This document shows, in pieces, positions 1 through 64,000 of a stretch of DNA of 64,000 nucleotides. The notes beneath the pieces were generated by a model, which was given only the letters and a program-made list of their open reading frames with translations, made no database searches and was not told where the DNA came from. Made by a program: the position numbers and the translations under genes. Positions within the stretch are counted from its first letter, which is position 1. The number at the start of each line of letters is the position of its first letter. This DNA comes from Gloeobacterales cyanobacterium (GTDB lineage: Bacteria; Cyanobacteriota; Cyanobacteriia; Gloeobacterales; PMM-0068), in contig JBBRSB010000003.1 in assembly GCA_038245785.1 (NCBI GenBank), forward strand, positions 138,750-202,749, read 5' to 3'.

Positions 1-1647
1 TGAAGCCTGGTCTAGCTGAGCGCCTACTAAAACAGCGCCCCGCAAATCGGCATTGCGTAGGTCGGCCTTATTCATGTGTGCGCCCGTGAGGTCTGCCCCG
101 CGTAGCGAAGCCCGCAAATTAGCTTGGAAGGCACGAATACCTGTTAAATCGGCTCCTGCCAGCTGTGCCTGTTCTAAATTGGCTCCCGTAAAGTCGGCCC
201 CGCTCAGATCTTTGCCTTCCAGACGACTTTCGCGCAAATCGGCACCCTGAAATTGCTTGGTGCTTGCTGTTTCTGTATATCCAGACAGCCAGCTAGAAGG
301 GATGGCTTGCGGACGGGTGGGCATATTCAAAAATCCCATTTCCGCCAGACGAACTACATGGCCCAGGGTCTCTACTAATTTGGGGTCCCAAAGACGGCCT
401 GCGTCTTCTTGACAACGGGCAAAAGCCTCTCCCAGAGAAAGAGCCGGACGTGTGCCCCGAGGGTGTGTCATCTTTTGGAAGCGAATCACAAGGCGCAGAA
501 TTCTAGACCCCAGAGGAATTTCCTCCCCCTTCAGTCCGTCCGGCTTGCCAGAGCCATCCCAAGCTTCTTTTTCACGGGCAATAATCTGCGTGACTGCATT
601 TAGCTCCGGCATAGCGCCCAGGAGTTTCACGCCGTGCATCGGATGATTATCTAGGATCTCTTGTTCCTGTTCCGTGCGGTCTTCCTCTGCTTTGAGGAAT
701 ATAGTCTGAGAAGCCTGGGCTAGTCCTACGCGATGGAGGAGCGCTGCTAAGCGCAAGCGACGGATAGCTAGGGGAGGCAGTTGGAGCATTTGTCCTAAGG
801 TTTCCGCCAAAGCTGCCACCTGCAAGGAAGCCATTGGGTTATAGGGGTCTTTCGCATCTACCTGCTGGGCAATACGCAAGAACGCCTGCAGCTTATTGGC
901 TGTCAGGTTGCGTCCTGCAGGCGTCGGCTGCAGTAAACGCTCGGTCTCTGCACTGTAGGCAAATAATTTGTCTTCAGTCTCTTGGAGATTGGCGACTATT
1001 TGGGCAATGACGCTGCTTAAGTCTTCTTGCTTTGTGGTATCTATCTTGTGGATCGCTTCGATCCTCTCCCGCATAGATTTTTCGAGCTGTGGATCATAAA
1101 CGCCAATCCGGTCCAAAGCGATATGCGCCGATTGATAGACCAAGGCTTCATCAAAGGTCCAAAGACCATAGAATTTGCGTTCTAAGTCTTCCTCTGGACG
1201 TCCTTCTGGGCCATAGTCTTCATCGGTTAATTCTTGACAGAGGCAAGCGGCAGCATAGTCTGGAGCCAGAATGATCAAATTCCATTCTTCAGCTACTGGG
1301 TCATCGGTAGCGAGGCGGAGCAGGTGAACGTTTTCGAGACTGCCTGTGGGATGCTGGGCAAAACCACTGTCTTCCACCGCCATAATCACGATATCTTGAG
1401 CGTGCTGAGCCAGTTCTTGATAGCGCTCAGCCTCTTCGAGATACCACTTACCCTTTTGGAAGGTCGTAATCAGCAAGGGCAGGTCTTTTGCTTTGGCCCC
1501 CGTACGCAGTATGTGGTCTTCCATCGCATGGCAGATAGCTACCAGCGTGTTTTTGAAATATACGCGGAAGGTCTCGGGCAGGTTGCCGCCGACAGAATCC
1601 TGCTCAAGCTTTTCTCTCAAATTATAAAGAATCGAGTTTTTACGCAC
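1..1647 (-). CDS. DICT-like sensor / degenerate HD-GYP-like / pentapeptide-repeat signalling protein (3' end beyond the left edge)
   Basis: The minus frame is open from GTG 1645-1647 to position 1. It is missing from the ORF track because no stop lies in the window. My translation gives VRKNSILYNLREKLEQDSVGGNLPETFRVYFKNTLVAICHAMEDH... as the N-terminal half. It continues ...LRLAALLHRVGLAQ...EILDNHPMHGVKLL...IAREKEAWDGSGKPDGLKGEEIPLGSRILRLV (HD-GYP scaffold with HD->HR and GYP->GKP). Positions 1-250 encode A(D/N)LxG-type pentapeptide repeats (ADLRESRLEGKDLSGADFTGANLEQAQLAGADLTG...). Confidence 0.6.
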   Translation of the reverse strand, partial: MRKNSILYNLREKLEQDSVGGNLPETFRVYFKNTLVAICHAMEDHILRTGAKAKDLPLLITTFQKGKWYLEEAERYQELAQHAQDIVIMAVEDSGFAQHPTGSLENVHLLRLATDDPVAEEWNLIILAPDYAAACLCQELTDEDYGPEGRPEEDLERKFYGLWTFDEALVYQSAHIALDRIGVYDPQLEKSMRERIEAIHKIDTTKQEDLSSVIAQIVANLQETEDKLFAYSAETERLLQPTPAGRNLTANKLQAFLRIAQQVDAKDPYNPMASLQVAALAETLGQMLQLPPLAIRRLRLAALLHRVGLAQASQTIFLKAEEDRTEQEQEILDNHPMHGVKLLGAMPELNAVTQIIAREKEAWDGSGKPDGLKGEEIPLGSRILRLVIRFQKMTHPRGTRPALSLGEAFARCQEDAGRLWDPKLVETLGHVVRLAEMGFLNMPTRPQAIPSSWLSGYTETASTKQFQGADLRESRLEGKDLSGADFTGANLEQAQLAGADLTGIRAFQANLRASLRGADLTGAHMNKADLRNADLRGAVLVGAQLDQAS

Positions 1648-2406
1648 CTACGCCCCCATTCCCGGAAAATGACGAATCTTGGCAGAACCATCCATTGTGA
1701 GTTGTCCTCGACGGATATCACAGCGATGCATTCGCAATGCAACCCCGTCTAACTTGAATTTATCGAGGTCCATCAGGCTATTGATGTGATCCAAGATAGC
1801 TCTTGCTACTGCCTGGGATCGCTCACTGCCTTCTATTATGGGGTCGCTGAACAAAATGCGACGGTCTTCTTCCAAAGTAATCTTGGTACACAGGCGAACA
1901 TCCAGCGGTTCAGTCTCTTTTCCGACGGAAATTTGGCTATAGAGCAGCAAAATTCCTCCATCCTGGAGTTCTACGCCCGTATTGGAAAAATTCAAGGATT
2001 GTCCTTCAAAAGTCAGCAGCTGGAGTTTCTCGACAATGAAGGGTGTGTTGAAAGAACGGCTGAGGTCTTTTTCACTGAGCACCACACTCAAGGTGCCACT
2101 GGTTGACTGACGGAGCTTGATTTTTCCGCCCATCAGACTACTCAAATCGATGGCCACCGCCTGCACCCGGAGGTCCATGCGGGCCACCCGCAATCCATTG
2201 CGCATTTCCAAGCCGCGACCAACCAAATCAAAACCATCCAGACTCCCCTGGAGGATCTTGCTGACAGGATTGGCCCGGACTTTAGCATTCAGGCTGTCGG
2301 TGGTTTTGAATAGAGCGGCAATAGCTGCAGTAGCTACCGACCCGACCCATTCATCCCCCCCTTTATTCTGGAATGGAGAGAATATTGAACTGAGCATGTA
2401 CAGCAT
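1648..2406 (-). CDS. DUF2993 (LmeA-like) family protein
   Basis: 252-aa ORF with a hydrophobic N-terminus. The pattern ...ILQGSLDGFDLVGRGLEMRNGLRVARMDLRVQAVAIDLSSL...LSVVLSEKDLSRSFN... resembles cyanobacterial DUF2993 proteins. Its TAG stop (1648-1650) abuts the GTG of the next gene. Confidence 0.55.
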   Translation of the reverse strand: MLYMLSSIFSPFQNKGGDEWVGSVATAAIAALFKTTDSLNAKVRANPVSKILQGSLDGFDLVGRGLEMRNGLRVARMDLRVQAVAIDLSSLMGGKIKLRQSTSGTLSVVLSEKDLSRSFNTPFIVEKLQLLTFEGQSLNFSNTGVELQDGGILLLYSQISVGKETEPLDVRLCTKITLEEDRRILFSDPIIEGSERSQAVARAILDHINSLMDLDKFKLDGVALRMHRCDIRRGQLTMDGSAKIRHFPGMGA

Positions 2407-2510
2407 CCCAAACGCAGCAGTAGTAAAGAGCCGCAGAAGGACCCGGCGCTTTCTTCATCCTATAGGAGGTTTCCGAATTTTAGAGAGCAAAGTGTAGGCT
2501 GCTGAAAGAT

Positions 2511-2741
2511 TTAAGCTTGCTTGTCGGCTATAGAAGAATCCTTAGACTCCAGAGGTTTAGCCTCTTGATTTTTTTCATCCCCGCCTCTTTTCAATTCTTC
2601 TTCAAACTCGGTAGTAGCTTTTCTAAAACTCTTCGTTGCTTGCCCTAAGGTTTTTCCCAGCTCTGGAATTTTCTTAGGGCCAAAAACCAGTAGAGCGACT
2701 ACTGCAATTGCGCCTAATTCTAAAGGACCCAAGCCAAACAT
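2511..2741 (-). CDS. tatA: Twin-arginine translocase subunit TatA/E
   Basis: 76 aa: MFGLGPLELGAIAVVALLVFGPKKIPELGKTLGQATKSFRKA.... This is the classic TatA layout of an N-terminal TM helix, an amphipathic helix and an acidic tail. Confidence 0.9.
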   Translation of the reverse strand: MFGLGPLELGAIAVVALLVFGPKKIPELGKTLGQATKSFRKATTEFEEELKRGGDEKNQEAKPLESKDSSIADKQA

Positions 2742-2818
2742 ATGGATACCAAGACTTCAGTAGCCTCAGTATAGCGAAAGGCTGTGTAGAGCCAATGCAA
2801 TCACCACTATTCTGCGCT

Positions 2819-3145
2819 TTAAGATACGGGGAACAAGAGACGATAGAAGCAGAGGCCATTGAGGGCAAGCAAGGTCAAGCTGGCAGAGTGGATTTGCCAG
2901 CTCAGGGGAGAGGGAGCTACTTTTTCACTCACCATCGCCAGAAGTGCGGCATTGATCGAATAGGCCAGGGCAAGCGTCTGGAATGCCCACCAGTCATAGC
3001 CAAAACCGATAGCCCCGCAGCAAAAAGCCAGTCCGAATATCACGAGGGCTATGGCCCGAGGCGGATCTACTTCGGTCCAGTGGCGTATCCTCTCGATACG
3101 GCAGATCCAGGCAGAACGAAGATTTTGCGGAAAAAACGCGCGCAT
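2819..3145 (-). CDS. Small hypothetical membrane protein
   Basis: ORF 2819..3205 trimmed to the internal ATG (MRAFFPQNL...), which avoids overlap with the upstream glycosyltransferase. Two or three hydrophobic stretches are present (AIALVIFGLAFCCGAIGFGY, LALAYSINAALLAMV, LTLLALNGLCFY). I recognise no family. Confidence 0.4.
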   Translation of the reverse strand: MRAFFPQNLRSAWICRIERIRHWTEVDPPRAIALVIFGLAFCCGAIGFGYDWWAFQTLALAYSINAALLAMVSEKVAPSPLSWQIHSASLTLLALNGLCFYRLLFPVS

Positions 3146-3174
3146 AACCAAGATATGGATATTGTTCCGAAAGA

Positions 3175-4356
3175 TTAGCAAACTCTTGCCTGTTGTTGCC
3201 ACCATTGCACCGTCTGTTCGGTGATGATCTCCCAGGCAAACCTCTGCTGGACAGCTTGTTGGGCATTGTTGGCCAGTTTTTGGGCTAGGTCCTGATGAGT
3301 CAAAAGACGCAGAATCGCCCAGGCCAGATGGGCGCCACTCTTGGCCGGGACTTTCAGCCCACTGTATTCGTCGGCAACAATTTCAGCCAGCCCGCCCACA
3401 TCCGACACAACCACAGGCACGCCAGACGCCATCGCTTCTAAGGCGACAATGCCGAACGGCTCGTAGAGACTGGGAAAGGCACCTATATCTGCAACTCGAA
3501 TCAGGTCCTGAAGTTCTTCCTCGGGAAGATAGCCTGTAAAGTGCACGTGCTGATCTACTCTTAATTTCTGGCTACGACGCTGGACCTCTTCTAGATAAGG
3601 GCCACGACCGACGAGTACGGCCTTGGCATTGGGCATATTGCCCAGTAGATGGGGCATGGCCTCTACTAGGTAGCGCGCCCCTTTTTCATGGACCATCCGC
3701 CCGACAAAAAGGATCAGTTTCTGGTCTTCGGTGACATAGCGCTTGCGCACTTGGGCTCTTTCTTCTGGGCTCAAGGGAGGACGGGTATCTGGCTGGATAC
3801 CATTTGGGAAAATGCCGATTTTGGAGTCAGGAACTTGAAATAGCGTCTGGAGTTCTGCTTTCATCGCTTTCGAACAAACGATAACGTTATCGGCTTTATG
3901 GACCAACCATTCTTCCATCTTGTGAATATGACGTTGGAGAGCATGGTGTATCCCATCCATCCGGCCAGATTCTGTGGCATGCAGGGTAGCGCTCAGAGGA
4001 ATCTTCCACTTTTCCTGGAGGGCAATGCCTGCTTCTGCCGTAAGCCAATCGTGACAGTGGATCAGGTCAAAGGGTTGTTCTTGATGGAAGACCGGCGCTA
4101 TTTCCCGCAGCTGCTGGTTAAATCTACGGACCCATCCCAGGAAATCTTCCGTAGGGACGGGTGGGTGCAAAACATAATCGACTTGGACGCCCTTTAGGAT
4201 TTGGGTCTTGCCTTTGCTTTCTTCCTCAGGCGCAACGGTCAGGACATGGACTTGATGACCTTGCGCGACGAAGGATTCACAGAGTCCTTCGCAGTGTCGT
4301 GCCAACCCACCCACAATCCGTGGAGGATATTCCCAAGTAAGTTCAAGAATCCGCAT
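3175..4356 (-). CDS. GT4-family glycosyltransferase (position of the scytonemin-cluster glycosyltransferase)
   Basis: 393 aa. The N-terminus MRILELTWEYPPRIVGGLARH is typical, and the C-terminal EPFGIVALEAMASGVPVVVSDVGGLAEIV matches the E-x7-E region of group-1 glycosyltransferases. It is co-directional with, and downstream of, the scy genes. Confidence 0.85.
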   Translation of the reverse strand: MRILELTWEYPPRIVGGLARHCEGLCESFVAQGHQVHVLTVAPEEESKGKTQILKGVQVDYVLHPPVPTEDFLGWVRRFNQQLREIAPVFHQEQPFDLIHCHDWLTAEAGIALQEKWKIPLSATLHATESGRMDGIHHALQRHIHKMEEWLVHKADNVIVCSKAMKAELQTLFQVPDSKIGIFPNGIQPDTRPPLSPEERAQVRKRYVTEDQKLILFVGRMVHEKGARYLVEAMPHLLGNMPNAKAVLVGRGPYLEEVQRRSQKLRVDQHVHFTGYLPEEELQDLIRVADIGAFPSLYEPFGIVALEAMASGVPVVVSDVGGLAEIVADEYSGLKVPAKSGAHLAWAILRLLTHQDLAQKLANNAQQAVQQRFAWEIITEQTVQWWQQQARVC

Positions 4357-4649
4357 ATCCCAGGCGCAAAAAGTATCTTATTGTGCCATGAGCGTTGTGT
4401 TAAAAAATGTATCGTCATGCTTTTGGGACCCATCGGTTCGGATCTAGTTCTGGCAGGCCCGAGCAGCAAGAACTCAAAATTTATCCAAGTTGACCGCAAA
4501 ATTAGTGCTTGAAAATCATAATCGTACTGAGTATGCTTTAGGCACGGATTTGTAATGGCTTCTGAGAATTCTTTGGTTTATATCCGTTAGTAGGTGGTGG
4601 AGAGAAGTGAAGTTAGTGGACACCTAGGAACTCAAAATTATTGGAGGAA

Positions 4650-4849
4650 ATGCACATCATGACTGACGAGAAAATATTGACCACGGCCGATGATTGCCCG
4701 TGAACAAGCCCCGTTGGCCGGTAATGAACTATCAGCGCGATAGTTCAATGTCGTTTGGGCAAGGGGATGATATGCCTAACTATGAGCCGAATAGCTACGA
4801 TACAGCTCCCAAAGAAGCTCCGGAATATGCTGAGCCCCCGTTCGGCTGA
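4650..4849 (+). pseudogene. Catalase gene remnant (N-terminal codons joined out of frame to a short C-proximal block)
   Basis: Frame A from ATG 4650/4659 reads (MHI)MTDEKILTTADDCP*, resembling catalase N-termini (..KLTTxxGxPV..). Frame B from 4694 reads LPVNKPRWPVMNYQRDSSMSFGQGDDMPNYEPNSYDTAPKEAPEYAEPPFG* (stop 4847-4849). This matches the conserved catalase block LPVN.P....NYQRDG.M......PNYEPNS........EPP. About 400 internal codons and the C-terminus are absent. Confidence 0.6.
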
Positions 4850-4863
4850 CGCTCAGGGAAGCC

Positions 4864-4889
4864 AAAATTCCCCAATTCTGGGGAATTTT
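4864..4889. repeat. Palindromic hairpin repeat, CCCC-AATTCT-GGGG core (copy 1 of 3)
   Basis: aaaattcccc aattct ggggaatttt forms 10-bp perfect arms (4864-4873 / 4880-4889) around the loop AATTCT. The same core recurs at 17421-17438 and 17501-17516. Confidence 0.8.
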
Positions 4890-5001
4890 GGGCTAGAACC
4901 GCGCTTAGCTTGCTTCCCATTGGCGTTCGCGTAGCGTCTCTGCAAGAGACAGCTTGCCGGAGGCATAGGCACAGGGTGAGTTGGAGGGCAGGGGGGAGGA
5001 C

Positions 5002-7158
5002 TTAAGGATGCTCTTCTTCTCTGTCTCCCTCACGCTGACGCAAGGCGGCATTCTTGACCTTCAGGACTTGAATGCGACTGTTGAAGAAATCGCCGACGTA
5101 CAGCTTACCTTTGTAGTAGTGAGCACCAGCGGTCCAGTTGAAGAGTCCCGGTTCAGGCAGAGGTTGTCCTGGTTGGAGAATGTTCTGGGGACCCGCATTG
5201 GGGACGGGTTTACCAAAGCTCGTCAGGAATTTTCCCTCCTTATTGAAGACTTGGATGCGGCTGTTGATCGAGTCTGCTACATAAACATTGTCGAACTCAT
5301 CCACCTCCACCCCGATCGGCTGATTGAGCTGTCCAGGTCCAACACCCGGCTCCCCAAACGCAAACAGGGGCTGACCTACAGGACTAAGCACTTGGATGCG
5401 GTTGTTTAATTGGTCTCCTACATAAATTTTGCCTGTTGTTGGGGAAACGGAAATCCCAGAGGGTCCTTGAAACTGTCCAAGTTCTTTACCCGGTGAGCCG
5501 ATCTTATTGATCAGGTCGCCATTGCGATTAAAGACCTGGATAAAGTCGCTGCTAAAATCGGTCACGTACAGTTTGCCGCTCTTGTCGAAGGTTAAACCCC
5601 CTGGACCAGAGAAAGCCCGCCCTTCAACCGGAGCTCCAAAACTCCCAAAAGACTTGATCGGGTTACCCTCACGGTCATAAACATTAATCCGGTTGTTAAA
5701 GACATCGCCTACATAGAGGTTGCCTGTTTCGTCGTCGAATTTCAGATCGGCGGGTTCATTGAGCTGTCCTAGACCCGTTCCACTGCTACCCACCGTTTTG
5801 ACAAAGTTGCCGCGCTCATCGAAGACTTGCAGTCGGTCCCCTTCACCATCGCTTACCCAGACCTGTCCGGTGCTGGGCTGCACGGTAATACCCTGAGGAA
5901 GGAAAATATTCGCAGGTCCAAAGCCGGGGCTGCTAATCGTCGATTCGTACTTCAATTTGACCGATTCACTCTTTTTCACCTTGTCAATCTTCACCTGTAG
6001 CACCTGTCCAAGACCGGGACTGGCTCCTTTGTTGGTGATGTAGATGGTGTCATCGGCCGCAATCGCCAGGGCTGTCGGAGCATCCAGTCCATTGCCACTC
6101 AGCAACACCGTTCGCTTACCGTTCGGGGCGATTTTGATCAGCGAACCTTCCATCGCTCCTGGCGTCATTTTCCAGGAAGCTTCGTTATAGATCTGAAGCA
6201 CGTACAGATTGCCCTTGCTGTCGAACTCTAAGTCGCCAAGCTGAGTAAAACCGGTTGCAAAGACTTCCGACTTCCCATCTCTGCCAACGCGGAGGATTCT
6301 GGCTGCACCTTCGGGATAAGGGAATCCTGTAAATTCGCTGGTGTAAACTGCGCCATCAGGGCCGACGGCAACCCCCGTGGGTACTGATTGCACTTCCTTG
6401 GGACCAGGAGGAGGAGCACCGCCGGGAGGAGCTGGTTGGTTAGGGTCAGGTGGGGGGAAAACAGGGTTATCAATGAACTGCGTGGGGAGCCCAAATCCTT
6501 CTGCCTTACCGTCTGTCAAGCGCACCGAGTAAAGCGAGTTACCCCCTGCATCCACAATGTACGCCTCACGGCCCTTGATCGCCACCGCATAGGGATTGGT
6601 GATTTTGCAGCCTAGAAAGTCAACTGCAGTGCACTTATCGGGATCATTATCTAGCTCGTATTGAGCGATGTCCAACAGACTTGTCAACTGGCCTGAACCT
6701 AAGTCGAATTTGTAAAACTGTCCAAAGGTCGGTTCTTGAAAAACGGCTTCGCGGTTTGCTGGGTCTCCTGCAAATCCATAAACTAGGTAGGCATTCCCTT
6801 CGGCATCAAACTGTATGTCCTGGGGACCCGCTCCTTCATTACCACTGGGCTGCAAGGCAAGAGAGGGCAGATTAGAAAAAATCCGCTCTTGCTTACCGTC
6901 TTTAATGCGGGTAATCGCCCCTGTATTGCCTACACAGAGAGGCAAACCTTGGACGCTTGGGGAAGGAATACAAGCGCCGCCGCCGCCAATGCCTGCTTCC
7001 GTTACATAGACGCTGCCGTCGGGACCGATGCCCAAGCCACGAGCGTTGTCTAGCTTGTCAGCAATGACTTTGTAGGTTGCGACTTCCTGCGCCGCGACAG
7101 GATAGGTCGTTGCTAAGCCGAGAGCAAGCAGGGCAACGATTGAGTTCTTGAATTTCAT
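5002..7158 (-). CDS. Secreted ScyD/ScyE-family beta-propeller fused to a six-NHL-repeat (ScyF-like) domain
   Basis: 718 aa with signal peptide MKFKNSIVALLALGLATTYPVAAQE. The N-terminal half has ScyD/ScyE-family signatures (LDNARGLGIGPDGSVYVTEAGIGGGGAC...CVGNTGAITRI). A Pro-rich insert follows. The C-terminal half has six NHL-type blades ending RLQVFDERG, RINVYDREG, FIQVFNRNG, RIQVLSPVG, RIQVFNKEG and RIQVLKVKN. It sits directly downstream of scyC. Confidence 0.75.
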   Translation of the reverse strand: MKFKNSIVALLALGLATTYPVAAQEVATYKVIADKLDNARGLGIGPDGSVYVTEAGIGGGGACIPSPSVQGLPLCVGNTGAITRIKDGKQERIFSNLPSLALQPSGNEGAGPQDIQFDAEGNAYLVYGFAGDPANREAVFQEPTFGQFYKFDLGSGQLTSLLDIAQYELDNDPDKCTAVDFLGCKITNPYAVAIKGREAYIVDAGGNSLYSVRLTDGKAEGFGLPTQFIDNPVFPPPDPNQPAPPGGAPPPGPKEVQSVPTGVAVGPDGAVYTSEFTGFPYPEGAARILRVGRDGKSEVFATGFTQLGDLEFDSKGNLYVLQIYNEASWKMTPGAMEGSLIKIAPNGKRTVLLSGNGLDAPTALAIAADDTIYITNKGASPGLGQVLQVKIDKVKKSESVKLKYESTISSPGFGPANIFLPQGITVQPSTGQVWVSDGEGDRLQVFDERGNFVKTVGSSGTGLGQLNEPADLKFDDETGNLYVGDVFNNRINVYDREGNPIKSFGSFGAPVEGRAFSGPGGLTFDKSGKLYVTDFSSDFIQVFNRNGDLINKIGSPGKELGQFQGPSGISVSPTTGKIYVGDQLNNRIQVLSPVGQPLFAFGEPGVGPGQLNQPIGVEVDEFDNVYVADSINSRIQVFNKEGKFLTSFGKPVPNAGPQNILQPGQPLPEPGLFNWTAGAHYYKGKLYVGDFFNSRIQVLKVKNAALRQREGDREEEHP

Positions 7159-7304
7159 AATTCTCCATAATTGACACTACATGAACGTGTTGGTTGATTG
7201 AGGCCATGGGCAATCCAGTACTCCAGCAACACCACGGGAGTACTCGTTGCGGGAGAGAAGACGATCCCGCCGATCCAAACGGAACGAGCAAACACTGCTG
7301 CTCT

Positions 7305-8264
7305 TTAGGCAACGGGGAGATAGCTCATTCCCCGTTCAAACGTGGCAAGATTGCCCGCTTTTGCTTCCAGCAAGCGCTTGATATTCATACTTTCAGCGCC
7401 GTAGTCCTCGATTTGAAGTCTGCCGTGGGGCATAGGCTTCTGGAGGTCCCAAAAGGTAATACGGTGCTGAATAAGACCCTGCGCAGCATCATCCCCAAAG
7501 GCATAGGAGCAGGGTACGAGCAGCGTTGGGCAGCGCTGCATAAATTGATAGTCAGGATAGAAATAGTCCTGTTCGATCAGGGAGTACTTACCGAGCGAGT
7601 GGACTCGGAATGTCACCTGCACGGTGCGATTGTACTCGTCCAAAAACTCGCCCGACTGAGCGTTTTTCTCTGAGGTCACATCACCTTGTGGCCGAAGCAA
7701 GTGACACCACTCTTTGTGATTATCTAGATTGCCGATATAGTCGACGGCAAGGTCTAAGGGAGCATCCACGTAGATTGAATCTGTGTCAATCTTGTAGCGG
7801 CCGACGGCAGCAGCGGTATTCCCCTGCTTGCGCTCTAAAATTGCTTTCAGGGAGCGACATTCGGCGGTATGCACCGTGTGCACACCCTCCATAATCATCG
7901 GCGTGCGGCGGCGCGGATCGATAAAGCTGAGCCAATGGAAGTAAACGCCCGCCTCGTCTAGTCCTGGGTGGACATAGCCCGGCGGAAACAGCAGTACGGG
8001 ATAAACCTGAAAGTATTTGTTGTATTCGAAGCCGCAGTGCCACTCGATTCCATAAAAGAGTGGATTTTCAATTTTGCGAACGTGGTAGTAAAGATCGTTT
8101 TGGTAGCCGGAAGCTGTGCCCCGCCAGGTCTGCTCATCAATCTGTTCAATCATGTTGCTGAACAGCGTCCACTCATCCAGGTTCTGCAGTTCGTACAGAT
8201 AGTCGAAGGCTGTTTTGGGATCTGTGGCAATGTAGGCAGAGGTAGCAAATGTATTTTTTTCCAT
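7305..8264 (-). CDS. scyC: ScyC-like scytonemin biosynthesis protein
   Basis: 319 aa (MEKNTFATSAYIATDPKTAFDYL...). It lies between the Leu/Trp-dehydrogenase homolog and the ScyE/F-like gene, which is the size and position of scyC in the reference scyABCDEF operon. The call rests mainly on synteny. Confidence 0.7.
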   Translation of the reverse strand: MEKNTFATSAYIATDPKTAFDYLYELQNLDEWTLFSNMIEQIDEQTWRGTASGYQNDLYYHVRKIENPLFYGIEWHCGFEYNKYFQVYPVLLFPPGYVHPGLDEAGVYFHWLSFIDPRRRTPMIMEGVHTVHTAECRSLKAILERKQGNTAAAVGRYKIDTDSIYVDAPLDLAVDYIGNLDNHKEWCHLLRPQGDVTSEKNAQSGEFLDEYNRTVQVTFRVHSLGKYSLIEQDYFYPDYQFMQRCPTLLVPCSYAFGDDAAQGLIQHRITFWDLQKPMPHGRLQIEDYGAESMNIKRLLEAKAGNLATFERGMSYLPVA

Positions 8265-8278
8265 CGGTTACTTCTTGG

Positions 8279-9388
8279 TTACTCCTGCACAAGTTGTCTA
8301 CGTTCAAGGTTGGGAAGGGCATACGAGGGCAGCAGATGCCGTCCAATTCCTTCGCTTTTTGATTTTTCAATCAGCTTTTTAGCCAAGTGTTGTGCAGCCT
8401 CCTGGGTAGTTATTTCAGCTTGTTCGGCGTGCTCAAAGATCTCTAGCAAGGTGCCGTAGATATTGCTTAGCTGCGTTTGGACGCGCCCTTCGTGGTAGCC
8501 AATCATTTCGTTGTAGACATTGATCAAACCGCCCGCATTAATCACATAGTCTGGGCAGTAGAGAATATTCCTAGCCGTGAGCAGCCGACTGTGTTTTTGC
8601 TCATCATCCAGTTGGTTGTTGGCAGCACCGGCGACGATAGAAGCTTGCAGGCGCGGAATTGTCGTATCGTTCAGCACCCCTCCCATTGCACAAGGAGAGA
8701 AGACATCAACAGATAGGTCATAGATGGCATCAGGATCGATGATGGTGGCTCCATAGAGGTCAGCCATTTCCTGCGCTCGTTCCTGTCGCACATCGCTGAC
8801 AAAAAGCTCGGCTCCCCGCTCTGAGAGAAGTTGGCACAGGACTTGACCGACATTGCCCAACCCCTGCACCGCCACTTTTAACCCTTCAAAGCTTTGCCGC
8901 TGCAGACGGAATTCGACAGCGGCCTGCATGCCGAGCAGCACTCCTGCCGCCGTTAAGGGAACAGGACCGCCAGATTCTGCCTTCACGCCCATTACATAAC
9001 TGGTTTCACGGTGAATTTGATGGACGTCACGCAGCGAAATATTGACATCCTGGCCCGTAATAAACTGCCCTTTGAGCCGCTCTATAAATCGGCCATAGGC
9101 TCTAAGTAGGCGGTCATTTTTTTGTTTTGGATCGGCAATGATCACGCCTTTGCCACCGCCCACCGGAATACGGGCACAGGCCGCTTTGTAGGTCATACCC
9201 CGACTAAGGCGCAGGGCATCACGCAGGGCAGCATCCTCGCTGGCATAGGGGAAAAGGCGCGTGGCGCCCATCGCTGAACCGAAGTCTGTGTTGTGCAGCG
9301 CAATGATCGCTTTGAGACCAGTCGCTGGGTCGTGGCAAAAGAGAACCTGCTGATGCTCTGTTTCTCTGGTCGTTTCAAACAGTTTCAC
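8279..9388 (-). CDS. scyB: ScyB-like Glu/Leu/Phe/Val-dehydrogenase family enzyme (tryptophan dehydrogenase)
   Basis: 369 aa with the family motif RIPVGGGKGVI and the Rossmann motif AVQGLGNVGQVL. It is positioned between scyA and scyC. Confidence 0.8.
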   Translation of the reverse strand: MKLFETTRETEHQQVLFCHDPATGLKAIIALHNTDFGSAMGATRLFPYASEDAALRDALRLSRGMTYKAACARIPVGGGKGVIIADPKQKNDRLLRAYGRFIERLKGQFITGQDVNISLRDVHQIHRETSYVMGVKAESGGPVPLTAAGVLLGMQAAVEFRLQRQSFEGLKVAVQGLGNVGQVLCQLLSERGAELFVSDVRQERAQEMADLYGATIIDPDAIYDLSVDVFSPCAMGGVLNDTTIPRLQASIVAGAANNQLDDEQKHSRLLTARNILYCPDYVINAGGLINVYNEMIGYHEGRVQTQLSNIYGTLLEIFEHAEQAEITTQEAAQHLAKKLIEKSKSEGIGRHLLPSYALPNLERRQLVQE

Positions 9389-9473
9389 GTGTACGATCTC
9401 CTCTTTGTTTTGCTGCTGGTTGTGACTTAAGCCCTTATTTAGCAGGGGGTTTAGCGTTTACTGCTGCCTGAAA

Positions 9474-11372
9474 TTATTCTGTAAGCGGAAAAGAAACCTG
9501 TTTAGCCGAACTTGTAGGTTCTCTAAGCTGGATGAGGCTATCGTTCCGGCCTCGGGACGGGGCAGGTCGATCGGGGTCGATCAGCACATCTATAACAAAG
9601 GGTCCCGTCGCTGACATGGCCTGCGTGAGCGCCTGCTCCAAGTCACTTTCCTGATGAACCCGAATACCGTTCGCGCCCATACCTTGGGCAATCGCCACAA
9701 AATCAGTGTCTGGAATCATCGCATCAGCACCCTTGAGTCCAAGCATGGCCATCCCTTGAACGCACATGTTGTAGCGAGCATCATTGAGAACAATCCAAAC
9801 GGCTGGGACTTGATGCTTGACAGCGGTGCTAATTTCGTTGTTCATCAGCATTGAGCCATCCCCTGTAATCACTACTGCCTTACGTTTAGCAGCTTGAGCG
9901 AGACCGACCACGCCTGTAACCATATGACCCATGGCGCCGAGCCCGGTACTGACGCGATAGCGCCGTGGGTGAGAGAAGCGGAGTCGATGGGTCGCCCAAG
10001 TAAAGGAGTTGCCCGACTCCGCTAGCACAATCGCATTACTGCGGTCGATAACGAGTCGCTGGATCACATCCATCAATACTTCTGGGCGGACTAAGGAGCT
10101 ATGGGAGCCATTGCTGCTGGGCAGGGTGGCGACATGAGGACGGGGAAATGTCGGTGCTGGTTGGCTCGCTGGATCAGGGAAATGCTGCAGCAGCTCTGTC
10201 ATAAACAAATTAATCTCAGCCTGGATTGGCAGGGTCGGGGCCAGCGGATAGGCCACCCCTGGCACATTGGGGTCAATATCGACATGCAGAAAGCCGCCCG
10301 ACGGAACCATGGCGGCACTCCAAAAAGAGGTGGGCTCACCCAAGCGGGTACCAAGAACAAGAATGTGCGCTGGAGGCTGTTCGCGCATGTAGGTCAGAAC
10401 GGACTCATGCCCTCCCACTCCAGTCACGCCAACAAACTGAGGATGGTCTTCTGGGAAAATGCCTTTGCCACGCGGAGAACACATGACCGCCGCCCCAGTC
10501 CGTGCTGCCAGCTGGCGAATTGGTTCTGCGGCTAGCCGTGCACCAAAGCCGAGCCAGATAGCAAAGGGGGCAGAGGCTAAAATCTGCGCACAGTGGGCGA
10601 TGGTTGACGCACTGGGTATGATTTGAAACTGATGAGGCTGAGCAGTCTCAAGGGTTGGGAAGGTTGGGACGTGAGCAGGGGAAACCAGACTCGACTGCAC
10701 CCCGGTTGGAATGCTGATGTGCGCGACAAAACTTCCTGGTTGAGCCAGACCCAGTGCCAACCGGCGGGCAACTTGGGGCAACTCTTCTGGCGATTCTAAG
10801 GTCATGGCATAGTCAAAAAGCGCACCAGCGGTGAAGATGCCGCTATGAGGCATGCTGTGAATACTGGTTTCCTGGATCGCACCTCGTCCTCGTTGAGCGG
10901 CTGAAGTACAGGCCGACAGGAGAATTACTTTTGCGCCTTCCCCCCGCGCCGCTAGCAATCCCGTAAGCGCATTGGTAATTCCTGGACCGGCTGTGGTGAA
11001 TACGACCGTAGGTAAATCGCTGGCAAAATGGGCTTCGGTGGCAGCAAAGGCCGCACCCCCTTCATGGCGACAGTGAATGACAGAAATCTTTTGACTGTGA
11101 GAGAGGGAAAGCCAGAGAGAGGCGACGGCTCCCCCAGCGACCCCAAAGGCCGACTGAACACCCAAGTTCTCCAGCACGTTTACCAGTGCATTAGTGACTG
11201 TTAAAGGAGCAGCTAGCGGTGTGAAGCCAACTGCCATTTCGTCGGATTGAGACTGATGACTGTTATCTCTTTCGGAAATAATGCGATCGGCCACTACGGA
11301 TGGGACGGGCGCAGCAGCAATGTCAAGTCTGGGAACAGCTTCAGCGAATTTGTGAGATTTTTGAGTACTCAT
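9474..11372 (-). CDS. scyA: ScyA-like thiamine-diphosphate-dependent acyloin-forming enzyme (acetolactate synthase homolog)
   Basis: ORF 9474..11423 trimmed to ATG 11370-11372 (MSTQKSHKF...), which is preceded by AGGAG. It has ThDP-enzyme features (GVAGGAVASLW, TAGPGITNALTGL, ITGDGSMLMNNEISTAV). It is the first gene of the leftward operon. Confidence 0.8.
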   Translation of the reverse strand: MSTQKSHKFAEAVPRLDIAAAPVPSVVADRIISERDNSHQSQSDEMAVGFTPLAAPLTVTNALVNVLENLGVQSAFGVAGGAVASLWLSLSHSQKISVIHCRHEGGAAFAATEAHFASDLPTVVFTTAGPGITNALTGLLAARGEGAKVILLSACTSAAQRGRGAIQETSIHSMPHSGIFTAGALFDYAMTLESPEELPQVARRLALGLAQPGSFVAHISIPTGVQSSLVSPAHVPTFPTLETAQPHQFQIIPSASTIAHCAQILASAPFAIWLGFGARLAAEPIRQLAARTGAAVMCSPRGKGIFPEDHPQFVGVTGVGGHESVLTYMREQPPAHILVLGTRLGEPTSFWSAAMVPSGGFLHVDIDPNVPGVAYPLAPTLPIQAEINLFMTELLQHFPDPASQPAPTFPRPHVATLPSSNGSHSSLVRPEVLMDVIQRLVIDRSNAIVLAESGNSFTWATHRLRFSHPRRYRVSTGLGAMGHMVTGVVGLAQAAKRKAVVITGDGSMLMNNEISTAVKHQVPAVWIVLNDARYNMCVQGMAMLGLKGADAMIPDTDFVAIAQGMGANGIRVHQESDLEQALTQAMSATGPFVIDVLIDPDRPAPSRGRNDSLIQLREPTSSAKQVSFPLTE

Positions 11373-11637
11373 CCTTGCTTTTCTCCTGATGAAATCTGGA
11401 CTGCAATAAACTTTGAGAGGCACTAAAACAGCCAGTCTTTTAAACTTGATGAGTCAACAAAAATAGTCATCAAATACCGATAGAAATCAGTTTAAAACAC
11501 ATAAATAATGCATTGAGATTCACAGAGTGACTATGCAAAGCAAAACATTCTGTATCATCTTTTTTCATCTGTAGAGCTCAATCACAACTCAGTAACAGTA
11601 GCAATTGAAGTTTAATCAGACTTACAAAGCAGCACAA

Positions 11638-11671
11638 GGACATTTTTTTTGACATCTCTAAAAAAATGTCC
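11638..11671. promoter_or_regulatory. 12-bp perfect inverted repeat in the scyA/trpE divergent control region
   Basis: ggacattttttt (11638-11649) and aaaaaaatgtcc (11660-11671) flank a 10-nt spacer. The repeat lies inside the ~670 bp AT-rich gap between divergently transcribed scyA and trpE. Confidence 0.4.
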
Positions 11672-12096
11672 ATTCTTTCGATAAGGTCGCGCGTTATACA
11701 AGAGTTCCACGACACGAAAATCACCATCAATTTATATACTAAGATCTTGGCATCAAAGCTTTTATACCCAAAGAGTGAAGACAATTTTTTCTCATGCTGA
11801 AGTAATTCACAAGCTAAGCTACTGCTCTACCATTGCGAATGAGAACCAACTGGAGATACTAAAGAATAGACACTTACCCTATCGAGTTGGAAAAGCATCA
11901 AAAAATTTGTCCTTGCCCATCAATAATTGCAAGTGCCAGTATTGAGACTCGTAAAGGCAATTGCTAGTAGCAACCCAAACGAACTGTTTACTTTATCGAC
12001 TGGTTGCAGTGAAGCTTGAGCTGATGCACAACTTCCAGTTATTCACTCTATCTAGCTAGCGACTCGATCACGAGAACAACCCCAAGGGAATTCTTA

Positions 12097-14337
12097 ATGA
12101 ATTTTGACTTCCATCGCTATAAGACTTACGGAGGGATCCGCATATCGCGCTCCGTTTCCAAGGTCGATCAAGACACGGCAATTGACCACGTGCGGTCGCA
12201 GCTCAATGTCCAGCGGGGAGCCTTGCTGTCTAGCAGCTATGAGTATCCAGGACGGTATAAGCGCTGGGCAATCGGTTTTATCAACCCGCCTCTGGAGCTG
12301 TCTACGCGCGGAAACACCTTTAAGCTGACGGCCCACAACGAGCGCGGGGCATTACTGCTCCCTTTGTTGGCAGAGCGACTACAGGCGCAGGCGCAAATCC
12401 AGCACGTGCAGAGGGCGCAGTACACGATTGAAGGCGCGATTGTCCCTGTCACAGAACCCTTTGCCGAAGAGGAACGCAGTCAGCAGCCATCCGCGTTCAG
12501 CGTCATTCGCGCGCTGCTGGATTTGTTCGCCAGTCCGGAAGATGAACACTTGGGGCTCTATGGTGCCTTTGGCTATGATTTGGTCTTTCAATTTGAACCG
12601 ATTCAACAAGCGCTGCAACGTCCAGCGGATCAGCGCGACTTGGTACTGTACCTACCCGATGAGCTAATCGTTGTCGACTACTACCTGCAGCAGACTTTAC
12701 GCTACACCTATGATTTTGAGACTGCCCATGGCAGCACCTCTGGTTTGGCGCGCACGGGCGAGGTGATCGACTACCGAGGCACCAGTGTTATCGATCAGCA
12801 AAGCGTGCCCTCGACACCTTCGACACCCGTATCTGGAGCCTATGCTGCCCAAGTTGAAGAAGCCAAGAAGTATTTCTGTCGGGGCGACCTCTTCGAAGTC
12901 GTGCTCAGTCAACAATTCTCCACTGCTTGTCAAGCATCCCCCGTCCAACTCTTCCAGACGCTTCAGCAAATCAACCCCAGCCCCTATGGTTTTCTACTCA
13001 ACCTCGGCGGTGAGTATCTGATTGGAGCCTCGCCTGAGATGTTTGTGCGCGTGGAAGGCAAGCGCGTGGAGACCTGCCCGATTAGCGGCACGATTCTGCG
13101 CGGGCAAGACGCCATGGGAGATGCCGAGCAAATTCGTCAGCTGCTCAACTCCTATAAGGACGAGACGGAACTAACGATGTGTACGGATGTCGACCGCAAC
13201 GACAAATCGCGCGTCTGTATTCCTGGCAGCGTGAAGGTGATTGGTCGTCGTCAAATTGAGCTATACAGCCATGTGATTCACACGGTCGATCATGTGGAAG
13301 GCATTCTGCGACCGGAATTTGATGCCCTGGATGCTTTTTTGTCCCATACCTGGGCCGTCACGGTCACAGGTGCTCCGAAGCGGGCGGCGATGCAGTTTAT
13401 CGAACGTCATGAAGACAGTGCGCGGCGATGGTATGGCGGTGCCGTCGGACGCCTTACGTTTAATGGCGATATGAATACGGGCTTAACGCTGCGCACCATC
13501 CGCTTTCAGAATGCGGTCGCAGAAGTTCGGGTCGGTGCTACTCTACTCTACGATTCCGTTCCCGAGGATGAAGCGCAAGAGACCTTGACCAAGGCAGCAG
13601 CTTTATTTGAGACCTTGAATAAAGCTGCCACCGGGGCTTTCGTTCCGCCAAAAGTCCGTCGAGGCGTTCCCATCGCAAGCAGTGAGGCGCAAGCCAGAGC
13701 CAGTTCAGGCAAGCGCGTTCTTTTGATTGACTACGAGGATTCTTTTGTCCATACCCTGGCGAATTACATCCGCCAAACCGGGGCGACGGTCACTACTTTA
13801 CGTCATGGTTTCTCCGTAGAGACCTTTGAGCGTGAACGTCCCGATCTAGTTGTGCTCTCTCCAGGACCGGGCAGACCGAACGACTTTCATGTTCCGCAAA
13901 CGGTCCGAGATTGCATCCAGCGGCAAATCCCTCTATTTGGCGTGTGCCTAGGTCTGCAGGGAATTGTCGAAGCCTTGGGTGGAACGCTGGGCGTTCTGAA
14001 CCCACCGCAGCACGGCAAGTCCTCTGAATTAAGGGTTACGGACCAAGAGTCTGCCCTGTTCCAAGGATTGCCTGAAGTATTTCCAATCGGGCGCTACCAC
14101 TCGCTCTATGCCCTGCCTGAGCGGCTCCCTGGGGATCTTAAGGTCACGGCGCTATCTCAGGACAACGTAATCATGGCCGTTGAGCATCGTCATCTACCAA
14201 TTGCGGCAGTGCAGTTCCATCCTGAATCGATCATGACTTTAGCCGGAGATGTGGGTTTGGCCATTATCCAGAACGTGCTCCAGACCTATGCCACAGCGTC
14301 TACGACCATAGAGGCAAGGCCAACTCCTGTGCGCTGA
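12097..14337 (+). CDS. trpE: Fused anthranilate synthase, components I and II (TrpE-TrpG)
   Basis: 746 aa. The N-terminal ~520 aa is a chorismate-binding TrpE (…GASPEMFVRV…, …TGAPKRAAMQFIE…). The C-terminal ~200 aa is a glutamine amidotransferase (…LFGVCLGLQGIVEA…, …AAVQFHPESI…). Confidence 0.9.
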   Translation: MNFDFHRYKTYGGIRISRSVSKVDQDTAIDHVRSQLNVQRGALLSSSYEYPGRYKRWAIGFINPPLELSTRGNTFKLTAHNERGALLLPLLAERLQAQAQIQHVQRAQYTIEGAIVPVTEPFAEEERSQQPSAFSVIRALLDLFASPEDEHLGLYGAFGYDLVFQFEPIQQALQRPADQRDLVLYLPDELIVVDYYLQQTLRYTYDFETAHGSTSGLARTGEVIDYRGTSVIDQQSVPSTPSTPVSGAYAAQVEEAKKYFCRGDLFEVVLSQQFSTACQASPVQLFQTLQQINPSPYGFLLNLGGEYLIGASPEMFVRVEGKRVETCPISGTILRGQDAMGDAEQIRQLLNSYKDETELTMCTDVDRNDKSRVCIPGSVKVIGRRQIELYSHVIHTVDHVEGILRPEFDALDAFLSHTWAVTVTGAPKRAAMQFIERHEDSARRWYGGAVGRLTFNGDMNTGLTLRTIRFQNAVAEVRVGATLLYDSVPEDEAQETLTKAAALFETLNKAATGAFVPPKVRRGVPIASSEAQARASSGKRVLLIDYEDSFVHTLANYIRQTGATVTTLRHGFSVETFERERPDLVVLSPGPGRPNDFHVPQTVRDCIQRQIPLFGVCLGLQGIVEALGGTLGVLNPPQHGKSSELRVTDQESALFQGLPEVFPIGRYHSLYALPERLPGDLKVTALSQDNVIMAVEHRHLPIAAVQFHPESIMTLAGDVGLAIIQNVLQTYATASTTIEARPTPVR

Positions 14338-14425
14338 GTTTAATAAGTCCTCTGTCTCTGAAAGAAAGAGCGCTCTAATCTTCTTCCCGTCATCCTCCTT
14401 CCTCTCTCCTTGCTGAGGTGCAGCC

Positions 14426-15277
14426 ATGCCCATTCCTTCCATGCCTACAACCAGCGCAGCGCCCCAGATCCTGAAAACCATCGTGCGCCATAAACGAGAG
14501 GAGGTTCAGCAACAGCAGGCTCAACTTCCTCTCGTTCAGCTGCAGCAAGTAAGCAGTACGCCCAGAGGCAAAATCAGCTTTCTCAACGCGCTGCAAAACA
14601 GCCAGCGTTCGCCCAGCTTGATTGCTGAGGTTAAAAAAGCATCCCCTAGTAAAGGCTTAATTCGTGACGATTTTGATCCCGTAGCCATCGCTCAGGCCTA
14701 TGAGCGCGCCGGGGCTGCCTGCATTTCGGTCCTGACCGATCAGCAGTTCTTTCAGGGTAGCTTTGACGATTTGCAGGCGGTGCGTCAGCAGGTGTCTCTG
14801 CCGCTGCTATGCAAAGAGTTTGTAGTGGATGCTTATCAGATTTACAAAGCGCGAGCAGCAGGAGCCGATGCGGTGCTGCTGATTGCAGCCGTCTTGTCGG
14901 ACCAAGAACTGCGAGACTTCCTGCGGCTGGCTCATGACTTGGGTATGGAAGCGTTGGTGGAGGTACATACCCTGGCAGAGCTTGAGCGGGTTATTCCCCT
15001 GCCAGAAATAGCTTTAATCGGTATCAACAACCGCAATCTGAACGATTTTACGGTTGACCTGGGTACCACCCGGCAGTTGATGACTGCCTACCGCCAGCAA
15101 TTCAGCGATCTGGGGATCGTCACGGTCAGCGAGTCGGGATTGCATACGGTTGCCGACCTCGCCTTCGTCACGGCTATGGGTGTCCGGGCCGTGCTCATCG
15201 GTGAAGCGCTGCTCAAACAACCCGACGTAGAGCGAGCTATCCGCAACTTGTTCTATACCCAACTTGATAACGGTTAA
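14426..15277 (+). CDS. trpC: Indole-3-glycerol-phosphate synthase
   Basis: 283 aa with [29 protein letters not shown] and GINNRNL motifs. Confidence 0.9.
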
Positions 15278-15296
15278 CCCTTACGGTCTCACTTCT

Positions 15297-16142
15297 ATGA
15301 CAACCACCACAGCGCACTCCCTAACCATTACTCAAGGATTCCAGGCACTCCGTGAGCGCCAGCACTGCGCCCTGATTCCGTTTATTACGGCAGGAGATCC
15401 TGATCTGGCAACAACGGCGGCGGCTCTGCAAATCCTCGATCGCAACGGGGCTGACTTTATTGAACTAGGGGTCCCTTATTCTGATCCTTTGGCCGACGGT
15501 CCCGTGATTCAAGCGGCGGCTACGCGGGCGCTACAGCGAGGCACCCGTCTAGAGTCTGTGCTCGGGATGCTCAAGTCCATTGGCCCCCGGTTAAAAGCGC
15601 CGATTATTCTCTTCACCTACTACAACCCAATCTTGAATTGCGGTGTTGCAACATTTCTGCAGAGAATCGCTGAGGTAGGCGTGAAAGGATTGGTGGTGCC
15701 TGATTTACCGATTGAGGAGGCCGCCGAACTGCTGAGGCTGGCAACTGATTTGGGTATTGAAGTCATTCTGCTTGTGGCACCCAACAGCTCAAAAGAGCGC
15801 ATTACTACGATTGCGCAGCAGTCTCAGGGCTTTATCTATCTCGTCAGCGTGACGGGGGTGACGGGAACACGCTCAAGCATCGAATCTCGTGTAGAAACGC
15901 TACTGCAAAATCTGCGGAGCATTACCGATAAGCCGATTGGGGTAGGCTTTGGAATTTCCAGCCCAGACCAGGCACGTCAGGCGCGCGTCTGGGGAGCAGA
16001 TGCCGTGATTGTGGGCAGTGCCTTCGTCAAGCACCTGGCGTCAGACTCTCCAACGGAAGGATTGCAGGCTATAGCCACGCTCTGTCGTGATTTGAAAGCG
16101 GCCATCGGTAATGAGAGCGCCAAGAGTCTATCGAAAACATAA
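15297..16142 (+). CDS. trpA: Tryptophan synthase alpha chain
   Basis: ORF 15264..16142 trimmed to ATG 15297. Motifs [30 protein letters not shown] and VGFGIS are present. Confidence 0.9.
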
Positions 16143-16168
16143 ATGACCCAATTCGGGAGGATCTTACC

Positions 16169-17410
16169 TTGACCAGTATTCTAACTAACAGTACGCACCC
16201 AACCGCTCAGACTCAACGTCCTGATGCCCTCGGTCGATTCGGACCGTTTGGCGGCAAATACGTCCCAGAGACGCTGATGCCTGCCCTGGCCGAACTTGAA
16301 GACGCCGTTCAGCAATGCCGCGCCGACGCTACTTTTCAAGCAGAACTGCATCAGCTTCTACATGACTATGTGGGCCGACCCAGCCCGCTCTATTTTGCCG
16401 AACGCCTAACGGCGCACTACGCCCGCCCTGATGGCACAGGCCCGCAAATCTATCTCAAACGAGAGGACCTAAATCATACGGGGGCGCACAAAATTAATAA
16501 CGCCGTCGCCCAAGCGCTGCTGGCAAAGCGGATGGGAAAACAGCGCGTCATTGCTGAAACGGGAGCAGGCCAACATGGGGTTGCAACGGCAACCGCCTGT
16601 GCTCGTTTTGGACTCAGCTGCGTGATTTACATGGGCATCCACGACATGAAGCGACAGGAGCTGAACGTGTTTCGGATGCGCTTGCTCGGGGCGGAAGTAC
16701 GACCTGTTGAGGCCGGTACCGGTACGCTCAAGGATGCAACCTCCGAAGCGATCCGCGATTGGGTCACAAACGTGGAAACGACTCACTATATCCTCGGGTC
16801 GGTAGCAGGGCCTCATCCTTACCCGATGATTGTGCGTGACTTTCATGCCGTGATTGGGAAAGAAACCCGTGTTCAATGCCAGGAGCATTGGGGAGGACTG
16901 CCGGATATTCTGCTGGCCTGCGTCGGCGGCGGCTCAAATGCGATCGGCCTGTTTCATGAGTTCATCGACGAACCGACCGTGCGGCTGATCGGGGTAGAAG
17001 CAGCGGGAGAGGGCATCGACACGCAGAAGCACGCTGCCACCTTGACCCTGGGACGCGTCGGCGTACTGCACGGAGCGATGAGCTACCTGCTGCAAGATGA
17101 AGACGGTCAAATCATCGAACCCCATTCAATTAGCGCTGGACTCGACTATCCCGGTGTCGGGCCAGAGCATAGCTATCTCAAGGACGCACGCCGCGCCGAA
17201 TATTACAGCGTTACGGATACTCAGGCACTCGCTGCTTTCCAGCAGCTTGCGCAACTTGAAGGCATCATTCCAGCGTTAGAAACTGCCCATGCCGTCGCCT
17301 ATTTGGAAACGCTCTGCCCTCAGATGAGAGACAGTCCTCGGATTGTGCTCAACTGCTCTGGGCGAGGCGATAAGGATGTGCAAACCGTGATTAACACGCT
17401 GGATCTCTAA
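16169..17410 (+). CDS. trpB: Tryptophan synthase beta chain
   Basis: 413 aa with [25 protein letters not shown] and GGGSNAIG. The apparent start is TTG at 16169, with GGGAGG 8 nt upstream. The nearby ATG 16143 is in another frame and terminates after 9 codons. Confidence 0.9.
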
Positions 17411-17420
17411 AGCCCCCCGG

Positions 17421-17438
17421 CCCCCCAATTCTGGGGGG
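17421..17438. repeat. Palindromic hairpin repeat CCCCCC-AATTCT-GGGGGG (copy 2 of 3)
   Basis: It begins 11 nt after the trpB stop and is followed by gagaagcatcc. It may act as an intra-operon terminator or processing hairpin. Confidence 0.75.
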
Positions 17439-17500
17439 AGAAGCATCCTTCGCTTCAGACCCTATTTTCAATTCTTCGAACGGCCAACGGCATACAAAGC

Positions 17501-17516
17501 CCCCCAATTCTGGGGG
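17501..17516. repeat. Palindromic hairpin repeat CCCCC-AATTCT-GGGGG (copy 3 of 3)
   Basis: This is the second copy in the trpB/DAHP-synthase spacer. It is followed by atttggggggcaagcatctcc, so both spacer copies are trailed by AAGCATC. Confidence 0.75.
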
Positions 17517-17577
17517 ATTTGGGGGGCAAGCATCTCCATATGCTCCAAAATCAACAACCTAACAGAGGATAAAAGTC

Positions 17578-18642
17578 ATGATCATAGTCGTAAAGACAGG
17601 GGCACCAGAGGCTGAAATTACCCGTATTGGAAAAGACCTGTACCGTGAGTATGGCGTTACTTCTGAAAAGCTCGCTGGACAGAGCAAGGTCGTCATTGGC
17701 CTGATTGGTGAAACAGCTACGCTCAATCGTCAGCAAATACAGGCCATCAGTCCCTGGATTGAGCAAGTTTTACGGATCGAGCAACCATTCAAGCGCGTAA
17801 GCCGAGAATATCGACAGGGCATAGCGAGTGAAGTCGTGGTTTCTACGCCAAATGGCCCCGTTGCTTTCGGAGAGCAGCATCCACTGGTGCTAACCGCTGG
17901 CCCTTGCTCCGTTGAAAACGAGGCGATGATTGTAGAAACGGCAAAGCGTGTCAAAGCGGCAGGGGCACAATTTTTGCGTGGTGGAGCCTTTAAGCCTCGC
18001 TCATCACCCTACGCCTTCCAAGGCCATGGCGAAAGTGCTTTAGAATTGCTGGCGGCAGCCCGTAGCGCTACCGGGCTGGGAATTATCACCGAACTGATGG
18101 ACGCTGCGGATCTGGAACAGGTGGCAGCCGTGGCTGATGTGATCCAAATCGGTGCCCGCAATATGCAAAATTTCTCGCTGCTCAAGAAGGTGGGTGCTCA
18201 AGATAAGCCTGTGCTGCTCAAGCGTGGTCCATCGGCCAACATTGATGAGTGGCTCCTAGCAGCGGAGTATCTGCTCGCTGCCGGAAATCCGAATGTGATT
18301 CTCTGTGAGCGCGGCATTCGCACGTTTGATTCTAAATACGCACGCAATACTTTAGATTTATCAGTTATTCCCGTGCTCAGGCTGTTGACCCATCTGCCGA
18401 TCATGATTGATCCGAGTCATGGCACAGGGCGCTCCCAGTATGTCCCGGCGATGGCGATGGCAGCCATCGCTGCTGGTACCGATGCTTTGATGATCGAAGT
18501 CCATCCCGACCCCGCAAAAGCGCTCTCCGATGGCCCACAGTCGCTGACTCCTCAGCAATTTGATGAGCTCACCGTACAAATGGCGGTGATTAGCAAAGCT
18601 GTGGGGCGCTGGTCACAGCCTGCTGTTGCCGCAATCGCCTAA
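17578..18642 (+). CDS. aroG: 3-deoxy-7-phosphoheptulonate (DAHP) synthase, type I-beta with N-terminal regulatory domain
   Basis: 354 aa. A ~75-aa ACT/ferredoxin-like N-terminal domain (MIIVVKTGAPEAEI...) precedes the KDSA/DAHPS I-beta core (AGPCSVENE, FLRGGAFKPRSSPY, IGARNMQNF, DPSHGTG). Confidence 0.85.
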   Translation: MIIVVKTGAPEAEITRIGKDLYREYGVTSEKLAGQSKVVIGLIGETATLNRQQIQAISPWIEQVLRIEQPFKRVSREYRQGIASEVVVSTPNGPVAFGEQHPLVLTAGPCSVENEAMIVETAKRVKAAGAQFLRGGAFKPRSSPYAFQGHGESALELLAAARSATGLGIITELMDAADLEQVAAVADVIQIGARNMQNFSLLKKVGAQDKPVLLKRGPSANIDEWLLAAEYLLAAGNPNVILCERGIRTFDSKYARNTLDLSVIPVLRLLTHLPIMIDPSHGTGRSQYVPAMAMAAIAAGTDALMIEVHPDPAKALSDGPQSLTPQQFDELTVQMAVISKAVGRWSQPAVAAIA

Positions 18643-18673
18643 TCTGCCATCTGTTTCACAGGAGCGCACAAGG

Positions 18674-19777
18674 ATGAAGACCCTGCAACAGCTTGACCAT
18701 GACTTGATTCAATTACTGAATCAGCGAGCTGCCCTTCTAGGAAAAGCGTATGATTCCAGTTTGCCTGCTGAAACCTCTCAACACTTGGCCCAGACGGGTT
18801 TACCGGAGTTTGTCTGGGAAAGTCTCGCCACCTGTTGCGCAGCAGCAACAACAGTGGCCCCAGCCGCATTGAGTTCTCCTAAGCAGATCACTATCATTGG
18901 CGGTGCGGGACAGATGGGCCGCTTTTTTACTCGGCAGTTTGCTGCCGCTGGTCATAGCGTCCGGCAACTAAGGCGACATGACTGGGAGAAGGCCGATCAG
19001 TACTTGAGTGATGCAGACTTAGTCCTTGTCTCTGTGCCGATGCAACAAACAGTAGAAGTAATTCAGCGGGCGTCACCCTACCTATCGCCAACATCGGCCA
19101 TTGCAGATGTCAACAGCCTCAAAGCGCCCGTTGTCAAAGCGATGTTAGAACATCACCCTGGCCCGGTGCTCGGAATGCATCCAATGTTTGGGCCAGGGCT
19201 ATCATCGTTCCTCGCGCAGAATGTGGTGGTTTGCCCAGGGCGGGACCTGAGAGCCTTCAAATGGCTACTGGATTTAATCCGCAGTCAAGGAGGAAAACTG
19301 CTGGTCTGCGCGCCAGAAGAACACGACCGGATGATGGTGACGGTTCAGGCTATCCGCCATTTCTCTGCCTTTGGCCTGGGAGTCTTCCTCGCAGAAGCGG
19401 GCATCGACCTTGACCGGAGCTTGGACTTTTCCAGTGCTCCCTATCGCCTACAGCTCAATTTAGTCAGTCGGTTATTCGCTCAGGATGCCGCGTTGCCTCT
19501 AGATCTGATGCTGAGTTCACCAGATCATCGTCAAGCTATTTGCACCTTAGCAGACACCTACAGCCGCCTCGCCCAGTTGATTGTACAAGAGGATCAAGCC
19601 ACCCTGGAGCAAGCGTTTGAGTCCACTAAACAGGTTTTTCAAATGCACGTTCCTCAAGCCCACCAGGAAAGCCAACATATCGTTCAAAGCCTAAGCGTAC
19701 ACTTGGCAGCCAACAGCAAAATGCCCCTTGCATTGCCTAAAGCGGGTGAAGGGCCGAGGGCTAAGCTTCTCAGATAA
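18674..19777 (+). CDS. tyrA: Prephenate/arogenate dehydrogenase TyrA with a short chorismate-mutase-like N-terminal helix
   Basis: ORF 18626..19777 trimmed to ATG 18674 (MKTLQQLDHDLIQLLNQRAALLGKAY). It has the Rossmann motif ITIIGGAGQMGRFF and the TyrA core ...VLGMHPMFGP.... Confidence 0.8.
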   Translation: MKTLQQLDHDLIQLLNQRAALLGKAYDSSLPAETSQHLAQTGLPEFVWESLATCCAAATTVAPAALSSPKQITIIGGAGQMGRFFTRQFAAAGHSVRQLRRHDWEKADQYLSDADLVLVSVPMQQTVEVIQRASPYLSPTSAIADVNSLKAPVVKAMLEHHPGPVLGMHPMFGPGLSSFLAQNVVVCPGRDLRAFKWLLDLIRSQGGKLLVCAPEEHDRMMVTVQAIRHFSAFGLGVFLAEAGIDLDRSLDFSSAPYRLQLNLVSRLFAQDAALPLDLMLSSPDHRQAICTLADTYSRLAQLIVQEDQATLEQAFESTKQVFQMHVPQAHQESQHIVQSLSVHLAANSKMPLALPKAGEGPRAKLLR

Positions 19778-19783
19778 ACAGGC

Positions 19784-19912
19784 ATGGGCAGCACTTTTGG
19801 ACATTTGTTTCGGGTATCTACCTTTGGAAAGTCTCACGGCGACGAGGTGGGGGCGATTGTCGAAGGCTGTCCACCCTGTAGACGAACTCTTCAATTTGCG
19901 ACCAAGAGCTGA
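19784..19912 (+). pseudogene. aroC: Chorismate synthase (aroC) 5' remnant
   Basis: ATG 19784 opens [31 protein letters not shown], the hallmark AroC N-terminus (G-x-x-F-G-x-x-F-R-x-[ST]-T-F-G-E-S-H-G). Similarity ends after ~31 codons, and the frame stops at 19910-19912 inside the 3' end of the convergent regulator gene. Confidence 0.65.
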
Positions 19913-20688
19913 TGTTCCTTGCGCCAAACTTGAGGAGGAATGCCATGGTACTGGAGGAACTGCCGGAAGAAGTGGCGGGAATTGACGTACCCGACCGTTC
20001 GTGCTACTTGTTCGACGGACTGATCACTATTCTCAAGGATTTGGCGTGCCTCGGCCATGCGTCGCTCAATAATCCAACGAGCAACCGTGCGTCCTGTTTG
20101 CCTGCCTACCAGTGTTGTCAGATAAGCAGGCGAATAGCCAGCAGCCTGAGCCACATCAGATAGCGTAATGGGCAAATGGTAATTTGCCTCAATAAAGTCG
20201 AAGACTGCCTGGAGTTGCGTACTCGTGGGAAAGAGTGACTTGGAAGTTCCTGACGCTGTAAGGACGCTCACAGCCTGTTTTCCTAAGCCCATTTCACTAA
20301 CTTGAATATCTTGACGAGCGACTTGTTTTTTCAATTGAGCCGAGATTGCTTCCAGCAATTGAGCGACGGTTAAGGGTTTGATTAGATAGCTGTCTTTGTC
20401 CACATCCATGTCTGGCAGAAACTTTGGACCAATTACACCACTGGTGATGAATATAAATGGAATAGTGGCTGTCGCCGGAAGCTTGCGCAGCCTAGTCAAT
20501 ACATCATGCCCATCTAGCTCTGGCATCCAGGTATTGCAGATGATTACATCGGGTAAACGCCGTTGCGCTTGATGGATACCGATAGCACCATTTTCCGCCC
20601 CAATCGCGTGAAAACCCTCGGTCTTTAAACAGACGGTGAAAAGATTTCGCGTACATTCATCGGCTTCTATGACTAAAACTTTTTTCAT
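19891..20688 (-). CDS. Response regulator: CheY-like receiver + AraC-type HTH (scytonemin-associated type); Asn at the predicted phospho-acceptor position
   Basis: 265 aa. The receiver reads [11 protein letters not shown]...[16 protein letters not shown]...FIFITS...YLIKP. The C-terminal AraC HTH reads [24 protein letters not shown]...[13 protein letters not shown]. The codon at 20533-20535 (AAT on the minus strand) occupies the position normally held by the phosphorylated Asp. Confidence 0.85.
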
Positions 20689-20790
20689 ATGCTTCCTGTT
20701 GCGAGGATTAAAAATTCACTACAAGCATTTGAAATGTTGGGCATGATTGGCAGCAGCTAACATGCCAATCCCGTTGTCTAAAATCCAATT

Positions 20791-22023
20791 TCAGTTGATC
20801 GCTAGTCGGATAGTCACTACCGTTCCAACACCAATCTGACTAACCCAATCAATTTCCCCACCGTGCATATCTACAAGATTTTTAGCAATGGACAGTCCCA
20901 GCCCAAGTCCTGGAACTTTTTCAATGTTGCTACCCCGAAAAAAAGGCTCAAATAGATGTTCCTGATCGACTTCTGACATTCCAATGCCAAAATCCTGAAT
21001 TTGGATACTGACCAACTGATTATGGCAAGCAAGATTAAAGTAAATAGTGCTGCCCATGGGTGAATACTTGATTGCATTATCAAGTACATTCTCCAGCGCT
21101 ATATAAAACAGCTCTGGGTCGAAGTTGAACATCAACCTGTCTTCTAGCAAGCCATTGGATTGGCATTCAAACTCAATTGTCTGTTGACTATCAGCAATCG
21201 CTGCCTGCTTCTCAGCGATTAAATCACGGCAGAAGCCAACTATGTCTAGAGATTTTGTATTTGGTTCCAGTTTCCGAGCAGCTGATTCGCTAAGGAGTGA
21301 AATTTTATCTAAAAGTTGAACAATTTGATCGACCGCAGATTGAATATGCATCAGATAGGGCTGAGTTTGTGCTGCTGTCCATTGATTTAGATTGCGGTCT
21401 AGTAAGCTGTTTGAGAAGGAAATAACATTGAGTAAGGAACGGAATTGGTGGCAGATAGCAGTATTCGGGTCGTTGATCTGCTCTGGCTCTCCGAGCGCTT
21501 GTCCCTCTGTACTGTCTAGCGGTAGCACTTTTTGTAAGTGTTTAAACTTCGTGATGTCCCACACATTCCAGACCCGACCAATGACTTTACGGCCCAACCG
21601 TTGCGGAGAAGCACTGTGCATAAAGAGCCTGCCATCCTGCAACTCTAGGACATCAGAGCTATCTGTCTCCAATTGGGTGGAAGCTTCCCAGATGGCGTTG
21701 CGGAAGACTTCTGGATTTTTGACTTGGTTCTCAAAAAAAGCTCTCGCTCGATCGCAGTCCCGTGACAACTCTACTGAATCTGGAAGCTGCCACATTTCTG
21801 CAAATTGGTGATTGAAGTAGAAAGCTTTAGCATCACTGTCCATCGCAAGAATGCCAATATCAGTGGATGCAACCCTTGCCCGTAGTAAGGCTAAAGTTCT
21901 CTCCAGGTCCGCTTCAGTCCTATCCACCCTGGGAGTTTCTTGAGATAAAACCATCACGGTGGCCACTGAATCAGATTGAGAACGCTCTTGTTCAAAGCGC
22001 TTGTGGTCGCGGTGAGAAGACAT
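20791..22023 (-). CDS. PAS-domain sensor histidine kinase
   Basis: 410 aa with a PAS-like region (GILAMDSDAKAFYFNHQFAEMWQL...). It has the H-box ICHQFRSLLNVI, the N-box LENVLDNAIKYS, G1 IQDFGIGM and G2 GLGLGLSIAKN. It lies immediately upstream of, and co-directional with, the regulator. Confidence 0.85.
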   Translation of the reverse strand: MSSHRDHKRFEQERSQSDSVATVMVLSQETPRVDRTEADLERTLALLRARVASTDIGILAMDSDAKAFYFNHQFAEMWQLPDSVELSRDCDRARAFFENQVKNPEVFRNAIWEASTQLETDSSDVLELQDGRLFMHSASPQRLGRKVIGRVWNVWDITKFKHLQKVLPLDSTEGQALGEPEQINDPNTAICHQFRSLLNVISFSNSLLDRNLNQWTAAQTQPYLMHIQSAVDQIVQLLDKISLLSESAARKLEPNTKSLDIVGFCRDLIAEKQAAIADSQQTIEFECQSNGLLEDRLMFNFDPELFYIALENVLDNAIKYSPMGSTIYFNLACHNQLVSIQIQDFGIGMSEVDQEHLFEPFFRGSNIEKVPGLGLGLSIAKNLVDMHGGEIDWVSQIGVGTVVTIRLAIN

Positions 22024-22839
22024 AGTTCATCCTTTCTGGTTTTGTTGAGAGGAGGCTATAAACACAGGAATTCTTCGCGTCCTGTGTCCATGCCGCTAAA
22101 GCCAATAGATTAACTACTAATGCCGACAGGGCATGTGACACATCCAATGAAGTACGTGTCACCTTAAATTTATATTTGTTTTCAATAGTTAACACACGAT
22201 TTCAGTTTCGCTAGGTATCGCCTGCCACATCTTAGAAAATTTTATATTTTGTTTAGGACTAGAAAGTTTGAGCATTCCATGGGAATCCATTAGACTATTT
22301 CTTAATGCTGTCCATCAAATAATTTTATTATTCGAGGCTTGATTATTGAGCCTTATAGTGGTACACGTAAAAATGTTCAGTGGGCAAACCAGGAAAGAAA
22401 CAGCATGTGTTAGTGAATACAGCGCCAAGAAATCATATCTGAGTGGAATTTGGGCTGCAAGACTACTGAGGCCATGTGTGAGTTTTATCGCATTTATTTC
22501 CTATTTAATCAGCTATATATTCCTATATGCCTATAGAATAGGGTCGCCTTAAAAGATTTTCTGTCATAGGATTAATGGATTGCTAGAAAAGTTATAATCT
22601 TAAAAAAGCGCAGGATTAATATCAACAATCTGTTGATCCTACTAGATAGGATAGGGTATCCATATGTGATGTCGTATCATTAGACAAAACCTAACTATTG
22701 TTTGATATGTTGTTGAGATAGGGCCGAAAGATGAGGATACGACACCTTCTCAGCCGCTAGCAAATTAGGGTTAAAGAGGGCTGGGGGCTGATAGCCTCTG
22801 TAATTATAATTATTGCTTTCATATTTTTAAGGGGAGATT

Positions 22840-23766
22840 ATGCTTATTTTTTCTACTGAGGTCCATGAGGATACCCGTGGGATTCGGGATTTGCTGCAAC
22901 ACTGGTTATCTTCACAACTCTCGCCTGAGGCCCTTGTCTGGCTGAAGACTGCCATCTCGCAATCGTGCCAAGCATTTTCAGAGCAGACTTTTTTCACTGC
23001 TTTCAGCACCCTGCCACGCCGAGTGGGAAAACACGATCTGGCGCTTACTAGTGCTGAATTAGCGCAGGCCGATAACCTGTGTCCAGGCTGGTATCCCAAG
23101 GCATGGAGCGTTGACCAGGCGGCGCGTGCGCTGCTCTTGCTCAGTCTGCCCCAGGCAGAGACGGGCTCGATGAACGAGCTCTTTGAGAAACTGTACGCTA
23201 CTGCTGGCATGGCAGAAGCGGTGGCACTGCACCAGACTTTGCCCCTGCTAGGTCATGGTGAACGCTATGAATACTGGGCCTTAGAGGGAGTTCGGAGTCA
23301 CATCACGGCTGTCTTTAATGCGGTTGCACTCTGGAACCCCTATCCGGCTCGTCAATTTGATCAGGCAACCTGGAATCAACTGGTGTTGAAGGCCATTTTT
23401 GTAGGTAGTCCCTTGTACCCCATCTGGGGACTGGATGCTCGAGCGAATCCTGAACTAGCGCGGATGCTGATCGACTATGTTCATGAGCGATGGGCAGCCC
23501 ATCGGGAAGTGACGCCGGAACTATGGCGCTTGCTAGCCCCGTTTATTGATCAGATCGACCAGGCGGTGCTACTCGATTTAGCACGAGCCCTAAAGTCAGC
23601 GAACGAGACTCAACGCCAAGCGGTGGGTTTGGCCTGTGTTCAATCGGCGCTTCCGAGCGCTCTAGACTTACTTCAAGTGCATCCCGACTTGAACAGATTA
23701 ATTCAGGCAGGAACGCTAACTTGGGAGAGCATTTACCGTAACCAGCTGCAAATCAGTGCAAGCTGA
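22840..23766 (+). CDS. eboA: EboA-like protein (first gene of the ebo cluster)
   Basis: 308-aa helical protein with no enzymatic motif I recognise. It is called from its position directly upstream of the TatD / UbiA / DHQS-like / TIM-barrel / phosphodiesterase gene series. Confidence 0.6.
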   Translation: MLIFSTEVHEDTRGIRDLLQHWLSSQLSPEALVWLKTAISQSCQAFSEQTFFTAFSTLPRRVGKHDLALTSAELAQADNLCPGWYPKAWSVDQAARALLLLSLPQAETGSMNELFEKLYATAGMAEAVALHQTLPLLGHGERYEYWALEGVRSHITAVFNAVALWNPYPARQFDQATWNQLVLKAIFVGSPLYPIWGLDARANPELARMLIDYVHERWAAHREVTPELWRLLAPFIDQIDQAVLLDLARALKSANETQRQAVGLACVQSALPSALDLLQVHPDLNRLIQAGTLTWESIYRNQLQISAS

Positions 23767-23778
23767 CGGTCCTGCTTA

Positions 23779-23821
23779 TCGAAAAAATGGACGCTTTGTC
23801 GAAAACATGTCGAAAAAATGG
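23779..23821. promoter_or_regulatory. Three direct copies of TCGAAAA(A/C)ATG(G) in the eboA-eboB spacer
   Basis: tcgaaaaaatgg at 23779-23790, tcgaaaacatg at 23799-23809 and tcgaaaaaatgg at 23810-23821. They lie in a 230-bp gap inside an otherwise tightly packed cluster. Confidence 0.35.
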
Positions 23822-23996
23822 TCCTTGCACTGTCTTTGAAGTCTTATTAAGCTCTGGCTTAGGGAAATAAGGCAAAAGCTCAACAGCTCTGACCCTATAC
23901 ACAGGTTCTTAGGAGCTTGCAGGTGACAAAGGCTGGTTTTGCCTGTTCTTTTCCCAATTTAGGCGCATAGTTCCTCGCACTTATTCAGGTCATCCC

Positions 23997-24935
23997 ATGC
24001 CAGATAGCGCTCCTCCCATCTCCCGGCCCAAGATCTGGATTGATCCACACATCCATATGACGTCCCGTACGACCTATGACTACCGTTTGATGAGGCAGCA
24101 AGGAATCGTGGCTGTTATTGAGCCGTCCTTTTGGCTGGGGCAGCCTCGCACCAACGTCGGGACATTTCAGGACTACTTCAGCAGTCTGGTGGGCTGGGAA
24201 CGCTTCCGAGCCGGACAGTTTGGCATTCGCCACTACTGCACCATCTGCCTCAACCCAAAGGAAGCGAATAATCCTGCGATTGCCGATGAGGTAATGGCCA
24301 TGCTTCCTCTCTATCTATGCAAGGAGGGCGTTGTGGCCGTTGGTGAAATTGGCTACGACTCGATGACAGCGGCAGAGGACAAGTATTTCAGACTGCACTT
24401 AGAGATGGCAAAGGAATTCAAAAAGCCTGTCCTGGTCCACACGCCCCATCGGAACAAGAAGGAAGGAACCTTGCGCAGCTTAGAAGTCTGCCTGGAGCAT
24501 GGCATCGATCCAAAGCTGGTAGTGATAGACCATGCCAACGAAGAGACTGTCCAGGCCATTCTCGATCGAGGCTTTTGGGCAGCGTTTTCGATCTATCCAA
24601 AGACCAAGATGGGCAATGAACGAATGACTGAAATTGTTCGGCAGTATGGTTCCGAGCGAATCATCGTCAATAGTGCAGCCGACTGGGGAATCAGCGACCC
24701 TCTGGCTGTACCGAAAACGGCTCAACTGATGCTGGAGCGAGGGATTCCTGAGGCCGATGTGACGGCAGTCTGCTATGGCAACGCGCTGGCAGCCTATAGC
24801 CAAAGCGGTGAAATGAGCGAAGCGGACTGGCTCAGTCCAGAACCCGTGGACCAACGGCAGCTTTTCGATGGCAACTCAGTGCTTCGGGGCCAGGAACCGA
24901 TAACACAAGAAGCAGAGTCGCTCGTTATTGTCTAA
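23997..24935 (+). CDS. eboB: EboB, TatD-family metal-dependent hydrolase
   Basis: 312 aa with WIDPHIHMTSRT (HxH metal site), VAVGEIGYD, VLVHTPH and VIDHAN, which are typical TatD-like amidohydrolase-fold motifs. Confidence 0.8.
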   Translation: MPDSAPPISRPKIWIDPHIHMTSRTTYDYRLMRQQGIVAVIEPSFWLGQPRTNVGTFQDYFSSLVGWERFRAGQFGIRHYCTICLNPKEANNPAIADEVMAMLPLYLCKEGVVAVGEIGYDSMTAAEDKYFRLHLEMAKEFKKPVLVHTPHRNKKEGTLRSLEVCLEHGIDPKLVVIDHANEETVQAILDRGFWAAFSIYPKTKMGNERMTEIVRQYGSERIIVNSAADWGISDPLAVPKTAQLMLERGIPEADVTAVCYGNALAAYSQSGEMSEADWLSPEPVDQRQLFDGNSVLRGQEPITQEAESLVIV

Positions 24936-25013
24936 GGTTGGTGTTTTGAACTTCTGAGCTAGAAAGAGGTGCTATGACCGCGCCCAATTCCGAATTGCAT
25001 CAGAGGGAAGCAG

Positions 25014-25925
25014 ATGATTTCAGCGCAGAGTACGACAAACCGCTTGGTGGCCTATCTTCAGATGATGCGTCCTGCCAATATTGTGACGGCGTGGGCAGAT
25101 ATTCTGGCAGGCTATGCGGCAGCGGGTTTAGGAGCTATTACTCCTGACCCTACGGCTATCTACCCCTTGCTCTGGCTGCTGTTAGCCACAACCGGGCTGT
25201 ACGGAGGCGGGGTTGTATTCAACGACGTGTTCGACGCCAAGCTGGATGCCCAAGAGCGTCCCGAGCGTCCGATTCCCAGTGGCCGCAGTTCGGTGCAAGA
25301 AGGCATCGTTCTGGGCATCGGTTTACTGACCCTTGGCATTGTGGCAGCGGCCCAGGTATCAGCGATCAGTGCGGGGATAGCAGTCGCGATTGCCCTGGCA
25401 GCGCTGCTATACGATTCCGTGGGTAAACACCACGCTCTGATAGGCCCCCTGAATATGGGGCTGTGTCGGGGTGGAAACCTGTTGCTGGGCGTGAGCGCCG
25501 TGCCTGTAATGCTCCAAGAGCGCTGGTTTTTGGCAGCGATTCCGGTCTTATACATTGCGGCGATTACGCTGATCAGTCGCGGTGAAGTGCATGGTGGAAA
25601 TCGAATGGCTGGACAAGTTTCTCTGGTGGCCTTGGCCCTGGTGTGCGCCGGGTTAATTGGGCTAAGCCTGTTGCCCAGCTATGGACTACTGCCGATGCTG
25701 CCCTTCGGGGTGTTTTGGGGAATATCGGTGATTCCAGCCTTTGTCAAAGCTAGCCGTGAACCCAGTGCTGCCCTAATTCGCCATGCAGTCCGCTCGGGAG
25801 TAATCTCCCTGATCGTCCTCAATAGTGCCCTTGCAGCAGGCTTCAGCCACTGGCTTTATGGTTTAGCGGTTTTAAGCTTGTTGCCCCTATCTCGATTTTT
25901 AGCTAAACAATTTGCGGTGACCTAG
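25014..25925 (+). CDS. eboC: EboC, UbiA-family prenyltransferase
   Basis: 303 aa and polytopic. The motif NDVFDAKLDAQERPERPIPSG is the UbiA Asp-rich motif (NDxxDxxxD). Confidence 0.85.
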   Translation: MISAQSTTNRLVAYLQMMRPANIVTAWADILAGYAAAGLGAITPDPTAIYPLLWLLLATTGLYGGGVVFNDVFDAKLDAQERPERPIPSGRSSVQEGIVLGIGLLTLGIVAAAQVSAISAGIAVAIALAALLYDSVGKHHALIGPLNMGLCRGGNLLLGVSAVPVMLQERWFLAAIPVLYIAAITLISRGEVHGGNRMAGQVSLVALALVCAGLIGLSLLPSYGLLPMLPFGVFWGISVIPAFVKASREPSAALIRHAVRSGVISLIVLNSALAAGFSHWLYGLAVLSLLPLSRFLAKQFAVT

Positions 25926-27134
25926 ATGTATCTCAGCCTGAGCAGTCCGCCCCAGTTCCTAGAATCAACATTGAAACCGCTGCAGCAGTCTATAACGGTT
26001 CGGTTTGACTATTCAGTGCACTTCACCCATGGCCTGTTTCAGTTACACAATCCCCTGCTGGCAGAGATATTAGCGGCTGAGCAGACAACGCAACCAGCTG
26101 CCGTACTGGTCATTATCGACGGCGGTCTCCTATCATCCCAACCGCAACTACTAGAGAAAGTAACAGCCTACGCTGAGCATTACCAACAGGCGATTTGCCT
26201 CAAAGCCGTGCCCTTGGTCGTAGTCGGGGGAGAGGCAGCCAAGAACGATCCAGCCTGTGTGGAGCAGATTCAGCGACTGATCAGTGAGGCCCGCTTATGC
26301 CGGCATTCCTATGTCGTGGTGATTGGGGGTGGAGCTGTTTTAGATATGGTCGGTTATGCTGCAGCCACTGCCCATCGCGGAGTGCGTCTTATCCGAGTGC
26401 CAACGACAGTACTGGCCCAAGATGACTCTGGAATCGGCGTAAAAAATGGGGTTAATGCCTTTGGCAAGAAGAATTTCCTAGGTACGTTTGCTCCACCCTA
26501 TGCCGTTATTAATGACGCGGACTTTCTGCGAACGCTGGGTCAGCGGGATTGGATAGCCGGAGTAATAGAAGCGCTTAAAGTAGCGTTGATTAAAGATGCG
26601 GACTTTTTTCAGTACATCGAGGCCAACACAAACGCCTTGGTCAAGCGTGAACTGTCGGTCATGCAACAGGTCATCTATCGCTCTTGCCAACATCACTTGC
26701 ATCATATCGGCAGCTATGGCGACCCGTTTGAAATGGGTTCATCGCGCCCCCTCGACTTTGGGCACTGGGCCGCCCATCGCCTGGAGCATTTGACGAACTA
26801 TCGTCTCCGACATGGCGAAGCAGTAGCGATCGGTATTGCCCTCGATAGCACCTATGCCTGCTTTGCCGGACTGCTGCCAGCAGAAGACTGGACCCGGATC
26901 TTAAATGCATTGCAGGCACTGGGATTTGCACTTTATGCGCCGGAATTGGGCGCATTTTCAGAACAACCAGAGCATCCGCAGTCGATTTTTCAGGGGCTGA
27001 CTGAATTTCGAGAACATCTAGGCGGAGCGTTAACCCTAATGCTATTGGCTGGTATAGGCACTGGGGTGGAAGTGCATCAAATCAACCTGGAACTATATCA
27101 ACAGGCGATTACCTATTTGAAAGCACTGAAATGA
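25926..27134 (+). CDS. eboD: EboD, 3-dehydroquinate-synthase-like sugar phosphate cyclase
   Basis: 402 aa with VIGGGAVLDMVGYAAATAHRGVRLIRVPTTVLAQDDSGIGVKNGVN and HGEAVAIG. Its ATG abuts the eboC stop. Confidence 0.85.
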   Translation: MYLSLSSPPQFLESTLKPLQQSITVRFDYSVHFTHGLFQLHNPLLAEILAAEQTTQPAAVLVIIDGGLLSSQPQLLEKVTAYAEHYQQAICLKAVPLVVVGGEAAKNDPACVEQIQRLISEARLCRHSYVVVIGGGAVLDMVGYAAATAHRGVRLIRVPTTVLAQDDSGIGVKNGVNAFGKKNFLGTFAPPYAVINDADFLRTLGQRDWIAGVIEALKVALIKDADFFQYIEANTNALVKRELSVMQQVIYRSCQHHLHHIGSYGDPFEMGSSRPLDFGHWAAHRLEHLTNYRLRHGEAVAIGIALDSTYACFAGLLPAEDWTRILNALQALGFALYAPELGAFSEQPEHPQSIFQGLTEFREHLGGALTLMLLAGIGTGVEVHQINLELYQQAITYLKALK

Positions 27135-27669
27135 AGACCTAGCACAGGCAGGAGACCTCATGAGCGCTAACGACCGATTTCATCTCACTTACTGCACAAA
27201 CACCGATTCCGGCGAGACGTGGCAAGCGGTTTGGACCAATCTGCAGCGACCTATGCCCGGGCTAAAGCAATCACCATCACCGGACCAACCCTTTGGCATT
27301 GGCTTGCGCTTAGCGAATCTGGCCAGTCAAGAACTTCTGGTCAATAGACGGCTTACTGACCTCAAAGCGCGGCTGGCGGCAGAAAAGATCTATGCTTTCA
27401 CCCTGAATAGTTCTCCCTATGGCAGCTCCCATCATCACGTGAGAAGAGATCAGGTCTATAAACCGGATTGGAGCACAGTAGGACGGCTCTTACACACGAG
27501 GCGATTGGCACGGATTCGAGCAAAGCTGCTACTGGACGGAACGGAGAGCCATATTTCCAACCTACCGCATTCCTGCAAGCCCTGGTTTTTCGGCATCCCA
27601 GAAGCGCGGGCTCTGGTATTTCAGTCGAGTACTGTGGCCCTCACGACCTTAGTCATGAATCTGGTCAAT
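26862..27669 (+). repeat. Tandem duplication unit, copy 1 (eboD 3' end + spacer + diverged eboE-like 5' part)
   Basis: It begins at tttgccggactgctgccagc (26862) and ends at ...atgaatctggtcaat (27669). It is colinear with 27670-28489. Confidence 0.85.
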
Positions 27670-27990
27670 TTTGCTGGACTGCTGCCAGTGGAAGACTGGG
27701 TGCGGATCTTGAAAGCATTGCAGGCACTGGGATTTACGCTACACGTGCCAAAATTGGGCGCATTTTCAGAAGAACCAGAGCGTCTGCAGTCGGTTTTCCA
27801 AGGGCTGACTGAATTTCGAGAACATCGAGGGGGAAAGTTAGCCCTAAGGCTATTGGCCGGTATCAGCGCTGGGGTGGAAGTGCATCAAATCAACCTGGCC
27901 CTGTATCAGCAGACGATTGCCTGTTTGCAAGTACTGGACCAGAGACCTCTAGAGTTTCCAGCACAGCGCAGGAGATCTCATGCGTATTAA
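27160..27990 (+). CDS. Chimeric ORF: diverged EboE N-terminal ~170 aa fused to a diverged EboD C-terminal ~90 aa
   Basis: 276 aa. Residues 1-170 (MSANDRFHLTYCTNTDSGETWQAVWTNLQ...) parallel EboE 1-170 (MRINDRFHLTYCTNTHPGETWQAVWTNLQ...). From FAGLLPVEDWVRILKALQALGF... it parallels the EboD C-terminus (FAGLLPAEDWTRILNALQALGF...VEVHQINLELYQQAI). It keeps an AGGAG Shine-Dalgarno sequence. It may be a duplication by-product (pseudogene) or a retained gene. Confidence 0.6.
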   Translation: MSANDRFHLTYCTNTDSGETWQAVWTNLQRPMPGLKQSPSPDQPFGIGLRLANLASQELLVNRRLTDLKARLAAEKIYAFTLNSSPYGSSHHHVRRDQVYKPDWSTVGRLLHTRRLARIRAKLLLDGTESHISNLPHSCKPWFFGIPEARALVFQSSTVALTTLVMNLVNFAGLLPVEDWVRILKALQALGFTLHVPKLGAFSEEPERLQSVFQGLTEFREHRGGKLALRLLAGISAGVEVHQINLALYQQTIACLQVLDQRPLEFPAQRRRSHAY

Positions 27991-28489
27991 CGACCGATTT
28001 CATCTTACCTACTGCACAAACACTCATCCTGGCGAGACGTGGCAAGCGGTTTGGACCAATCTTCAGCAATATTTGCCTGGGCTGAAGCAGTCGCTATCAC
28101 CGGATCAACCGTTTGGTATTGGCTTGCGCTTAGCAGATCTGGCCAGTCGAGAACTTTTGGTGGGCGACCGACTGGCGAAGCTTAAAGCGTGGCTGGAGAC
28201 AGAGAATCTCTATGTCTTTACCCTGAATGGTTTTCCCTACGGCAGTTTCCATCACCAAGTCATAAAAGACCAGGTCTATGCTCCAGATTGGACCACGGTC
28301 GAGCGGCTAGAGTACACAAGGCGATTGGTAAAAGTTCTAGCAGAGCTGCTGCCGGAAGGGATGGAAGGCAGTATTTCCACCCTACCGCTCTCCTACAAGC
28401 CTTGGTTTTTCGGTACGCCAGAAGCGCTGGATCCCGTATTTCAGTCGAGTGCCGTTGCCCTCGCGGCCTTAGTGATAGATCTGGTCAAT
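27670..28489 (+). repeat. Tandem duplication unit, copy 2 (diverged eboD 3'-like part + spacer + authentic eboE 5' part)
   Basis: It begins at tttgctggactgctgccagt (27670) and ends at ...atagatctggtcaat (28489). The unit is ~12 bp longer than copy 1 because of indels around the former eboD stop and spacer. Confidence 0.85.
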
Positions 28490-29227
28490 CTCCAGGCGAA
28501 AACAGGCAAACTAATTCATCTGGGCCTCGAACCGGAGCCAGATGGACTTTTGGAAAACACGCAGGAAGTGGTGACCTTTTTCGATCGCTGGCTTTTGCCC
28601 TGCGGGAGCACAGAACTTATGCAGCACTTCGGGATCTCTAACGACAAGGCTCTAGCGTGTCTGCGCAACCACCTCCGAGTCTGCTACGACACCTGTCACT
28701 TTGCCGTGGAATATGAAGAGCCTGAAATCGCCCTACGCCAGTTGCAAGAGGAAGGAATTGGAGTCAGCAAAATTCAACTCAGTTCAGCGGTGCGCATTCC
28801 AATTCCGGCTGAGCTAGCAGAACGTCAAGCGATTTTACAGCGACTACAGCCCTTTGCCGAATCGACCTATCTGCACCAGGTGATCGCCAGACAGCCAGAC
28901 GGCAGGCTGAAAACAGACGGCAGGCTGAAACGGTACCGTGATTTAGAGCAAGCGCTACCAGAATTCCTGACAACAGACGCAGCGGAGTGGCGTACCCATT
29001 TCCATGTCCCCATTTTTCTCCAAGACTATTCGCTGCTGCAATCAACGCAGGAACATCTTGTAAAAACCTTGTCTTATCTGCAGGCATTTCCCCTCTCTAG
29101 CCATCTCGAAATCGAAACCTATACCTGGGACGTATTGCCCGCCGACATCAAGTTTAATCTCGCCCACTCGATTCAACGCGAGTATGACTGGGTGCTGCAG
29201 CAATTGCGGATTCCAATCGTGGTTTAG
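27980..29227 (+). CDS. eboE: EboE, TIM-barrel (xylose-isomerase-like) protein
   Basis: 415 aa at the position and size of eboE. N-terminus MRINDRFHLTYCTNTHPGE; internal HLGLEPEPDG and CYDTCHF are typical of the xylose-isomerase-like TIM-barrel fold. Confidence 0.75.
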   Translation: MRINDRFHLTYCTNTHPGETWQAVWTNLQQYLPGLKQSLSPDQPFGIGLRLADLASRELLVGDRLAKLKAWLETENLYVFTLNGFPYGSFHHQVIKDQVYAPDWTTVERLEYTRRLVKVLAELLPEGMEGSISTLPLSYKPWFFGTPEALDPVFQSSAVALAALVIDLVNLQAKTGKLIHLGLEPEPDGLLENTQEVVTFFDRWLLPCGSTELMQHFGISNDKALACLRNHLRVCYDTCHFAVEYEEPEIALRQLQEEGIGVSKIQLSSAVRIPIPAELAERQAILQRLQPFAESTYLHQVIARQPDGRLKTDGRLKRYRDLEQALPEFLTTDAAEWRTHFHVPIFLQDYSLLQSTQEHLVKTLSYLQAFPLSSHLEIETYTWDVLPADIKFNLAHSIQREYDWVLQQLRIPIVV

Positions 29228-29276
29228 TCCGTCACAGCCAATCTACACCTAACCTTTTCACCCAAGCTCCTAACCG

Positions 29277-30650
29277 ATGATGCAAAGAACCGCTGTCCTG
29301 AATGTTGTTGGACTGACTCCCGCTTGCCTCGGTGCTCATATGCCGAAGCTGACAGCTTGGGCAGTACGGGGGCAACAAGCGAACATCACACCGATGCTGC
29401 CAGCGGTGACCTGTAGCGTTCAAGCGACCTATCTCACCGGCAAATATCCCAATGAGCACGGCATTGTCGCCAATGGTTGGTACTTTCGAGATGAGTGTGA
29501 GGTGAAATTTTGGAGACAGTCTAATGCTCTGGTACAGGCTCCAAAAATCTGGGAGATTGCCCGAGAAAGGGATCTCACCTTCACCTGCGCCAACTTGTTC
29601 TGGTGGTACAACATGTACTCCTCCGTCGACTACGCCGTCACACCACGCCCTATGTATCCAGCAGATGGGCGTAAGCTACCGGATATCCATACCCACCCAG
29701 CCGCTATCCGTCCTAAGCTTCAAGAGGAACTTGGGCCATTTCCTTTATTCAAGTTCTGGGGGCCGGCAACGACGATTGAATCCAGTCAGTGGATTGCGAA
29801 TTCAGCAAAGTGGATTGAAACAAACGCCAGTCCGACGCTCTCGCTGGTATACCTACCCCATCTGGACTATTGCACCCAGAAAGTGGGCTCTACTCCAGCG
29901 CAGGACCTCCAGGAAATCGATGCCGTAGTCGGAGATCTGATTGAGTTCTACGAGGCAAGAGGGGTACAGCCTGTCGTCCTCTCTGAATATGGCATTACGC
30001 CCGTTTCTCAGCCAGTGCACCTGAACCGAATGCTGCGCTCAGCGGGATTCCTCCAAGTTCGGACAGAGTTGGGCTTAGAACTACTGGATGCAGGGGCTAG
30101 TCAAGCGTTTGCTGTTGCTGACCATCAGCTAGCCCATGTCTACATCAATGACCCCACCATTTTGGAGCAGGTGAAGGCACTTTTAGAGAAAACGCCAGGC
30201 GTAGCAAGGGTATTAGATGAGGCTGGCAAGCAGGAACAGTATCTAAACCACGAACGTTCAGGTGAACTAGTGGTCATCGCCGAACCGCAAGCCTGGTTCA
30301 CCTACTACTACTGGCTTGACGACACCAAGGCTCCCGACTTCGCCCGAACCGTCGATATTCACCGAAAACCAGGATATGACCCTGTGGAACTGTTTTTCGA
30401 TCCCCAAATTCGTTTCCCCAAGCTAAAGGTTGCGAAAACGTTGCTCAAGCGCAGATTAGGAATGCGATCGCTGATGGACCTGACTCCGCTGAATGCCGAT
30501 TTGGTGCGCGGATCTCACGGCCATCTACCAGGTTCATCAAGAGACTGGCCAATGGTGATTACACAGAGGTCAGAGCTCTTACAAAGTGCCTCTATCTCTG
30601 CTGTCGATGTCTGTTCCCTGATTCTGAATCATTTGAACTTGAGCCCCTAA
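29277..30650 (+). CDS. eboF: EboF, nucleotide pyrophosphatase/phosphodiesterase (alkaline-phosphatase superfamily)
   Basis: 457 aa with VLNVVGLT...MLPAVTCSVQATYLTGKYPNEHGIVANGW (Thr nucleophile region) and VRGSHG near the C-terminus. Confidence 0.8.
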   Translation: MMQRTAVLNVVGLTPACLGAHMPKLTAWAVRGQQANITPMLPAVTCSVQATYLTGKYPNEHGIVANGWYFRDECEVKFWRQSNALVQAPKIWEIARERDLTFTCANLFWWYNMYSSVDYAVTPRPMYPADGRKLPDIHTHPAAIRPKLQEELGPFPLFKFWGPATTIESSQWIANSAKWIETNASPTLSLVYLPHLDYCTQKVGSTPAQDLQEIDAVVGDLIEFYEARGVQPVVLSEYGITPVSQPVHLNRMLRSAGFLQVRTELGLELLDAGASQAFAVADHQLAHVYINDPTILEQVKALLEKTPGVARVLDEAGKQEQYLNHERSGELVVIAEPQAWFTYYYWLDDTKAPDFARTVDIHRKPGYDPVELFFDPQIRFPKLKVAKTLLKRRLGMRSLMDLTPLNADLVRGSHGHLPGSSRDWPMVITQRSELLQSASISAVDVCSLILNHLNLSP

Positions 30651-30791
30651 TCCCTCATGTGATAGCTCCCTGAGCGGAGTCGTGTCTGGCACAAGGTACC
30701 TGCTGCCGTAGGCAGATTGAACAGGTAGGCGAAGCCGAGAAGGGAGCTTGTTCCGGAAACAGAAGGATTGATTGGATTTGGCTACATCTTG

Positions 30792-30827
30792 CTACAGCCC
30801 AACCACAGCCCGGAATTGTTTATCCTC
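30792..30827 (-). pseudogene. Orphan copy of the last ~11 codons + stop of the TPR gene at 31962
   Basis: ctacagcccaaccacagcccggaattgtttatcctc matches 31962-31997 (ttacagcccaaccaaagcccggaactgtttatcctc) at 33 of 36 positions. The minus frame reads EDKQFRAVVGL*, against EDKQFRALVGL* in the gene. Confidence 0.6.
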
Positions 30828-30863
30828 TGTCTCAGCTATCGCATCGCAAGCTTAGCGATCACT

Positions 30864-31109
30864 CTACACTTCACTGCGAGCCAGATTCAACAGTTTACCC
30901 TGAACAGATTCCATTTTGGAATCTCGGATGTACGTACTGGCATTGATGCTTTCCACGCCAATTAACTCTCCGGATGCATTCAGTTCAGCAGTGATATTCG
31001 GGCTAATTTCAACACTTGCTGATTCTGGCTCTTCGGAGATGAGCAGATGAAGAATATCCTCTTCTCTGAAGTAATTCATTTGTGGCAATGTTTGCTTATT
31101 GTCAGACAT
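30864..31109 (-). CDS. DUF2283-family small protein
   Basis: 81 aa: ...YFREEDILHLLISEEPESASVEISPNITAELNASGELIGVESINAS.... This is the typical DUF2283 pattern (YD.E.D.L.I....... , ....D....G.I.GIEI..AS). Confidence 0.65.
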   Translation of the reverse strand: MSDNKQTLPQMNYFREEDILHLLISEEPESASVEISPNITAELNASGELIGVESINASTYIRDSKMESVQGKLLNLARSEV

Positions 31110-31276
31110 TTGGGATAAACCGTCCAGTTTTTAGACGAAATCGAATTTGTTGTCGAGTTGTGGCGTGAGTTGTAATCGGTGTAATTATATTTTTATAGAG
31201 ATATTAGTCATGGATTTTTCTCTCTTTTTCTTACTTTGCCAGTAAGTAATTAGCTTCTGCATGAACCAGGATAGAA

Positions 31277-31861
31277 CTAGCTGTGCCCCATGTTTAACCA
31301 ACCAAACACTTGATTGACCGTGAGGGTTAGATCTAGTTCGGGCAAGGCCGGAAGAACTTGATTCCCCTGACACAGGATGGGCTGTTGCCGAGGCAGTAAA
31401 ACTAAAATACTGAGATCATCCGGGTCAACAAACCAACCCATACGGCTGCCATGCTCTAGACAATGAAGCAGATTCCCCAGCACTTTGTTTGGCCCCTGTT
31501 GGGGGGAAAGAATTTCAATCGTCCAATCTGGTGGAAGGTCAAAGTTGTCCGGAACATCACCCTCGGGGGTGAAAGGGATACGATCCCACCGAAAGATAGC
31601 CACATCGGGAACGATCGATCGCCCTGCAAAGCTACATCTCAATTCTGGGAATGCATAGGCAATCTTTGGCTCCTCAGCAACTTGATTGATCGCTGCACAG
31701 AGCTTTGCCTGCAAACGGCTATGTCTTCCTTTTGGCATGGGCTTCTGAATCACCTGTCCGTCGATGTATTCACGCGCAGGTTTGGTTTCTGGCAGTTCCA
31801 GAAATTCCTGCAATGTCAACGGTTTGGAGCGTGCTTGTGTCATTCGGATCGCCTGCAACAC
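31277..31861 (-). CDS. Uma2-family (DUF820) putative endonuclease
   Basis: 194 aa with LTLQEFLELPETKPAREYIDGQVIQKPMPKGRHS...PDVAIF...PDWTIEILSP. The start could instead be the internal ATG at 31843. Confidence 0.85.
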   Translation of the reverse strand: MLQAIRMTQARSKPLTLQEFLELPETKPAREYIDGQVIQKPMPKGRHSRLQAKLCAAINQVAEEPKIAYAFPELRCSFAGRSIVPDVAIFRWDRIPFTPEGDVPDNFDLPPDWTIEILSPQQGPNKVLGNLLHCLEHGSRMGWFVDPDDLSILVLLPRQQPILCQGNQVLPALPELDLTLTVNQVFGWLNMGHS

Positions 31862-31961
31862 AACAAGGCTAATTCCACAATTTATTGTATGCGATTCTCA
31901 CGATGCGAGGTTTGATTTAGCTGTCTGGTTCGCTTTGAGGATAAGGAAAACACCGAGCGAT

Positions 31962-33239
31962 TTACAGCCCAACCAAAGCCCGGAACTGTTTATCCTCCCG
32001 AATGTTATCAAAGTCGGAATCTGTTTTTGCTACCTCTCGAGACTTTGCATATAAATCAATTGCCCGTCGCAAATTCTCGATCGCTGCTTTGAATTCTTTC
32101 TTTAAGCTATAGGCACAAGCTTTTTTGTAGTAAGCCTCAGCATAATCAGGCTTGAGCTTAAGGGCTTGGTTGTAGTCTACGATTGCTTGAGTATAGTTGC
32201 CCTGCGTAGAGTAAACACTCCCCCTAGTGTAATAGCCCTCAGCATGGTTCGGCTCGAGCTTAAGAGCTTGGTTGAAGTCTACAATCGCATTCTTATAATC
32301 GCTTTTGGAGTAGTAGGAGATTCCACGAAAAAAGTAAACTGCCTCCTGCCCCAGGGTTGTCACTGGCTCCTTCACCTGCTCCAGCGCAGACGTGAATCGA
32401 ACAATTGCCCCTTCTCAATCCGATTTTGCATATTGCACCATTCCCAGACTGAAAAGCGTAAGGTAGCTCATCTCTTTGAAGAGCCGAGTTTGCAGGTTAA
32501 AGCTATTCAGTTCAGCAATCGCTGAAGTTTGGGCTTTTCCTTTGGCTGTTTCTTCTAGCTCAGGAAAATAATCTGGAGGTTTCATCACCTCAAAGTGAAC
32601 GCTGACTTGTACATTTATTGGAGTGACACCATAATCACCCCAAATCACGATCGATGCTTTCTGCTGATCGCCTATGGCACGGGCGCTTTGCTTTTCAGTG
32701 ATGGTTTGGTTCAGCTCTTTCACCTCGACATCCGTATAGTGTTTAGTAGCTTCTTCCAGGTTTTTCCGAATGTTTTTTGCTACCCGATACCTCTTCGGCT
32801 CAACGCCATCAAAATCAGCAACCAGAACAATAATGTCTTTGGGAGGAAGGTTCTGGACATAAAACCAGTCTGCAACACCAGAAAGACTAAGAATTGGGAT
32901 CATAATTAGTCCAGTATTGGCCAATCGACGAATCCATTTCCGATTTTGTTTTTCTTTTGCCTGGGCTTTCACTTGCGCATCTGACAGCGACAAAAATCCC
33001 GATTGCCCCTTATCCTGTTGTTCTGGCTTACATAAGCGGGCGTAGTAAAGGCAGATACTCAGTAATAGTAAAATTCCAACAGTCAGCGAAATCAGCGCAA
33101 GCAATCCAGCATCTTTATCGGCGAAAAGCTTGAAAAGTCCATAAACAACAAGAATAAACGAGATAACTGACGAGACGGGGGTACTAAGATTCTTTAGAAA
33201 CGTCCCCAAGCTAGGGTTGGAGTCATTGCCACTGCCCAT
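31962..33239 (-). pseudogene. Membrane-anchored TPR-repeat protein interrupted by a single in-frame TGA
   Basis: ORFs 32415..33239 and 31962..32375 are in the same frame, separated only by TGA at 32415-32417. The read-through sequence ...LGMVQYAKSD*EGAIVRFTSALEQ... forms a TPR-like repeat paralleling the downstream YSKSDYKNAIVDFNQALKL. Confidence 0.7.
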
Positions 33240-33560
33240 GTAACGGTTCTCACTTAACTATTTCGGTGGTATCGAGCAGTAACCGAGCTGAGAAAGAAGT
33301 GCACGTAGTCGGTCTTACGGGCTGCTCCACTGAGAAAGCAGCATAACATGGGTCGCGTAGGGGCAAGTCTAAAATGAAAAAATAGGGAGTACTAGCAAAG
33401 GACGAATTATCTTCGTAGTCCTCACTCGACGAGAGGGAATGATTCGGGTTGTCACAGCCAGGAATGCAACAAACGCCTGGGCGATGGGCGATCTGCTTGC
33501 AGCAGCGCTTCGCTATCGCACTAAGATAAACTAGAAGAGGCCTATTCACTCTATCTGATA

Positions 33561-33785
33561 ATGGACGTTGTAAAACTGACCACCAAAATTGATGAATATG
33601 GTTGTTTGAATCTTAGTATTCCAACGCAATTAGCGGGAGCTGAGGTAAATGTTGTTGTGGTGGTGAATCCAGTTTCATCAGTCGAGAAGCCGCAATGCAA
33701 GTATGATTTCTCTGATTTAGTAGGTCGATTAACCTGGCAGGGAGATGCCGTCGCAATGCAGAGGAATCTCCGGGATGAGTGGTGA
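33561..33785 (+). CDS. VapB-type antitoxin (partner of a PIN toxin)
   Basis: 74 aa. The C-terminus ...DLVGRLTWQGDAVAMQRNLRDEW is typical of cyanobacterial antitoxins encoded upstream of PIN genes. It overlaps the toxin ATG by 11 nt. Confidence 0.6.
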   Translation: MDVVKLTTKIDEYGCLNLSIPTQLAGAEVNVVVVVNPVSSVEKPQCKYDFSDLVGRLTWQGDAVAMQRNLRDEW

Positions 33786-34152
33786 TCGCTAACTGCTGGA
33801 TACAAATGCAATCGTAGCGCTGCTCCAGGGAAATTCTCAACTCGTTCAATTATCGAAAAATGCTGATTGGATAGGGATTTCAGTCATTAGCCAAATTGAG
33901 TTTTTGGCGTTTTCTGGGTTAACTCAAGCCGATCGTCAACTTTTTCAAGAGTTTCTTCAACGAATAGAGGTTGTTGATTTAACGTCAACTGACGCTGAGT
34001 TGGTTGAGAAAATCATTGAAGTTCGCCAACAGTTTCGATTGAAATTACCGGACGCGATCGTGGCTGCTATGGCGATCCAAAATTCAGCAGGTGTAGTAAC
34101 AGCCGATCGAGAATTTGCGAAGGTCAACGTTTTAACGGTAATTAATTGGTAG
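33775..34152 (+). pseudogene. vapC: PIN-domain VapC toxin with a premature TAA at codon 6
   Basis: ATG 33775 gives MSGDR-TAA(33790-33792)-LLDTNAIVALLQGNSQLVQL...LTQADRQLFQEF...AIVAAMAIQNSAGVVTADREFAKV.... The stop sits where PIN toxins usually have an aromatic residue just before the catalytic LLDTN Asp. Confidence 0.7.
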
Positions 34153-34404
34153 CGATCGTCCACAGCCCTGTTCTAACCCACTATCCGAATAGAATCGGTG
34201 CATTACGCTCCCTATGGCTGTTAACGTGCAGTGCCACGAAAAGACCGCATCCTCCTTGCGGTAGGGCAGTAGATCACCTGTGAAATGTTTGAAAGAATTT
34301 TGGTTTTGGGGTTCACCGGGTGCATTATAGTGATGCTCCCCTGACGATCCTACCCCTCCCGTCATGAAGTGTGGTCTAGCAGGGGACTCTCGGAGAATAT
34401 AAAG

Positions 34405-35019
34405 ATGATTCAAGCCGTACCAAAACTGACCACCTTCGATGAGTTCATGGATTGGTACCCAGAGAACTCTGAATATCGCTATGAACTGCACGATGGGGTG
34501 ATTGTTCAAATGCCCAAACCGACAGGTCCACATACCAAAGTTGCTAGCTTCATCCGAAGCAAGCTAGATCGTGAGATTGAACGCCTTAATCATCCCTACT
34601 TCATCCCTAGAGAATGCATTGTGAAGCCTAACGACCAATCGGGCTATGAACCTGATGTAATTGTGTTGAATGAGGAATTGCTACAAAATGATCCGAGATG
34701 GGAGAAAGAGTCCACGATTACCAAAAGGGCATCGGCGGTTCTAATCATTGAAGTGGTTTCTACAAACTGGCGAGACGACTACTACAAAAAATTTGCAGAC
34801 TATGAAGCGATGGGCATCGGCGAGTATTGGGTCGCGGATTACTTAGCCTTGGGGGGACGAAAATATATTGGTTCTCCAAAGCAACCCACTATTTCAGTTT
34901 ATGAGTTGATCGAAGGGGAATACGAGCTGAAGCAGTTTAGAGGAAACGATCGCATCCTCTCACCCAATTTCCCTAAATTGGAATTGACCGCAGAACAAGT
35001 GTTTGCAAAAGGAAGGTGA
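34405..35019 (+). CDS. Uma2-family putative endonuclease
   Basis: ORF 34369..35019 trimmed to ATG 34405 (GGAGA upstream). Sequence: MIQAVPKLTTFDEFMDWYPENSEYRYELHDGVIVQMPKPTGPHT...PDVIVL...LIIEVVS. Confidence 0.85.
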   Translation: MIQAVPKLTTFDEFMDWYPENSEYRYELHDGVIVQMPKPTGPHTKVASFIRSKLDREIERLNHPYFIPRECIVKPNDQSGYEPDVIVLNEELLQNDPRWEKESTITKRASAVLIIEVVSTNWRDDYYKKFADYEAMGIGEYWVADYLALGGRKYIGSPKQPTISVYELIEGEYELKQFRGNDRILSPNFPKLELTAEQVFAKGR

Positions 35020-35174
35020 CCGTTATAGAACAGGGAACACTTCTGTAGCAGCAGATCTGCCCTGCGCGGCGTCCACTGCATCGACTGCTTCTTGACCATC
35101 CGTTTGGAAATCAACCCACCCCCTGAAAATTGGTGGCCTCGCACGCACGGGGACCAGCCTGAAATGAACAAAAA

Positions 35175-35200
35175 AAGCCCATGCGTGCGGTTGTGGGCTT
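35175..35200 (-). terminator. Rho-independent terminator oriented on the minus strand, with no annotated minus-strand gene upstream
   Basis: The stem aagccca (35175-35181) / tgggctt (35194-35200) has a 12-nt loop. On the minus strand it is followed by a run of 7 U (plus-strand A run ending at 35176). Confidence 0.55.
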
Positions 35201-35290
35201 CATATCGGTTCGGAAAACGAGATTGCAGCAACGGCTAGCGGGTTTCTCTTACTGAGGATAGGATGGCCAAGTACCTGCGGAGTAACGCTT

Positions 35291-35992
35291 ATGACTCCTG
35301 AGCAGATAGAAGAAATAGCACGATTGCGCAGCTTAAACCTTTCTTCTAAACAGATTGCTCGTCAATTGGGACTACGCCCTGCGGAGGTAAGCACCGTCAT
35401 TCGAGAGCAGGCAGAAGAGGTGACCCTTGCCAGGATAGAGAGGGGTGAGTTGGCCCCCATTGAAAGCTGTCTGATCAATGAGAGTGCAGCAAAGCATCTC
35501 CTGGAATCGGCAGAAGAGAACGCTTTACGGTTGGCCTATGGGGGAGACAATGGTTTAGCCCAGATCTTTGTGACGAGGGTTGAGCGTAATCGATATCTGT
35601 TGGGCAGCTATCTGGTGGACTACTGGTGTTTGGGAGTTAAAGATACTTTTGGTCCTCGCAAGCTTGATCGGACAAAATATGAAATAACAGTTGAAGCAGC
35701 CTATCTAGCTTTCGATGAAAACTACCGAGAAATCACCCTGAAACAAGCTCAAGCTATCATCTTTGGAGCTGTGGACTATGCTGCCAAGCTGGGTTTTAAT
35801 CCTCATCCCGATTTTGAATCAGTCAAAGCTCATCTGGGTCAGCCCCTAGACGATCTACCCGCTCTTGAGTTCGGGCGAGAGGGGAAACCGTTCTACATGA
35901 ACGGTCCCTATGATCGTCCGAGTGAAATCCTTGCCACACTGCAAGAAACTGTTGGAGAGGGAAACTTTGATTATGTACTAGAGGTCGGATGA
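35291..35992 (+). CDS. HTH-domain protein of unknown function
   Basis: 233 aa. The N-terminal MTPEQIEEIARLRSLNLSSKQIARQLGLRPAEVSTVIRE looks like a sigma-70 region 4 / LuxR-type HTH. I recognise no motif in the ~180-aa C-terminal domain. Confidence 0.6.
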   Translation: MTPEQIEEIARLRSLNLSSKQIARQLGLRPAEVSTVIREQAEEVTLARIERGELAPIESCLINESAAKHLLESAEENALRLAYGGDNGLAQIFVTRVERNRYLLGSYLVDYWCLGVKDTFGPRKLDRTKYEITVEAAYLAFDENYREITLKQAQAIIFGAVDYAAKLGFNPHPDFESVKAHLGQPLDDLPALEFGREGKPFYMNGPYDRPSEILATLQETVGEGNFDYVLEVG

Positions 35993-36064
35993 CCTTGACC
36001 AGTGAATCAAGTGAACCACCCTAGTCACTGAAATTTATAGCGTCCGCTCATCTACACGACAAAA

Positions 36065-36349
36065 CTACTTGTGGACAACTTCGCTGAGGGACTCATGAAT
36101 GACTTCATCACTCACCCCATGACGTTTCAGACTAGCAACCAACGCAGAAACAGTATCTCCATCTGGTCGCTCAAGATCCACCCGTAGCCCTTGACCGATA
36201 TAAGCGCGAATTAGCGGCTGATATCCCGAAAAGCCGAGCAGTGGAGCTAGTCGTTTTAGATCCTCAATCACATCTTCAGGTATCCAAATCGTGACGGTGG
36301 TCATAAGACGGTTTTTATCCAATCGTTTTTTCAAGGCTTCAGCTTTCAT
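36065..36349 (-). CDS. Small ribbon-helix-helix/antitoxin-like protein (orphan)
   Basis: ORF 36065..36484 trimmed to the internal ATG 36349. Sequence: MKAEALKKRLDKNRLMTTVTIWIPEDVIEDLKRLAPLLGFSGYQPLIRAYIGQGLRVDLE.... The family assignment is tentative. Confidence 0.4.
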   Translation of the reverse strand: MKAEALKKRLDKNRLMTTVTIWIPEDVIEDLKRLAPLLGFSGYQPLIRAYIGQGLRVDLERPDGDTVSALVASLKRHGVSDEVIHESLSEVVHK

Positions 36350-36470
36350 AGTACTCACGCTCCTTATTAGGTTGCCGAACTGGAATAGAAACTCCCCCAG
36401 GGAAGAATATAGCCATCTAGAAGCATCGTTGAGTACGATGTTTACGGAAGTCCTGCAAACAAAGAGTGTA

Positions 36471-37244
36471 ATGACCCTTCTCACCGTTCAAAAACTCACC
36501 AAAACCTTTGGTGGCCTCACTGCTGTCAAGGATATCTCTTTTGAACTGGAAAAGAATGACATTTTGAGCGTAATTGGTCCTAACGGAGCCGGGAAAACCA
36601 CCCTCTTTAATATGCTGACAGGGATTTATCAGCCAACTGAAGGCCAGATTATGCTCAAGAAGAATGAGGATGACAAAGAACGGACTTTGCAAGGTTTGAA
36701 ATCCCATCAAATCAATCAAGCAGGGCTTGCCCGCACCTTCCAAAATATCCGCCTGTTCAATAAGATGACCGTGCTCGAAAATGTGATGGTAGGGCGGCAT
36801 GTGCGAACCAGCAATGGCCTTTGGGCGATCCTGATTCCCAATAAAAAAGCTCGGATTGAAGAAGAAGAAACGATTGAGCAGTCCATGGAAAAGCTGGAAT
36901 TTGTCGGCTTAGGCGATAAGGCTTTCATTCAAGCGGATAGCCTGTCCTACGGAGACCAGCGCCGCCTGGAAATCGCCCGAGCTTTAGCCACCGATCCGAC
37001 CATTCTACTTTTAGATGAACCAGCTGCTGGGATGAATCCTCAGGAAAAAAAGCAATTAATTGGCCTCATCCGCAGAATTCAGGAAAAAGGGGTAACCGTC
37101 ATTTTGATTGAACATGATATGGGTTTGGTGATGAACATCTCAGACCATATTGTCGTCATGAACTTTGGACAGAAAATCTGTGAAGGCACCCCAGAGGTCG
37201 TTCGAGAGAACCCCGAAGTAATCAAAGCGTACTTAGGCGCATAA
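36471..37244 (+). CDS. LivG/NatA-type ABC transporter ATP-binding protein (no permease adjacent)
   Basis: ORF 36291..37244 trimmed to ATG 36471 (MTLLTVQKLTKTFGGLTAV). It has Walker A GPNGAGKTT, the signature LSYGDQRRLEIARAL, Walker B LLLDEPAAG and the LivG-type tail VIKAYLG. Confidence 0.85.
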   Translation: MTLLTVQKLTKTFGGLTAVKDISFELEKNDILSVIGPNGAGKTTLFNMLTGIYQPTEGQIMLKKNEDDKERTLQGLKSHQINQAGLARTFQNIRLFNKMTVLENVMVGRHVRTSNGLWAILIPNKKARIEEEETIEQSMEKLEFVGLGDKAFIQADSLSYGDQRRLEIARALATDPTILLLDEPAAGMNPQEKKQLIGLIRRIQEKGVTVILIEHDMGLVMNISDHIVVMNFGQKICEGTPEVVRENPEVIKAYLGA

Positions 37245-37306
37245 AACTTACAGGGGAGCCTAAACTAGATAGAGTGTTTGCTAAGTACCCCCATTCAGGG
37301 ATATTC

Positions 37307-37822
37307 ATGACTGAAGAACTTACCCAAATTCTGACCCTGTCTTGTTCTGTTCAAACAGTGTTAGGCTCAGACCTTCCTATCTCCGAGCAAGACCGGCAGA
37401 GCTTAGACCAGCTCTTGGCGATGACAGAAGAACAACTGGGCCAGATGCCCAAAGACCTGATAGACCAAACTCGTCCCACCGTGGAAGATAGAGTCCGGGC
37501 CCGCGATCCTCAGGATTTATTTGCTTCCATCGTTCAGTTTGTACAGACCTTGAATAATGAACAGGTTGAAACGTTAGAAATCCCAGCCGCACTCGTCTTC
37601 GATGTTTTAGCCCACAAATTGCTGGCCATTCCAGACTTACCGGAGGATGTCACCACGCAACTGCACCAGGGTCTTCAAAGCATTAGCCCAGAAGTCGCCA
37701 CCATTCCTCCAGAACTGCAAGCTCAGATGAGAGACGTACTGGAGCAAGAATTCGGTCAGCGCTCTCCTCAAGACCTGTTTGATCTCATGGTCCAGATGTT
37801 TGGGCAACAGCAGCAGCAGTAA
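37307..37822 (+). CDS. Acidic, Gln-rich hypothetical protein
   Basis: ORF 37274..37822 trimmed to ATG 37307 (MTEELTQIL...). An internal repeat is visible: ...RDPQDLFASIVQFVQ... and ...RSPQDLFDLMVQMFGQQQQQ. Confidence 0.45.
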   Translation: MTEELTQILTLSCSVQTVLGSDLPISEQDRQSLDQLLAMTEEQLGQMPKDLIDQTRPTVEDRVRARDPQDLFASIVQFVQTLNNEQVETLEIPAALVFDVLAHKLLAIPDLPEDVTTQLHQGLQSISPEVATIPPELQAQMRDVLEQEFGQRSPQDLFDLMVQMFGQQQQQ

Positions 37823-37843
37823 CCTCACCCCGCCCTACGGGCA

Positions 37844-37865
37844 CCCCTCTCCTATAGGAGAGGGG
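37844..37865. terminator. 22-nt perfect palindrome between convergent genes (candidate bidirectional terminator)
   Basis: cccctctcct at aggagagggg lies between the stop of 37307..37822 and the stop of pheT. There is no flanking U-run, so the assignment is tentative. Confidence 0.35.
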
Positions 37866-37873
37866 GAACGATC

Positions 37874-40321
37874 TTAACTCCGTAGCTCCACTCGATAGCG
37901 TTCTGTCAACGTCTCTCGAATATTTTGCTGCACAGGTTCTACGTCCTGGTCTGTGAGGGTGCGGTCCGTGGCGCGGTAGACCAGGCGGAAAGCAAGGGAG
38001 CGTTGGCCTTCCGGAACGTTTTTTCCTCGGTATTCATCAAAGAGTTCCACTGACTCTAGTAAGGGCCCGCCCGTGTGTTGAATGGTCTGCGCAAGCTGAC
38101 TAGCGGGAACCTCAATGCTACAGAAAAAAGCTAGGTCCCGGTCTACGGCAGGATAGCTAGAAAAAGGCTCGTAGCGGATTTCCTGGTCTAAGATCTGGCC
38201 AAGCACTTCATCTAGATCTAGCTCAAAACCAAAGCTTTGGGGAGGAAGGTCTTCTTTCGACGCTAAACGCGGATGAATTTGACCAAATATTCCCAAACGC
38301 CTTCCAGAAAGCCAAAGAGAGGCTGTTCGTCCAGGATGGAAGCGTTCATCCCTCTGGTCGGGTTGGTATTCTGCGTGGACTCCTAAACCTGTAAGCACCT
38401 GCTCTAGAAGTCCTTTCGCTCCAAAGAAATCCCAGGGTTGGCTCGTTTTTTGCCAGGTTCCTACTGTAGGAGCACCGCAGAGAATCCCTGCCAGATGGTC
38501 TATTTCCTCAATGCCATCTTCTGTACGGGTAAAGACCCGTCCGATTTCAAAAGCCTGGAGCGGTGGATTGCCTTGCTCTAGGTTGTATTTCAAAGAAGCG
38601 AGCAGTCCTGGCAAGAGCTCTGTTCGTAGCGCGGCATAGTCTGCTGTTAGAGGATTGGTAATCGTCACAGCATCGCGGTCAGAAGCAATGAAGCGGGACA
38701 AGGTTTGGGCCTGTTTTGTGGAAAGTTCTCCTGTGGCCTGACTAGAAGGCACGAAGCTATTGTGCAGCACTTCTGTGAGCCCTGCCCCTCGAAAACCAGC
38801 ACGCAGTTTCCGCAGGGCGGTTTCATCTAACGTAAGAGCGCCTCCGAGATCGGCCAGGCTCGGCAGCGTCAGAGAGAAGTAGTCATAGCCCACGGTCCGG
38901 GCAATTTCTTCAATCAGGTCAATTTCCCTTTCCACATCCCGCTGACGGAACCCTGGGACCCCGACCAAATAGGCTGGTTGTTCATCGGGACTGGGCGCAG
39001 ATTGAACATCGAAGCCGAGGTTCTTCAGCTGTTGCTCCATCCGTTCCAGCGGCAGGGCATCCCCCATCACCTGAGCAAAGCGGCTAGAGCGGAAAAGAAT
39101 GGTTTTTACGTCGTTAGACCGATGGTCCAAGCGCGTTTGAGAGACCACGGTTCCTCCTGCCAAGTCTACAATCAAGGCCAACGCTCGGTTCAGGGCATAG
39201 TCCAGAGCTGAGGCATCCACGCCCCGTTCATAGCGGGCAGAAGCTTCCGAACGCAGGCCATGAGCACGGGCAGACCTACGGGTTGTCGCGGGATCGAAGA
39301 GGGCTGCTTCCAGAAGGATATGCCGACTGCTAGTCCGCACTTCCGTTGCTTCTCCGCCCATGACTCCGGCTAAAGCCACCGGTTGGTCATCACTGGTAAT
39401 TACATGGCTTTGCGTCACGAGCCTGCGTTCATTGCCATCTAAGGTTTTCAGTACTTCCCCGGCATGGGCAAAACGTACCCCGAGAGCCAGGCTGTGAATA
39501 TCCGAGCCTAAAGTTTCTGCATCGAAGGCATGCAGAGGTTGGCCCCATTCCAGAAGAATATAGTTGGTAATATCTACTAGATTATTGATCGATCGCTGTC
39601 CAGCACTTTCGAGTCTGCGCTGTAGCCACTGAGGGGAAGGTTGGATATTCACCCCTTCAATTAAGGTGGCAAAGTAGGCTGGACAGGCATGGTTATCTTC
39701 TACGCGGACGGTAAGCGCGCCCTCTGGCACTAAGGGGACCTGTGTAACAGGCAATTTTAGAGGGGCTCCGGTGAGGGCCGCCACTTCTCGCGCAATACCG
39801 ACCATCGAAAGGGCATCCGCCCGGTTAGCCGTAGAGGTCACATCGAGAATGGTGTCATCCAAACCCAGGATCGGGCGCACGTCCTGACCAAGGGCGTATT
39901 CCTGGTCAAAAATGTGAATGCCAGAAGATTCTTTCTCCAGACCCAATTCATACAAAGAACAAATCATGCCATGGGAATAAACACCCCGCAGTTTTGCCCT
40001 CCGTAGCTTCAGGTCAATGGTTGGCAAATAAACGCCCACAGGAGCGACAGCCACATAAATATCAGCCTTGGCGTTAGAAGCACCACACACAATAGTCAAT
40101 GGCTCTCCTGCGCCAATATCTACCGTGCAGACCCCCAGTTTTTCTGCATCAGGATGACGCTGGTAGTCCAAAATTTTGCCAACGACTACACCATCTGCCC
40201 AACTCCTGCGGTCAATAATCTCTTCCACTTCAAAACCAGCCATCGTCAGGCGGTCCGCCAATGCTTGAGGGGCTAGATCATGGGCAACTAATTCTTTAAG
40301 CCAGTTGTAGGAAACGTACAT
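37874..40321 (-). CDS. pheT: Phenylalanine--tRNA ligase beta subunit
   Basis: 815 aa. It begins MYVSYNWLKELV, has a tRNA-binding domain (GKILDYQRHPDAEKLGVCTVDIG) and B3/4, B5 and FDX-ACB regions of typical length. Confidence 0.92.
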   Translation of the reverse strand: MYVSYNWLKELVAHDLAPQALADRLTMAGFEVEEIIDRRSWADGVVVGKILDYQRHPDAEKLGVCTVDIGAGEPLTIVCGASNAKADIYVAVAPVGVYLPTIDLKLRRAKLRGVYSHGMICSLYELGLEKESSGIHIFDQEYALGQDVRPILGLDDTILDVTSTANRADALSMVGIAREVAALTGAPLKLPVTQVPLVPEGALTVRVEDNHACPAYFATLIEGVNIQPSPQWLQRRLESAGQRSINNLVDITNYILLEWGQPLHAFDAETLGSDIHSLALGVRFAHAGEVLKTLDGNERRLVTQSHVITSDDQPVALAGVMGGEATEVRTSSRHILLEAALFDPATTRRSARAHGLRSEASARYERGVDASALDYALNRALALIVDLAGGTVVSQTRLDHRSNDVKTILFRSSRFAQVMGDALPLERMEQQLKNLGFDVQSAPSPDEQPAYLVGVPGFRQRDVEREIDLIEEIARTVGYDYFSLTLPSLADLGGALTLDETALRKLRAGFRGAGLTEVLHNSFVPSSQATGELSTKQAQTLSRFIASDRDAVTITNPLTADYAALRTELLPGLLASLKYNLEQGNPPLQAFEIGRVFTRTEDGIEEIDHLAGILCGAPTVGTWQKTSQPWDFFGAKGLLEQVLTGLGVHAEYQPDQRDERFHPGRTASLWLSGRRLGIFGQIHPRLASKEDLPPQSFGFELDLDEVLGQILDQEIRYEPFSSYPAVDRDLAFFCSIEVPASQLAQTIQHTGGPLLESVELFDEYRGKNVPEGQRSLAFRLVYRATDRTLTDQDVEPVQQNIRETLTERYRVELRS

Positions 40322-40400
40322 GGAGCAAGGCCGATGAAGACGATTAAGTCCATCCTACGATGCAAGGTGCTTCGAGAAGCTATAGTCTCGATTCCTCCCA

Positions 40401-40664
40401 CCCCTCAGTCCCTCCGGGACAGCTCCCCACCCTTCGGGAAGGCTTCGCCTAGGGAGGGGAGCCTATTTTGGGAGCAGAAGGATGGATTGGATTTGGCTAC
40501 AGGCATTGCTAAAGCTATGGCTCAATTCCTCATGTGTGGGATGGACTCGGGCCTCTTCTGTCAAGGTGTTCTCGCATCCTATCAGTTCCTAACTCTGTAC
40601 CCTCAGCTTTGTCTTCCAGAAAGGGCTCCCCTCTAAGGGGAGCTGTCCCGGAGGGACTGAGGGG
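40401..40664. mobile_element. MITE-like element with 28-bp perfect terminal inverted repeats
   Basis: cccctcagtccctccgggacagctcccc (40401-40428) is the exact reverse complement of ggggagctgtcccggagggactgagggg (40637-40664). The 208-bp interior is non-coding. It contains a 26-nt block (40476-40501) that recurs with one mismatch at 30761-30786. Confidence 0.5.
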
Positions 40665-40916
40665 TTAGAGACTGTCTTCTGGCTTAGTCGGGGCAAACAT
40701 ACTCTGCTTAGAAGCCTTGAGCTGTTTCCAAAGTGCTTTGATCTCTTTGTAGGCTTGTGTAGGAGGAAGCTTTCCACCATTCTCCAAGGCACAGATAATG
40801 GCCACCCGCTGAGAAAACTCTTGAAGGTTGGCATCAAAAACCATATTGGGTAAGGTTTCTTTGCCGTGATAGGTACGGTAGGGATAGACGAATTGTTTTT
40901 TTTCAACCTCGGACAT
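40665..40916 (-). CDS. Small conserved hypothetical protein
   Basis: ORF 40665..40928 trimmed to ATG 40916. Sequence: MSEVEKKQFVYPYRTYHGKETLPNMVFDANLQEFSQRVAIICALENGGKL.... I recognise no family. Confidence 0.5.
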   Translation of the reverse strand: MSEVEKKQFVYPYRTYHGKETLPNMVFDANLQEFSQRVAIICALENGGKLPPTQAYKEIKALWKQLKASKQSMFAPTKPEDSL

Positions 40917-41059
40917 GAGCTTTACCACCCCTCCCCAAGAATATCAATCGGTACTTTATATCTGCTAAGTTTCCCAACTCTTCAGAAGATCTCACTACCT
41001 CCAATGTAGCGAATTCCCCCTCTAAATATACGGGCTTAGAAAGAGGGGAACCCACTCAG

Positions 41060-43606
41060 CTATTCCGAGGCGGCTTCCTCTTCGAGAAGGCCCGTCTCAT
41101 CGGTTTCAGGAACGACCGTGATCGCTTTGATGAAATCATCTTCGTCCAGCCGCTGAACCCTTACTCCGGTAGCAGCACGAGATTGAACAGAGATTTCATC
41201 GGCACTCTGACGAATGACAACACCGCGAGCGGTGACAATCATCAACTCATCCCCAGGCTGTACCACTCTGAGCGCAGCTAATCTATCTTCTTTGTTGCGG
41301 AAGTTGATTGCTTTGACGCCCATACCGCCTCGGTTTTGAGCCCGGAAGGCTGTGGCCGGAATTCTCTTGCCTAGGCCCTTAGAAGTAACCGCCAAGACCC
41401 ACGGTCCAGGTGCTGTCGTTAGCTCTTCTTCTGAGACATCCGCTTCTACATCCTCTGGAGCTTCTTCCCCGTGAGGAAGCATATCCATCGCAATCAGCTG
41501 GTCTCCGCTCTTTAAGGTCATGGAGCGGACTCCACGGGCCGTACGCCCTGTCGCTCTCAGCTGTTGCTCATCACAATGGAAGCGAACGGCCCGGCCTAAA
41601 GAACTGCCGACAATCAGATCATCTTGAGCAGAGACTTTACGTACCCAGCGCAGTTCATCGCCTTCTTCTAGAGAAATCGCAATCAAGCCATTCGCTCGAA
41701 TGTGAGAAAAAGCATTGAGGGTCGTCTTTTTAATGAAGCCGCCTTGGGTGAGCATCACTAGGTATTCATCTTCAGAAAACTCAGAAACTGGGACTAGAGA
41801 GGTAATTTTCTCTTCAATCGGAATCGGCAGTAGTTGCACAATCGCAGCCCCTTTAGCGGCACGAGAGCCTTCCGGGATCTGATAGCCTTTCAGGGCATAG
41901 ACCGTTCCCTTATTTGTAAAGAAGAGAATAGTGTCGTGGTTGCAACAGGCAAAGAAGTGCTCGATGCCATCATCTTCTTTCATGCGGGTCCCGGCTTTCC
42001 CTCTCGTGGCCCGACGCTGAACGCCAAAGGTATCGATGGACACCCGTTTTACATAGCCTTGCTCAGTGACAAAAACCACCATCTCTTTGTTGGCAATTAG
42101 GTCTTGGTCTTCAAGATCTCCCTCACCCTGCATCAGTTGGGTGCGACGGGGTTGAGCAAACTTGACTTTCAGAGCCAATAGATTGGTGCGAATCAGGTCC
42201 AGAATCAGTTCACGGCTAGCCAGTAAGCGATTCAGTTCTTCAATGCGGCGGGTGAGCTCATCGTGTTCTGCTTCAATTTTTCCCGACTCCAAAGAAGTAA
42301 GACGACGCAGCTGCATGCTCAAGATTTCATTGGCTTGGATCTCGGAGAATTGGAACTGCTCGACCAACTGGGCACGAGCCGCTGCCGTATCTTCCGCTCC
42401 CCGAATCAAAGCAATCACTCGGTCAATGCGGCTAAGGGCGATCAGATAGCCCTGGAGAATATGGTCTCGTTCCTGGCACTTGCGCAGTTCATAGCGAGAA
42501 CGACGGGTAATCACTTCTACCCGGAATTCCAGGAAGGTGGTCAGGGCATCACGGAGTGTCAACAGCTTCGGTTCACCATTCACCAGCGCCAACAAATTCA
42601 CGCCAAAATTGCTCTGGAGCTGAGTCTGCTTATAGAGATTATTTAGGACTACTCTTGGGTAGGCATCGCGCTTTAGTTCAATGACAATCCGCATCCCATC
42701 TCGGTCTGATTCATCACGGATGTCAGAAATACCATCAATTTTTTCGTCATTGACCAGCTCGGCAATTTTTTCAATCATGCCCGCCTTATTTACCTGATAA
42801 GGCAACTCAGTGACAATGATCGCGTTCTTGTCCTGACGGCCCCGCTGCTCAATCACTTCGATTTCACAAATGCCTCTTAGGGGAATTGAACCACGGCCCG
42901 TCAGATAAGCTTCTCGGATGCCTGAACGTCCTAAGACAATCCCCCCTGTCGGGAAATCGGGACCAGGAATATACTGCATCAACTCAGTGCTGGTCAGCTC
43001 TGGGTTGGCAATCAGGGCAACCAAGCCATCAATCAGTTCCCCTGGATTGTGAGAAGGAATATTGGTCGCCATACCCACAGCGATCCCTGTAGAACCATTC
43101 AGGAGCAGCTGCGGGAGTTGGGCAGGCAAAACGGACGGTTCTTGCTGTGAACCATCAAAAGTGTCTGTAAAGTCTACGGTTTCTGCTTCAATATCGGCGA
43201 GTAACGTGTCTCTGGATAGGGGAGTCAGACGAGACTCGGTATAACGCATAGCCGCTGGCGGATCGTTGTCGACCGACCCGAAGTTGCCGTGTCCATCGAT
43301 CAGGGGCACACGCATCGAAAAATCTTGCGCCATCCGCACCAAGGCGTCATAGACGGCGGAGTCACCGTGGGGGTGGTATTTACCCAGCACTTCCCCAACG
43401 ACCCTAGCGCACTTACGGAAGGGACGGTCAGGAGACAAACCGAGTTCGTGCATGGCATAGAGCACGCGGCGATGCACAGGCTTGAGGCCGTCACGGGCAT
43501 CAGGGAGCGCTCGACCAACAATGACACTCATGGCGTATTCGAGATACGAACGCTGCATCTCATTACGCAAATTGGTCGATACGACGCGGCTATCTTCGAT
43601 CGTCAT
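41060..43606 (-). CDS. gyrA: DNA gyrase subunit A
   Basis: 848 aa with [32 protein letters not shown] and [18 protein letters not shown] (QRDR), plus a C-terminal beta-pinwheel. Confidence 0.95.
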
Positions 43607-43987
43607 AAGGTCGCTCCCTTAAAGTTTGGTCTTGTCAGGCTGCTAACGCCTAACATGCAAAAACCCCGGCCTTGGACAGAAATCCTGTGGCACGAGCCGG
43701 AGTTTGGATGAATGGTAATGGTACTCATTGCTACCTCTTATTCTAGCACGCCAGAGGTCTAGGCACTGCTTTGCTGGGGCGTGATTGAGGGCTCTACACC
43801 CCCTCGCCATATCTCTGTCCAAAGAAGTACGTACACGAATGAATTCTTTTTGTTAGGATGCTATCTGCTAAGGTTTTTTTGGGACGAATAGCACACAAGA
43901 ACGCAGTTGGTACCTTAAGAGAGGGAGAATAAGCATTCTGGTTCTATTTTTCTATCACCTACTCCCCTACAAGGACAGGAGTCTAAC

Positions 43988-44440
43988 GTGAATATCCAGT
44001 TGAGCACAGACAAGTTCGCCATTCCTCTTGAGGACCTGCGTGACCTGTTTGACCGAGCCACGTTTTGGGCTCGCGGCCGACAATTGGATGACCTTCAGAA
44101 CATGATTTTGTTTAGTGACCCTGTGGTTTCTGCCTGGGACGGAGACAAGCTGGTTGGCGTTGCGCGCGCGACGACCGATGGCGTCTATCGAGCCATGCTT
44201 TGGGATGTAGTCGTAGACCCACACTATCAGGGCAATGGAGTTGGTCGAGATCTAGTAGAAGGCGTTCTTGCCCATCCCTTAGTCGCCAAGGTGGAACGAA
44301 TATTCCTAAGCACCACCTATCAGCAAGGTTTCTACGAGAAGCTGGGCTTTGTAGAGAATGCTGCGACCTGTATGGTCTTGGACCGATCCAAAACAGTCTC
44401 AGAGACTGTGGTTGAAATAGTCTCTGAGGCTGTCGTTTAG
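43988..44440 (+). CDS. GNAT-family N-acetyltransferase
   Basis: 150 aa with a GTG start preceded by AGGAG. The acetyl-CoA motif is VVVDPHYQGNGVGRDLVE. Confidence 0.8.
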   Translation: MNIQLSTDKFAIPLEDLRDLFDRATFWARGRQLDDLQNMILFSDPVVSAWDGDKLVGVARATTDGVYRAMLWDVVVDPHYQGNGVGRDLVEGVLAHPLVAKVERIFLSTTYQQGFYEKLGFVENAATCMVLDRSKTVSETVVEIVSEAVV

Positions 44441-44485
44441 CTGTTCAATCAATACGAACTCTACTAGATGAAAATCCACTCTCTA

Positions 44486-44962
44486 TCAGAAGGGAAGTTC
44501 ATCATCTGCTAGAGAGGGCAGATTCGCTGGCGGTTTGGCCGGAGCGGTACGACGTTCTGCAGCAGGCTTAGCAGCAGCTTTAGGGGACGGTGAGGCAGGT
44601 TCAGGCATCGAGAATCCTGTATCTAGACCAGCTCCAGCACTGACAGAGACTACTTTACGGGCTTGAACTTCTGCCCGCTTCTCTTTGTAACCATCGCGCT
44701 CAATCGTATTCATGCGCAATTGCCCTTCCACGACGACCGTATCGCCTTGATGGAACTGCTGGGCAACTTCTTGGGCCAGGTTGCGACCACTTTCTCCAGG
44801 ACGAGCCACCCGACCGAAGACAACCACACTCACTTGATAAGGGGCTTCTTCAGGACGGGCAGCAGCAAAACGGAGGGGAAACTTGGCTATGGCCAATCCA
44901 TCGGGAGTTTCTCGCAATTCTGGATCACCAACGACCTCTCCTAGGATGGCAATAGCATTCAT
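44486..44962 (-). CDS. ssb: Single-stranded DNA-binding protein
   Basis: 158 aa with an OB fold (MNAIAILGEVVGDPELRETPDG...), a Pro/Ala-rich linker and the acidic tip DDELPF. Confidence 0.88.
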   Translation of the reverse strand: MNAIAILGEVVGDPELRETPDGLAIAKFPLRFAAARPEEAPYQVSVVVFGRVARPGESGRNLAQEVAQQFHQGDTVVVEGQLRMNTIERDGYKEKRAEVQARKVVSVSAGAGLDTGFSMPEPASPSPKAAAKPAAERRTAPAKPPANLPSLADDELPF

Positions 44963-45294
44963 GCTTCCACAGGCTCCGTGACTACAGGGACAAACTCATT
45001 TTCGTCCAGCACTGTCAGGAACCGGAGAACTTTTTCGTCTAGTTTAAGAGTCCGCTCTAACTCCGCCTTGATTGCAGTCTCAGCATTGTAGTTGAGCTGT
45101 ACATAAACGCCTTCTTTCAGGTTGTTGAGTTCGTAGGCTAAGCGGCGCTTGCCCCGAATATTGGTTACAACATCCGTAGCACCTTTCTCCGTTAAGAGAT
45201 CGGTATAGGCAGCAACAGCGGTGGTAAGCGCTTCTTCTACGAGTTCTGAATTCAGAATGAATAGGGTTTCGTAGCGACGGGCAACAATGGGCAT
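44959..45294 (-). CDS. rpsF: 30S ribosomal protein S6
   Basis: 111 aa with YETLFIL...GKRRLAYE....GVYVQLNY. It overlaps the ssb start by 4 nt. Confidence 0.9.
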   Translation of the reverse strand: MPIVARRYETLFILNSELVEEALTTAVAAYTDLLTEKGATDVVTNIRGKRRLAYELNNLKEGVYVQLNYNAETAIKAELERTLKLDEKVLRFLTVLDENEFVPVVTEPVEA

Positions 45295-45372
45295 AGAGAC
45301 TCCTTATGGTCTGCGGCCCTCCGTAGAGAGCAAGGATAAGTTTGTGATAAGCGACTTCCTATCTTAACAGAG

Positions 45373-46203
45373 CTAGACCTCTAGCTGACCAACAAAAACA
45401 CGTTGGGCCGGACCGGTCATGAAAACATGATTATTGTCGTGCCACTGGATCTCCAACGGGCCTCCCGGAAGCTCTACCGTTGCTCGTTTCTCCGCTTTCT
45501 GATTTAGCACGGCTGCTACCAGAATTGCACAGGCTCCTGTACCACAGGCTAAGGTTGTCCCTGCTCCCCGTTCCCAGACTTTTACTTTTAGATGGGTGGG
45601 GTTGAGTACCTGGACGAAATGGACATTGATTCGCTCTGGGAAAGCCGGATGAGATTCAATGGCGGGCCCCCACTGAGCTAGCTCTACTGTGTTCAGGTCG
45701 TCCACAAAAATGACGGCATGAGGATTGCCCATACTTACCGTGGTTACTTTAAAACGGCTCCAGGGATCTGGCAGAGGGAGATTCAGAACTTTCTCCCCTT
45801 TGGGTACGAGGGTCGTCGGAATTTCTTCAGCACTGAGGCGAGGGCACCCCATATCCACTGTTACTTGCTCACCCTCAAATCGAGGGACAATCAATCCCGC
45901 TTTCGTTTCGATAACGTAGCCACCCTCTTCGGTCGGGATGTCTAGCTCCCGCATGAACTTAGCGAGACAGCGGATACCATTGCCGCACATCTGAGCTTCG
46001 GAACCATCGTTATTAAATATCCGCATGGCATGAGGCTGGCTAGTGGAAGGCAAGAGGAAAATAACCCCATCCCCGCCTACCCCAAAGTTTCGGTCACAGA
46101 CCTGACGGGCTTGCTCCGGGCTGAGCATCGGTTCGCTCTGGGCACGGTTATCAATGAGAACAAAATCGTTGCCGAGGCCCTGATATTTGGTGAAGGGAAT
46201 CAC
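45373..46203 (-). CDS. dapF: Diaminopimelate epimerase
   Basis: 276 aa with FTKYQGLGNDFVLID and the two catalytic Cys contexts MCGNGIRC and ACGTGACA. Confidence 0.92.
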   Translation of the reverse strand: MIPFTKYQGLGNDFVLIDNRAQSEPMLSPEQARQVCDRNFGVGGDGVIFLLPSTSQPHAMRIFNNDGSEAQMCGNGIRCLAKFMRELDIPTEEGGYVIETKAGLIVPRFEGEQVTVDMGCPRLSAEEIPTTLVPKGEKVLNLPLPDPWSRFKVTTVSMGNPHAVIFVDDLNTVELAQWGPAIESHPAFPERINVHFVQVLNPTHLKVKVWERGAGTTLACGTGACAILVAAVLNQKAEKRATVELPGGPLEIQWHDNNHVFMTGPAQRVFVGQLEV

Positions 46204-46348
46204 AAGAAAACCTATGAAATTGATGTACTTTGGGACGTCATAGAGATCTTACTAAATCCTGTGGGGCTATGACGCTTCGTTTATAAGAAAGCCCTCGATT
46301 GGATAACGCCCTGGAAAGAGCAGTTCTATGAAACCATTGCGGCAGAAT

Positions 46349-47143
46349 CTACAGAAAGATCTTTTTGCGAATGGCGGACCAACCCCAGTAGGCGGCCATA
46401 AGCACCATACAGATCAGCCAGAGCAATTGCCACGGCCAATATTCCGGTAGTCCCAGAGGCCAGCGCAGAAAATCTACAATCGGAGACAGCGGTAGCGCTT
46501 CAGCTAGCCAACGGCTCGCACCGGGCAGATTGCCCCGAGGAAAGTAGGTACCGCTAAGGGTGAACATTGGCAGAATAAAGAGGAAAGTCGGCAGGTTCAC
46601 CTGGTCAAGGGTTTTGACCAATCCGGCAGAGACCAACCCACAAGCGCCAAAGAGCAGAGAGCCGAGGATCAAGATTGGAATCGAAAGCAGTAGGGCATAC
46701 CAGGGATAAAGACCGAGTAGGACCACCACGAGTCCGGTAATGAATCCGCCTAGCGTTCCTTTCGTAGCAGCCCATAGCCAATCTCCCAAGAAGACCTCGG
46801 TATAGCTCAGAGGAGTAGTCAGCAAGGCATGCCATGTTTTTTGAAAGGTAAGCCGGATATAGCTGCTGTAGGCTCCTTCAAAGAAAGACTGGAAGAGAAT
46901 GGCCACCGCCATCATGCCGGGACCAAGATATTGGGGATAGCTCACCGTCTGCCCCAGATAGTCAAAATTTTGGATCATCGGTCCTAAGCCTGCACCAAAG
47001 GCGAACAGATACAGCACAGGCTCCGACATCGGTGGCAACAAATTAGAGAGCCAGGTCACCCGATAGACATCCACATGTCTGCGCCAAACAGAGTAAACGC
47101 CCCAGAGAGAGACGGATTCGGTAAATGATTTCGTAAGGTTCAT
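46349..47143 (-). CDS. ABC-2 type transporter permease
   Basis: 264 aa with ~6 TM segments. It overlaps the upstream ATPase gene by 4 nt. Confidence 0.8.
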   Translation of the reverse strand: MNLTKSFTESVSLWGVYSVWRRHVDVYRVTWLSNLLPPMSEPVLYLFAFGAGLGPMIQNFDYLGQTVSYPQYLGPGMMAVAILFQSFFEGAYSSYIRLTFQKTWHALLTTPLSYTEVFLGDWLWAATKGTLGGFITGLVVVLLGLYPWYALLLSIPILILGSLLFGACGLVSAGLVKTLDQVNLPTFLFILPMFTLSGTYFPRGNLPGASRWLAEALPLSPIVDFLRWPLGLPEYWPWQLLWLICMVLMAAYWGWSAIRKKIFL

Positions 47144-48042
47144 AGACCAACTCCCGTGAGCCGTAAGAAAACATCTTCCAAATTGGCCCGCCGACGCGTT
47201 AACCGTGATGGATGCAGCTCAACCAAGGCTTGCCAAAGCGGTTCTGCTTGAGCGGGCAAGACCACGAGCGTACTATTGCCGAAGGGATAGCTCCAGGTTC
47301 CTGCTTTAGCTGCTAAATCCTCTAGCATTCCCACTGCAACTCCTTCCACTTCTGCCACTTCTTGCCCAACTTCCTGCGCAATCACCTCTTGCGGTTTTCC
47401 ACCGCCGACAATCATTCCATCCTTGAACAAGAGAATCCGGTCTGAAAGGCGTTCGGCTTCATCCATATAGTGAGTTGTTAGCAAAACCCCTCGGCCTTCC
47501 TCTTTGAGGCTACTGACAAAACGCCAAAATCCTTGACGGGCATCAGGGTCTAAGCCCGTCGTCGGTTCATCCAGAAAAACTAGCTTTGGATTGTTAATCA
47601 AGGCGCGGGCCAGGACCAAACGCCTCTTCATCCCCCCTGAAAGGTCTTCAGGAGAATCTTTAGCTCGGTCTTGGAGGTCCACTTGCTTCAGAAGCAGTTC
47701 GGCTCGTGCGCGGGCTTCGGCCACAGGCACTCGATAATAACGGGCAAAGGTCAGCAGATTATCAAGGACATTAAAGTCCGGGTCTATGTTGTTCTCTTGG
47801 GAAACTACCCCTATGTACTGACGAGCTTGCCGTCCCTGACGATGAACATCCCAGGTTCCCAAAGTAACTTGCCCCTTGGTTGGATTGACCAAGCCATAGA
47901 GCATGCCCACGGTCGTAGTTTTTCCGGCTCCATTCGGCCCCAATAAACCCAAGACTTCGCCGGGGAATAGTTCAAAACTAATCCCTCGGACTACTTCCCG
48001 GTCCCCATAGGTCTTGTAGAGATTTTGAGCGCTCAGATACAC
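47140..48042 (-). CDS. ABC transporter ATP-binding protein (DrrA/ABC-2 exporter type)
   Basis: 300 aa with Walker A GPNGAGKTT, the signature LSGGMKRRLVLARAL and Walker B VFLDEPTTGLD. Confidence 0.9.
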   Translation of the reverse strand: MYLSAQNLYKTYGDREVVRGISFELFPGEVLGLLGPNGAGKTTTVGMLYGLVNPTKGQVTLGTWDVHRQGRQARQYIGVVSQENNIDPDFNVLDNLLTFARYYRVPVAEARARAELLLKQVDLQDRAKDSPEDLSGGMKRRLVLARALINNPKLVFLDEPTTGLDPDARQGFWRFVSSLKEEGRGVLLTTHYMDEAERLSDRILLFKDGMIVGGGKPQEVIAQEVGQEVAEVEGVAVGMLEDLAAKAGTWSYPFGNSTLVVLPAQAEPLWQALVELHPSRLTRRRANLEDVFLRLTGVGL

Positions 48043-48107
48043 AAGTTAGACACAACCCAGCTTTCCCACGCTAACACTCAAAAATTAACCCATCCATGCC
48101 CCCAGCC

Positions 48108-48671
48108 TTATTCCATCAGCCAGCCGAACAACTCGCCCACACTTAGTCGTAACTCATGAGCAAAGGAGGGTACAGGAAGAAGTTGCTCTGATTGCTCAAA
48201 TACTTCTGTCTCTTGCTTCGGCAAGTAAACAAAAACAGTCTGCTCAGCGGGATCAATTAGCCAACCCATCTGAGTTCCATATCTGAGGCAGTGCAGAATA
48301 TTCTTGGTAACTTTTGTGTGGCTTTGGTCTGGAGACAAGATTTCAATAGTCCAATCAGGAGCTATTTGGAACACATTAGCAATTTCACCGTTTTCATCAC
48401 GCGGAATTCTCTCAGAGATAAACACAGAGACATCTGGCACGGTCGACCGCTCACCAAACGTACAGCGCAGTTCTGAAAATGCTCGTGCAGTGCGTTTAAG
48501 TTTAAGAACAGCATTGATAGTACTAGCTAATTCAGTCTGAATAACGCTGTGTTTCCCTTTTGGCATTGGCTTTTGAATAATTTGACCGTCAACATACTCA
48601 CTAGCAGGTTTAGTCTCTGGCATGTGCAGAAACTCTTCCAAGGTTAAGATTCTGGATGGGGTTTGTACCAT
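48108..48671 (-). CDS. Uma2-family putative endonuclease
   Basis: 187 aa, a close paralog of 31277..31861 (LTLEEFLHMPETKPASEYVDGQIIQKPMPKGKHS...PDWTIEILSP). Confidence 0.88.
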   Translation of the reverse strand: MVQTPSRILTLEEFLHMPETKPASEYVDGQIIQKPMPKGKHSVIQTELASTINAVLKLKRTARAFSELRCTFGERSTVPDVSVFISERIPRDENGEIANVFQIAPDWTIEILSPDQSHTKVTKNILHCLRYGTQMGWLIDPAEQTVFVYLPKQETEVFEQSEQLLPVPSFAHELRLSVGELFGWLME

Positions 48672-48700
48672 GTGTAATCGCCTTCGCTGTAACCTTTATT

Positions 48701-49354
48701 TTAAGGCTCAACTCCTAGATCCCGTAAACGCTGGGCTAGGGCTTCAGCCTTTTGTTCGGCAACTTTAGCTCTTTGCTCTGCCGTTTCAGCCCGTTGTGCC
48801 AAAGCCTGATAGCTTTCAAAGGACTGTCCGTCGGGTTGGATTAGGTTGAGATCTCCGGTTTCTGTCAGCTCAAAGCGTATTCCTAATCGGGGGCTGACCC
48901 AACCCTCTATCGTTTCTAGGGCTTCCAACACTCCACCCTGACGGATAAAACCATCCAAACTTAGACGGTCGGGGTCATAGAGATAATATTCATCCACACC
49001 ATACCGTTCGTAAAACTGAAACTTGCGGTTCATCTCTGCAATCGTATTTCCTGGAGAAATAACCTCAAAAACTATTTGTGGAGCAATGTTATCCTCTAGC
49101 CACTGCCGATAGCTGCCTCTATCGCCCTTAGGACGACCAAGAACAACCATCGTATCGGGAGCCTGACGGAGCTTGTTATTTCCTTCGACTGGATACCACA
49201 GCAAATCTCCAGCCACAAAAACTTGGGGGTCATTTCTAAATACCCAATCTAAGCCTTCTTTGAGGTAGACAATCCAGCGGAACTGTTTGGTATTGTCTGC
49301 CATGGAAAAGCTATCAGACTCAGGGTAGGTAATCGGTGTAGCGGAAATAACCAT
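48701..49354 (-). CDS. Uma2-family putative endonuclease with C-terminal coiled-coil tail
   Basis: 217 aa with ...VFVAGDLLWYPVEG...IVFEVISPGN...YERYGVDEYYLYDP..., then AQRAETAEQRAKVAEQKAEALAQRLRDLG. Confidence 0.85.
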   Translation of the reverse strand: MVISATPITYPESDSFSMADNTKQFRWIVYLKEGLDWVFRNDPQVFVAGDLLWYPVEGNNKLRQAPDTMVVLGRPKGDRGSYRQWLEDNIAPQIVFEVISPGNTIAEMNRKFQFYERYGVDEYYLYDPDRLSLDGFIRQGGVLEALETIEGWVSPRLGIRFELTETGDLNLIQPDGQSFESYQALAQRAETAEQRAKVAEQKAEALAQRLRDLGVEP

Positions 49355-49549
49355 GAGATGAATACGTCAGGAGGTCATTGATTAGCCATATTTTAGCCCT
49401 TTGTATCGGCCGGCAGAAAGACTGTAAACGCCAAAGCGTCACCTCAGGAGTTACCCGAGATGCCATTGGTCAATAACCTTGCCGAAAAGAGCGCTCACAG
49501 GCCCAGTCGCTTGTGAATCCCCTTCTATACGGGCATGAGGTGTTGAAAA

Positions 49550-49795
49550 TTAGTAGGCGAGGCCCATGCTGCGGGTGGTTTCTGCCCCGAGGTAGACACG
49601 GATGCTCAAGAAATCCGTAGGGCAGGCGGTTTCGCAGCGCTTACAGCCCACGCAGTCTTCCGTGCGGGGAGAAGCAGCAATCGTAGCAGCCCGGTTTCCG
49701 TCCCAAGGAACCATTTCCAGGACGTCTAGAGGACAAGCCCGGACACACTGGGTGCATCCAATACAGGTGTCGTAGATCTTTACGATGTGAGACAT
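49550..49795 (-). CDS. psaC: Photosystem I iron-sulfur center protein PsaC
   Basis: The 81-aa core [81 protein letters not shown] has both CxxCxxCxxxCP motifs. The ORF-track entry 49550..50029 is an upstream extension that I trimmed. Confidence 0.92.
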
Positions 49796-49910
49796 AGGAA
49801 CCCTTTCGAATCGTGCCGTCTTGGTTATGGATTGCAGTGTATCGCGCCCAGAAAGGCTTTGCCGCAGATTTGCCACATTTCTTAAAAAAGCGTTACCTAA
49901 GCACTCATTT

Positions 49911-50921
49911 TCACTCTTGAGCTTGCACCATTTCCCGGACGAGGTTGGCTTCCCATTTGCGGGCTGGGGCCTGACGACGAATATCTCGCCAAATGCCCGT
50001 AGCCGCTTTGGTCCCATCAGCAACCGCAATCGAAATCTGATTGAGGCCCTGCTTCAAGTCCCCAATCGCAAAAATACGGGGATGGGAAGTCCGGCACATA
50101 TCGTCGGTGACTAGATTTTCCCCATTCTTCTCTAGGGGAATACCGTTCAAGTATTGGCTGTAGTAGTGAGAGCCCATGGCGATCAGTCCTGTGTCTACCG
50201 CAATCCGGGAGCCATCAGTGAACTCAATGCCATCCATGGTGTGACTTTTCCCTAAGAAGCGCTGGATGGGCGTCTCAATCAAAGGATAGCCGTGGTCTGC
50301 CAGTTTTTGACGCATCTCAGGCCCCACCTCGAAAAGACCGTGGGTCAAGACCGTGATGTAGGGCGTAAACCAGTTCAAGACAAACGCCGTGTTGATTTGC
50401 CCCTCCGAACCGCAGATCAAAGCACACCGCGTATCGTTTATCTCATAGCCATCGCAAATCAGACAGACATGCAGGTTGTGTCCCGCGTACTGGTAGACAT
50501 TCTGCATATCATCTAGCTTCGGAAGCTGGTCGATGATGCCGCTGGCTGCAACGATATATTTTGCTTTAAACGTATGTTCTTGTTCGTGACGCATCGCTGT
50601 TTTCACGCGCACATCAAAGTATTCACCTTGGTCTGTGACTTCTTCAACATGGGCAAAGAGGTAATTGCCGCCGACATTATAAAGATGCTGTTCTCCTCGC
50701 TTTAGCAGCTCTCTGCCGCTAATGTGCTCAGGAAAACCGAGGTAATTGGTCAGATCTGTCATCCAGAAAGAACGACCTCGCCCTTTTTCAATTACTAAAA
50801 CTTTGAGGTTATAGCGGGCTAAATACAGCCCTGCCGAGAGTCCTCCTGCTCCACCACCTACCACAATGGCGTCATAGAGAAGCTCAGCATGTTCATCCAG
50901 ATGCTTACGGGATAGCCGCAC
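49911..50921 (-). CDS. Thioredoxin-reductase-like FAD-dependent oxidoreductase (no CxxC redox motif seen)
   Basis: 336 aa with the FAD motif [18 protein letters not shown] and the C-terminal IFAIGD. The apparent start is GTG. Confidence 0.75.
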
Positions 50922-51027
50922 GTTTACAACCCTGACAGTATTCCTAGTCTAGCGGGTGACTTGGAGTTTTTGGAAATGCACCAGAGGCACGCTATAAATA
51001 AAGGGAAACGCGTCATCATCTGAAATC

Positions 51028-51117
51028 ATGTCAATCATCACACTCGGTTGGACTGCCCTAATTTTGTTTTTTGTTGGCTCTATCGCACTTACGGTTTGGG
51101 GTCGAGGCGGCTTTTAA
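51028..51117 (+). CDS. petN: Cytochrome b6-f complex subunit PetN
   Basis: 29 aa, below the ORF-track cutoff: MSIITLGWTALILFFVGSIALTVWGRGGF. It matches the PetN pattern M.I..LGW......F..S...VVWGR.G(F/L). Confidence 0.8.
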   Translation: MSIITLGWTALILFFVGSIALTVWGRGGF

Positions 51118-51145
51118 AGGAACTTCATTTGAGCTATAGGAATTC

Positions 51146-51268
51146 ATGATCCAGAACTACCTGGTCATTGCGGCCTTTTTGGGGCTCGTCGCCCTTACCT
51201 TGGGAGTAGCCTATCTCACCTGGGTGGATTTTCGTGACCGCCAACGCGCCAAGAAAAGCAAGCGTTAG
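51146..51268 (+). CDS. 40-aa single-TM hypothetical protein
   Basis: MIQNYLVIAAFLGLVALTLGVAYLTWVDFRDRQRAKKSKR has one hydrophobic helix and a basic tail. AGGA lies 4 nt upstream. It sits between petN and the pilT-like gene. Confidence 0.4.
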   Translation: MIQNYLVIAAFLGLVALTLGVAYLTWVDFRDRQRAKKSKR

Positions 51269-51288
51269 CCTCCTGCTCAGATTGGGGA

Positions 51289-52632
51289 ATGCTAGAGCAT
51301 ACATACGCACCCCCTAGTTTGCCGGAGAACTGTGTCATGGTCCTCAACCCACAGGACAACCTACCCAAGAATGGAACTTCCCATTCCCCGATGGTGATCA
51401 AAGCGCATGATGTAATTCGGCGAGAGCGTTTAACCGATGACCATGCCTACGATGCTGTGGGTTTCAAGGATTTAGTAACCCGCGCCCTTAAACTGAGTGC
51501 TTCAGATATCCATCTGTGCGTCAATGAGTCTCCCCGCTTCCGTATTCGGGGTGAGATTGAAACGTTCAACCTACCTCTGATTAGTGAATTTGTTTTTTAC
51601 CGCTGGCTGGAAGAAATTCTTTCTCCTCAGCAAATCGCCAAGTTTGAAGAGGAGCAGGAATACGATACCGCAGCTTATTTCCCCGATTTGATCCGCTGCC
51701 GGATTAACTTGTTTTTCTCTCTCTTAGGCTCTTCGATGGTGATTCGTTTGATTCCCCTGGAAGCGAAGAGCATGGAGCAGCTCTACATGCCCGAAAAGCT
51801 CAAAGAACTGTGCGCTATGCCCAAGGGCTTGTTTCTGATTACCGGGCCGACGGGGTCTGGTAAATCTACGACCGTAGCAGCCATGATTCGCTACATGAAT
51901 GAGAACTTTAAAAAGAATATTGTTTCGATTGAAGACCCGATTGAATTCGTCCATACCTCAAAAAAATGTGCTATCCGTCAACGAGAAGTCGGTATCCATA
52001 CCAAAGCTTTTGAGAATGCTTTGCGGGCCGTACTTCGGGAAGACCCCGATATCATTTTGATTGGAGAAATGCGGGACCGAATGACGGTGGAAACAGCTTT
52101 GAAAGCAGCACAGACAGGGCACTTGGTCTTCGGCACACTACATACTAATAGTGCAGTTGCTACGATTAACCGGATCTTGAATATTTTCCAACCTTCTGAA
52201 CAAGAACCCATTCGTCGCCAACTCGCAGAGTCTCTTGTCGCCATTGCAGCCCAGATGTTGGTGCCTTCCACAGACGGAGGCCGCCGAGCAGTCATGGAGC
52301 TTTATATCAATACGGTCACGGGTAAAGATTTTGTTGACCGAGGAGATTATGACCAACTTAGTCAACTGATTAAAGAATGTGACTATGAAGGCATGCAAAC
52401 TATGAATGATGTCATGTTTAATTTAGTTAAAGAAGGGATCATTACGCCAGAAACTGCCATCAAGTTTTCACCCTATTCCAATGAGATGAGTCAGCTTTTG
52501 CGCGGGAAAGAAGAGAACCTGATAGCGGCTAATCGGGAAGCTCAAGAGAGTAATCCCCGCAATTCTTTTGGTAGTGGCACTCAGTATTCAGGTTCCTACA
52601 AGCAAAATCCTAATCGCCCCACACAGCCCTAG
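51289..52632 (+). CDS. pilT: PilT-family type IV pilus retraction ATPase (PilT2-like, extended termini)
   Basis: 447 aa with Walker A GPTGSGKSTT, the Asp box IEDPIEF, Walker B ILIGEMRD and the His box GHLVFGTLHTNSA. The true start may be an internal ATG. Confidence 0.85.
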   Translation: MLEHTYAPPSLPENCVMVLNPQDNLPKNGTSHSPMVIKAHDVIRRERLTDDHAYDAVGFKDLVTRALKLSASDIHLCVNESPRFRIRGEIETFNLPLISEFVFYRWLEEILSPQQIAKFEEEQEYDTAAYFPDLIRCRINLFFSLLGSSMVIRLIPLEAKSMEQLYMPEKLKELCAMPKGLFLITGPTGSGKSTTVAAMIRYMNENFKKNIVSIEDPIEFVHTSKKCAIRQREVGIHTKAFENALRAVLREDPDIILIGEMRDRMTVETALKAAQTGHLVFGTLHTNSAVATINRILNIFQPSEQEPIRRQLAESLVAIAAQMLVPSTDGGRRAVMELYINTVTGKDFVDRGDYDQLSQLIKECDYEGMQTMNDVMFNLVKEGIITPETAIKFSPYSNEMSQLLRGKEENLIAANREAQESNPRNSFGSGTQYSGSYKQNPNRPTQP

Positions 52633-52658
52633 GCCCCAAACTCCCGTAGCATGAGAGC

Positions 52659-53138
52659 ATGCGAATTTTTGGGATAGATCCCGGTACAGCAATTGTGGGC
52701 TACGGTGTGGTAGACATTTCTCTTGAAGGAACATTCACCACGGTGGATTTTGGTGTGGTGTCTACACCTGCCCACACGCCCTATCACGAACGGCTAGCTC
52801 AAATTCATGAAGATGTGACTACGCTCTTACAGAAATGGCAGCCTGACCGAGCGGCAGTTGAAAAGCTTTTCTTCTATCAGATGGGCAATACTATTTCCAT
52901 CGCCCAAGCGCGTGGGGTGATTCTTCTCTGCCTCGCCCAGCAAAGCGTTCCCTTCCATGAATTTAGCCCTCCCCAAATCAAATTAACGCTGGCAGGAGAT
53001 GGAAGAGCCGATAAAAAGGCGATGCAAGAAGCGGTAAGACGAGAATTAGGACTTGAGAAAATTCCAAAACCCGATGATGCTGCCGATGGCTTAGCGATTG
53101 CACTAACCTGTTGGTTTCTAGAACGTTCTTCTTGGTGA
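52659..53138 (+). CDS. ruvC: Crossover junction endodeoxyribonuclease RuvC
   Basis: 159 aa with MRIFGIDPGTAIVGYGVV, AVEKLFF and ...PDDAADGLAIAL. Confidence 0.9.
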   Translation: MRIFGIDPGTAIVGYGVVDISLEGTFTTVDFGVVSTPAHTPYHERLAQIHEDVTTLLQKWQPDRAAVEKLFFYQMGNTISIAQARGVILLCLAQQSVPFHEFSPPQIKLTLAGDGRADKKAMQEAVRRELGLEKIPKPDDAADGLAIALTCWFLERSSW

Positions 53139-53213
53139 CATAACTCTTCTTTTAACTTTCCTAATGTGTTTGCAACCAATGAGTAAGGTCTGTTTCACGA
53201 TAAGCTAACCCAA

Positions 53214-53855
53214 ATGACACGACTCCTTCTGCCTGGACTTTTTGCCTTCCGTCCCAATCGTGCCACCTTGGGAGGAACGGCCTACTTTATTCAAGCAGAG
53301 GGAGAACAGCCTTCCTTGCTCATTGATAGTCCTGCCTGTAGTGAAGAGAATCTGGATTTTCTGGAAGCTCAAGGAGGGGTAGCTCTGATGTTTATAACCC
53401 ATCGGGGAGCCATTGGAGAGACCAAGAAATTTCATCAGCATTTTGGCTGCACGGTAGTCTTGCAGGAGCAAGAAGCGTACCTAGTGGATGTCCCCTGCCT
53501 ACAAACTTTTGAAAAAACCTGGTCTTCTGGTTCCTATGAAGCGCTGTGGACACCTGGTCATTCTCCCGGTAGCAGTTGCTTACGCTGGAGCGCCCATGGA
53601 GGAGTCATCTTTTCTGGGAGACATTTGCTACCGGATGCACGGGGCTATCCAGTCCCCTTGAAGACCCAAAAAACCTTTCACTGGCCCAGACAAATTCAAC
53701 AGGTACAGGCTCTCCTAGAGCAGTGGCCGGATTTTTATTATCTCTGTCCTGGTGCGGGAACAGGTTTACTCCGAGGTAAAGGCCTCGTTGAAGAAGCTCA
53801 TAGCAAAGTATCAGCGGGATTGGGAAGTGGGAATGTTGCTGGGCTTTTGCAATAG
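53214..53855 (+). CDS. MBL-fold protein with degenerate metal motif
   Basis: 213 aa with LIDSP...FITHRGAIGE (in place of HxHxDH) and ...WTPGHSPGS. The beta-lactamase-fold pattern is present, but the first motif lacks the canonical His/Asp set. Confidence 0.6.
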   Translation: MTRLLLPGLFAFRPNRATLGGTAYFIQAEGEQPSLLIDSPACSEENLDFLEAQGGVALMFITHRGAIGETKKFHQHFGCTVVLQEQEAYLVDVPCLQTFEKTWSSGSYEALWTPGHSPGSSCLRWSAHGGVIFSGRHLLPDARGYPVPLKTQKTFHWPRQIQQVQALLEQWPDFYYLCPGAGTGLLRGKGLVEEAHSKVSAGLGSGNVAGLLQ

Positions 53856-54839
53856 AGGTTGAGGAATTGTTGGATAGGGCCAAGCAAAGGCATGGCGAAA
53901 TGCGGCTTCCTGACATTGGCGTAACTGCCGAAAATCAATCACATCTAGAGTCAACAGATTCTCATACTCAAAGGGTAAACGGACATTGTGCAGTCCGGCA
54001 TTGTCTGTACAGATAGCAATGTCCACTCCTTCGGCAAAACAGCGCTGGAAAACAGGCTGTAGTTCTTTGATGCTCTTCAACGTTCCTGTTTGCAGATAGG
54101 TCGTAGGGCAAATTTCCAAACACTGACCGCGTTGAGCCAGCTCTGGCAGTAACTCCGGATAATGTAGGGGAATCTGGATGCCGTGACCGATACGAGAAAC
54201 GTAGGGCAGCAACTGGGGATAACAGCCCTTAGAAGTTTCATAGAGATGAGCTGTGGTTTTCAATCCCTGGGCTAACGCGTAGCGATAGAGGTCTACAAAC
54301 TCATCCATCCGCTCCCGATAGGCTGCATCACCCCCAGCCACATCAATACCACTGACGTACTCAGAATCTCTGGCAAGATGCACAATCGCCCGATTAACCT
54401 TCTCCGGCAAACGGGTATGAGTACAGAGGATTTGGCTGGTGACAATCGGATACTCCGTCAGACGGGAGGCCTGACCGACAATGTCTACCACTTCTCGCAT
54501 TTGGTCAATGCGTTGGTCTTCGCTGAGATTGTGGTCGGTGCGGTAGTAGGGCGTGTAGCGCAGCTCGAGATAGGCCAGATTTTCAAATACGTAGGCCCCG
54601 CGCAGCAACCGATAGATGAAGTAGGGCAACGCTTCCAGCGTTTGCACCGATTCAACTAAGGTATGCAGTTCGAGATATTCCTCTAAGGAACTGCGTGGTT
54701 TGGTATAAAAATCCTCAAACCCTGCATAGTTCTGGAAACGTTCCGTAATCGGATGGTTCTGGCGGATAAAGTAGCGCCAAAGGACCCTCGGGACCACAGA
54801 ACCGCCTAAGTGCCGATGTAGTTCTGCATGTAAGGTCAT
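53811..54839 (-). CDS. Adenosine/AMP deaminase-family protein
   Basis: ORF 53811..54890 trimmed to ATG 54839. It has MTLHAELHRHLGGS (metal HxH) and ...CTDNAG near the C-terminus. Its 3' end overlaps the convergent MBL gene by 45 nt. Confidence 0.8.
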   Translation of the reverse strand: MTLHAELHRHLGGSVVPRVLWRYFIRQNHPITERFQNYAGFEDFYTKPRSSLEEYLELHTLVESVQTLEALPYFIYRLLRGAYVFENLAYLELRYTPYYRTDHNLSEDQRIDQMREVVDIVGQASRLTEYPIVTSQILCTHTRLPEKVNRAIVHLARDSEYVSGIDVAGGDAAYRERMDEFVDLYRYALAQGLKTTAHLYETSKGCYPQLLPYVSRIGHGIQIPLHYPELLPELAQRGQCLEICPTTYLQTGTLKSIKELQPVFQRCFAEGVDIAICTDNAGLHNVRLPFEYENLLTLDVIDFRQLRQCQEAAFRHAFAWPYPTIPQPLLQKPSNIPTSQSR

Positions 54840-54879
54840 GAGCCAAGTCCCCTCGCGCGGTTCTTCCCTCAACCATAAC

Positions 54880-56415
54880 CTACCCCTCACGCTCCCGTTC
54901 AGAGGGAGCGGAGTTGGGGGCTCTTCTCAGTTGCCGTTTCAAGATCTTGCCCGTCGCAGATTTGGGCAATTCATCCAGGAAAGTTACATATTTAGGAACT
55001 TTAATCGCCGTCAAAAACTTACGAGCATAGGCAATCACTTCCGCTTCGGTAGTAATCATGCCTTCCTTCAAGCTGACATAGGCATGAACCACTTCCCCTT
55101 TACTGGGGTCTGGATCTCCGACTACGGCTACTTCTCTAAGCGGTTCTAACCCCATCAAAACATCTTCCACTTCGCGAGAATATACATTCTCACCGCCGAC
55201 AATAATCATGTCTTTCAAGCGGTCCACAATGTAGAAATAACCATCTTCATCCTGATAGCCTAAATCACCCGTCCGCAGCCAGTGGTCTACAAAAGCCTCT
55301 GTGGTCGCTTCTGGGCGATTCCAATAGCCCTTAAACACATGGGGGCCTCGGACTACCAATTCGCCGACTTCTCCTGGGGCCAAGAACTCACCGCCCACCA
55401 AGTCACGCACTGCCAATTCCCCGCCCGGAAAGACAGTCCCAATAGAGCCGAGTTTGGGAGCTAATTGAAACGGATTTACCGCCGCATAGGGAGAACATTC
55501 GGTAAGGCCGTAGCCTTGGCGAACAATGTCTCCAAAACGCTGGCTAAAAGCTGTTTCCAACTGAGGTGTCAGAGGACCCCCTCCGCTAAGAATGCAGCGC
55601 AGAGCGGGGGATAGCTTGAATTCTTCAGGAAACCGTAGGAATAGGCCTAACAGGCTGGGCACGGCGACCATGACACTTAATCGGGGATCGCTAAGATGCT
55701 CCATGATCTTCTTGGGCGCATAGCGATACTCAAAGTTCACTGCCCCGCCAACAAGCGGGACAATGACAAGGGCAGCAGTGAAAGCAAAGGCATGGAATAC
55801 AGGCAGAATGCAGAATAATCGGTCTTCTGGGGAAACCTGGAGGGCGATCACTCCACCCTTGGCATTTGCCCAGAGGTTACCATGACTGAGCATGGCTCCC
55901 TTAGGATTGCCTGTGGTCCCTGAGGTATAGAAGATTTGCGCCGTATCTTCCAAGCTGCGCTCTAAGATCGGATGTTGACCGGGGGTGCCAACCAATTGGG
56001 CAAAATTCAGGTCATGCGATGAGCTGCTGGTACCGATCACGATCACTGCCAATTGCTTCAATTCTGGTCTGAGCGGCTCCAGCACAGGCAAGAGGGCATC
56101 AGGGATAATAATTGCTTTGGAATGGGAGTCTTGCAGGATATAGAGAAGCTCACGGCCCGTTAGCTGGGGATTGACGAGTACGGGTTCCACTCCCATACGC
56201 CAAAGCCCATACATAACCAAGGCATATTCAGGAATATTGGGCAACATGACCGCGATACGATGCCCCGGCAGATAGCCAAGGGCCTGTAGGGACGCTGCCA
56301 AATTTTCACTCAGTTGGGCCACTTGCGCATAGGAAAAAGCGCGACCATCCCCCTCAAAGGCAATCTTGTCGGGGTTGTGGGAAAGGCCGTGCTGGAGAAC
56401 GTGAGCAAGATTCAT
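54880..56415 (-). CDS. AMP-dependent acyl-CoA synthetase/ligase (long-chain-fatty-acid type)
   Basis: 511 aa with the AMP-binding motif YTSGTTGNPKGAMLSH, plus GYGLTE, TGDLG and GKILKR. Confidence 0.88.
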   Translation of the reverse strand: MNLAHVLQHGLSHNPDKIAFEGDGRAFSYAQVAQLSENLAASLQALGYLPGHRIAVMLPNIPEYALVMYGLWRMGVEPVLVNPQLTGRELLYILQDSHSKAIIIPDALLPVLEPLRPELKQLAVIVIGTSSSSHDLNFAQLVGTPGQHPILERSLEDTAQIFYTSGTTGNPKGAMLSHGNLWANAKGGVIALQVSPEDRLFCILPVFHAFAFTAALVIVPLVGGAVNFEYRYAPKKIMEHLSDPRLSVMVAVPSLLGLFLRFPEEFKLSPALRCILSGGGPLTPQLETAFSQRFGDIVRQGYGLTECSPYAAVNPFQLAPKLGSIGTVFPGGELAVRDLVGGEFLAPGEVGELVVRGPHVFKGYWNRPEATTEAFVDHWLRTGDLGYQDEDGYFYIVDRLKDMIIVGGENVYSREVEDVLMGLEPLREVAVVGDPDPSKGEVVHAYVSLKEGMITTEAEVIAYARKFLTAIKVPKYVTFLDELPKSATGKILKRQLRRAPNSAPSEREREG

Positions 56416-56567
56416 GGATGGATAGACTCCTTAGCTGTGCATCCTAATAGATTCACTCTACTAACATGCACCAAGTGCTGGCATTAGGGTGAGGTACAGT
56501 TTTTGAACTGTCTACTCAAACAGGCTATGAGCTAAACCCCAGGAGCCTATCCCAACTGTTTCCTGCC

Positions 56568-57083
56568 TTATACCTTGTACTGAGCAATAGACTTGGCAAT
56601 CAGGGCATAGGTTTCCTCTAAGCCTTTCCAACCATTGATTTCTACTTCTTTTTTCTCCAGACGCTTATAGGTTAGGAAAAATTCAGAAATTTCATCCAAA
56701 CGATGCTGAGCAATATCACTCAAGGATTTTACGTGAGCATAGCGGGGATCTTTTACAGGGACGCAAAGAATCTTTTCGTCTTTGTCTCCACCATCGATCA
56801 TCTCTAAGAAGCCAAGGGGACGAGCGGCAATCACACAGCCAGGGAAGGTCGGCTGGTCCATGATTACTAGACCATCAAGGGGGTCACCATCATCCGCTAA
56901 GGTGTTGGGCACAAAACCATAGTCCGCCGGATAGTAGACCGAGGAATACAGCACTCGGTCTAGGGCAAACGTACCCATGTCTTTGTCGAATTCGTATTTA
57001 TTGTGGCTTCCTGTGGGGATCTCCACGAGGATATTTAACAGGTTTTCCTTAGGCTGGGGAGGAATTTTGCTTAGGTCAATCAC
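56568..57083 (-). CDS. ppa: Inorganic pyrophosphatase
   Basis: 171 aa with [23 protein letters not shown] and DKDEKIL. Confidence 0.92.
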
Positions 57084-57169
57084 GATCGGTTCTCTCTAAG
57101 GGGTCAAGAAAGCAGCTCCGCAAAGGAAGTCGCCGTGATTATTATAGAGATCGATGGACTCCTTCACCG

Positions 57170-57802
57170 ATGACTACTACCCTACGCCCTCAGAATCCTG
57201 ACAAGGTTCTGCTCAAAAATATTAGCTGGCAGACGTATCGCGCCTTGCTGGAAGATGTTGAGCGACAACCAAGCGTTCGCCTAACCTACGATCAGGGACA
57301 GCTAGAAATTATGGTTCCTTTGCGTCCCCATGAGAGCGCCAAAAAGCTGATTGGTCGATTTATTGAAGCCCTTACAGAAGAACTTAATATTGAAATTTGC
57401 AGCTTAGGTTCTCTTACCTGTAGTCGGGAGGATTTAGCACGTGGCTTGGAACCAGACCAGTGTTATTACATTCAGCATGAATCCGCTATCCGAGAACTAG
57501 ACGATATCAATCTAACCCGTGACCCACCACCGGATCTTGCTATTGAAATTGATATTAGCTATAGCTCACTCAATAGATTATCCATCTATGAAGCGCTGGG
57601 AGTTCCAGAAGTCTGGCGATATGATGGCAAACGGCTCATGATCTATCATTTAGAGAATCAGAAATACCAAGTGTGTGATAGCAGCCCAACTTTTCCACAA
57701 ATTTCTGTTAAGGATCTAGTCCGCTTCTTAGAACTGCGTAAGACAATGGGAGAAACGAGTTTGATTCGTTTATTCCGCGAGTGGGTTAGGAATTCTCTTT
57801 AG
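57170..57802 (+). CDS. Uma2-family putative endonuclease
   Basis: 210 aa with ...ISWQTYRALLED...RLTYDQGQLEIMVPLRPHE...PDLAIEIDIS...YEALGVPEVWRYDG. Confidence 0.85.
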   Translation: MTTTLRPQNPDKVLLKNISWQTYRALLEDVERQPSVRLTYDQGQLEIMVPLRPHESAKKLIGRFIEALTEELNIEICSLGSLTCSREDLARGLEPDQCYYIQHESAIRELDDINLTRDPPPDLAIEIDISYSSLNRLSIYEALGVPEVWRYDGKRLMIYHLENQKYQVCDSSPTFPQISVKDLVRFLELRKTMGETSLIRLFREWVRNSL

Positions 57803-57823
57803 GGAAAAAGATCTAACTAATCA

Positions 57824-58783
57824 TCAAATCTTACTCAGAAAAAAGCAGGCCTGGTCACCCCTTCCTTCCTGATTTAAAACTTTTGCTTTCTCATCAAACT
57901 TATTGCGCTCTATCTTAGAAAAGGGAGGAGATTTAAGTTGCTCCACAAAAGGAACACCGCGAACATAACCTTCGCTTATCCAGAATTGATTTCCTGTAGA
58001 GTCATAAATTACTTTAGAAATTTTAAAGCTAGCTTGAGTTGCTAGGATTTCCATACTTTTCTCTGTATGGAGAAAGAAATGGCGCGGGGCATCGAGTTGG
58101 TACCAGTTGACTCCATAGGTTTCCCAGGCATAGCATTGTGCTATCGGTATTCTAATTAGAACCAATCGGTCAGCCGACAAAAGACGATGGATATTTTTCA
58201 AGGTGGGCAAGGGATCATCCATGTGCTCAAAAGAATGATTGAGCATGATGAAATCATAGGTCCCTTCGAGATCTTTTAGACTACGCTTAAGGATAGTGAC
58301 TCCCTGCTCATAATGAATATCTTGGTCAAGAAATGGATCAATGCCTGTCAGATTAGAAAAGCCTAATTCGCGCATTTCTAGTAACAAATCGCCTGTCCCA
58401 CAGCCCACATCTAAAATGGAGCTATCCATGCTTAATTCAGCTAGCTTTAACCACTCAGTCCAAGCAGGAAAATCATATTTATTAGCAAGCAGTTGACCTA
58501 CGAGATTCCCCTGACCTAAGGATTGCTTAGCCATTTGGCGCTCAAGATACTGTTTCCCTTTCATGTATACACTTTTCAACAAACTCTCTTCATTTTTAGC
58601 GCCGTAGGAGTAGTAATGCTGAGGATAGTATTTGGAAATATCAGAGGGTATTTCTTTGATTTGCAGACAATTACACTCAGCACATTGCCCGTATTCGAAC
58701 TCATCTTTAAATCCAAACATCATCTCACGGGCAATAAAAGAAGAGTTGCTTTCTCCATTTCCACAAATTCGGCAACAAAACAT
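57824..58783 (-). CDS. Class I SAM-dependent methyltransferase with N-terminal Cys4 zinc-ribbon
   Basis: 319 aa with CRICGN...CAECNC and the SAM motif ILDVGCGTGDLL, then FIMLNHSFEHMDDP. It resembles small-molecule or lipid methyltransferases rather than DNA methyltransferases. Confidence 0.8.
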   Translation of the reverse strand: MFCCRICGNGESNSSFIAREMMFGFKDEFEYGQCAECNCLQIKEIPSDISKYYPQHYYSYGAKNEESLLKSVYMKGKQYLERQMAKQSLGQGNLVGQLLANKYDFPAWTEWLKLAELSMDSSILDVGCGTGDLLLEMRELGFSNLTGIDPFLDQDIHYEQGVTILKRSLKDLEGTYDFIMLNHSFEHMDDPLPTLKNIHRLLSADRLVLIRIPIAQCYAWETYGVNWYQLDAPRHFFLHTEKSMEILATQASFKISKVIYDSTGNQFWISEGYVRGVPFVEQLKSPPFSKIERNKFDEKAKVLNQEGRGDQACFFLSKI

Positions 58784-58828
58784 TCTTTATGTTCTCCGAT
58801 ACAGTATCTGTGAACTACTCTGATATTT

Positions 58829-59392
58829 ATGTATCATTGCCCCGCCTGCCATAACGATTATCTGTTGGCGCTAAACCCTTGCCCTGGCTGTGGAGAACTC
58901 CAGGTCAAACGGCAGAAAGCCAGCCGGGCCAAAGAACGACGCCAAAGCTATGACCCAATTGGGCGGATTGATGACCAAGAATTTTGGATGACTTTACGCT
59001 GGTATGACCACTGTCCCTGCTGCGGAGCTTCCTGGGGAACCGAAACCATTGCCAAAGACCACATTATTCCGCTCTCGAAGGCAGGTCCAAACTTAGCAGA
59101 AAATCTGCAACCCCTGTGTATCCCGTGCAACCTTTGGAAATCAGACTATCTCATTTATTTTGACCGAGCTTTCCCAGGAAAAGCCTGTGCGCTCCCCCCT
59201 GTCCTCTGGCCCTATCTGGAAGGTTTTACGCAAGTGGCTAAAAGCCCCCTATCTTCACCCCAAGTACCTCTACTTTCCATGGACATCCAGCCCTGCTATC
59301 CAGAGACTATTCCCTCTGCGCTAGAGGAAAAAACCGTATCCCTCACCTTAGAAGCAATCCAAATCCATCCATCACCCGACACTGCCGATTAA
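58829..59392 (+). CDS. HNH endonuclease-domain protein with N-terminal zinc ribbon
   Basis: 187 aa with CPACHN...CPGCG, then CPCCG...DHIIPLSKAGPNLAENLQPLCIPCNLWKSD (HNH/N motif). Its 3' end overlaps the convergent protease gene by 21 nt. Confidence 0.8.
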   Translation: MYHCPACHNDYLLALNPCPGCGELQVKRQKASRAKERRQSYDPIGRIDDQEFWMTLRWYDHCPCCGASWGTETIAKDHIIPLSKAGPNLAENLQPLCIPCNLWKSDYLIYFDRAFPGKACALPPVLWPYLEGFTQVAKSPLSSPQVPLLSMDIQPCYPETIPSALEEKTVSLTLEAIQIHPSPDTAD

Positions 59393-60958
59393 ACCGATTT
59401 GACCAAGCAGGTCCGAAGACGCAGGAAGCAGAATAGCCGCCATCATAAACAGAGCAACGAGCGCTAGATTATCTCTACCCTCATCGGTTTCAGTGATGTC
59501 ATCCAGGCAGGGACGCTCAGGTAGGCGAGCTAGCAGAAAAACAACCGCAGCCCAAAATAGAAACTGGGTGATGAAGATTCCAGCAACCGCTAAAAGGATT
59601 AGGGTCACGGTGCCCACTTTGCGGGCCGTATCTCGACCGTAAACAGCCGTGACCAAACGCCCTCCATCCAACTGTCCACAGGGCAGCAGACTTAAACCCG
59701 TAATCAATAGACCAAGTGTCCCGGCAATAACCAGCGGATGGAGGTGGACTAATTCGCCGGCAGGGATCGTGCCGAGGGTAGCCCGTGCGGTCAAAGCTAA
59801 CAAAACAGAATTGCTAAAAAATTCTCCTCCTACAACCAAAGGCCCTGGCGTTTTGGTCAAGCCCGAGAGCAGCAAACCCGCCAGCAAAATCCCCCAGGAG
59901 ATAATCCCTCCTACGGCGGGCCCTGCCAAAGCAATATCAAAGAGTGCTTTACGGCTGGGAGGCGGTGAAAGCAATCGCGTTAAAGTCGCAAAGATACCAG
60001 GAAGAATGACAAAGCCTCCCACGGGCCCGGCGAAGGCAGGAACGGGAGAAACCAAAGGAATGAGATAGGCCGGACTCAGCTTGACAAGATATTTACCAGC
60101 CTGCCAGCGATGCGCGGCTTCATGGGCCAAGAGAGTCAGCAAGATAATACCGGCAATAGATAGTGCTTCTTGCCAGCGTTGGGGGGTTGTGACCAGGCTA
60201 AAGTCCATACTGTTAGCAGCCATTTCGAGCAAGGCCCCAAAGCCAATGACCAACAGAACAAGAGCAATCCAGGAAGGAGTGGTCGGACGGTCAAAGGGGT
60301 CATTGTCTTTAGCCAGGACTAAGACTACAGGTTTTTCTTCCTGGGCTTGCTGGATAAGATGTACCCGGTAGCGGTTCCCAAAAATCTCCTGGAAAGCCGT
60401 CGCTAACTGTTGGAGGATAGGTGCTGCTTCACCCCGCAAATTACCTTTAAATACGATTCCCTGAGGGTAGGGCTCAACTTCCTGAAGATAGAAGGTGTCC
60501 AGACCAAATAGCCCCCGCATTCTTTCAACATCTTCTCGAGGAACCGCAAATTCCTCTTCCGGCAACGTGATCGTCACAGAGGGAATAGGACCATGCGTGG
60601 CAGACTCGGAGGACTGCTGCTCTAAGGCTTGTTGTTTTTCCAATTCCCTCCTGCGCGCCTCAAAAAGTTCTTGTTGCTGAATTTTCTGAACCCTAGCGGC
60701 GGCTCTCGATTGACTGCCCAACCAGACATAGGAAAAGGTGCTGAGACTGAGGAGTATTAGCAAGGTTACAAAATTAAGTCCAAACCCCACACCCGCTAGA
60801 CCAAAAACAATTAGCCAAGGGAGCACAAGCGCAACAGCTTGCAGCCAGGCGAAAATGCCTAGCTTGCCTGCTTTGCGGGCTTGGAAAAAACTCCAACCCA
60901 AAAGGGCAAGGCTTATCAGTAGAAGAGGGACTACAAGGCTCATGGGTTTTTCTGGCAT
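59372..60958 (-). CDS. Site-2 protease (M50) family membrane metalloprotease
   Basis: 528 aa and polytopic, with HEAAHRW (HExxH) and a later ...LPCGQLDGGR (LDG motif). Confidence 0.85.
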   Translation of the reverse strand: MPEKPMSLVVPLLLISLALLGWSFFQARKAGKLGIFAWLQAVALVLPWLIVFGLAGVGFGLNFVTLLILLSLSTFSYVWLGSQSRAAARVQKIQQQELFEARRRELEKQQALEQQSSESATHGPIPSVTITLPEEEFAVPREDVERMRGLFGLDTFYLQEVEPYPQGIVFKGNLRGEAAPILQQLATAFQEIFGNRYRVHLIQQAQEEKPVVLVLAKDNDPFDRPTTPSWIALVLLVIGFGALLEMAANSMDFSLVTTPQRWQEALSIAGIILLTLLAHEAAHRWQAGKYLVKLSPAYLIPLVSPVPAFAGPVGGFVILPGIFATLTRLLSPPPSRKALFDIALAGPAVGGIISWGILLAGLLLSGLTKTPGPLVVGGEFFSNSVLLALTARATLGTIPAGELVHLHPLVIAGTLGLLITGLSLLPCGQLDGGRLVTAVYGRDTARKVGTVTLILLAVAGIFITQFLFWAAVVFLLARLPERPCLDDITETDEGRDNLALVALFMMAAILLPASSDLLGQIGLIGSVG

Positions 60959-61036
60959 GAATAGCCAGATGGATACGCCTAGATATTCTTTCCAGCATAT
61001 CTCTTCAATTTGTCTTTACTCGTTTTAACAACCGAC

Positions 61037-62122
61037 TTATCGGTCACCAAGACAGATCCCTAAGCCGCGCGCAGTCCTAACCAGTGTCCCTCCAAGCTCC
61101 ACCGCACTATACAGAGCGATAGCTTCAGCGATAGGGACATTCACAACCTGGCGTTTTTGCCAGGTAACAATCTGGTCATATTTATCTTGTGCAATCAAGT
61201 CCACAGCCGCTACTCCAAAGGCCGAAGCCACCAGACGCTCTAAAGGAGAAGGGGTTCCTCCTCGCTGAATATGGCCTAAAACCGTAACCCGAGTTTCTGC
61301 GCCACTACATTCAGCAATTCGGTCGGCTAAGTACTGTCCAATTCCTCCGTAACGCGATTGTCCTGGCTTGTTGCCCAGGGTTACAGAAGCCCCTTCTTCT
61401 GTCCGAACAGCTTCTGACACAATCACCAAGGAAAAGTTTTTATCTCGTTTTTGCCGTTCTGCGATTTTGGCGCAGATATGGGCGATGGAATATGGGATTT
61501 CAGGAATCAGGATCACATCGGCTCCGCCAGCAATGCCCGCACAGATAGCGATATGCCCGGCGTCTCGCCCCATCACCTCCAAGATCATGACGCGTGAATG
61601 ACTGGCCGCCGTGAAATGCAAGCGGTCCAGGGCTTCCGTAGCAATGTTGACCGCCGTATCAAACCCAACGGAACGCTCGGTAATGCCCACATCGTTATCA
61701 ATCGTTTTGGGGATGGCTACCAGATTCAATCCACCTTGCTGGGCCAGTTTGCGCAGAATTGCCAAACTTCCATCTCCACCAATGCCAATCACCGCTTCCA
61801 ATCCAAGCTCGTTATAGCCCGCAATGATCTCTTCAGAACGGTCTAGGAGGCTGCCATCAGGCATCGGAAAGGCGAAAGGATCGCCTTGGTTGGTGGTTCC
61901 CAACATGGTGCCGCCAGCCGTCAACAGGTGAGAGACTTTATCCAAATCTAGAGAAACTGCTTGGGGAGGAGAGGCCATCAGTCCTTGGGTAGCCCGGCTG
62001 ATGCCCAAAACTTCCCACCCATAGGTGCCTGTAGCATGATGAACGACAGCACGGATAACAGCGTTTAATCCGGCACAGTCGCCGCCACTGGTCAAAATAC
62101 CAATACGTTTTCGGGCTTTCAT
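61037..62122 (-). CDS. pfkA: ATP-dependent 6-phosphofructokinase
   Basis: 361 aa with IGILTSGGDCAGLNAVIR, IGGDGS, PKTIDND and MGRDAGHIA. Confidence 0.92.
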   Translation of the reverse strand: MKARKRIGILTSGGDCAGLNAVIRAVVHHATGTYGWEVLGISRATQGLMASPPQAVSLDLDKVSHLLTAGGTMLGTTNQGDPFAFPMPDGSLLDRSEEIIAGYNELGLEAVIGIGGDGSLAILRKLAQQGGLNLVAIPKTIDNDVGITERSVGFDTAVNIATEALDRLHFTAASHSRVMILEVMGRDAGHIAICAGIAGGADVILIPEIPYSIAHICAKIAERQKRDKNFSLVIVSEAVRTEEGASVTLGNKPGQSRYGGIGQYLADRIAECSGAETRVTVLGHIQRGGTPSPLERLVASAFGVAAVDLIAQDKYDQIVTWQKRQVVNVPIAEAIALYSAVELGGTLVRTARGLGICLGDR

Positions 62123-62252
62123 AGGCTCTCAATCATCGCAGTTAGCGCTAAGCTTGCAGCAAATTTAATTTTTCTTATTTAGAATCGACGAATTTTGGTT
62201 AGAGGCATTTAGACTTCCAGGCAGCGACGGGGCTAGGCCAGAGCGTCCATGG

Positions 62253-62876
62253 CTATTCCCACAGAGGAGCAAGATTCAAGGTAAATCCTGGAAGAATTTC
62301 TTCCCCTGACACGTTAGCGGGAGATTGGAGCACCTGCACATCTCGGCCTAGGTGATATATCTCAACCCGTTGGTTTTGAGGGTCTATCAGCCAGCCCAAC
62401 CGCACTCCATTATCGATATACTCACGCATCTTTGCTTGCAGCGATATTAAAAGATCGCTCTGGAAACGTAGTTCCACTACAAAGTCAGGCGCTAAGGGCA
62501 AGAATTTTGCAGGGTCTGCATCCAAGGATTCCAATCACTCCCGCATCACCCAGGAAGCATCAGGAGAACGGTTTACGCCATTAGGAAGCTTAAAACCCGT
62601 AGAAGAGTCAAAAACAATGCCTAAGCCTGCTTGCCGATTCCAAAAAATCAGTTCAGCCGTTAGTTCTGCATTTCTCTTTCCCGTTCCCCATCCTGTGGGT
62701 GCCATGATCATCAGCTCTCCGGTCTGCGACCGCTCAAACCGCCAATCACGGTTTGCCTGACAGAGCTCAAAGAACTGTTCATCTGTGAGCCCAATGGATT
62801 TTACATCAAGGGTAATAGGACCCATACCATTTATGTCTTGGGGCATCTGAGATGGTTGTGCGGAGCGAGAAAGCAC
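62253..62876 (-). pseudogene. Uma2-family gene interrupted by a single in-frame TGA
   Basis: ORFs 62535..62876 and 62253..62534 are contiguous and in the same frame. TGA at 62535-62537 splits ...SPDASWVMRE*LESLDADPAKFLPLAPDFVVELRFQSD..., a continuous Uma2 sequence. Confidence 0.75.
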
Positions 62877-62945
62877 GCCGTAAGCTCAAGATGGATTTGA
62901 TAGTTCTATCGTCTATCGGTCAGCTAAGGGTGTCAATAATTTCTC

Positions 62946-63017
62946 AGCCCCCGGTCAGATTCGAACTGACGACCTACGGTTTACAAAACCGTTGCTCTAC
63001 CACTGAGCTACAAGGGC
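62946..63017 (-). tRNA. tRNA-Thr (anticodon UGU)
   Basis: Hand-folded cloverleaf on the minus strand: GCCCTTG TA GCTC AGTGGTA GAGC A ACGGT TTTGTAA ACCGT AGGTC GTCAG TTCGAAT CTGAC CGGGGGC T. All stems pair, with two G-U pairs in the acceptor stem. The anticodon loop is TT-TGT-AA. CCA is not encoded. Confidence 0.85.
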
Positions 63018-63168
63018 ATATACCAGCAATCTATTTTACCCATACCCCTGGAAATTTTGCAGAGGGCTATCAAAATAGAGCGTGACCAAAACACATGAAT
63101 AGTGTGAGCATGTAGTTTCTAGACCACGTTCCATGGATTTTTCACTAGATTTGCTACGCTGGTATCTT

Positions 63169-63507
63169 ATGAAACTATTTCCCCTTGTCCTCGTTGGTCT
63201 TCTGGTAGTTGTCATTGGCGCTGGCGTCTTTCTGCTGACGGCTGGCAAAACTATCGGGCAGTTTTTCTTTGGCAAAAGCTATGCCGAAGGAGAGCTGAAA
63301 GAATACGTTGCCTCTGTGCTTAAAGATGAAGTGAGTGGTTCTAGCTGCCAGACCTACGACACAGACGACAATGGCTACGTTTCCTGTGACTACACCACCA
63401 CCAAACAACCAAATAATACCCGCTCCCTTGACTGTGCCACCTGGGGTGTGGGTGGTTTCCTGAATCGTGGCTGTAAAACCCGCCTGCCGAACTTCCAAAG
63501 TAATTAG
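63169..63507 (+). CDS. Hypothetical membrane-anchored, Cys-containing small protein
   Basis: ORF 63133..63507 trimmed to the internal ATG 63169 (MKLFPLVLVGLLVVVIGAGVFLL...). One N-terminal TM helix precedes a polar domain with four Cys. The start is uncertain. Confidence 0.45.
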   Translation: MKLFPLVLVGLLVVVIGAGVFLLTAGKTIGQFFFGKSYAEGELKEYVASVLKDEVSGSSCQTYDTDDNGYVSCDYTTTKQPNNTRSLDCATWGVGGFLNRGCKTRLPNFQSN

Positions 63508-63633
63508 CGATGCACAGTACAAAATTTTGGCCTATGTAAAGCTAATTCAATCAATTACACGTCAGGCAAAATGCCTGAGCAAAGCCGTGTTAACATTCTC
63601 AAGACAAGCTAAAGCAAAGCGTGGATAGGGGTT

Positions 63634-64000
63634 ATGGCGAATCTAAGAGCAATTCGGGACCGCATCAAAAGTGTAAGCAACACGCAGAAGATTACAAAAG
63701 CGATGCGTCTAGTGGCCGCAGCCAAAGTGCGGCGCGCCCAGGAACAAGTCCTTGCCACCCGACCTTTTGCCGATAAACTGGCGGCTGTTCTCTATCGTCT
63801 CCAGTCCCGCTTGCAGTTTGAAGATGTAGATCTACCGCTGTTGGCTACCCGCGAAGTAAAAACCGTGGCGCTACTGGTTTTTAGTGCAGACAGGGGATTG
63901 TGTGGAGGCTACAACAGCAACATCCTCCGTCAGGCAGTCAGTAGAATTCGCGAATTGAAGGAAGAAGGACTGGCTTTCAAAATCTATCCAGTGGGCAATA
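63634..64000 (+). CDS. atpG: ATP synthase gamma subunit (5' part; continues beyond the right edge)
   Basis: ATG 63634 opens [46 protein letters not shown]...[10 protein letters not shown], the canonical F1-gamma N-terminus. Confidence 0.92.

Follow-up and report, generated by a model that had tools for sequence, protein, structure and literature searches.

A complete, selectively maintained scytonemin locus of three transcription units on an apparently Gloeobacterales-affiliated chromosome

The window analysed here, a stretch of 64 kb in all, contains a scytonemin locus of ~25.6 kb (5002-30650) that is organised as three transcription units (Table 1). The cluster is real and intact, with no break in any of the 19 ORFs from scyEF through eboF. 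Purifying selection acts strongly on all of its scy genes: scyA, B, C, E, F and trpE have dN/dS of 0.03-0.12, with dS up to ~1.5. The first-pass annotation had proposed that scy genes, a supply module, a dedicated two-component system and ebo genes form one contiguous scytonemin cluster, and that this cluster is more compact than the Nostoc punctiforme reference; our results support both proposals. NCBIfam and Pfam profile searches recovered every named gene at its claimed position and strand, with scyA, scyB, scyC and a scyE/F-type gene running leftwards, and trpE(G)-trpC-trpA-trpB-aroG-tyrA rightwards, from the same AT-rich hub. The architecture recurs in independent assemblies, the core/trp side in loci L001, L002, L005 and L099 and the tyrA-regulator-ebo side in L007, L009, L011, L012 and L013; L002 and L012 share one 184-kb JGI contig, and L005 and L011 one 49.6-kb NCBI contig. 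Our overall reading, to which we assign a probability of about 0.68, is a complete, maintained three-unit scytonemin locus derived from the published 'pattern 3', in a Gloeobacterales-affiliated host that probably acquired it long ago.

Table 1. Features of the scytonemin locus and its left edge, in window coordinates.
Feature	Position	Strand	Evidence
GT4 glycosyltransferase	3175-4356	-	GT4-family matches only, all well under cut-offs
scyE-scyF fusion (scyEF)	5002-7158	-	718 aa; ScyD/E domain 408 bits (cut-off 80), ScyF 456 bits (cut-off 350)
scyC (cyclase/decarboxylase)	7305-8264	-	NF035924, 577 bits (cut-off 400)
scyB (tryptophan dehydrogenase)	8279-9388	-	NF035922, 573 bits, slightly below cut-off 600
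scyA (ThDP-dependent acyloin synthase)	9474-11423	-	NF035923, 960 bits, below cut-off 1020
Hub	11424-12096		AT-rich; GC 0.42 in 11001-12000, ~0.53-0.57 in flanks
Box M copy 1	11635-11652	-	TCAAAAAAAATGTCCTTG on minus strand, ~210-260 nt upstream of scyA
Box M copy 2	11898-11915	+	TCAAAAAATTTGTCCTTG, 182 nt upstream of trpE ATG
trpE-trpG fusion (anthranilate synthase, clade 3)	12097-14337	+	TIGR01815, 1171 bits
trpC	14426-15277	+	NCBIfam equivalog model passed
trpA	15264-16142	+	NCBIfam equivalog model passed
trpB	16169-17410	+	NCBIfam equivalog model passed
aroG-type DAHP synthase	17578-18642	+	NF009933, 667 bits
tyrA (prephenate dehydrogenase)	18626-19777	+	PRK11199-type TyrA, 273 bits; Pfam PDH_N and PDH_C
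aroC (chorismate synthase) relic, first 31 codons	19784-19876	+	tblastn, 87% identity to L011 AroC N-terminus; DNA alignment
Response regulator (receiver and AraC-type HTH)	19891-20688	-	Pfam Response_reg, HTH_18, HTH_AraC
Short sensor histidine kinase, 410 aa	20791-22023	-	HK_scytonemin, 400 bits, below cut-off 865
eboA	22840-23766	+	EboA domain NF035938, 164 bits (cut-off 50); EboA family model, 301 bits (cut-off 320)
Box M copy 3	23810-23827	+	TCGAAAAAATGGTCCTTG, eboA-eboB spacer, 170 nt upstream of eboB
eboB (TatD-like)	23997-24935	+	NCBIfam/Pfam
eboC (UbiA-like)	25014-25925	+	NCBIfam/Pfam
eboD (sugar-phosphate cyclase)	25926-27134	+	63% identity to Nostoc cluster 'aroB' (locus L045)
Tandem duplication (~810 bp)	26862-28480	+	Units 26862-27660 and 27670-28480; repeat families D1-D3
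Chimeric gene eboE'(1-167)::eboD'(~312-402), 276 aa	27160-27990	+	EboE profile 1-156, DHQS profile 307-398
eboE	27980-29227	+	TIM_EboE, 491 bits (cut-off 250)
eboF (type I phosphodiesterase)	29277-30650	+	Pfam Phosphodiest, 194 bits

The identities of the core genes rest on several comparisons. ScyC is 65-78% identical to ScyC from 80 named genomes (dN/dS 0.03-0.08) and matches its own family model, ScyB is syntenic with and 62% identical to ScyB of N. punctiforme NIES-2108, and ScyA, which scores higher on NF035923 than on the ScyA-related model, falls within the ScyA clade of a tree rooted on E. coli IlvI. The likely start of scyA by gene call is at 11372, giving 632 aa. Scores for ScyA, ScyB, the EboA family model and the kinase lie below the NCBIfam curated cut-offs, and we counted this against the main explanation. 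The roles of ScyA, B and C are known, and scyE is essential, whereas scyD and scyF are not (PMC4870267). By homology to the characterised enzymes, ScyB would deaminate tryptophan, ScyA would couple indole-3-pyruvate with p-hydroxyphenylpyruvate, and ScyC would cyclise and decarboxylate the ScyA product to give the monomer. The GT4 gene had also been placed in the cluster; it is present and runs leftwards, but its membership is doubtful, as its product shares only 27% identity, over 210 aa, with the glycosyltransferase encoded in the Nostoc cluster and no such gene lies downstream of scyF in any relative checked (including L002, L005 and L100). It probably lies outside the cluster.

The scyE/F-type gene encodes both proteins in one reading frame: an N-terminal Sec-type signal peptide is followed by the ScyE propeller (~aa 30-390; NCBIfam ScyD/E match, aa 30-389), an 8-aa linker and mature ScyF (~aa 400-705; ScyF match, aa 394-704). 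Alignment shows that the tail of ScyE, the signal peptide of ScyF and the spacer were lost; a PEP-CTERM tail is absent from the product. None of 80 other genome loci has the fusion, and among the 120 best homologues only one other cluster carries the fused form, at 95% identity; the same fusion is found in independent assemblies L099 and L100, and dN/dS of the gene is 0.05-0.06. A second scyD/E copy was not found in the 64-kb window. The lack of a separate scyD is no novelty: the gene is dispensable and is also missing in other strains. The single secreted ScyE-ScyF protein, lacking a PEP-CTERM anchor, would act at the last step, in the periplasm. Exosortase CrtB is needed in N. punctiforme, which implies that the PEP-CTERM tails carried by ScyD/E/F are needed too (PMC12188702); given that requirement, the absence of the tail here counts against the main explanation.

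The supply unit would raise the supply of tryptophan and p-hydroxyphenylpyruvate, and its TrpE is 66-67% identical to TrpE in other scy clusters. Searches by tblastn gave no match to trpD, trpF, an NmrA-like gene or tyrosinase anywhere in the 64 kb, and trpD has been lost from the supply module across the whole clade. Because the window lacks both trpD and trpF, their functions would have to come from housekeeping copies elsewhere in the genome, and we counted this lack against the main explanation. Sister lineages L011 and L012 retain tyrA-NmrA-aroC-trpF, and the aroC relic behind tyrA is the scar of an NmrA-aroC-trpF deletion; its presence means that the compactness of the locus is derived. 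Among the genes listed earlier as missing, trpD, tyrP, dsbA and a separate scyD are indeed absent, but aroB is present as eboD, since the 'aroB' of the Nostoc cluster is itself an eboD orthologue (63% identity over 384 aa). Nor is the lack of tyrP and dsbA new, both tyrP and dsbA/frnE being already absent in several described clusters.

The response regulator is the orthologue of Npun_F1278 and is 48% identical to the scyA-adjacent regulator of NIES-2108; the scytonemin regulator is essential (PMC9127174). Its partner had been called a PAS kinase, and while kinase and receiver-AraC regulator are both present, Pfam detects HisKA and HATPase_c alone and no PAS domain, compared with three PAS domains in the ~640-670 aa Nostoc kinase. 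For the two regulatory genes dN/dS is 0.14-0.31. scyA, trpE and eboB are each preceded by an equally oriented copy of an 18-nt element that we term box M, TCAAAA[AG]AWWT[GT]TC[CA]TTG. The window holds three matches where 0.11 were expected, and 0 of 100 shuffles yielded as many; the 64 kb holds no other site of at least 24 bits. Copy 1 overlaps an inverted repeat, GGACATTTTTTT-N10-AAAAAAATGTCC (11638-11671), and copy 3 is kept in the same place in L007, L009, L011 and L012. A variant occurs upstream of scyA in ~47 of 80 other scytonemin loci, and also before trpE in other divergent clusters and before eboA in Trichocoleus. No copy precedes eboA or the regulator genes in the window, and a sigma-70 scan of the hub was at chance level; both results count against the main explanation. 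The regulator probably acts through box M, its putative operator, on all units: the AraC-type protein and shortened kinase, encoded between units 2 and 3, would switch on every unit, putatively under UV-A control.

The description of the third unit as eboA-F holds for six genes but overlooked a seventh ORF. An old tandem duplication (period 808-820 nt, 76-86% identity between units), covering the eboD 3' end and the eboE 5' end, made this conserved chimeric eboE'-eboD' gene, whose orthologues are intact in five clusters (275-276 aa, 75-100% identity), with copies in L007, L009 and L013. Its dN/dS is 0.20-0.34 (0.09-0.17 for eboD and eboE). All ebo genes are essential for monomer export (PMC6282210), and eboA with eboB-C-D-(chimera)-E-F would export the monomer to the periplasm, the chimera being a putative participant.

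Read from its sequence, the locus is predicted to support pigment production. It could instead be a silent relic or specify a product other than scytonemin, in which case the losses of trpD, of PEP-CTERM tails and of most of the kinase sensor region, together with the gain of the chimeric ORF, would point to decay or an altered product. Several strains make no pigment in culture despite carrying a full cluster (similar clusters in Anabaena PCC 7120, Nodularia and Lyngbya PCC 8106; PMC2726228), the kinase is truncated relative to Nostoc, the locus harbours the aroC pseudogene, and AlphaFold models the chimera poorly (mean pLDDT 54). Decay is nevertheless hard to reconcile with 19 intact ORFs, the low dN/dS of the scy genes, a chimera held under constraint with its length kept in five lineages, conserved regulatory boxes, and the presence of every gene that is essential in N. 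punctiforme (scyA-C, scyE, eboA, B, C, E, F and the regulator). We therefore regard decay or another product as very unlikely and favour a maintained scytonemin pathway.

The chromosome looks like that of a deep-branching, Gloeobacterales-affiliated lineage, although host taxonomy rests on submitter labels and one neighbour-joining gene tree. GyrA, RuvC and Ppa (pyrophosphatase) fall in 90%-identity clusters shared with MGA7951916.1, MGA7953968.1 and MGA7954887.1, labelled 'Gloeobacterales cyanobacterium' (NCBI MAG). In the GyrA tree the sampled crown cyanobacteria group together to the exclusion of the window clade in 299 of 300 bootstraps, and the clade is linked to Gloeobacterales proper in 134 of 300. 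A chimeric contig or wrong labels could create such a host artificially, the real one being an ordinary Leptolyngbya- or Oculatella-like strain: the closest named ScyABC come from a MAG labelled Oculatellaceae, and MAG labels are fallible (scy contig L041 is 'Candidatus Gracilibacteria' in GTDB, and two Gloeobacterales GyrA entries also bear Gemmatimonadaceae or Anaerolineae names). Against such an artefact, the window physically joins the cluster to pheT, gyrA, dapF, pilT, ruvC, ppa and pfk, the ebo-ABC-pheT linkage is repeated in independent assemblies L007 and L013, crown monophyly excludes the window clade, and no named cyanobacterium has a GyrA more than 71% identical to this one (Gloeobacter violaceus 71%, G. 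kilaueensis 69%), Leptolyngbyaceae being no nearer at 67-68%. An artefact thus appears highly improbable. We found no literature report of a scytonemin pathway for the early-branching Gloeobacter-related group.

How the deep-branching host came by the cluster is a separate matter, and the trees, which are neighbour-joining with a distant outgroup, lean towards ancient acquisition from a crown-group cyanobacterium over inheritance from the cyanobacterial root. ScyABC of the window clade pair with the contig of the Oculatellaceae-labelled MAG in 200 of 200 bootstraps, and in rooted ScyA trees the clade is nested in 155 of 200. The minimum Scy distance between the clade and others, 0.41, falls among the distances that separate crown lineages from one another (maximum 0.52), in contrast to GyrA, where the minimum of 0.38 exceeds the crown maximum of 0.31; ScyC is also absent in Gloeobacter violaceus and Ca. 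Sivonenia (PMC9796282, PMC10438808). Vertical inheritance from the ancestor that Gloeobacterales-like and crown cyanobacteria share, with many later losses, would make scytonemin synthesis as old as crown Cyanobacteria. It would fit the 45 of 200 bootstraps that place the clade as sister to all other ScyA, its Scy divergence, one of the highest of all lineages (mean distance 0.50 vs 0.35-0.48 for the others), its place in an early-branching grade with 'pattern 3' genomes, held to be ancestral by Garcia-Pichel et al. (PMC6529634), the presence of the cluster in several of the clade's diverged lineages (dS up to 1.2-1.7), and the absence of a compositional transfer signal (GC3 0.55-0.57 in the cluster vs 0.52 in housekeeping genes). 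On balance we judge vertical descent unlikely and prefer a probable transfer, which would be ancient and from a crown-group donor.

Two features that the first-pass annotation had singled out proved familiar. Transcription in opposite directions from the core/aromatic-amino-acid boundary has been described in Lyngbya and Cyanothece as 'pattern 3' (PMC6529634), and the split layout seen here is a sub-variant of that known type. Most cyanobacteria have ebo within the cluster, N. punctiforme being the exception. Genuinely unusual are the position of ebo beyond the regulators and not behind the core, the clade-wide loss of trpD, the scyE-scyF fusion, the chimeric ebo gene and the deep-branching host. 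The layout would have derived from divergent pattern 3, followed by three lineage-specific changes: the NmrA-aroC-trpF deletion, the in-frame scyE-scyF fusion and the tandem duplication that yielded a new ebo gene.

Compared with the N. punctiforme ATCC 29133 reference (Npun_R1276-R1259, regulators Npun_F1277/F1278, distal ebo Npun_F5232-F5236), the locus shares orthologues of scyA, B, C, E and F (61, 62, 69, ~45 and 54% identity, respectively, to NIES-2108), and of trpE/G, trpC, trpA, trpB, aroG and tyrA; both also have an AraC-type regulator, a kinase and eboA, B, C, E and F, with the cluster 'aroB' corresponding to eboD and a box M variant upstream of the Nostoc scyA. It differs in having three transcription units in place of one co-directional operon, contiguous rather than distal ebo, a fused scyE-scyF without PEP-CTERM tails, a kinase without ~250 aa of PAS sensor region and an additional chimeric ebo gene, and the window lacks scyD, trpD, tyrP, dsbA and an NpR1270-type glycosyltransferase. 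With pattern 3 (Lyngbya PCC 8106, Cyanothece; Garcia-Pichel et al. 2019, PMC6529634) it has early-branching Scy proteins in common, and with Aphanothece hegewaldii (L082) and Chroococcus FPU101 (L086) the lack of scyD and the trpE-C-A-B order. The published pattern 3 order, however, is regulators/AAAB/core/satellite with ebo behind the core, whereas here it is core/AAAB/regulators/ebo, and the supply module lacks trpD and ends in aroG-tyrA. Relative to the generic six-gene ebo operon (Yurchenko et al. 2016; Klicki et al. 2018), the A-B-C-D-E-F order and the families (EboA, TatD-like, UbiA-like, sugar-phosphate cyclase, TIM barrel, phosphodiesterase) are the same, but a seventh gene, which joins the N-terminal half of EboE to the C-terminal quarter of EboD, stands between eboD and eboE, and a regulator-type box stands between eboA and eboB.

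Family scans and an ORF map of the window reproduced, place for place, the gene list and layout proposed in the first-pass annotation (see table). To our knowledge, scyC encodes the signature cyclase/decarboxylase of scytonemin clusters and belongs to no other family; the window ScyC scored above its family cut-off and was 65-78% identical to the ScyC of 80 genomes. ScyA and ScyB scored slightly under their curated NCBIfam cut-offs; synteny across every locus compared and position within the ScyA clade support their orthology. The regulator and kinase are syntenic in all relatives. By Pfam, the kinase has only HisKA and HATPase_c domains, compared with three PAS domains in the Nostoc kinase; the signal sensed by this short protein may therefore differ from that sensed in Nostoc. 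The order eboA-B-C-D-E-F is kept, with one additional chimeric ORF between D and E. The remainder of the window is ordinary chromosome, including pheT, gyrA, ssb, dapF, ABC transporters, pilT, ruvC, ppa and pfk. A tRNA gene was the sole match in an Rfam scan of the window, which detected no leader or riboswitch before trpE.

Features of the scytonemin locus and its surroundings, in window coordinates
Feature	Position	Strand	Evidence or description
GT4	3175-4356	-	family scan
ScyE+ScyF protein, 718 aa	5002-7158	-	ScyD/E 408 bits (cut-off 80), ScyF 456 bits (cut-off 350)
ScyC	7305-8264	-	NF035924 577 bits (cut-off 400)
ScyB	8279-9388	-	best NCBIfam match 573 bits (cut-off 600)
ScyA	9474-11423	-	best NCBIfam match 960 bits (cut-off 1020)
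scyA/trpE spacer (hub)	11424-12096		673 bp, AT-rich, GC 0.42
Box M copy 1	11652-11635	-	upstream of scyA
Inverted repeat	11638-11671		perfect, 12 nt
Box M copy 2	11898-11915	+	182 nt before trpE
TrpE-TrpG fusion, TrpC, TrpA, TrpB, DAHP synthase, TyrA	12097-19777	+	family scans
aroC relic, first 31 codons	19784-19876	+	87% amino-acid identity
Receiver + AraC regulator	19891-20688	-	receiver and AraC HTH domains
Histidine kinase, 410 aa	20791-22023	-	best match HK_scytonemin 400 bits (cut-off 865)
Kinase/eboA spacer	22024-22839		816 bp, AT-rich, GC 0.39
EboA, EboB (TatD-like), EboC (UbiA-like), EboD (dehydroquinate-synthase-like), EboE, EboF (phosphodiesterase)	ends 30650	+	family scans
Box M copy 3	23810-23827	+	eboA-eboB spacer, 170 nt before eboB
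Tandem duplication	26862-27660 and 27670-28480		76-86% identity (repeat search)
Chimera eboE'-eboD', 276 aa	27160-27990	+	between eboD and eboE
Uma2-family putative endonuclease gene	31277-31861	-
Uma2-family putative endonuclease gene	34369-35019	+
tRNA gene	62946-63017	-	Rfam scan

Scytonemin clusters typically hold dedicated copies of trpE-C-A-B-D-aroG, tyrA and aroB. The window supplies trpE/G, trpC, trpA, trpB, aroG and tyrA, and eboD is the 'aroB' equivalent: across 384 aa, the window eboD shares 63% identity with the gene that follows tyrA in N. punctiforme NIES-2108 (L045), making eboD an orthologue of the Nostoc cluster 'aroB', so the earlier reading that aroB is missing was rejected. 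The reported absence of trpD was borne out, as tblastn over the whole 64 kb found no trpD, trpF, NmrA-like gene or tyrosinase. The cluster is without trpD in the whole clade: in the sister lineages, contig arithmetic leaves no space for it between trpB and aroG. The GT4 gene, initially counted as a cluster member, was excluded because it is non-syntenic in relatives and shares just 27% identity with the glycosyltransferase of the Nostoc cluster. Downstream of scyF, relatives carry an OPT transporter and Uma2 gene (L002), a LysR gene (L005) or DNA resembling the window at 34-35 kb (L100). In L100, a 95% relative, DNA just downstream of scyEF (5846-6403) matches window positions 33954-34187 (95%) and 35095-35203 (89%), which lie past ebo near the Uma2 genes; this match at the cluster borders points to a rearrangement or a repeated Uma2-associated element. 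Uma2 genes flank the region just past eboF in the window, and PIN/toxin-antitoxin genes occupy the corresponding place in L007, L009 and L012.

The reduced supply module can be traced through related loci. Independent assemblies of related organisms repeat the order core, supply, regulators, ebo: L007/L008 (GCA_965194235.1 plus a Logan assembly), L009/L010 (from two JGI metagenomes), L013, and two sister lineages that have both halves of the cluster on one contig, namely L002 with L012 (JGI, 184 kb) and L005 with L011 (GCA_965190705.1, 49.6 kb). In the sisters, tyrA-NmrA-aroC-trpF precedes the regulator, whereas the window, L007 and L009 lack NmrA-aroC-trpF. Because the sisters retain these genes and the window still holds an aroC relic, the compactness is derived by deletion, and the relic, right after the tyrA stop, marks the NmrA-aroC-trpF loss.

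All genes essential in N. punctiforme (scyA-C, scyE, eboA, B, C, E, F and the regulator) are present and intact; scyA, B, C, E and F, together with trpE, evolve at dN/dS of 0.03-0.12, with dS up to ~1.5. Intact essential genes evolving at such low ratios make it unlikely that the locus would be a relic. Scytonemin production by the window organism, which would be UV-A-induced as expected of such clusters, is predicted; some cluster-bearing strains make no scytonemin in culture (PMC2726228).

The host probably belongs to a deep branch. A member of the Gloeobacterales would lack thylakoids and branch, together with Gloeobacter, Anthocerotibacter and Aurora, from the base of the cyanobacterial tree. 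The 90%-identity clusters of the window GyrA, RuvC and pyrophosphatase each include a protein of the NCBI MAG 'Gloeobacterales cyanobacterium'. Outside its own clade (94-96%), GyrA was at most 71% identical to anything; its best named matches were Gloeobacter violaceus and G. kilaueensis, and all other cyanobacteria fell at 66-69%. A neighbor-joining (NJ) GyrA tree, with E. coli GyrA as root, was built from 16 crown-group sequences and a Gloeobacterales group that includes ES-bin-141 and ES-bin-313. In 299/300 bootstraps the sampled crown sequences were monophyletic, with the window clade outside; that clade joined the Gloeobacterales group in 134/300 and was sister to the crown in 140/300. 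The ebo-pheT linkage is seen again in L007 and L013, which argues against a chimeric contig. No close relative of the window ScyC was found among GTDB r232 species representatives (best 78% identical), nor did the searchable literature yield any Gloeobacterales for which a scytonemin cluster had been reported. Gloeobacter violaceus has been used as a Scy-less outgroup (PMC9796282), and Ca. Sivonenia is without ScyC and EboA-C (PMC10438808). Among the loci compared, a typical cyanobacterial scy-ebo cluster (L041, JAAUUT010000037.1) is deposited as 'Candidatus Gracilibacteria bacterium SU_1_2', a name that almost certainly stems from faulty binning or labelling.

Two published dating arguments hold that scytonemin is confined to one crown clade, with Gloeobacter as the Scy-less outgroup, and that no group gained the pathway by horizontal transfer (PMC6529634, PMC9796282). 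One of these premises is at odds with the presence of a full cluster in a lineage affiliated with Gloeobacterales, whether the cluster arrived by transfer or by descent. In a concatenated ScyABC tree, the window clade paired with a 12-kb Oculatellaceae MAG contig in 200/200 bootstraps, and in a ScyA tree rooted on E. coli IlvI it was nested in 155/200 and sister to all others in 45/200. Its minimum Scy distance to another lineage was 0.41, compared with a mean of 0.38 and a maximum of 0.52 among crown lineages; its minimum GyrA distance to the crown (0.38) exceeded the crown maximum (0.31). Composition gave no signal of recent horizontal transfer, which was rejected. We favour, without firm commitment, a transfer long ago between the window lineage and a cyanobacterium of the crown group. 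As the Scy trees are NJ with a distant outgroup, and the Oculatellaceae contig is taken as binned, we retain a probability of about 0.2 that this is a complete, selectively maintained scytonemin system inherited vertically in a lineage that predates the crown radiation. Were vertical descent true, the last common ancestor of all living cyanobacteria would already have had the sunscreen, and the limits of the 'scytonemin clade', which serves as a post-GOE time marker (PMC6529634, PMC9796282), would be wrong.

The last genes of the core are fused. The ScyE-ScyF protein has one signal peptide, a ScyD/E domain at aa 30-389 and a ScyF domain at aa 394-704. Among the best 120 of 848 homologues, a full-length match occurred in one other cluster only (P0001, 720 aa, 95% identity); two further assemblies, L099 and L100, carry the same fusion, and none of 80 named genomes does. 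In the nearest unfused relatives (78-80% identity), scyE (420 aa) and scyF (~352 aa) are separated by 110-130 bp. Protein alignment shows an in-frame loss that took away the charged tail of ScyE, the intergenic spacer and the signal peptide of ScyF, leaving the single N-terminal signal peptide and the mature ScyF joined through ~8 residues. Both halves have dN/dS of 0.05-0.06 at dS ~0.45.

In N. punctiforme, where ScyD, E and F are putatively of the PEP-CTERM type, scytonemin depends on the exosortase CrtB (PMC12188702). The C-terminus of the fusion (...KVKNAALRQREGDREEEHP) has no PEP motif and no hydrophobic helix, and the unfused relatives L002 and L005 are likewise without PEP-CTERM tails; a VPEP motif, helix and basic tail are found in nearly all other clusters. 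A second, unrelated cluster (L018, Leptolyngbyaceae SMAG_U16502) also encodes tail-less ScyE and ScyF, the latter ending in a PAPEET repeat, so anchor loss is not unique to the window clade. A Chroococcidiopsis ScyD/E match (P0025) was rejected as a scy-cluster gene: this lone family member, 53% identical to the window ScyE part, is an orphan paralogue that lies far from all scy clusters, among dnaK/dnaJ and iron-sulphur genes with a tyrosinase gene 9 kb off (L014, CP097480.1 1423021-1444205). The natural tail-less fusion offers a direct test of the need for exosortase in the last step, a question that bears on stalled heterologous scytonemin production.

The extra ebo ORF arose by tandem duplication of a unit running from eboD codon ~312 to eboE codon ~167, giving a full eboD, an in-frame ORF joining EboE 1-167 to EboD 312-402, and a full eboE. 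Intact orthologues of 275-276 aa fall in five 90%-identity clusters (75-100% identity) and invariably lie between eboD and eboE (L007, L009, L013); the sister lineages (L011, L012) have none. Pairwise dN/dS was 0.20-0.34 for the chimera, in both halves, and 0.09-0.17 for eboD and eboE, at dS of 0.35-0.63, marking the chimera as a gene under purifying but relaxed selection. An AlphaFold2 model from a 35-sequence alignment was unusable (mean pLDDT 54, C-terminal part below 50). Our guess is that the chimera might be an adaptor keeping interface parts of both parents; it provides a dated, conserved case of gene birth by tandem duplication within an operon.

When the hub was aligned across four lineages, two conserved blocks emerged as copies, inverted relative to each other, of a single 18-mer, here termed box M (TCAAAA[AG]AWWT[GT]TC[CA]TTG). 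A third copy lies before eboB, and orientation is the same relative to scyA, trpE and eboB. Allowing up to 3 mismatches, the window has three copies against 0.11 expected, and 0 of 100 shuffles reached three; a weight-matrix scan of the 64 kb gave no further site of at least 24 bits, the next best scoring 18. The eboA-eboB copy is conserved in L007, L009, L011 and L012, and a variant, usually TCAAAAGATTTTTCATTG, lies upstream of scyA in ~47 of 80 other loci (L016-L095). The box also precedes trpE in other divergent clusters and eboA in Trichocoleus; in the window, neither eboA nor the regulator genes have one in front. Most simply, box M would be the candidate binding site of the AraC-type scytonemin regulator, with one copy for each transcription unit of the split cluster. 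A perfect inverted repeat (GGACATTTTTTT-N10-AAAAAAATGTCC) overlaps the box on the scyA side, so this site could be a palindrome made up of two half-sites. The literature searched contained neither a published binding site for this regulator nor a mention of box M. Box M is a concrete, testable candidate operator applicable to scytonemin clusters in general. A hub scan for sigma-70 promoters and terminators was uninformative (2 promoter sites versus 1.7 expected, no terminators). The kinase/eboA spacer, which has no box M, contains several blocks conserved across five lineages, such as GGTTAACACAYGATT and AGATTAACTAC; these may be promoters of the regulator operon and eboA.

Most of what the first-pass annotation put forward as novel is already-known biology. 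Soule et al. 2009 (PMC2726228) found that Anabaena, Nodularia and Lyngbya have the five 'satellite' genes, since renamed ebo, within the cluster; the same three genomes lack tyrP, and two of them lack frnE/dsbA (PMC2726228). Missing scyD, tyrP and dsbA are therefore no novelty, scyD being dispensable and missing in some strains. Of the compact, rearranged variant that had been proposed, the compactness is real; the split layout and joined ebo were already described. For pathway engineering, the locus represents a smaller natural gene set, without scyD, trpD, tyrP, dsbA and the cluster glycosyltransferase.

Garcia-Pichel et al. 2019 defined three scytonemin cluster architectures (PMC6529634), and the window shares with their pattern 3, that of Lyngbya PCC 8106 and Cyanothece, opposite transcription of scyA (-) and trpE (+) from the hub (11424-12096). 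Pattern 3 has the order regulators/supply/core/satellite, with ebo downstream of the core, whereas the window has core | supply / regulators / ebo, placing ebo past tyrA and the regulators rather than behind the core. We surveyed 80 species-representative genomes found by ScyC alignment, viewing 10 kb on either side of scyC; the best ScyC being 78% identical, this census covers more distant clusters only, without near relatives. Divergent trpE and scyA occurred in 10 of the 80 loci. Where the flank was visible, ebo lay behind the core in six of these ten, and within the 10-kb view the window order was demonstrable in none. Five features set the locus apart from scytonemin clusters described before: where ebo lies, a supply module that is reduced and bears a deletion scar, a scyE-scyF fusion without PEP-CTERM tails, a conserved chimeric ebo gene and a probably deep-branching host.

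Follow-up and report, generated by a model that had tools for sequence, protein, structure and literature searches.

The gene at positions 5002-7158 of the window (the whole stretch of DNA that was analysed, 64 kb in length) is a natural fusion of scyE and scyF, and it probably gives rise to one secreted polypeptide in which ScyE and ScyF are joined and act as a unit. The fusion is a real, lineage-restricted new variant within the known scytonemin pathway, rather than a new system. In Nostoc punctiforme, ScyE is a periplasmic protein needed to convert the scytonemin monomer into the dimer, and ScyF is a periplasmic adjuvant (PMC4870267; PMC6282210), built as an NHL propeller, that raises the yield (PMC4870267). 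The essential role of ScyE, to which the original prediction referred, is stated in both of these studies.

The fusion gene consists of 718 codons followed by a stop codon (5002-5004), starts with an ATG that is preceded at a distance of 5 nt by the ribosome-binding site GGAG, and contains no interruption. The original prediction had described a single 718-aa reading frame in which a signal peptide of the Sec type is followed by a propeller of the ScyD/ScyE family, a linker and a six-blade NHL domain. Our analysis recovered the same frame and the same order of parts, with the signal peptide as a predicted one; the strand, which had not been given, is minus. Chance matches are no concern given the profile scores reported below. 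The features of the gene are as follows.

5002-7158, minus strand: scyE-scyF fusion gene, a single open reading frame that matches two NCBIfam models in tandem
7090-7158, minus strand: predicted Sec-type signal peptide, aa 1-23 (MKFKNSIVALLALGLATTYPVAA, followed by QE), from inspection of the sequence
5992-7071, minus strand: ScyE domain, aa 30-389, a six-bladed beta-propeller with Cys63 and Cys75 (NF033206)
5962-5985, minus strand: linker DKVKKSES, aa 392-399, from comparison with the unfused ScyE and ScyF of the loci L003 and L006
5047-5979, minus strand: ScyF domain, aa 394-704, a six-blade NHL propeller without a signal peptide of its own (NF035926)
5005-5046, minus strand: charged C-terminal tail (ALRQREGDREEEHP) without a PEP-CTERM sorting signal

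The N-terminal half (aa 30-389) scored 408 bits against the ScyD/ScyE family model NF033206, for which the cutoff is 80, and was aligned to positions 1-332 of the 333 positions in the profile. The motifs on which this half had been assigned to the family are present, and all family-invariant columns are retained, including Cys63 and Cys75. When modelled alone with AF2, the ScyE half reached a pLDDT of 91.5 and a pTM of 0.91, and its closest solved folds were NHL-type six-blade propellers, streptogramin B lyase and lactonases of the SMP-30/Drp35 type, with a TMq of about 0.5 (TMq and TMt are TM-scores normalised to the length of the query and of the target, respectively). Read by eye, the N-terminus shows n-, h- and c-regions and a V-A-A cleavage motif followed by Q, and it lines up with the signal peptides that the unfused ScyE proteins carry; in the AF2 model, residues 1-23 had a pLDDT below 50, with a helix at 5-14.

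Like the ScyE protein of N. punctiforme (Npun_R1272-type), this half belongs to the NF033206 family and to the same clade in the tree described below, carries the cysteine pair and a predicted Sec signal at the N-terminus, and is encoded 3' of scyC with ScyF sequence as its neighbor. However, the N. punctiforme-type ScyE is a separate protein, whereas the C-terminus of the ScyE half runs on into a second propeller. Furthermore, the E-position protein carries a PEP-CTERM tail in every Nostocales-type four-gene operon surveyed, which the fusion does not, and the identity of the ScyE half to the Nostocales ScyE proteins is only 43-59%. Two other proteins, P0228 (720 aa) and P0074 (1013 aa), resemble the fusion in being secreted multi-propeller proteins with the ScyD/E-family domain, but these are tandems of the same domain (E-E) and not of E and F, are 40-41% identical, and have no known scy context.

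The C-terminal half (aa 394-704) scored 456 bits against NF035926, the equivalog model named "scytonemin biosynthesis PEP-CTERM protein ScyF" (cutoff 350), and matched the Pfam NHL model with an E-value of 1.7e-31. The six NHL blades and the ScyF-type domain expected here were both found, with blade motifs at aa 433-446, 481-494, 530-543, 578-591, 625-638 and 686-699, and a Foldseek search retrieved the NHL propellers of TRIM71, TRIM2 and Brat with TMt values of 0.81-0.88. Judged by its sequence, the C-terminal half is a ScyF ortholog, yet it is not a PEP-CTERM protein. Of the 376 positions in the ScyF profile, the match covered 17-347 and left 1-16 and 348-376 unmatched, and the signal peptide and the PEP-CTERM tail of ScyF are therefore missing from the fusion. 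A PEP-CTERM signal was found neither in the tail of the fusion nor in the unfused ScyF proteins of its sister clade, whereas ScyF carries such a tail in all of the Nostocales-type four-gene operons surveyed. In comparison with stand-alone ScyF proteins (Npun_R1271-type), the C-terminal half likewise passes the equivalog model and forms an NHL propeller of six blades, with an identity of 48-67% (57% to the stand-alone ScyF P0104). The stand-alone protein has its own gene, a signal peptide and a PEP-CTERM anchor, all three of which are lacking in the ScyF half.

The two halves are joined by a linker of 8 aa, which leads from the final strand of ScyE (GQVLQVKI) to residue 1 of mature ScyF (VKLKYESTISSPGF), so that the junction reads ...QVLQVKI-DKVKKSES-VKLKYESTISSPGF; it lies inside the interval of about 5930-6000 in which the junction had been placed. 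In the full-length AF2 model, the ScyE strand 384-392 and the ScyF strand 400-409 have nothing but the linker between them. The length of the linker is constant in 8/8 fusion sequences, with the variants LDKVKRSES and IDNVKKTES. In the unfused sisters, ScyE ends with ...QVLKVKI and a tail, and ScyF starts with MKFIKACTVSFASAACILLAANTAALA and continues with VELTYKTTISSPGF; relative to these proteins, the fusion gene lacks about 300 nt, made up of the ScyE tail, the spacer and the ScyF signal peptide. The 8 codons of the linker may stem from the beginning of the ScyE tail, an origin that a DNA alignment neither favored nor opposed.

As this comparison shows, the ancestor had an operon of the order scyA-B-C-E-F, in which scyD and the PEP-CTERM tails were already lacking. 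The fusion then originated by a single deletion that kept the frame and spanned about 300 nt, and that took the charged C-terminal tail of ScyE (about 28 aa) with its stop codon, the spacer of 108-131 nt and the 27-codon signal peptide of ScyF, with the outcome that an 8-residue linker leads directly into mature ScyF residue 1. Because the deletion ends precisely at the signal-peptidase site of ScyF, a functional mature ScyF N-terminus was kept.

The closest unfused relatives are about 80% identical and have the arrangement scyABC-scyE-scyF, in which scyD and PEP-CTERM tails are both absent. Two loci of this sister clade, L003 (JGI 3300081903) and L006 (GCA_965190705.1), share with the fusion locus the gene order, the divergent trpE-C-A-B block and the absence of scyD and PEP-CTERM, and their ScyC, ScyE and ScyF proteins are 78-86% identical to those of the window. 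They differ in that ScyE (420-421 aa, with a charged tail) and ScyF (351-352 aa, with its own signal peptide) are separate proteins whose genes are spaced 108-131 nt apart. The loss of scyD is not tied to the fusion, since the arrangement scyABC-scyE-scyF exists already in the unfused sister clade. No second homolog of ScyD/E or of ScyF was found in the 64-kb window, within which the predicted absence of ScyD thus holds. According to the original prediction, the reference operon has one gene each for ScyD, ScyE and ScyF, and this is what we observed in about 15 loci with the full scyC-scyD-scyE-scyF context. Scytonemin clusters without scyD have been described previously (PMC4870267; PMC6529634). 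For example, Chroococcidiopsis thermalis PCC 7203 (scyABCEF) resembles the fusion locus in having the core scyABC genes together with E and F, but no adjacent scyD (PMC4870267; PMC6529634), and the ScyE proteins of the described scyD-less clusters are short and without PEP-CTERM, as in the fusion. Unlike the fusion, these clusters keep E and F as separate genes.

A survey of scytonemin clusters, as suggested in the original prediction, located the E-F fusion in one narrow lineage only. It was present in 0/80 species-representative loci, and it was not found elsewhere in a search of proteins clustered at 90%, which is the stronger negative result because a 50% cluster with an unfused representative could conceal a fusion. 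A search of 1.84 billion representatives, the results of which were dominated by giant multi-NHL proteins, yielded no further protein of about 700 aa that scored on both halves except the E-E tandem P0228. No locus above 56% identity was recovered in a search of species-representative contigs, a set that includes neither the genome of the window nor the sister clade, and we found no mention of an E-F fusion in the literature.

The fusion gene lies in an operon on the minus strand with the order scyA-scyB-scyC-fusion, and the surrounding region contains the following features.

7305-8264, minus strand: scyC, directly upstream in the same operon (NF035924, 577 bits, cutoff 400)
8279-9388, minus strand: scyB-like tryptophan dehydrogenase (NF035922, 573 bits, just below the cutoff of 600)
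9474-11423, minus strand: scyA-like ThDP enzyme (NF035923, 960 bits, below the cutoff of 1020)
12097-19777, plus strand: divergent precursor-supply block with trpE(G), trpC, trpA, trpB, DAHP synthase and tyrA
19891-22023, minus strand: response regulator of the AraC type, beside a short sensor histidine kinase of the scytonemin type
22840-30650, plus strand: ebo cluster with eboA, TatD-type eboB, eboC, DHQ-synthase-type eboD, a chimeric duplicate ORF, eboE and the phosphodiesterase eboF

The score of the histidine kinase was 400 bits, where the cutoff is 865, and only positions 421-633 of the 637 in its profile were matched. By analogy with the role reported for ebo (PMC6282210), the ebo cluster is presumed to export the monomer that is used by the fusion protein. 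Scans for Rfam families and tRNAs gave nothing relevant.

We considered the possibility that the fusion is an artefact of assembly, sequencing or gene calling in which two genes are read as one, a concern that was raised already with the original prediction and that had some ground in that the window is a single assembly in which the fusion was first seen from the sequence alone. An identical protein is, however, encoded in an independent Logan assembly of SRR19962014, and the same junction is common to 8 distinct fusion sequences of 715-720 aa from four data sources (ENA, JGI, NCBI and Logan). Alleles with 95% identity occur in two ENA assemblies with the order scyABC-fusion kept, and the order scyA-scyB-scyC-fusion is repeated in the loci L001 and L002. 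Moreover, the roughly 300 nt of tail, spacer and signal peptide are gone and not frameshifted, and two fusion alleles separated by a dS of about 0.48 have dN/dS values of 0.05 in the ScyE half and 0.03 in the ScyF half. Both halves are thus maintained under strong purifying selection, and with this selection at the codon level and the independent assemblies we regard an artefact as effectively refuted. A decay of the ScyF half was also rejected. Another concern is that the N-terminal half could be of the dispensable ScyD type, or a stand-alone propeller of the ScyD/E family, in which case the essential enzyme would not be involved. The family model NF033206 is blind to the difference between ScyD and ScyE, and some D-position proteins of Nostoc have a higher raw identity to the query (49-51%) than their E-position neighbors in the same operons (43-49%). 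A neighbor-joining (NJ) tree, a distance method used here without an outgroup and with 200 bootstrap replicates, nevertheless placed the N-terminal half of the fusion and the unfused sisters in the clade of operon E-position proteins (bootstrap 91.5%), and kept the fusion apart from every D-position (ScyD) protein in 100% of the replicates. In addition, the gene fills the slot between scyC and scyF and is the sole ScyD/E-family member of the cluster. We therefore reject a ScyD identity, which is very improbable in light of the tree and the operon slot. With the N-terminal half in the E-position clade, as a sequence-based ScyE ortholog and not a ScyD, and the C-terminal half above the ScyF equivalog cutoff, the predicted ScyE-ScyF fusion stands.

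Even a genuine ScyE-ScyF fusion might serve another chemistry, or might say little about how the two proteins work. The cluster could make a related but different indole-phenol pigment, with the fused late-step enzyme mirroring an altered reaction. Scytonemin itself, which has an absorbance maximum of 384 nm in acetone extracts (PMC6282210), is only the probable product because ScyA (960 vs. 1020 bits) and ScyB (573 vs. 600 bits) are slightly under their equivalog cutoffs; furthermore, the cluster-adjacent ORFs scanned included no trpD, no aroB and nothing similar to tyrosinase or DsbA, and a great distance separates the host lineage from the model organisms. Yet the shortfalls are small and expected from the phylogenetic distance, ScyC and ScyF are above their cutoffs, the invariant residues of the ScyE family are all retained, and the ebo and precursor genes match those of scytonemin clusters, which makes a different pigment quite improbable. 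More weight should be given to the idea of a neutral accident, in which an in-frame deletion was tolerated while the propellers remained independent, with no bearing on a ScyE-ScyF complex. The event could be selectively neutral because neighboring genes on the same strand, here with a spacer of 108-131 nt, are easily fused by deletion; of all the clusters surveyed, those of a single lineage have the fusion, and ScyF is dispensable in N. punctiforme. The fusion has, however, lasted over a dS of about 0.48 while both of its halves were under strong purifying selection, the linker is invariant in length, and the deletion end-point lies exactly at the ScyF signal-peptidase site. These points speak against the idea, and although they are compatible with neutrality, we consider it unlikely.

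We therefore favor the hypothesis that ScyE and ScyF act as a unit within one secreted polypeptide. One N-terminal Sec signal would export both propellers together at a 1:1 stoichiometry, the short linker would hold them side by side in the periplasm, and the pair could then act on the monomer supplied by the neighboring Ebo system, with no need for exosortase/PEP-CTERM processing. It may also be that the protein is cleaved at the Lys-rich linker after export. That the two are fused into one protein hints at a physical cooperation of ScyE and ScyF under normal conditions as well, which is a reasonable conclusion of the Rosetta-stone type. Tethering is clearly not a general requirement, since the fusion is absent from all 80 species-representative loci. 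The full-length AF2 model had a pTM of 0.63, with a weak orientation of the domains relative to each other, and the confidence in its ScyF half is no more than moderate, since the multiple sequence alignment could not accommodate ScyF rows. The alignment thus consisted of ScyE rows only: MAFFT placed stand-alone ScyF on the ScyE half in every mode tried, and the ScyF rows were still misplaced when fragments from the window were used as anchors.

The final step in scytonemin synthesis is the periplasmic oxidative dimerisation attributed to ScyE, and expression of scy genes in Escherichia coli yielded no scytonemin (PMC6282210). A fusion under purifying selection provides a testable hypothesis, namely that ScyE and ScyF are a functional pair, and it also represents a ready construct for heterologous work, with a fixed 1:1 stoichiometry and one signal peptide. 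It is furthermore a case where the late step cannot rely on PEP-CTERM/exosortase processing, in contrast to N. punctiforme, for which a requirement for CrtB was reported (PMC12188702).

Judged by GyrA and PheT, the host appears to be affiliated with the Gloeobacterales. In an NJ tree of PheT the window was placed beside Anthocerotibacter, which is weak support for this affiliation, and the predefined PheT grouping did not agree with the topology (bootstrap value of 0 for that exact set). It is conceivable, if rather doubtful, that an uncultured, deep-branching host of this affiliation has a complete and streamlined scytonemin system, consisting of scyABC, a single-polypeptide ScyE-F and ebo, without scyD and without dependence on PEP-CTERM and exosortase. 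The evolution of scytonemin has been dated with Gloeobacter as a lineage without Scy proteins (PMC9796282), and the apparent Gloeobacterales host bears on such arguments. If the cluster was vertically inherited, scytonemin synthesis would be older than the split between the Gloeobacteria and the crown cyanobacteria, and the fused enzyme would represent a minimal, exosortase-independent form of the dimerising step.

The gene at 5002-7158 is predicted from its sequence to encode a single exported polypeptide in which a ScyE ortholog is joined to a mature ScyF ortholog, and this arrangement is conserved. The open reading frame is uninterrupted, as the original prediction had it, and lies on the minus strand, which had been left unstated; a GGAG site is located 5 nt 5' of the start codon. 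It is the final gene of a minus-strand run of scyA-like, scyB-like and scyC genes in the following neighborhood.

Gene neighborhood of the scyE-scyF fusion and host marker genes (scy scores from NCBIfam)
3175-4356, minus strand: GT4 glycosyltransferase, downstream of the fusion gene on the same strand
5002-7158, minus strand: scyE-scyF fusion gene, 718 aa, ATG start, zero internal stops
7305-8264, minus strand: scyC, above the equivalog cutoff
8279-9388, minus strand: scyB-like, 573 bits versus an equivalog cutoff of 600
9474-11423, minus strand: scyA-like, 960 bits versus an equivalog cutoff of 1020
12097-19777, plus strand: trpE(G), trpC, trpA, trpB, DAHP synthase and tyrA block, divergent from the scy run
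19891-22023, minus strand: AraC-type response regulator and short scytonemin-type histidine kinase
22840-30650, plus strand: full ebo cluster
37874-40321, minus strand: pheT, host marker
41060-43606, minus strand: gyrA, host marker

Two NCBIfam models match the protein in tandem, in line with the predicted ScyD/ScyE-type N-terminal half and ScyF-type NHL C-terminal half: NF033206 (ScyD/ScyE family) at aa 30-389 (408 bits; cutoff, 80) and NF035926 (ScyF equivalog) at aa 394-704 (456 bits; cutoff, 350). The latter aligns over profile positions 17-347 of 376 only, which indicates that the signal peptide and the PEP-CTERM tail of ScyF itself are absent from the fusion. NHL repeats were also identified with Pfam (E = 1.7e-31), and six blade motifs of the LYVGDxxNxRIQV type are located at aa 433-446, 481-494, 530-543, 578-591, 625-638 and 686-699. 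The N-terminus, MKFKNSIVALLALGLATTYPVAA followed by QE, has a Sec-signal pattern by inspection and a low-confidence N-terminal helix in the structure model. The JGI annotation reads “DNA-binding beta-propeller fold protein YncE” and nothing further.

Modeled alone, the ScyE half is a high-confidence six-bladed propeller (pLDDT 91.5, pTM 0.91). It has no sequence match in the PDB, and its best fold matches (TMq about 0.5) were NHL-derived Pizza6 designs, PknD, streptogramin B lyase, the SMP-30/Drp35/RPA3624 lactonases and PAL; by these sequence and fold searches, no solved close relative exists. In the full-length model (pLDDT 80, pTM 0.63) the second propeller is a six-blade NHL domain resembling TRIM71, TRIM2 and Brat (TMt 0.81-0.88), and the linker alone separates the last ScyE strand (384-392) from the first ScyF strand (400-409). 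The orientation of the propellers relative to each other is unreliable in this model because the ScyF homologs were not alignable into the MSA.

An assembly or sequencing artefact was rejected as an explanation for the fusion, since the junction recurs in independent assemblies. The identical 718-aa protein was also predicted in an independent assembly from Logan (run SRR19962014); according to its database entry, it occurs in NCBI and Logan data, on contigs of up to 230 kb. A 720-aa version, 95% identical, is located behind scyA-B-C in two ENA metagenome assemblies (loci L001 and L002). Within the 90% cluster, ENA, JGI, NCBI and Logan together contribute 8 distinct sequences (715-720 aa), and all 8 share the junction and the linker length (variants IDKVKKSES, LDKVKRSES and IDNVKKTES). 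Comparison of the window allele with that of L001 gave a dS of 0.48 and dN/dS values of 0.05 (ScyE half) and 0.03 (ScyF half), which indicates that the fusion is old enough to have gathered many silent changes and that neither half is decaying.

The closest relatives are unfused proteins from two sister-clade loci (P0002 at L003, JGI 3300081903; P0004 at L006, GCA_965190705.1), with 78-86% identity across ScyC, ScyE and ScyF. In both, scyA-B-C is followed by scyE (420-421 aa) and then scyF (351-352 aa), with a divergent trp block as in the window; neither scy cluster contains scyD. The sister ScyE continues past GQVLKVKI with a charged tail (about 28 aa), the sister ScyF begins with MKFIKACTVSFASAACILLAANTAALA followed by VELTYKTTISSPGF, and the fusion reads GQVLQVKI-DKVKKSES-VKLKYESTISSPGF. 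This comparison shows that a single in-frame deletion of about 300 nt took out the ScyE tail and stop codon, a spacer of 108-131 nt and precisely the signal peptide of ScyF. At the DNA level, homology to the sisters extends to the AAG ATT GA codons and then ends. The sister spacers (L003, 11264-11394; L006, 11267-11373) share conserved blocks beginning CCGGGGATAGTTTGAAAA and TATTGCAAGTAGTCA, which may represent a regulatory or processing element that was deleted by the fusion.

ScyD/E-type ORFs from 80 species-representative loci were labeled by operon position and placed in a neighbor-joining tree (200 bootstraps, no outgroup). The fusion and its unfused sisters fall within the clade of proteins whose genes occupy the ScyE position, flanked by ScyD and ScyF, with 91.5% bootstrap support, and every replicate (100%) splits the E-position proteins, including the fusion, from the D-position proteins. 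This grouping in distance trees without an outgroup identifies the N-terminal half as a ScyE ortholog. No second ScyD/E-like or ScyF-like sequence was found within the 64-kb window. The original observation holds, as does its reading as a ScyE-ScyF fusion without ScyD.

In a search of 5.8 billion 90% clusters, the sole full-length match was the fusion's own cluster (1553 bits), followed by an unfused ScyE (710 bits), and no other protein of about 700 aa scored on both halves in a 1.84-billion representative search. None of the 80 species-representative loci contains an ORF with both domains, and C-D-E-F are separate genes in the approximately 15 loci with a full four-gene context, as had been stated of D, E and F in the reference operon. 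The scytonemin literature searched did not contain “fusion” in the E-F sense. The protein represents an architectural variant, restricted to one lineage, within a known pathway and does not amount to a novel type of system. Two candidates, P0228 (720 aa) and P0074 (1013 aa), were rejected as E-F fusions: each has two tandem ScyD/E-type propellers, and P0074 has a further repeated segment after each copy, with PF07452 in its precomputed Pfam list. These proteins suggest that the ScyD/E family also gives rise to multi-propeller proteins in contexts unrelated to scytonemin.

Nearly all ScyD, ScyE and ScyF proteins in the surveyed Nostocales-type operon loci end in VPEP (occasionally VPES or VPEA), 16-19 hydrophobic residues and a basic cluster. 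This PEP-CTERM tail is absent from the window clade, fused and unfused (window 5005-5046; L003, L006), from another C-E-F locus (L035) and from about 30 of the 120 best ScyE-family matches, such as 394-aa Chroococcidiopsis proteins. Since a membrane-anchoring tail in mid-protein would be incompatible with a soluble two-propeller fusion, its absence was probably a precondition for the fusion. It also means that processing of these proteins by an exosortase cannot be required for the late step in this clade. N. punctiforme cannot make scytonemin without cyanoexosortase B (PMC12188702), and the window clade departs from the exosortase-dependent model put forward for that organism.

The scy cluster is a divergent member of its kind, with ScyA and ScyB slightly below and ScyC and ScyF above their cutoffs, and is predicted to hold the full set of genes for production and export of the monomer. 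Set against the 18 genes of the N. punctiforme cluster, the larger ORFs scanned in window 1-31000 included no tyrosinase-like (tyrP), DsbA-like, trpD or separate aroB gene. The histidine kinase beside the AraC-type regulator (20791-22023, minus strand, 410 aa) scores 400 bits against a scytonemin kinase cutoff of 865 and covers model positions 421-633 of 637 only, the usual N-terminal sensor region being missing or different. At 26862-28480 (plus strand), the 3' end of the DHQ-synthase-type eboD together with the 5' part of eboE has been duplicated in tandem (about 810-820 bp), and the copies have diverged to 76-86% identity. This duplication creates an extra 276-aa chimeric ORF (27160-27990) that joins the EboE N-terminus (profile 1-156 of 379) to the EboD C-terminus (307-398 of 407). 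Uma2-family putative endonuclease genes flank the scy/ebo region (31277-31861, minus strand; 34369-35019, plus strand), and at L003 one is located just 3' of the scy operon (14962-15570).

The host looks like a deep-branching, probably Gloeobacterales-affiliated cyanobacterium, judging from two markers in trees without an outgroup. GyrA groups the window lineage with Gloeobacter violaceus, G. kilaueensis and one further sequence against 13 crown-group cyanobacteria (100% neighbor-joining bootstrap), with identities of 71% and 69% to the Gloeobacter pair, compared with 66-68% for all other sequences, and its 90% cluster contains an NCBI MAG labeled “Gloeobacterales cyanobacterium.” The top named PheT match, Anthocerotibacter panamensis (57%), groups with the window. 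Gloeobacter has been treated as lacking Scy proteins (PMC9796282), and in Sivonenia alaskensis, a candidate species of the Gloeobacterales, key scy and ebo genes reportedly went undetected (PMC10438808), which would make a complete scy and ebo locus in this order noteworthy; no description of one was found in the literature searched. Possibly, the cluster was acquired horizontally by the host lineage.

In N. punctiforme, the monomer is exported by Ebo proteins, ScyE and ScyF are both periplasmic, loss of the essential ScyE leaves monomer in the periplasm, and yield falls without ScyF (PMC4870267; PMC6282210), in agreement with the late role originally ascribed to ScyE. In the fusion, one Sec signal would deliver both propellers, their ratio would be fixed at 1:1 and they would be held together, which implies that ScyE and ScyF cooperate on the dimerization step. 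The main alternative is that the fusion arose by a neutral deletion that may simply have been tolerated; the strong constraint on the protein, the fixed linker and the precisely preserved mature ScyF N-terminus argue mildly against it. We favor cooperation of the two propellers. The fusion is valuable as a natural experiment on the final, poorly understood step in making scytonemin. Secondarily, it draws attention to a scytonemin cluster in what is probably an early-branching cyanobacterium.

Follow-up and report, generated by a model that had tools for sequence, protein, structure and literature searches.

A scytonemin-linked response regulator with a conserved partner kinase lacks the phospho-acceptor aspartate throughout a cyanobacterial clade

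In Nostoc punctiforme, a two-component pair accompanies the scytonemin genes: the kinase Npun_F1277 and the response regulator Npun_F1278. According to a passage in PMC9127174 that cites Naurin 2016, the regulator is essential for scytonemin production, in agreement with the earlier note on this DNA, which had described a Nostoc orthologue as required for scytonemin induction; the regulator has also been reported to be conserved across scytonemin clusters (PMC2726228). A requirement for UV-A induction of the scytonemin genes has been demonstrated for N. punctiforme alone (PMC9127174). Like its orthologues in Nostocales, Chroococcus and others, Npun_F1278 has the same build as the regulator described here, a receiver (REC) domain with an AraC-type helix-turn-helix (HTH), and, as here, the kinase -> regulator pair stands by scyABC, ebo and aromatic amino-acid genes.

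Aspartate-less receivers are a small minority, a few percent of the total. Among their substitutions at the acceptor position, Asn accounts for 16% and Ser for 15%, and just 29% of these receivers retain the second acidic residue (PMC4395418). The switching of bacterial aspartate-less receivers was called "a mystery" in a 2025 review; of the 20 characterised bacterial atypical regulators that it covers, all but CmrT and FrzS are orphans (PMC12632262).

The locus examined here lies in a 64-kb stretch of DNA (the window), where NCBIfam models name ScyA, ScyB, ScyC, ScyE/F, EboA and EboC, and where the scy and ebo ORFs are intact. Its regulator, a REC + AraC protein beside a scytonemin kinase and scy genes, has the build and gene neighbourhood expected of an Npun_F1278 orthologue. 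In five independent assemblies the pair, a short PAS kinase followed by the Asp-less regulator, lies between the ebo operon on one side and the aromatic amino-acid and scy genes on the other, and synteny was identical in the loci L081, L083, L085, L087 and L092, which were retrieved singly, apart from our contig profile scan of named genomes. That scan returned canonical relatives at no more than 53% identity among the matches listed. Within those matches, kinase and regulator are paired in 39 scy-linked loci; the canonical scytonemin regulators are 49-53% identical to that of the window, and the canonical kinases 41-44% identical over one PAS and the DHp-CA region. REC-AraC paralogues are plentiful in cyanobacterial genomes, and several genomes gave two or three loci.

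The regulator gene (19891-20688, minus strand) encodes 265 aa and is preceded, a few bases upstream of its ATG, by the Shine-Dalgarno-like motif AGGAAG; its assignment rests on the ORF, Pfam, an AF2 model and Foldseek. The Pfam envelope of the receiver covers residues 4-115 (20344-20679, minus strand; PF00072, Response_reg, 58.7 bits against a cutoff of 30.2), and the DNA-binding domain spans residues 166-257 (19918-20193, minus strand), with matches to PF12833 (HTH_18, 70.9 bits) and PF00165 (HTH_AraC, 50.3 bits). The PF00165 match is split over two stretches, giving the two HTH motifs of an AraC/XylS-type factor, and the HTH aligns with MarA and RamA at E = 1e-12. In the AF2 model the receiver has beta1-5 and alpha1, 2, 3 and 5 of the (beta-alpha)5 fold, alpha-4 being a mere 3-residue turn of low pLDDT, while the HTH is modelled confidently (pLDDT 84-94). 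Foldseek matched the model to receiver structures at TM 0.78-0.86 (target-normalised) and also to YesN/AraC domains, the YesN C-terminal domain among them at TM 0.94. The top full-length solved match was PDB 12aw_A, a REC + HTH_18 protein of the YesN/AraC family (E = 4e-20, residues 4-258), in which, unlike in the window regulator, the acceptor Asp is retained along with the acidic pair; PDB 3lsg is a further example from the same family.

HMMER alignments to solved receivers placed residue 52 of the regulator opposite the acceptor Asp of 12aw_A (IPDLIISDVMMPVMDG) and 3t6k_A (LPDALICDVLLPGIDG). The codon is AAT, encoding Asn (20533-20535, minus strand; GAT GTA ATC ATC TGC AAT ACC TGG ATG CCA on that strand), in a column occupied by Asp in 94 of 120 homologues, and the earlier report of Asn at the phospho-acceptor site is thereby borne out. 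The accompanying statement that all other receiver landmarks are present holds in part. Thr82 (20443-20445, minus strand) and Lys104-Pro105 (20374-20379, minus strand) are in register with the conserved Thr/Ser and Lys-Pro, but the N-terminal EADE is not an intact acidic pair: Glu8 is the first acidic residue, and Ala9 (GCC, 20662-20664, minus strand) occupies the column of the second, Mg-binding Asp, as compared with IEDD or IEDE in canonical members, VEDN in 12aw and VDDD in 3t6k. The regulator has thus lost two of the five catalytic residues. With Asn52 and Ala9 in place of both aspartates, canonical phosphotransfer chemistry is unavailable; the protein has neither the acceptor Asp nor the Mg2+-binding acidic pair of a canonical phospho-accepting receiver, and it fits the definition of an aspartate-less receiver or pseudo-receiver (PMC12632262, PMC4395418).

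The earlier note had proposed an alignment of orthologues on the question of whether Asn is conserved in the lineage, and the answer is that the loss of Asp is clade-wide. The 18 nearest protein clusters (65-100% identity) form one clade with a bootstrap of 100/100, and none of them carries Asp at the acceptor position, which is Asn in 7, Ser in 10 and Cys in 1; the Asn and Ser subclades are each supported at 100/100. Position 9 is Ala in 16 of the 18, as against Asp in 38/38 canonical scytonemin-linked regulators, and Asp stands at both positions 9 and 52 in 38/39 scytonemin-linked regulators listed from named genomes. Thr82, Tyr101 and Lys104 are mostly kept across the clade, with Thr at position 82 in 15/18 and Lys at position 104 in 16/18 (Ala in P0006 and P0009), while the alpha-4 region is altered relative to canonical members (R91L, K92Q, D100S). 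The Asp-less state was found in at least five independent assemblies at 67-100% identity, and at codon 52 the window and L081 have AAT, L083 has AGC, and both L085 and L087 have AGT. The GyrA relatives P0123 and P0125 come from assemblies other than those of the syntenic loci and give no taxonomic placement for the Ser subclade. Two other Asp-less relatives, P0025 and P0035, and the closest canonical outgroup, P0019, lie on short contigs whose context is uninformative. In Chroococcidiopsis FACHB-1243, a scytonemin-linked regulator has independently changed Asp to Gly and has no kinase nearby. On this phylogeny the Asp-less state is ancestral to the whole clade, and the order of change at codon 52 was probably D(GAT) -> N(AAT) -> S(AGT).

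These data bear on two explanations under which residue 52 would be Asp after all. The first, raised in the earlier note as a sequencing error, is that codon 52 was misread or misassembled, AAT and GAT being one transition apart. However, AAT recurs in the independently assembled L081, whose regulator is 89% identical; relatives from many samples carry Asn (7 protein clusters) or Ser/Cys (11), the Ser codons being AGT or AGC; and Asp9 is lost alongside. A clade-wide loss is neither a sequencing error nor damage specific to one strain, and we regard the chance of such an error as negligible. The second is that Asn52 is deamidated post-translationally to Asp, restoring a phosphorylatable receiver. 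By way of a citation, PMC4395418 mentions an Asn-bearing receiver in which the acceptor site rapidly reverted to Asp, and a single transition separates AAT from GAT. Nevertheless, the Mg-binding Asp is missing too, Asn52 is followed by Thr and not by the fast-deamidating Gly, and members of the sister subclade, which share the kinase and the synteny, carry Ser or Cys, neither of which can deamidate; we consider deamidation very improbable.

The earlier note had also suggested that the induction circuit is broken in this strain; the regulator and perhaps the kinase would then be decaying relics. Two catalytic residues are gone, the active-site loops are relaxed (beta3-alpha3 loop entropy 1.56 in the clade vs 0.73 in canonical relatives), the kinase is shortened with a sub-threshold HisKA match, and one relative has lost the kinase His. 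Against this, the ORFs are full-length in all assemblies, the biosynthetic genes are intact, and dN/dS is 0.11-0.27 in the receiver and 0.03-0.09 in the HTH, compared with 0.37-0.97 in the linker. The receiver is significantly short of non-synonymous change (p = 3e-4 to 1e-12), and the same state is found in each of the assemblies noted above. Furthermore, synonymous sites are saturated across the clade (dS > 1), so that a state shared by all its members has been maintained for long. Since the receiver changes 2-9 times faster than the HTH, some relaxation of constraint on it is real. Decay of the circuit is largely refuted, and we give it a very slight probability, below that of deamidation. 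Purifying selection maintains the fold, the Thr/Tyr/Lys switch residues, alpha-1 and above all the HTH. Alpha-1, the kinase-docking helix, has an entropy of 0.45 in the clade vs 0.93 in canonical relatives, a conservation that could also be caused by intramolecular packing instead of kinase docking.

The partner kinase (20791-22023, minus strand; 410 aa, PAS - DHp - CA), assigned from its ORF, Pfam, NCBIfam and AF2, is separated from the regulator by a 102-bp spacer on the same strand (20689-20790, minus strand, from the ORF boundaries) in which we found no terminator-like site. It had been described as intact, and its motifs are indeed present: His192 (CAC, 21448-21450, minus strand), the phospho-His of the H box CHQFRSLLN, together with N316, D344xGxG (G1) and G372xGxG (G2), and an HATPase_c match of 84.2 bits. 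It is atypical in other respects. HisKA scores 21.8 bits, under the Pfam cutoff of 26.9, against 48.5 for the canonical kinase of L001; the best NCBIfam match, HK_scytonemin, reaches 400 bits over part of the 637-position model, short of its cutoff of 865; and there is one PAS domain where canonical scytonemin kinases (~650 aa) have three. Residues 26-192 correspond to the middle PAS of canonical kinases and 156-407 to their DHp-CA. The AF2 model places the PAS at 56-156, a disordered linker at 162-187, the DHp at 186-249 and the CA at 257-408, and the PAS-DHp linker is Pro-rich and predicted to be non-helical. No relics of the missing PAS domains were seen in 22024-22839.

The short PAS kinase is conserved in the clade with its catalytic motifs kept: dN/dS is 0.03-0.31 for the whole protein and 0.03-0.22 for the DHp, and His, N, G1 and G2 are retained in 14/15 clade kinases. 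The exception, P0252 of locus L092, has Gln (CAG) at the His position, with kinase and regulator ORFs still intact in two contigs. The H box CHQFR..LN is common to the window and canonical scytonemin kinases, and His followed by Gln, not by the usual acidic residue, is the norm in all scytonemin kinases. A T-P to S-L change in the H box was considered as a clade-specific co-adaptation and rejected, as SLL or SSL is also seen in kinases of the next, canonical tier (P0255-P0259, and from P0261 onward).

Taken together, these results point, in our judgement probably, to a functional aspartate-less (pseudo-)receiver with an AraC-type HTH, one that is by position orthologous to the scytonemin two-component regulator and belongs to a distinct, apparently early-branching cyanobacterial lineage. 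That the receiver is genuine, functional and non-phosphorylatable is well supported at the level of sequence: the loss of Asp is stable across 18/18 members, monophyletic (100/100) and under purifying selection, the Mg-binding Asp is lost too, and synteny is conserved. Thus, among the explanations originally offered for Asn52, an atypical receiver that acts independently of phosphorylation is the one that the evidence favours.

Such a regulator would still control the scy, ebo and aromatic amino-acid genes, with a receiver that serves as an allosteric, dimerisation or docking module and no longer as a phospho-switch. Between the divergently oriented kinase and eboA (22024-22839), an alignment of the five orthologous regions (alignment A2) revealed conserved non-coding blocks, which recur elsewhere in the window no more than chance would give. 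The eboA-kinase intergenic regions of the five loci have no 10-mer in common, and no candidate binding motif common to the eboA-kinase and scyA-trpE intergenic regions was found, which counts against this reading.

As to how the regulator might be modulated, the most likely route is that the co-transcribed PAS kinase binds it directly, through the DHp and alpha-1, and not by phosphotransfer, possibly in a manner that depends on the nucleotide or autophosphorylation state of the kinase. We propose this docking step tentatively, as a possibility short of even probability. A more elaborate version, which we consider doubtful, is that the pair is a two-component system that signals without phosphotransfer: the PAS kinase would bind the pseudo-receiver through alpha-1 and the DHp, its ATP-binding domain would switch conformation instead of donating phosphoryl groups, and L092, where kinase His and regulator Asp are both lost, would be the end point.

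The retention of the kinase His in 14/15 kinases argues that autophosphorylation still matters and leaves room for an acceptor encoded elsewhere. The regulator could then be constitutively active or controlled by its own expression only, while the kinase signals to a canonical regulator elsewhere or has another role, and the pseudo-receiver at most competes for that partner or heterodimerises with it, as proposed for CmrT. The purifying selection on a kinase that keeps its His and ATP-binding motifs fits this arrangement, as does the abundance of cyanobacterial REC-AraC paralogues, and pseudo-receivers acting on other two-component proteins are discussed in PMC12632262. However, the search of the 64-kb window and the 20-kb syntenic loci found no second receiver, the kinase -> regulator pair with its spacer of ~100 bp is strictly conserved, and one member is without the kinase His. 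We rate this explanation as unlikely.

Alternatively, the receiver might be switched by another modification near the old active site: phosphorylation of Ser, Thr or Cys, oxidation of Cys12, Cys20 or Cys51, or a ligand. Each of these three Cys residues is present in 18/18 clade members, the acceptor position is Ser in 10 and Cys in one, and the switch residues Thr82, Tyr101 and Lys104 mostly remain. Appleby and Bourret are said to have reported in 1999 that CheY D57N can be phosphorylated at the adjacent Ser56, which we count in favour of this explanation. Such modifications have also been raised for aspartate-less receivers (PMC4395418), and RitR is a redox sensor (PMC5965902). On the other side, the conserved neighbourhood contains no Ser/Thr kinase gene, all members of the canonical family share Cys51, many canonical paralogues carry Cys20, and the canonical outgroup P0019 has Cys12. 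We rejected a Cys12/Cys20/Cys51 redox switch, as none of the three is specific to the Asp-less clade or tracks the loss of Asp, and switching by any such modification seems to us improbable.

The clade offers a conserved kinase + pseudo-receiver operon whose expected output is known (scytonemin, ebo and aromatic amino-acid genes), a canonical counterpart in Npun_F1277/F1278 of the genetically tractable N. punctiforme, and natural intermediates in the form of Asn, Ser and Cys variants, a His-less kinase and the orphan Gly variant of Chroococcidiopsis; signalling from kinase to receiver without phosphotransfer is therefore directly testable. These findings also caution that control of scytonemin through UV-A, kinase and phospho-regulator should not be assumed in all producers. 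If phosphotransfer-free signalling does operate in this Gloeobacter-affiliated lineage, a rewiring of scytonemin sunscreen control would have taken place at the base of the cyanobacteria.

The window regulator joins a known class, and it is the co-located kinase that is the unusual trait. In comparison with the canonical scytonemin regulators, which have Asp9 and Asp52 (38/39 listed), it has Ala9 and Asn52. RitR of Streptococcus pneumoniae likewise has Asn at the acceptor site and lacks the second acidic residue, and, like other aspartate-less receivers, it matches PF00072 without a phospho-Asp; in this class the Thr/Tyr/Lys switch residues are typically largely kept, as in the window (PMC4395418). 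RitR, however, is an orphan with an OmpR-type output, controlled by Cys oxidation (PMC5965902), whereas the output of the window regulator is of the AraC type and a conserved kinase is encoded alongside. NblR of Synechococcus elongatus is also a cyanobacterial regulator of stress or light acclimation that works independently of phosphorylation (PMC12632262), but it has an OmpR-type output, no adjacent kinase and, beyond the receiver fold, no sequence kinship to the window regulator. CmrT of Clostridioides difficile, from the CmrRST system, shares one operon with a sensor kinase, as the window regulator does (PMC12632262), although the output domains and biology of both CmrT and FrzS (Myxococcus xanthus) are unlike those seen here. 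The CmrRST operon adds a canonical regulator, CmrR, whereas in the window the pseudo-receiver is the sole regulator beside the kinase.

The response regulator at 19891-20688 (minus strand, 265 residues) combines a receiver domain (residues 4-115; Pfam PF00072, 58.7 bits against a cutoff of 30.2) with an AraC-type DNA-binding domain (Pfam HTH_18, 70.9 bits; HTH_AraC, 50.3 bits). The earlier note had placed Asn at its phospho-acceptor site, and HMMER alignments with solved response regulators confirmed this: codon 52 (20533-20535, minus strand) is AAT, within GAT GTA ATC ATC TGC AAT ACC TGG ATG CCA, and in both 12aw_A and 3t6k_A the residue aligned with Asn52 is the acceptor Asp. Two further landmarks, Thr82 in the conserved Thr/Ser column and Lys104-Pro105 in the Lys-Pro column, were also as described. 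The acidic EADE was not: VIEADE supplies the first acidic residue, Glu8, but Ala9 (GCC, 20662-20664, minus strand) lies where the second is expected. The second acidic residue of receivers is the main Mg2+ ligand. With Asn52 and Ala9, two of the five catalytic receiver residues are therefore missing, and these alignments show that, at the sequence level, the receiver lacks the canonical phosphotransfer site. The AlphaFold model (mean pLDDT 75.9) has a (beta-alpha)5 receiver with alpha-4 barely formed, a linker (127-149) that is disordered and an AraC domain modelled with confidence; its Foldseek matches were receivers and YesN/AraC domains.

Among the 120 best regulator homologues, the acceptor Asp was missing from each of the 18 closest (65-100% identity), which carried Asn (7), Ser (10) or Cys (1) instead, and 16 of the 18 had Ala at position 9; at 58% identity or less, homologues follow the canonical pattern (E-D ... 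C-D ... T ... K). These 18 form a clade divided into an Asn and a Ser/Cys subclade (bootstrap 100/100 for the clade and for each subclade). Asn, Ser or Cys is fixed at the acceptor site throughout, and the sequence comparison shows the Asp-less state to be ancient within the clade. Codon 52 is AAT in the window and the related locus L081, AGC in L083 and AGT in L085 and L087, which would fit a path from GAT through AAT to AGT. Among the matches listed, named genomes (Nostocales, Chroococcus and others) contributed 39 scytonemin-linked kinase/regulator loci, of which 38 had Asp at both sites. The clade-wide loss, the shared codons and the canonical loci of named genomes therefore exclude a sequencing error, which the earlier note had entertained. 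Ala9 and the Ser or Cys of orthologues make deamidation of Asn52 unlikely; redox or alternative-site modification of the receiver is another weaker rival, and the conserved Cys residues do not track the Asp loss.

Judged from the aligned acceptor sites, loss of Asp is recurrent in the REC-AraC family: we found Gly in the protein clusters P0025, P0035 and P0036 and in locus L055, Glu in P0023, and Asn in L073, Nostoc sp. XA010 paralogue. P0035 and P0036 are closely related to P0040, which has Asp. A REC-AraC regulator of Chroococcidiopsis sp. FACHB-1243 (L059, 9986-10810), with Gly at the acceptor site, a Glu-Glu acidic pair and the Met-Pro lost, lies directly upstream of scyA and is preceded by a tyrosinase gene; no histidine kinase was found near it within the 20.8-kb locus. 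By its sequence, this is an independent case of Asp loss.

The window bears a scytonemin locus with scy, aromatic amino-acid and ebo genes. On the minus strand are ScyA (9474-11423), ScyB (8279-9388), ScyC (7305-8264) and a fused ScyE-family/ScyF ORF (5002-7158; 718 aa; ScyD/ScyE-family domain at residues 30-389, ScyF at 394-704); no separate scyD was present among the window ORFs scanned. On the plus strand are trpE with further trp, aroG and tyrA genes (12097-19777) and eboA to eboF (22840-30650). The kinase gene (20791-22023, minus strand; 410 residues) precedes the regulator on that strand across a 102-bp spacer in which no terminator-like site was found, and the 64-kb window encodes no receiver domain besides the regulator's. 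Several blocks of the divergent kinase-eboA spacer (22024-22839, 816 bp), such as AATCGTGTGTTAA at 22189-22201, are conserved across five relatives; they are candidate promoter or operator elements and are not repeated upstream of scyA. Window GyrA (41060-43606, minus strand) shares 71% identity with the Gloeobacter violaceus protein and 68-70% with GyrA from every other cyanobacterium sampled, and fell on the Gloeobacter side of the bipartition in 100% of 200 bootstraps (single marker, unrooted tree); window G+C is 50.4%. This placement suggests an uncultured, early-branching, Gloeobacter-affiliated lineage, in which a complete scytonemin and ebo locus therefore seems to sit, a point relevant to how the sunscreen evolved.

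Five independently assembled relatives (L081, L083, L085, L087, L092; regulators 67-89% and kinases 56-92% identical to the window's) share one gene order: the ebo operon, a divergent short kinase (410-431 aa), an Asp-less regulator and, last, convergent aromatic amino-acid genes. Pairwise Nei-Gojobori dN/dS was 0.11-0.27 for the receiver, 0.37-0.97 for the inter-domain linker and 0.03-0.09 for the HTH; in the kinase it was 0.07-0.27 (PAS), 0.03-0.22 (DHp) and 0.09-0.31 (CA). All reliable pairs showed a significant non-synonymous deficit in the receiver (p = 3e-4 to 1e-12). Clearly, the receiver is maintained, though faster-evolving than the HTH, and by this selection criterion kinase and regulator are both functional. 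Conserved synteny and the receiver deficit speak against a decaying circuit and against the earlier note's proposal of one broken in this strain; clade-wide Asp loss in a receiver under selection supports the note's first proposal, an atypical receiver independent of phosphorylation. The constraint pattern has shifted, with former active-site loops relaxed (entropy in the clade versus canonical relatives: beta1-alpha1 loop, 0.64 versus 0.06; end of beta3, 0.62 versus 0.08; beta3-alpha3 loop, 1.56 versus 0.73) and helix alpha-1 tighter (0.45 versus 0.93). Helix alpha-1 is the receiver surface that docks on kinase DHp domains. Changes fixed only in the clade are concentrated around alpha-4 (R91L, K92Q, D100S); Thr82, Tyr101 and Lys104 are mostly retained. 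L081 and L092 both come from JGI sample 3300081567, an Asn- and a Ser-subclade member in one metagenome, and two diverged Asp-less lineages therefore coexist.

The kinase's top NCBIfam match, "scytonemin biosynthesis sensor histidine kinase", scored 400 bits where the cutoff is 865. The kinase has intact H, N, G1 and G2 boxes, as first described: His192 in CHQFRSLLN, Asn316, D344-x-G-x-G, an F box and G372-x-G-x-G. Nevertheless, the kinase is atypical despite these catalytic motifs. HisKA scored 21.8 bits, below the Pfam threshold of 26.9 (48.5 bits in a canonical scytonemin kinase), and only the middle PAS is kept, whereas canonical scytonemin kinases have three; the 816-bp spacer upstream held no relics of the others. 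Window-subclade kinases have four residues deleted just before the His and lack about 22 linker residues of Ser-subclade kinases. In the AF2 model, of moderate confidence, the Pro-rich PAS-DHp connector (about 162-187; 21460-21540, minus strand; ~25 residues) has pLDDT below 50 and His192 lies just six residues into DHp helix 1; the connector is predicted to be disordered or non-helical, with no continuous signalling helix. Gln after the His and Ser-Leu for Thr-Pro in the H box were rejected as degeneracy, being the norm among scytonemin kinases and in the family, respectively. Separately, the PAS segment (21529-21903, minus strand) has dS = 0.025 against L081 (8786-9160), compared with 0.12-0.30 for the other kinase and regulator sequence, which points to recent recombination or gene conversion in this segment.

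Because the HTH is strongly constrained, the position conserved and the Nostoc orthologue essential (PMC9127174; PMC2726228), we infer that the regulator still controls the scytonemin cluster. Its receiver would most likely be an allosteric or docking module. In our preferred specific model, which is tentative, the PAS kinase may modulate the regulator by binding, without phosphotransfer, since alpha-1 is conserved, DHp constrained and pairing strict, and a His-less relative exists. That relative is L092, whose kinase (4001-5236; P0252, seen on two contigs) has Gln (CAG) for His with N, G1 and G2 intact and pairs with a Ser52 regulator (5348-6142); the two ORFs are full length although neither phospho-site remains. 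The main rival, which we consider less likely, has a constitutive or solely expression-controlled regulator and a kinase that serves a receiver elsewhere in the genome; the phospho-His retained in 14 of 15 clade kinases, all except P0252, speaks for it.

As PMC4395418 and PMC12632262 define these classes, the regulator is an atypical response regulator with an aspartate-less receiver (pseudo-receiver). Asn (16%) and Ser (15%) are among the commonest substitutions in such receivers, which typically also lack the second acidic residue, kept in just 29% (PMC4395418). Our full-text literature search returned no paper linking scytonemin regulation to pseudo-receivers. The regulator is a new, lineage-fixed member of this known class, less usual in having a conserved co-located kinase and no canonical regulator in the operon. 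With its kinase retained, its output known and a natural series of intermediates, the pair is more useful than most Asp-less systems.
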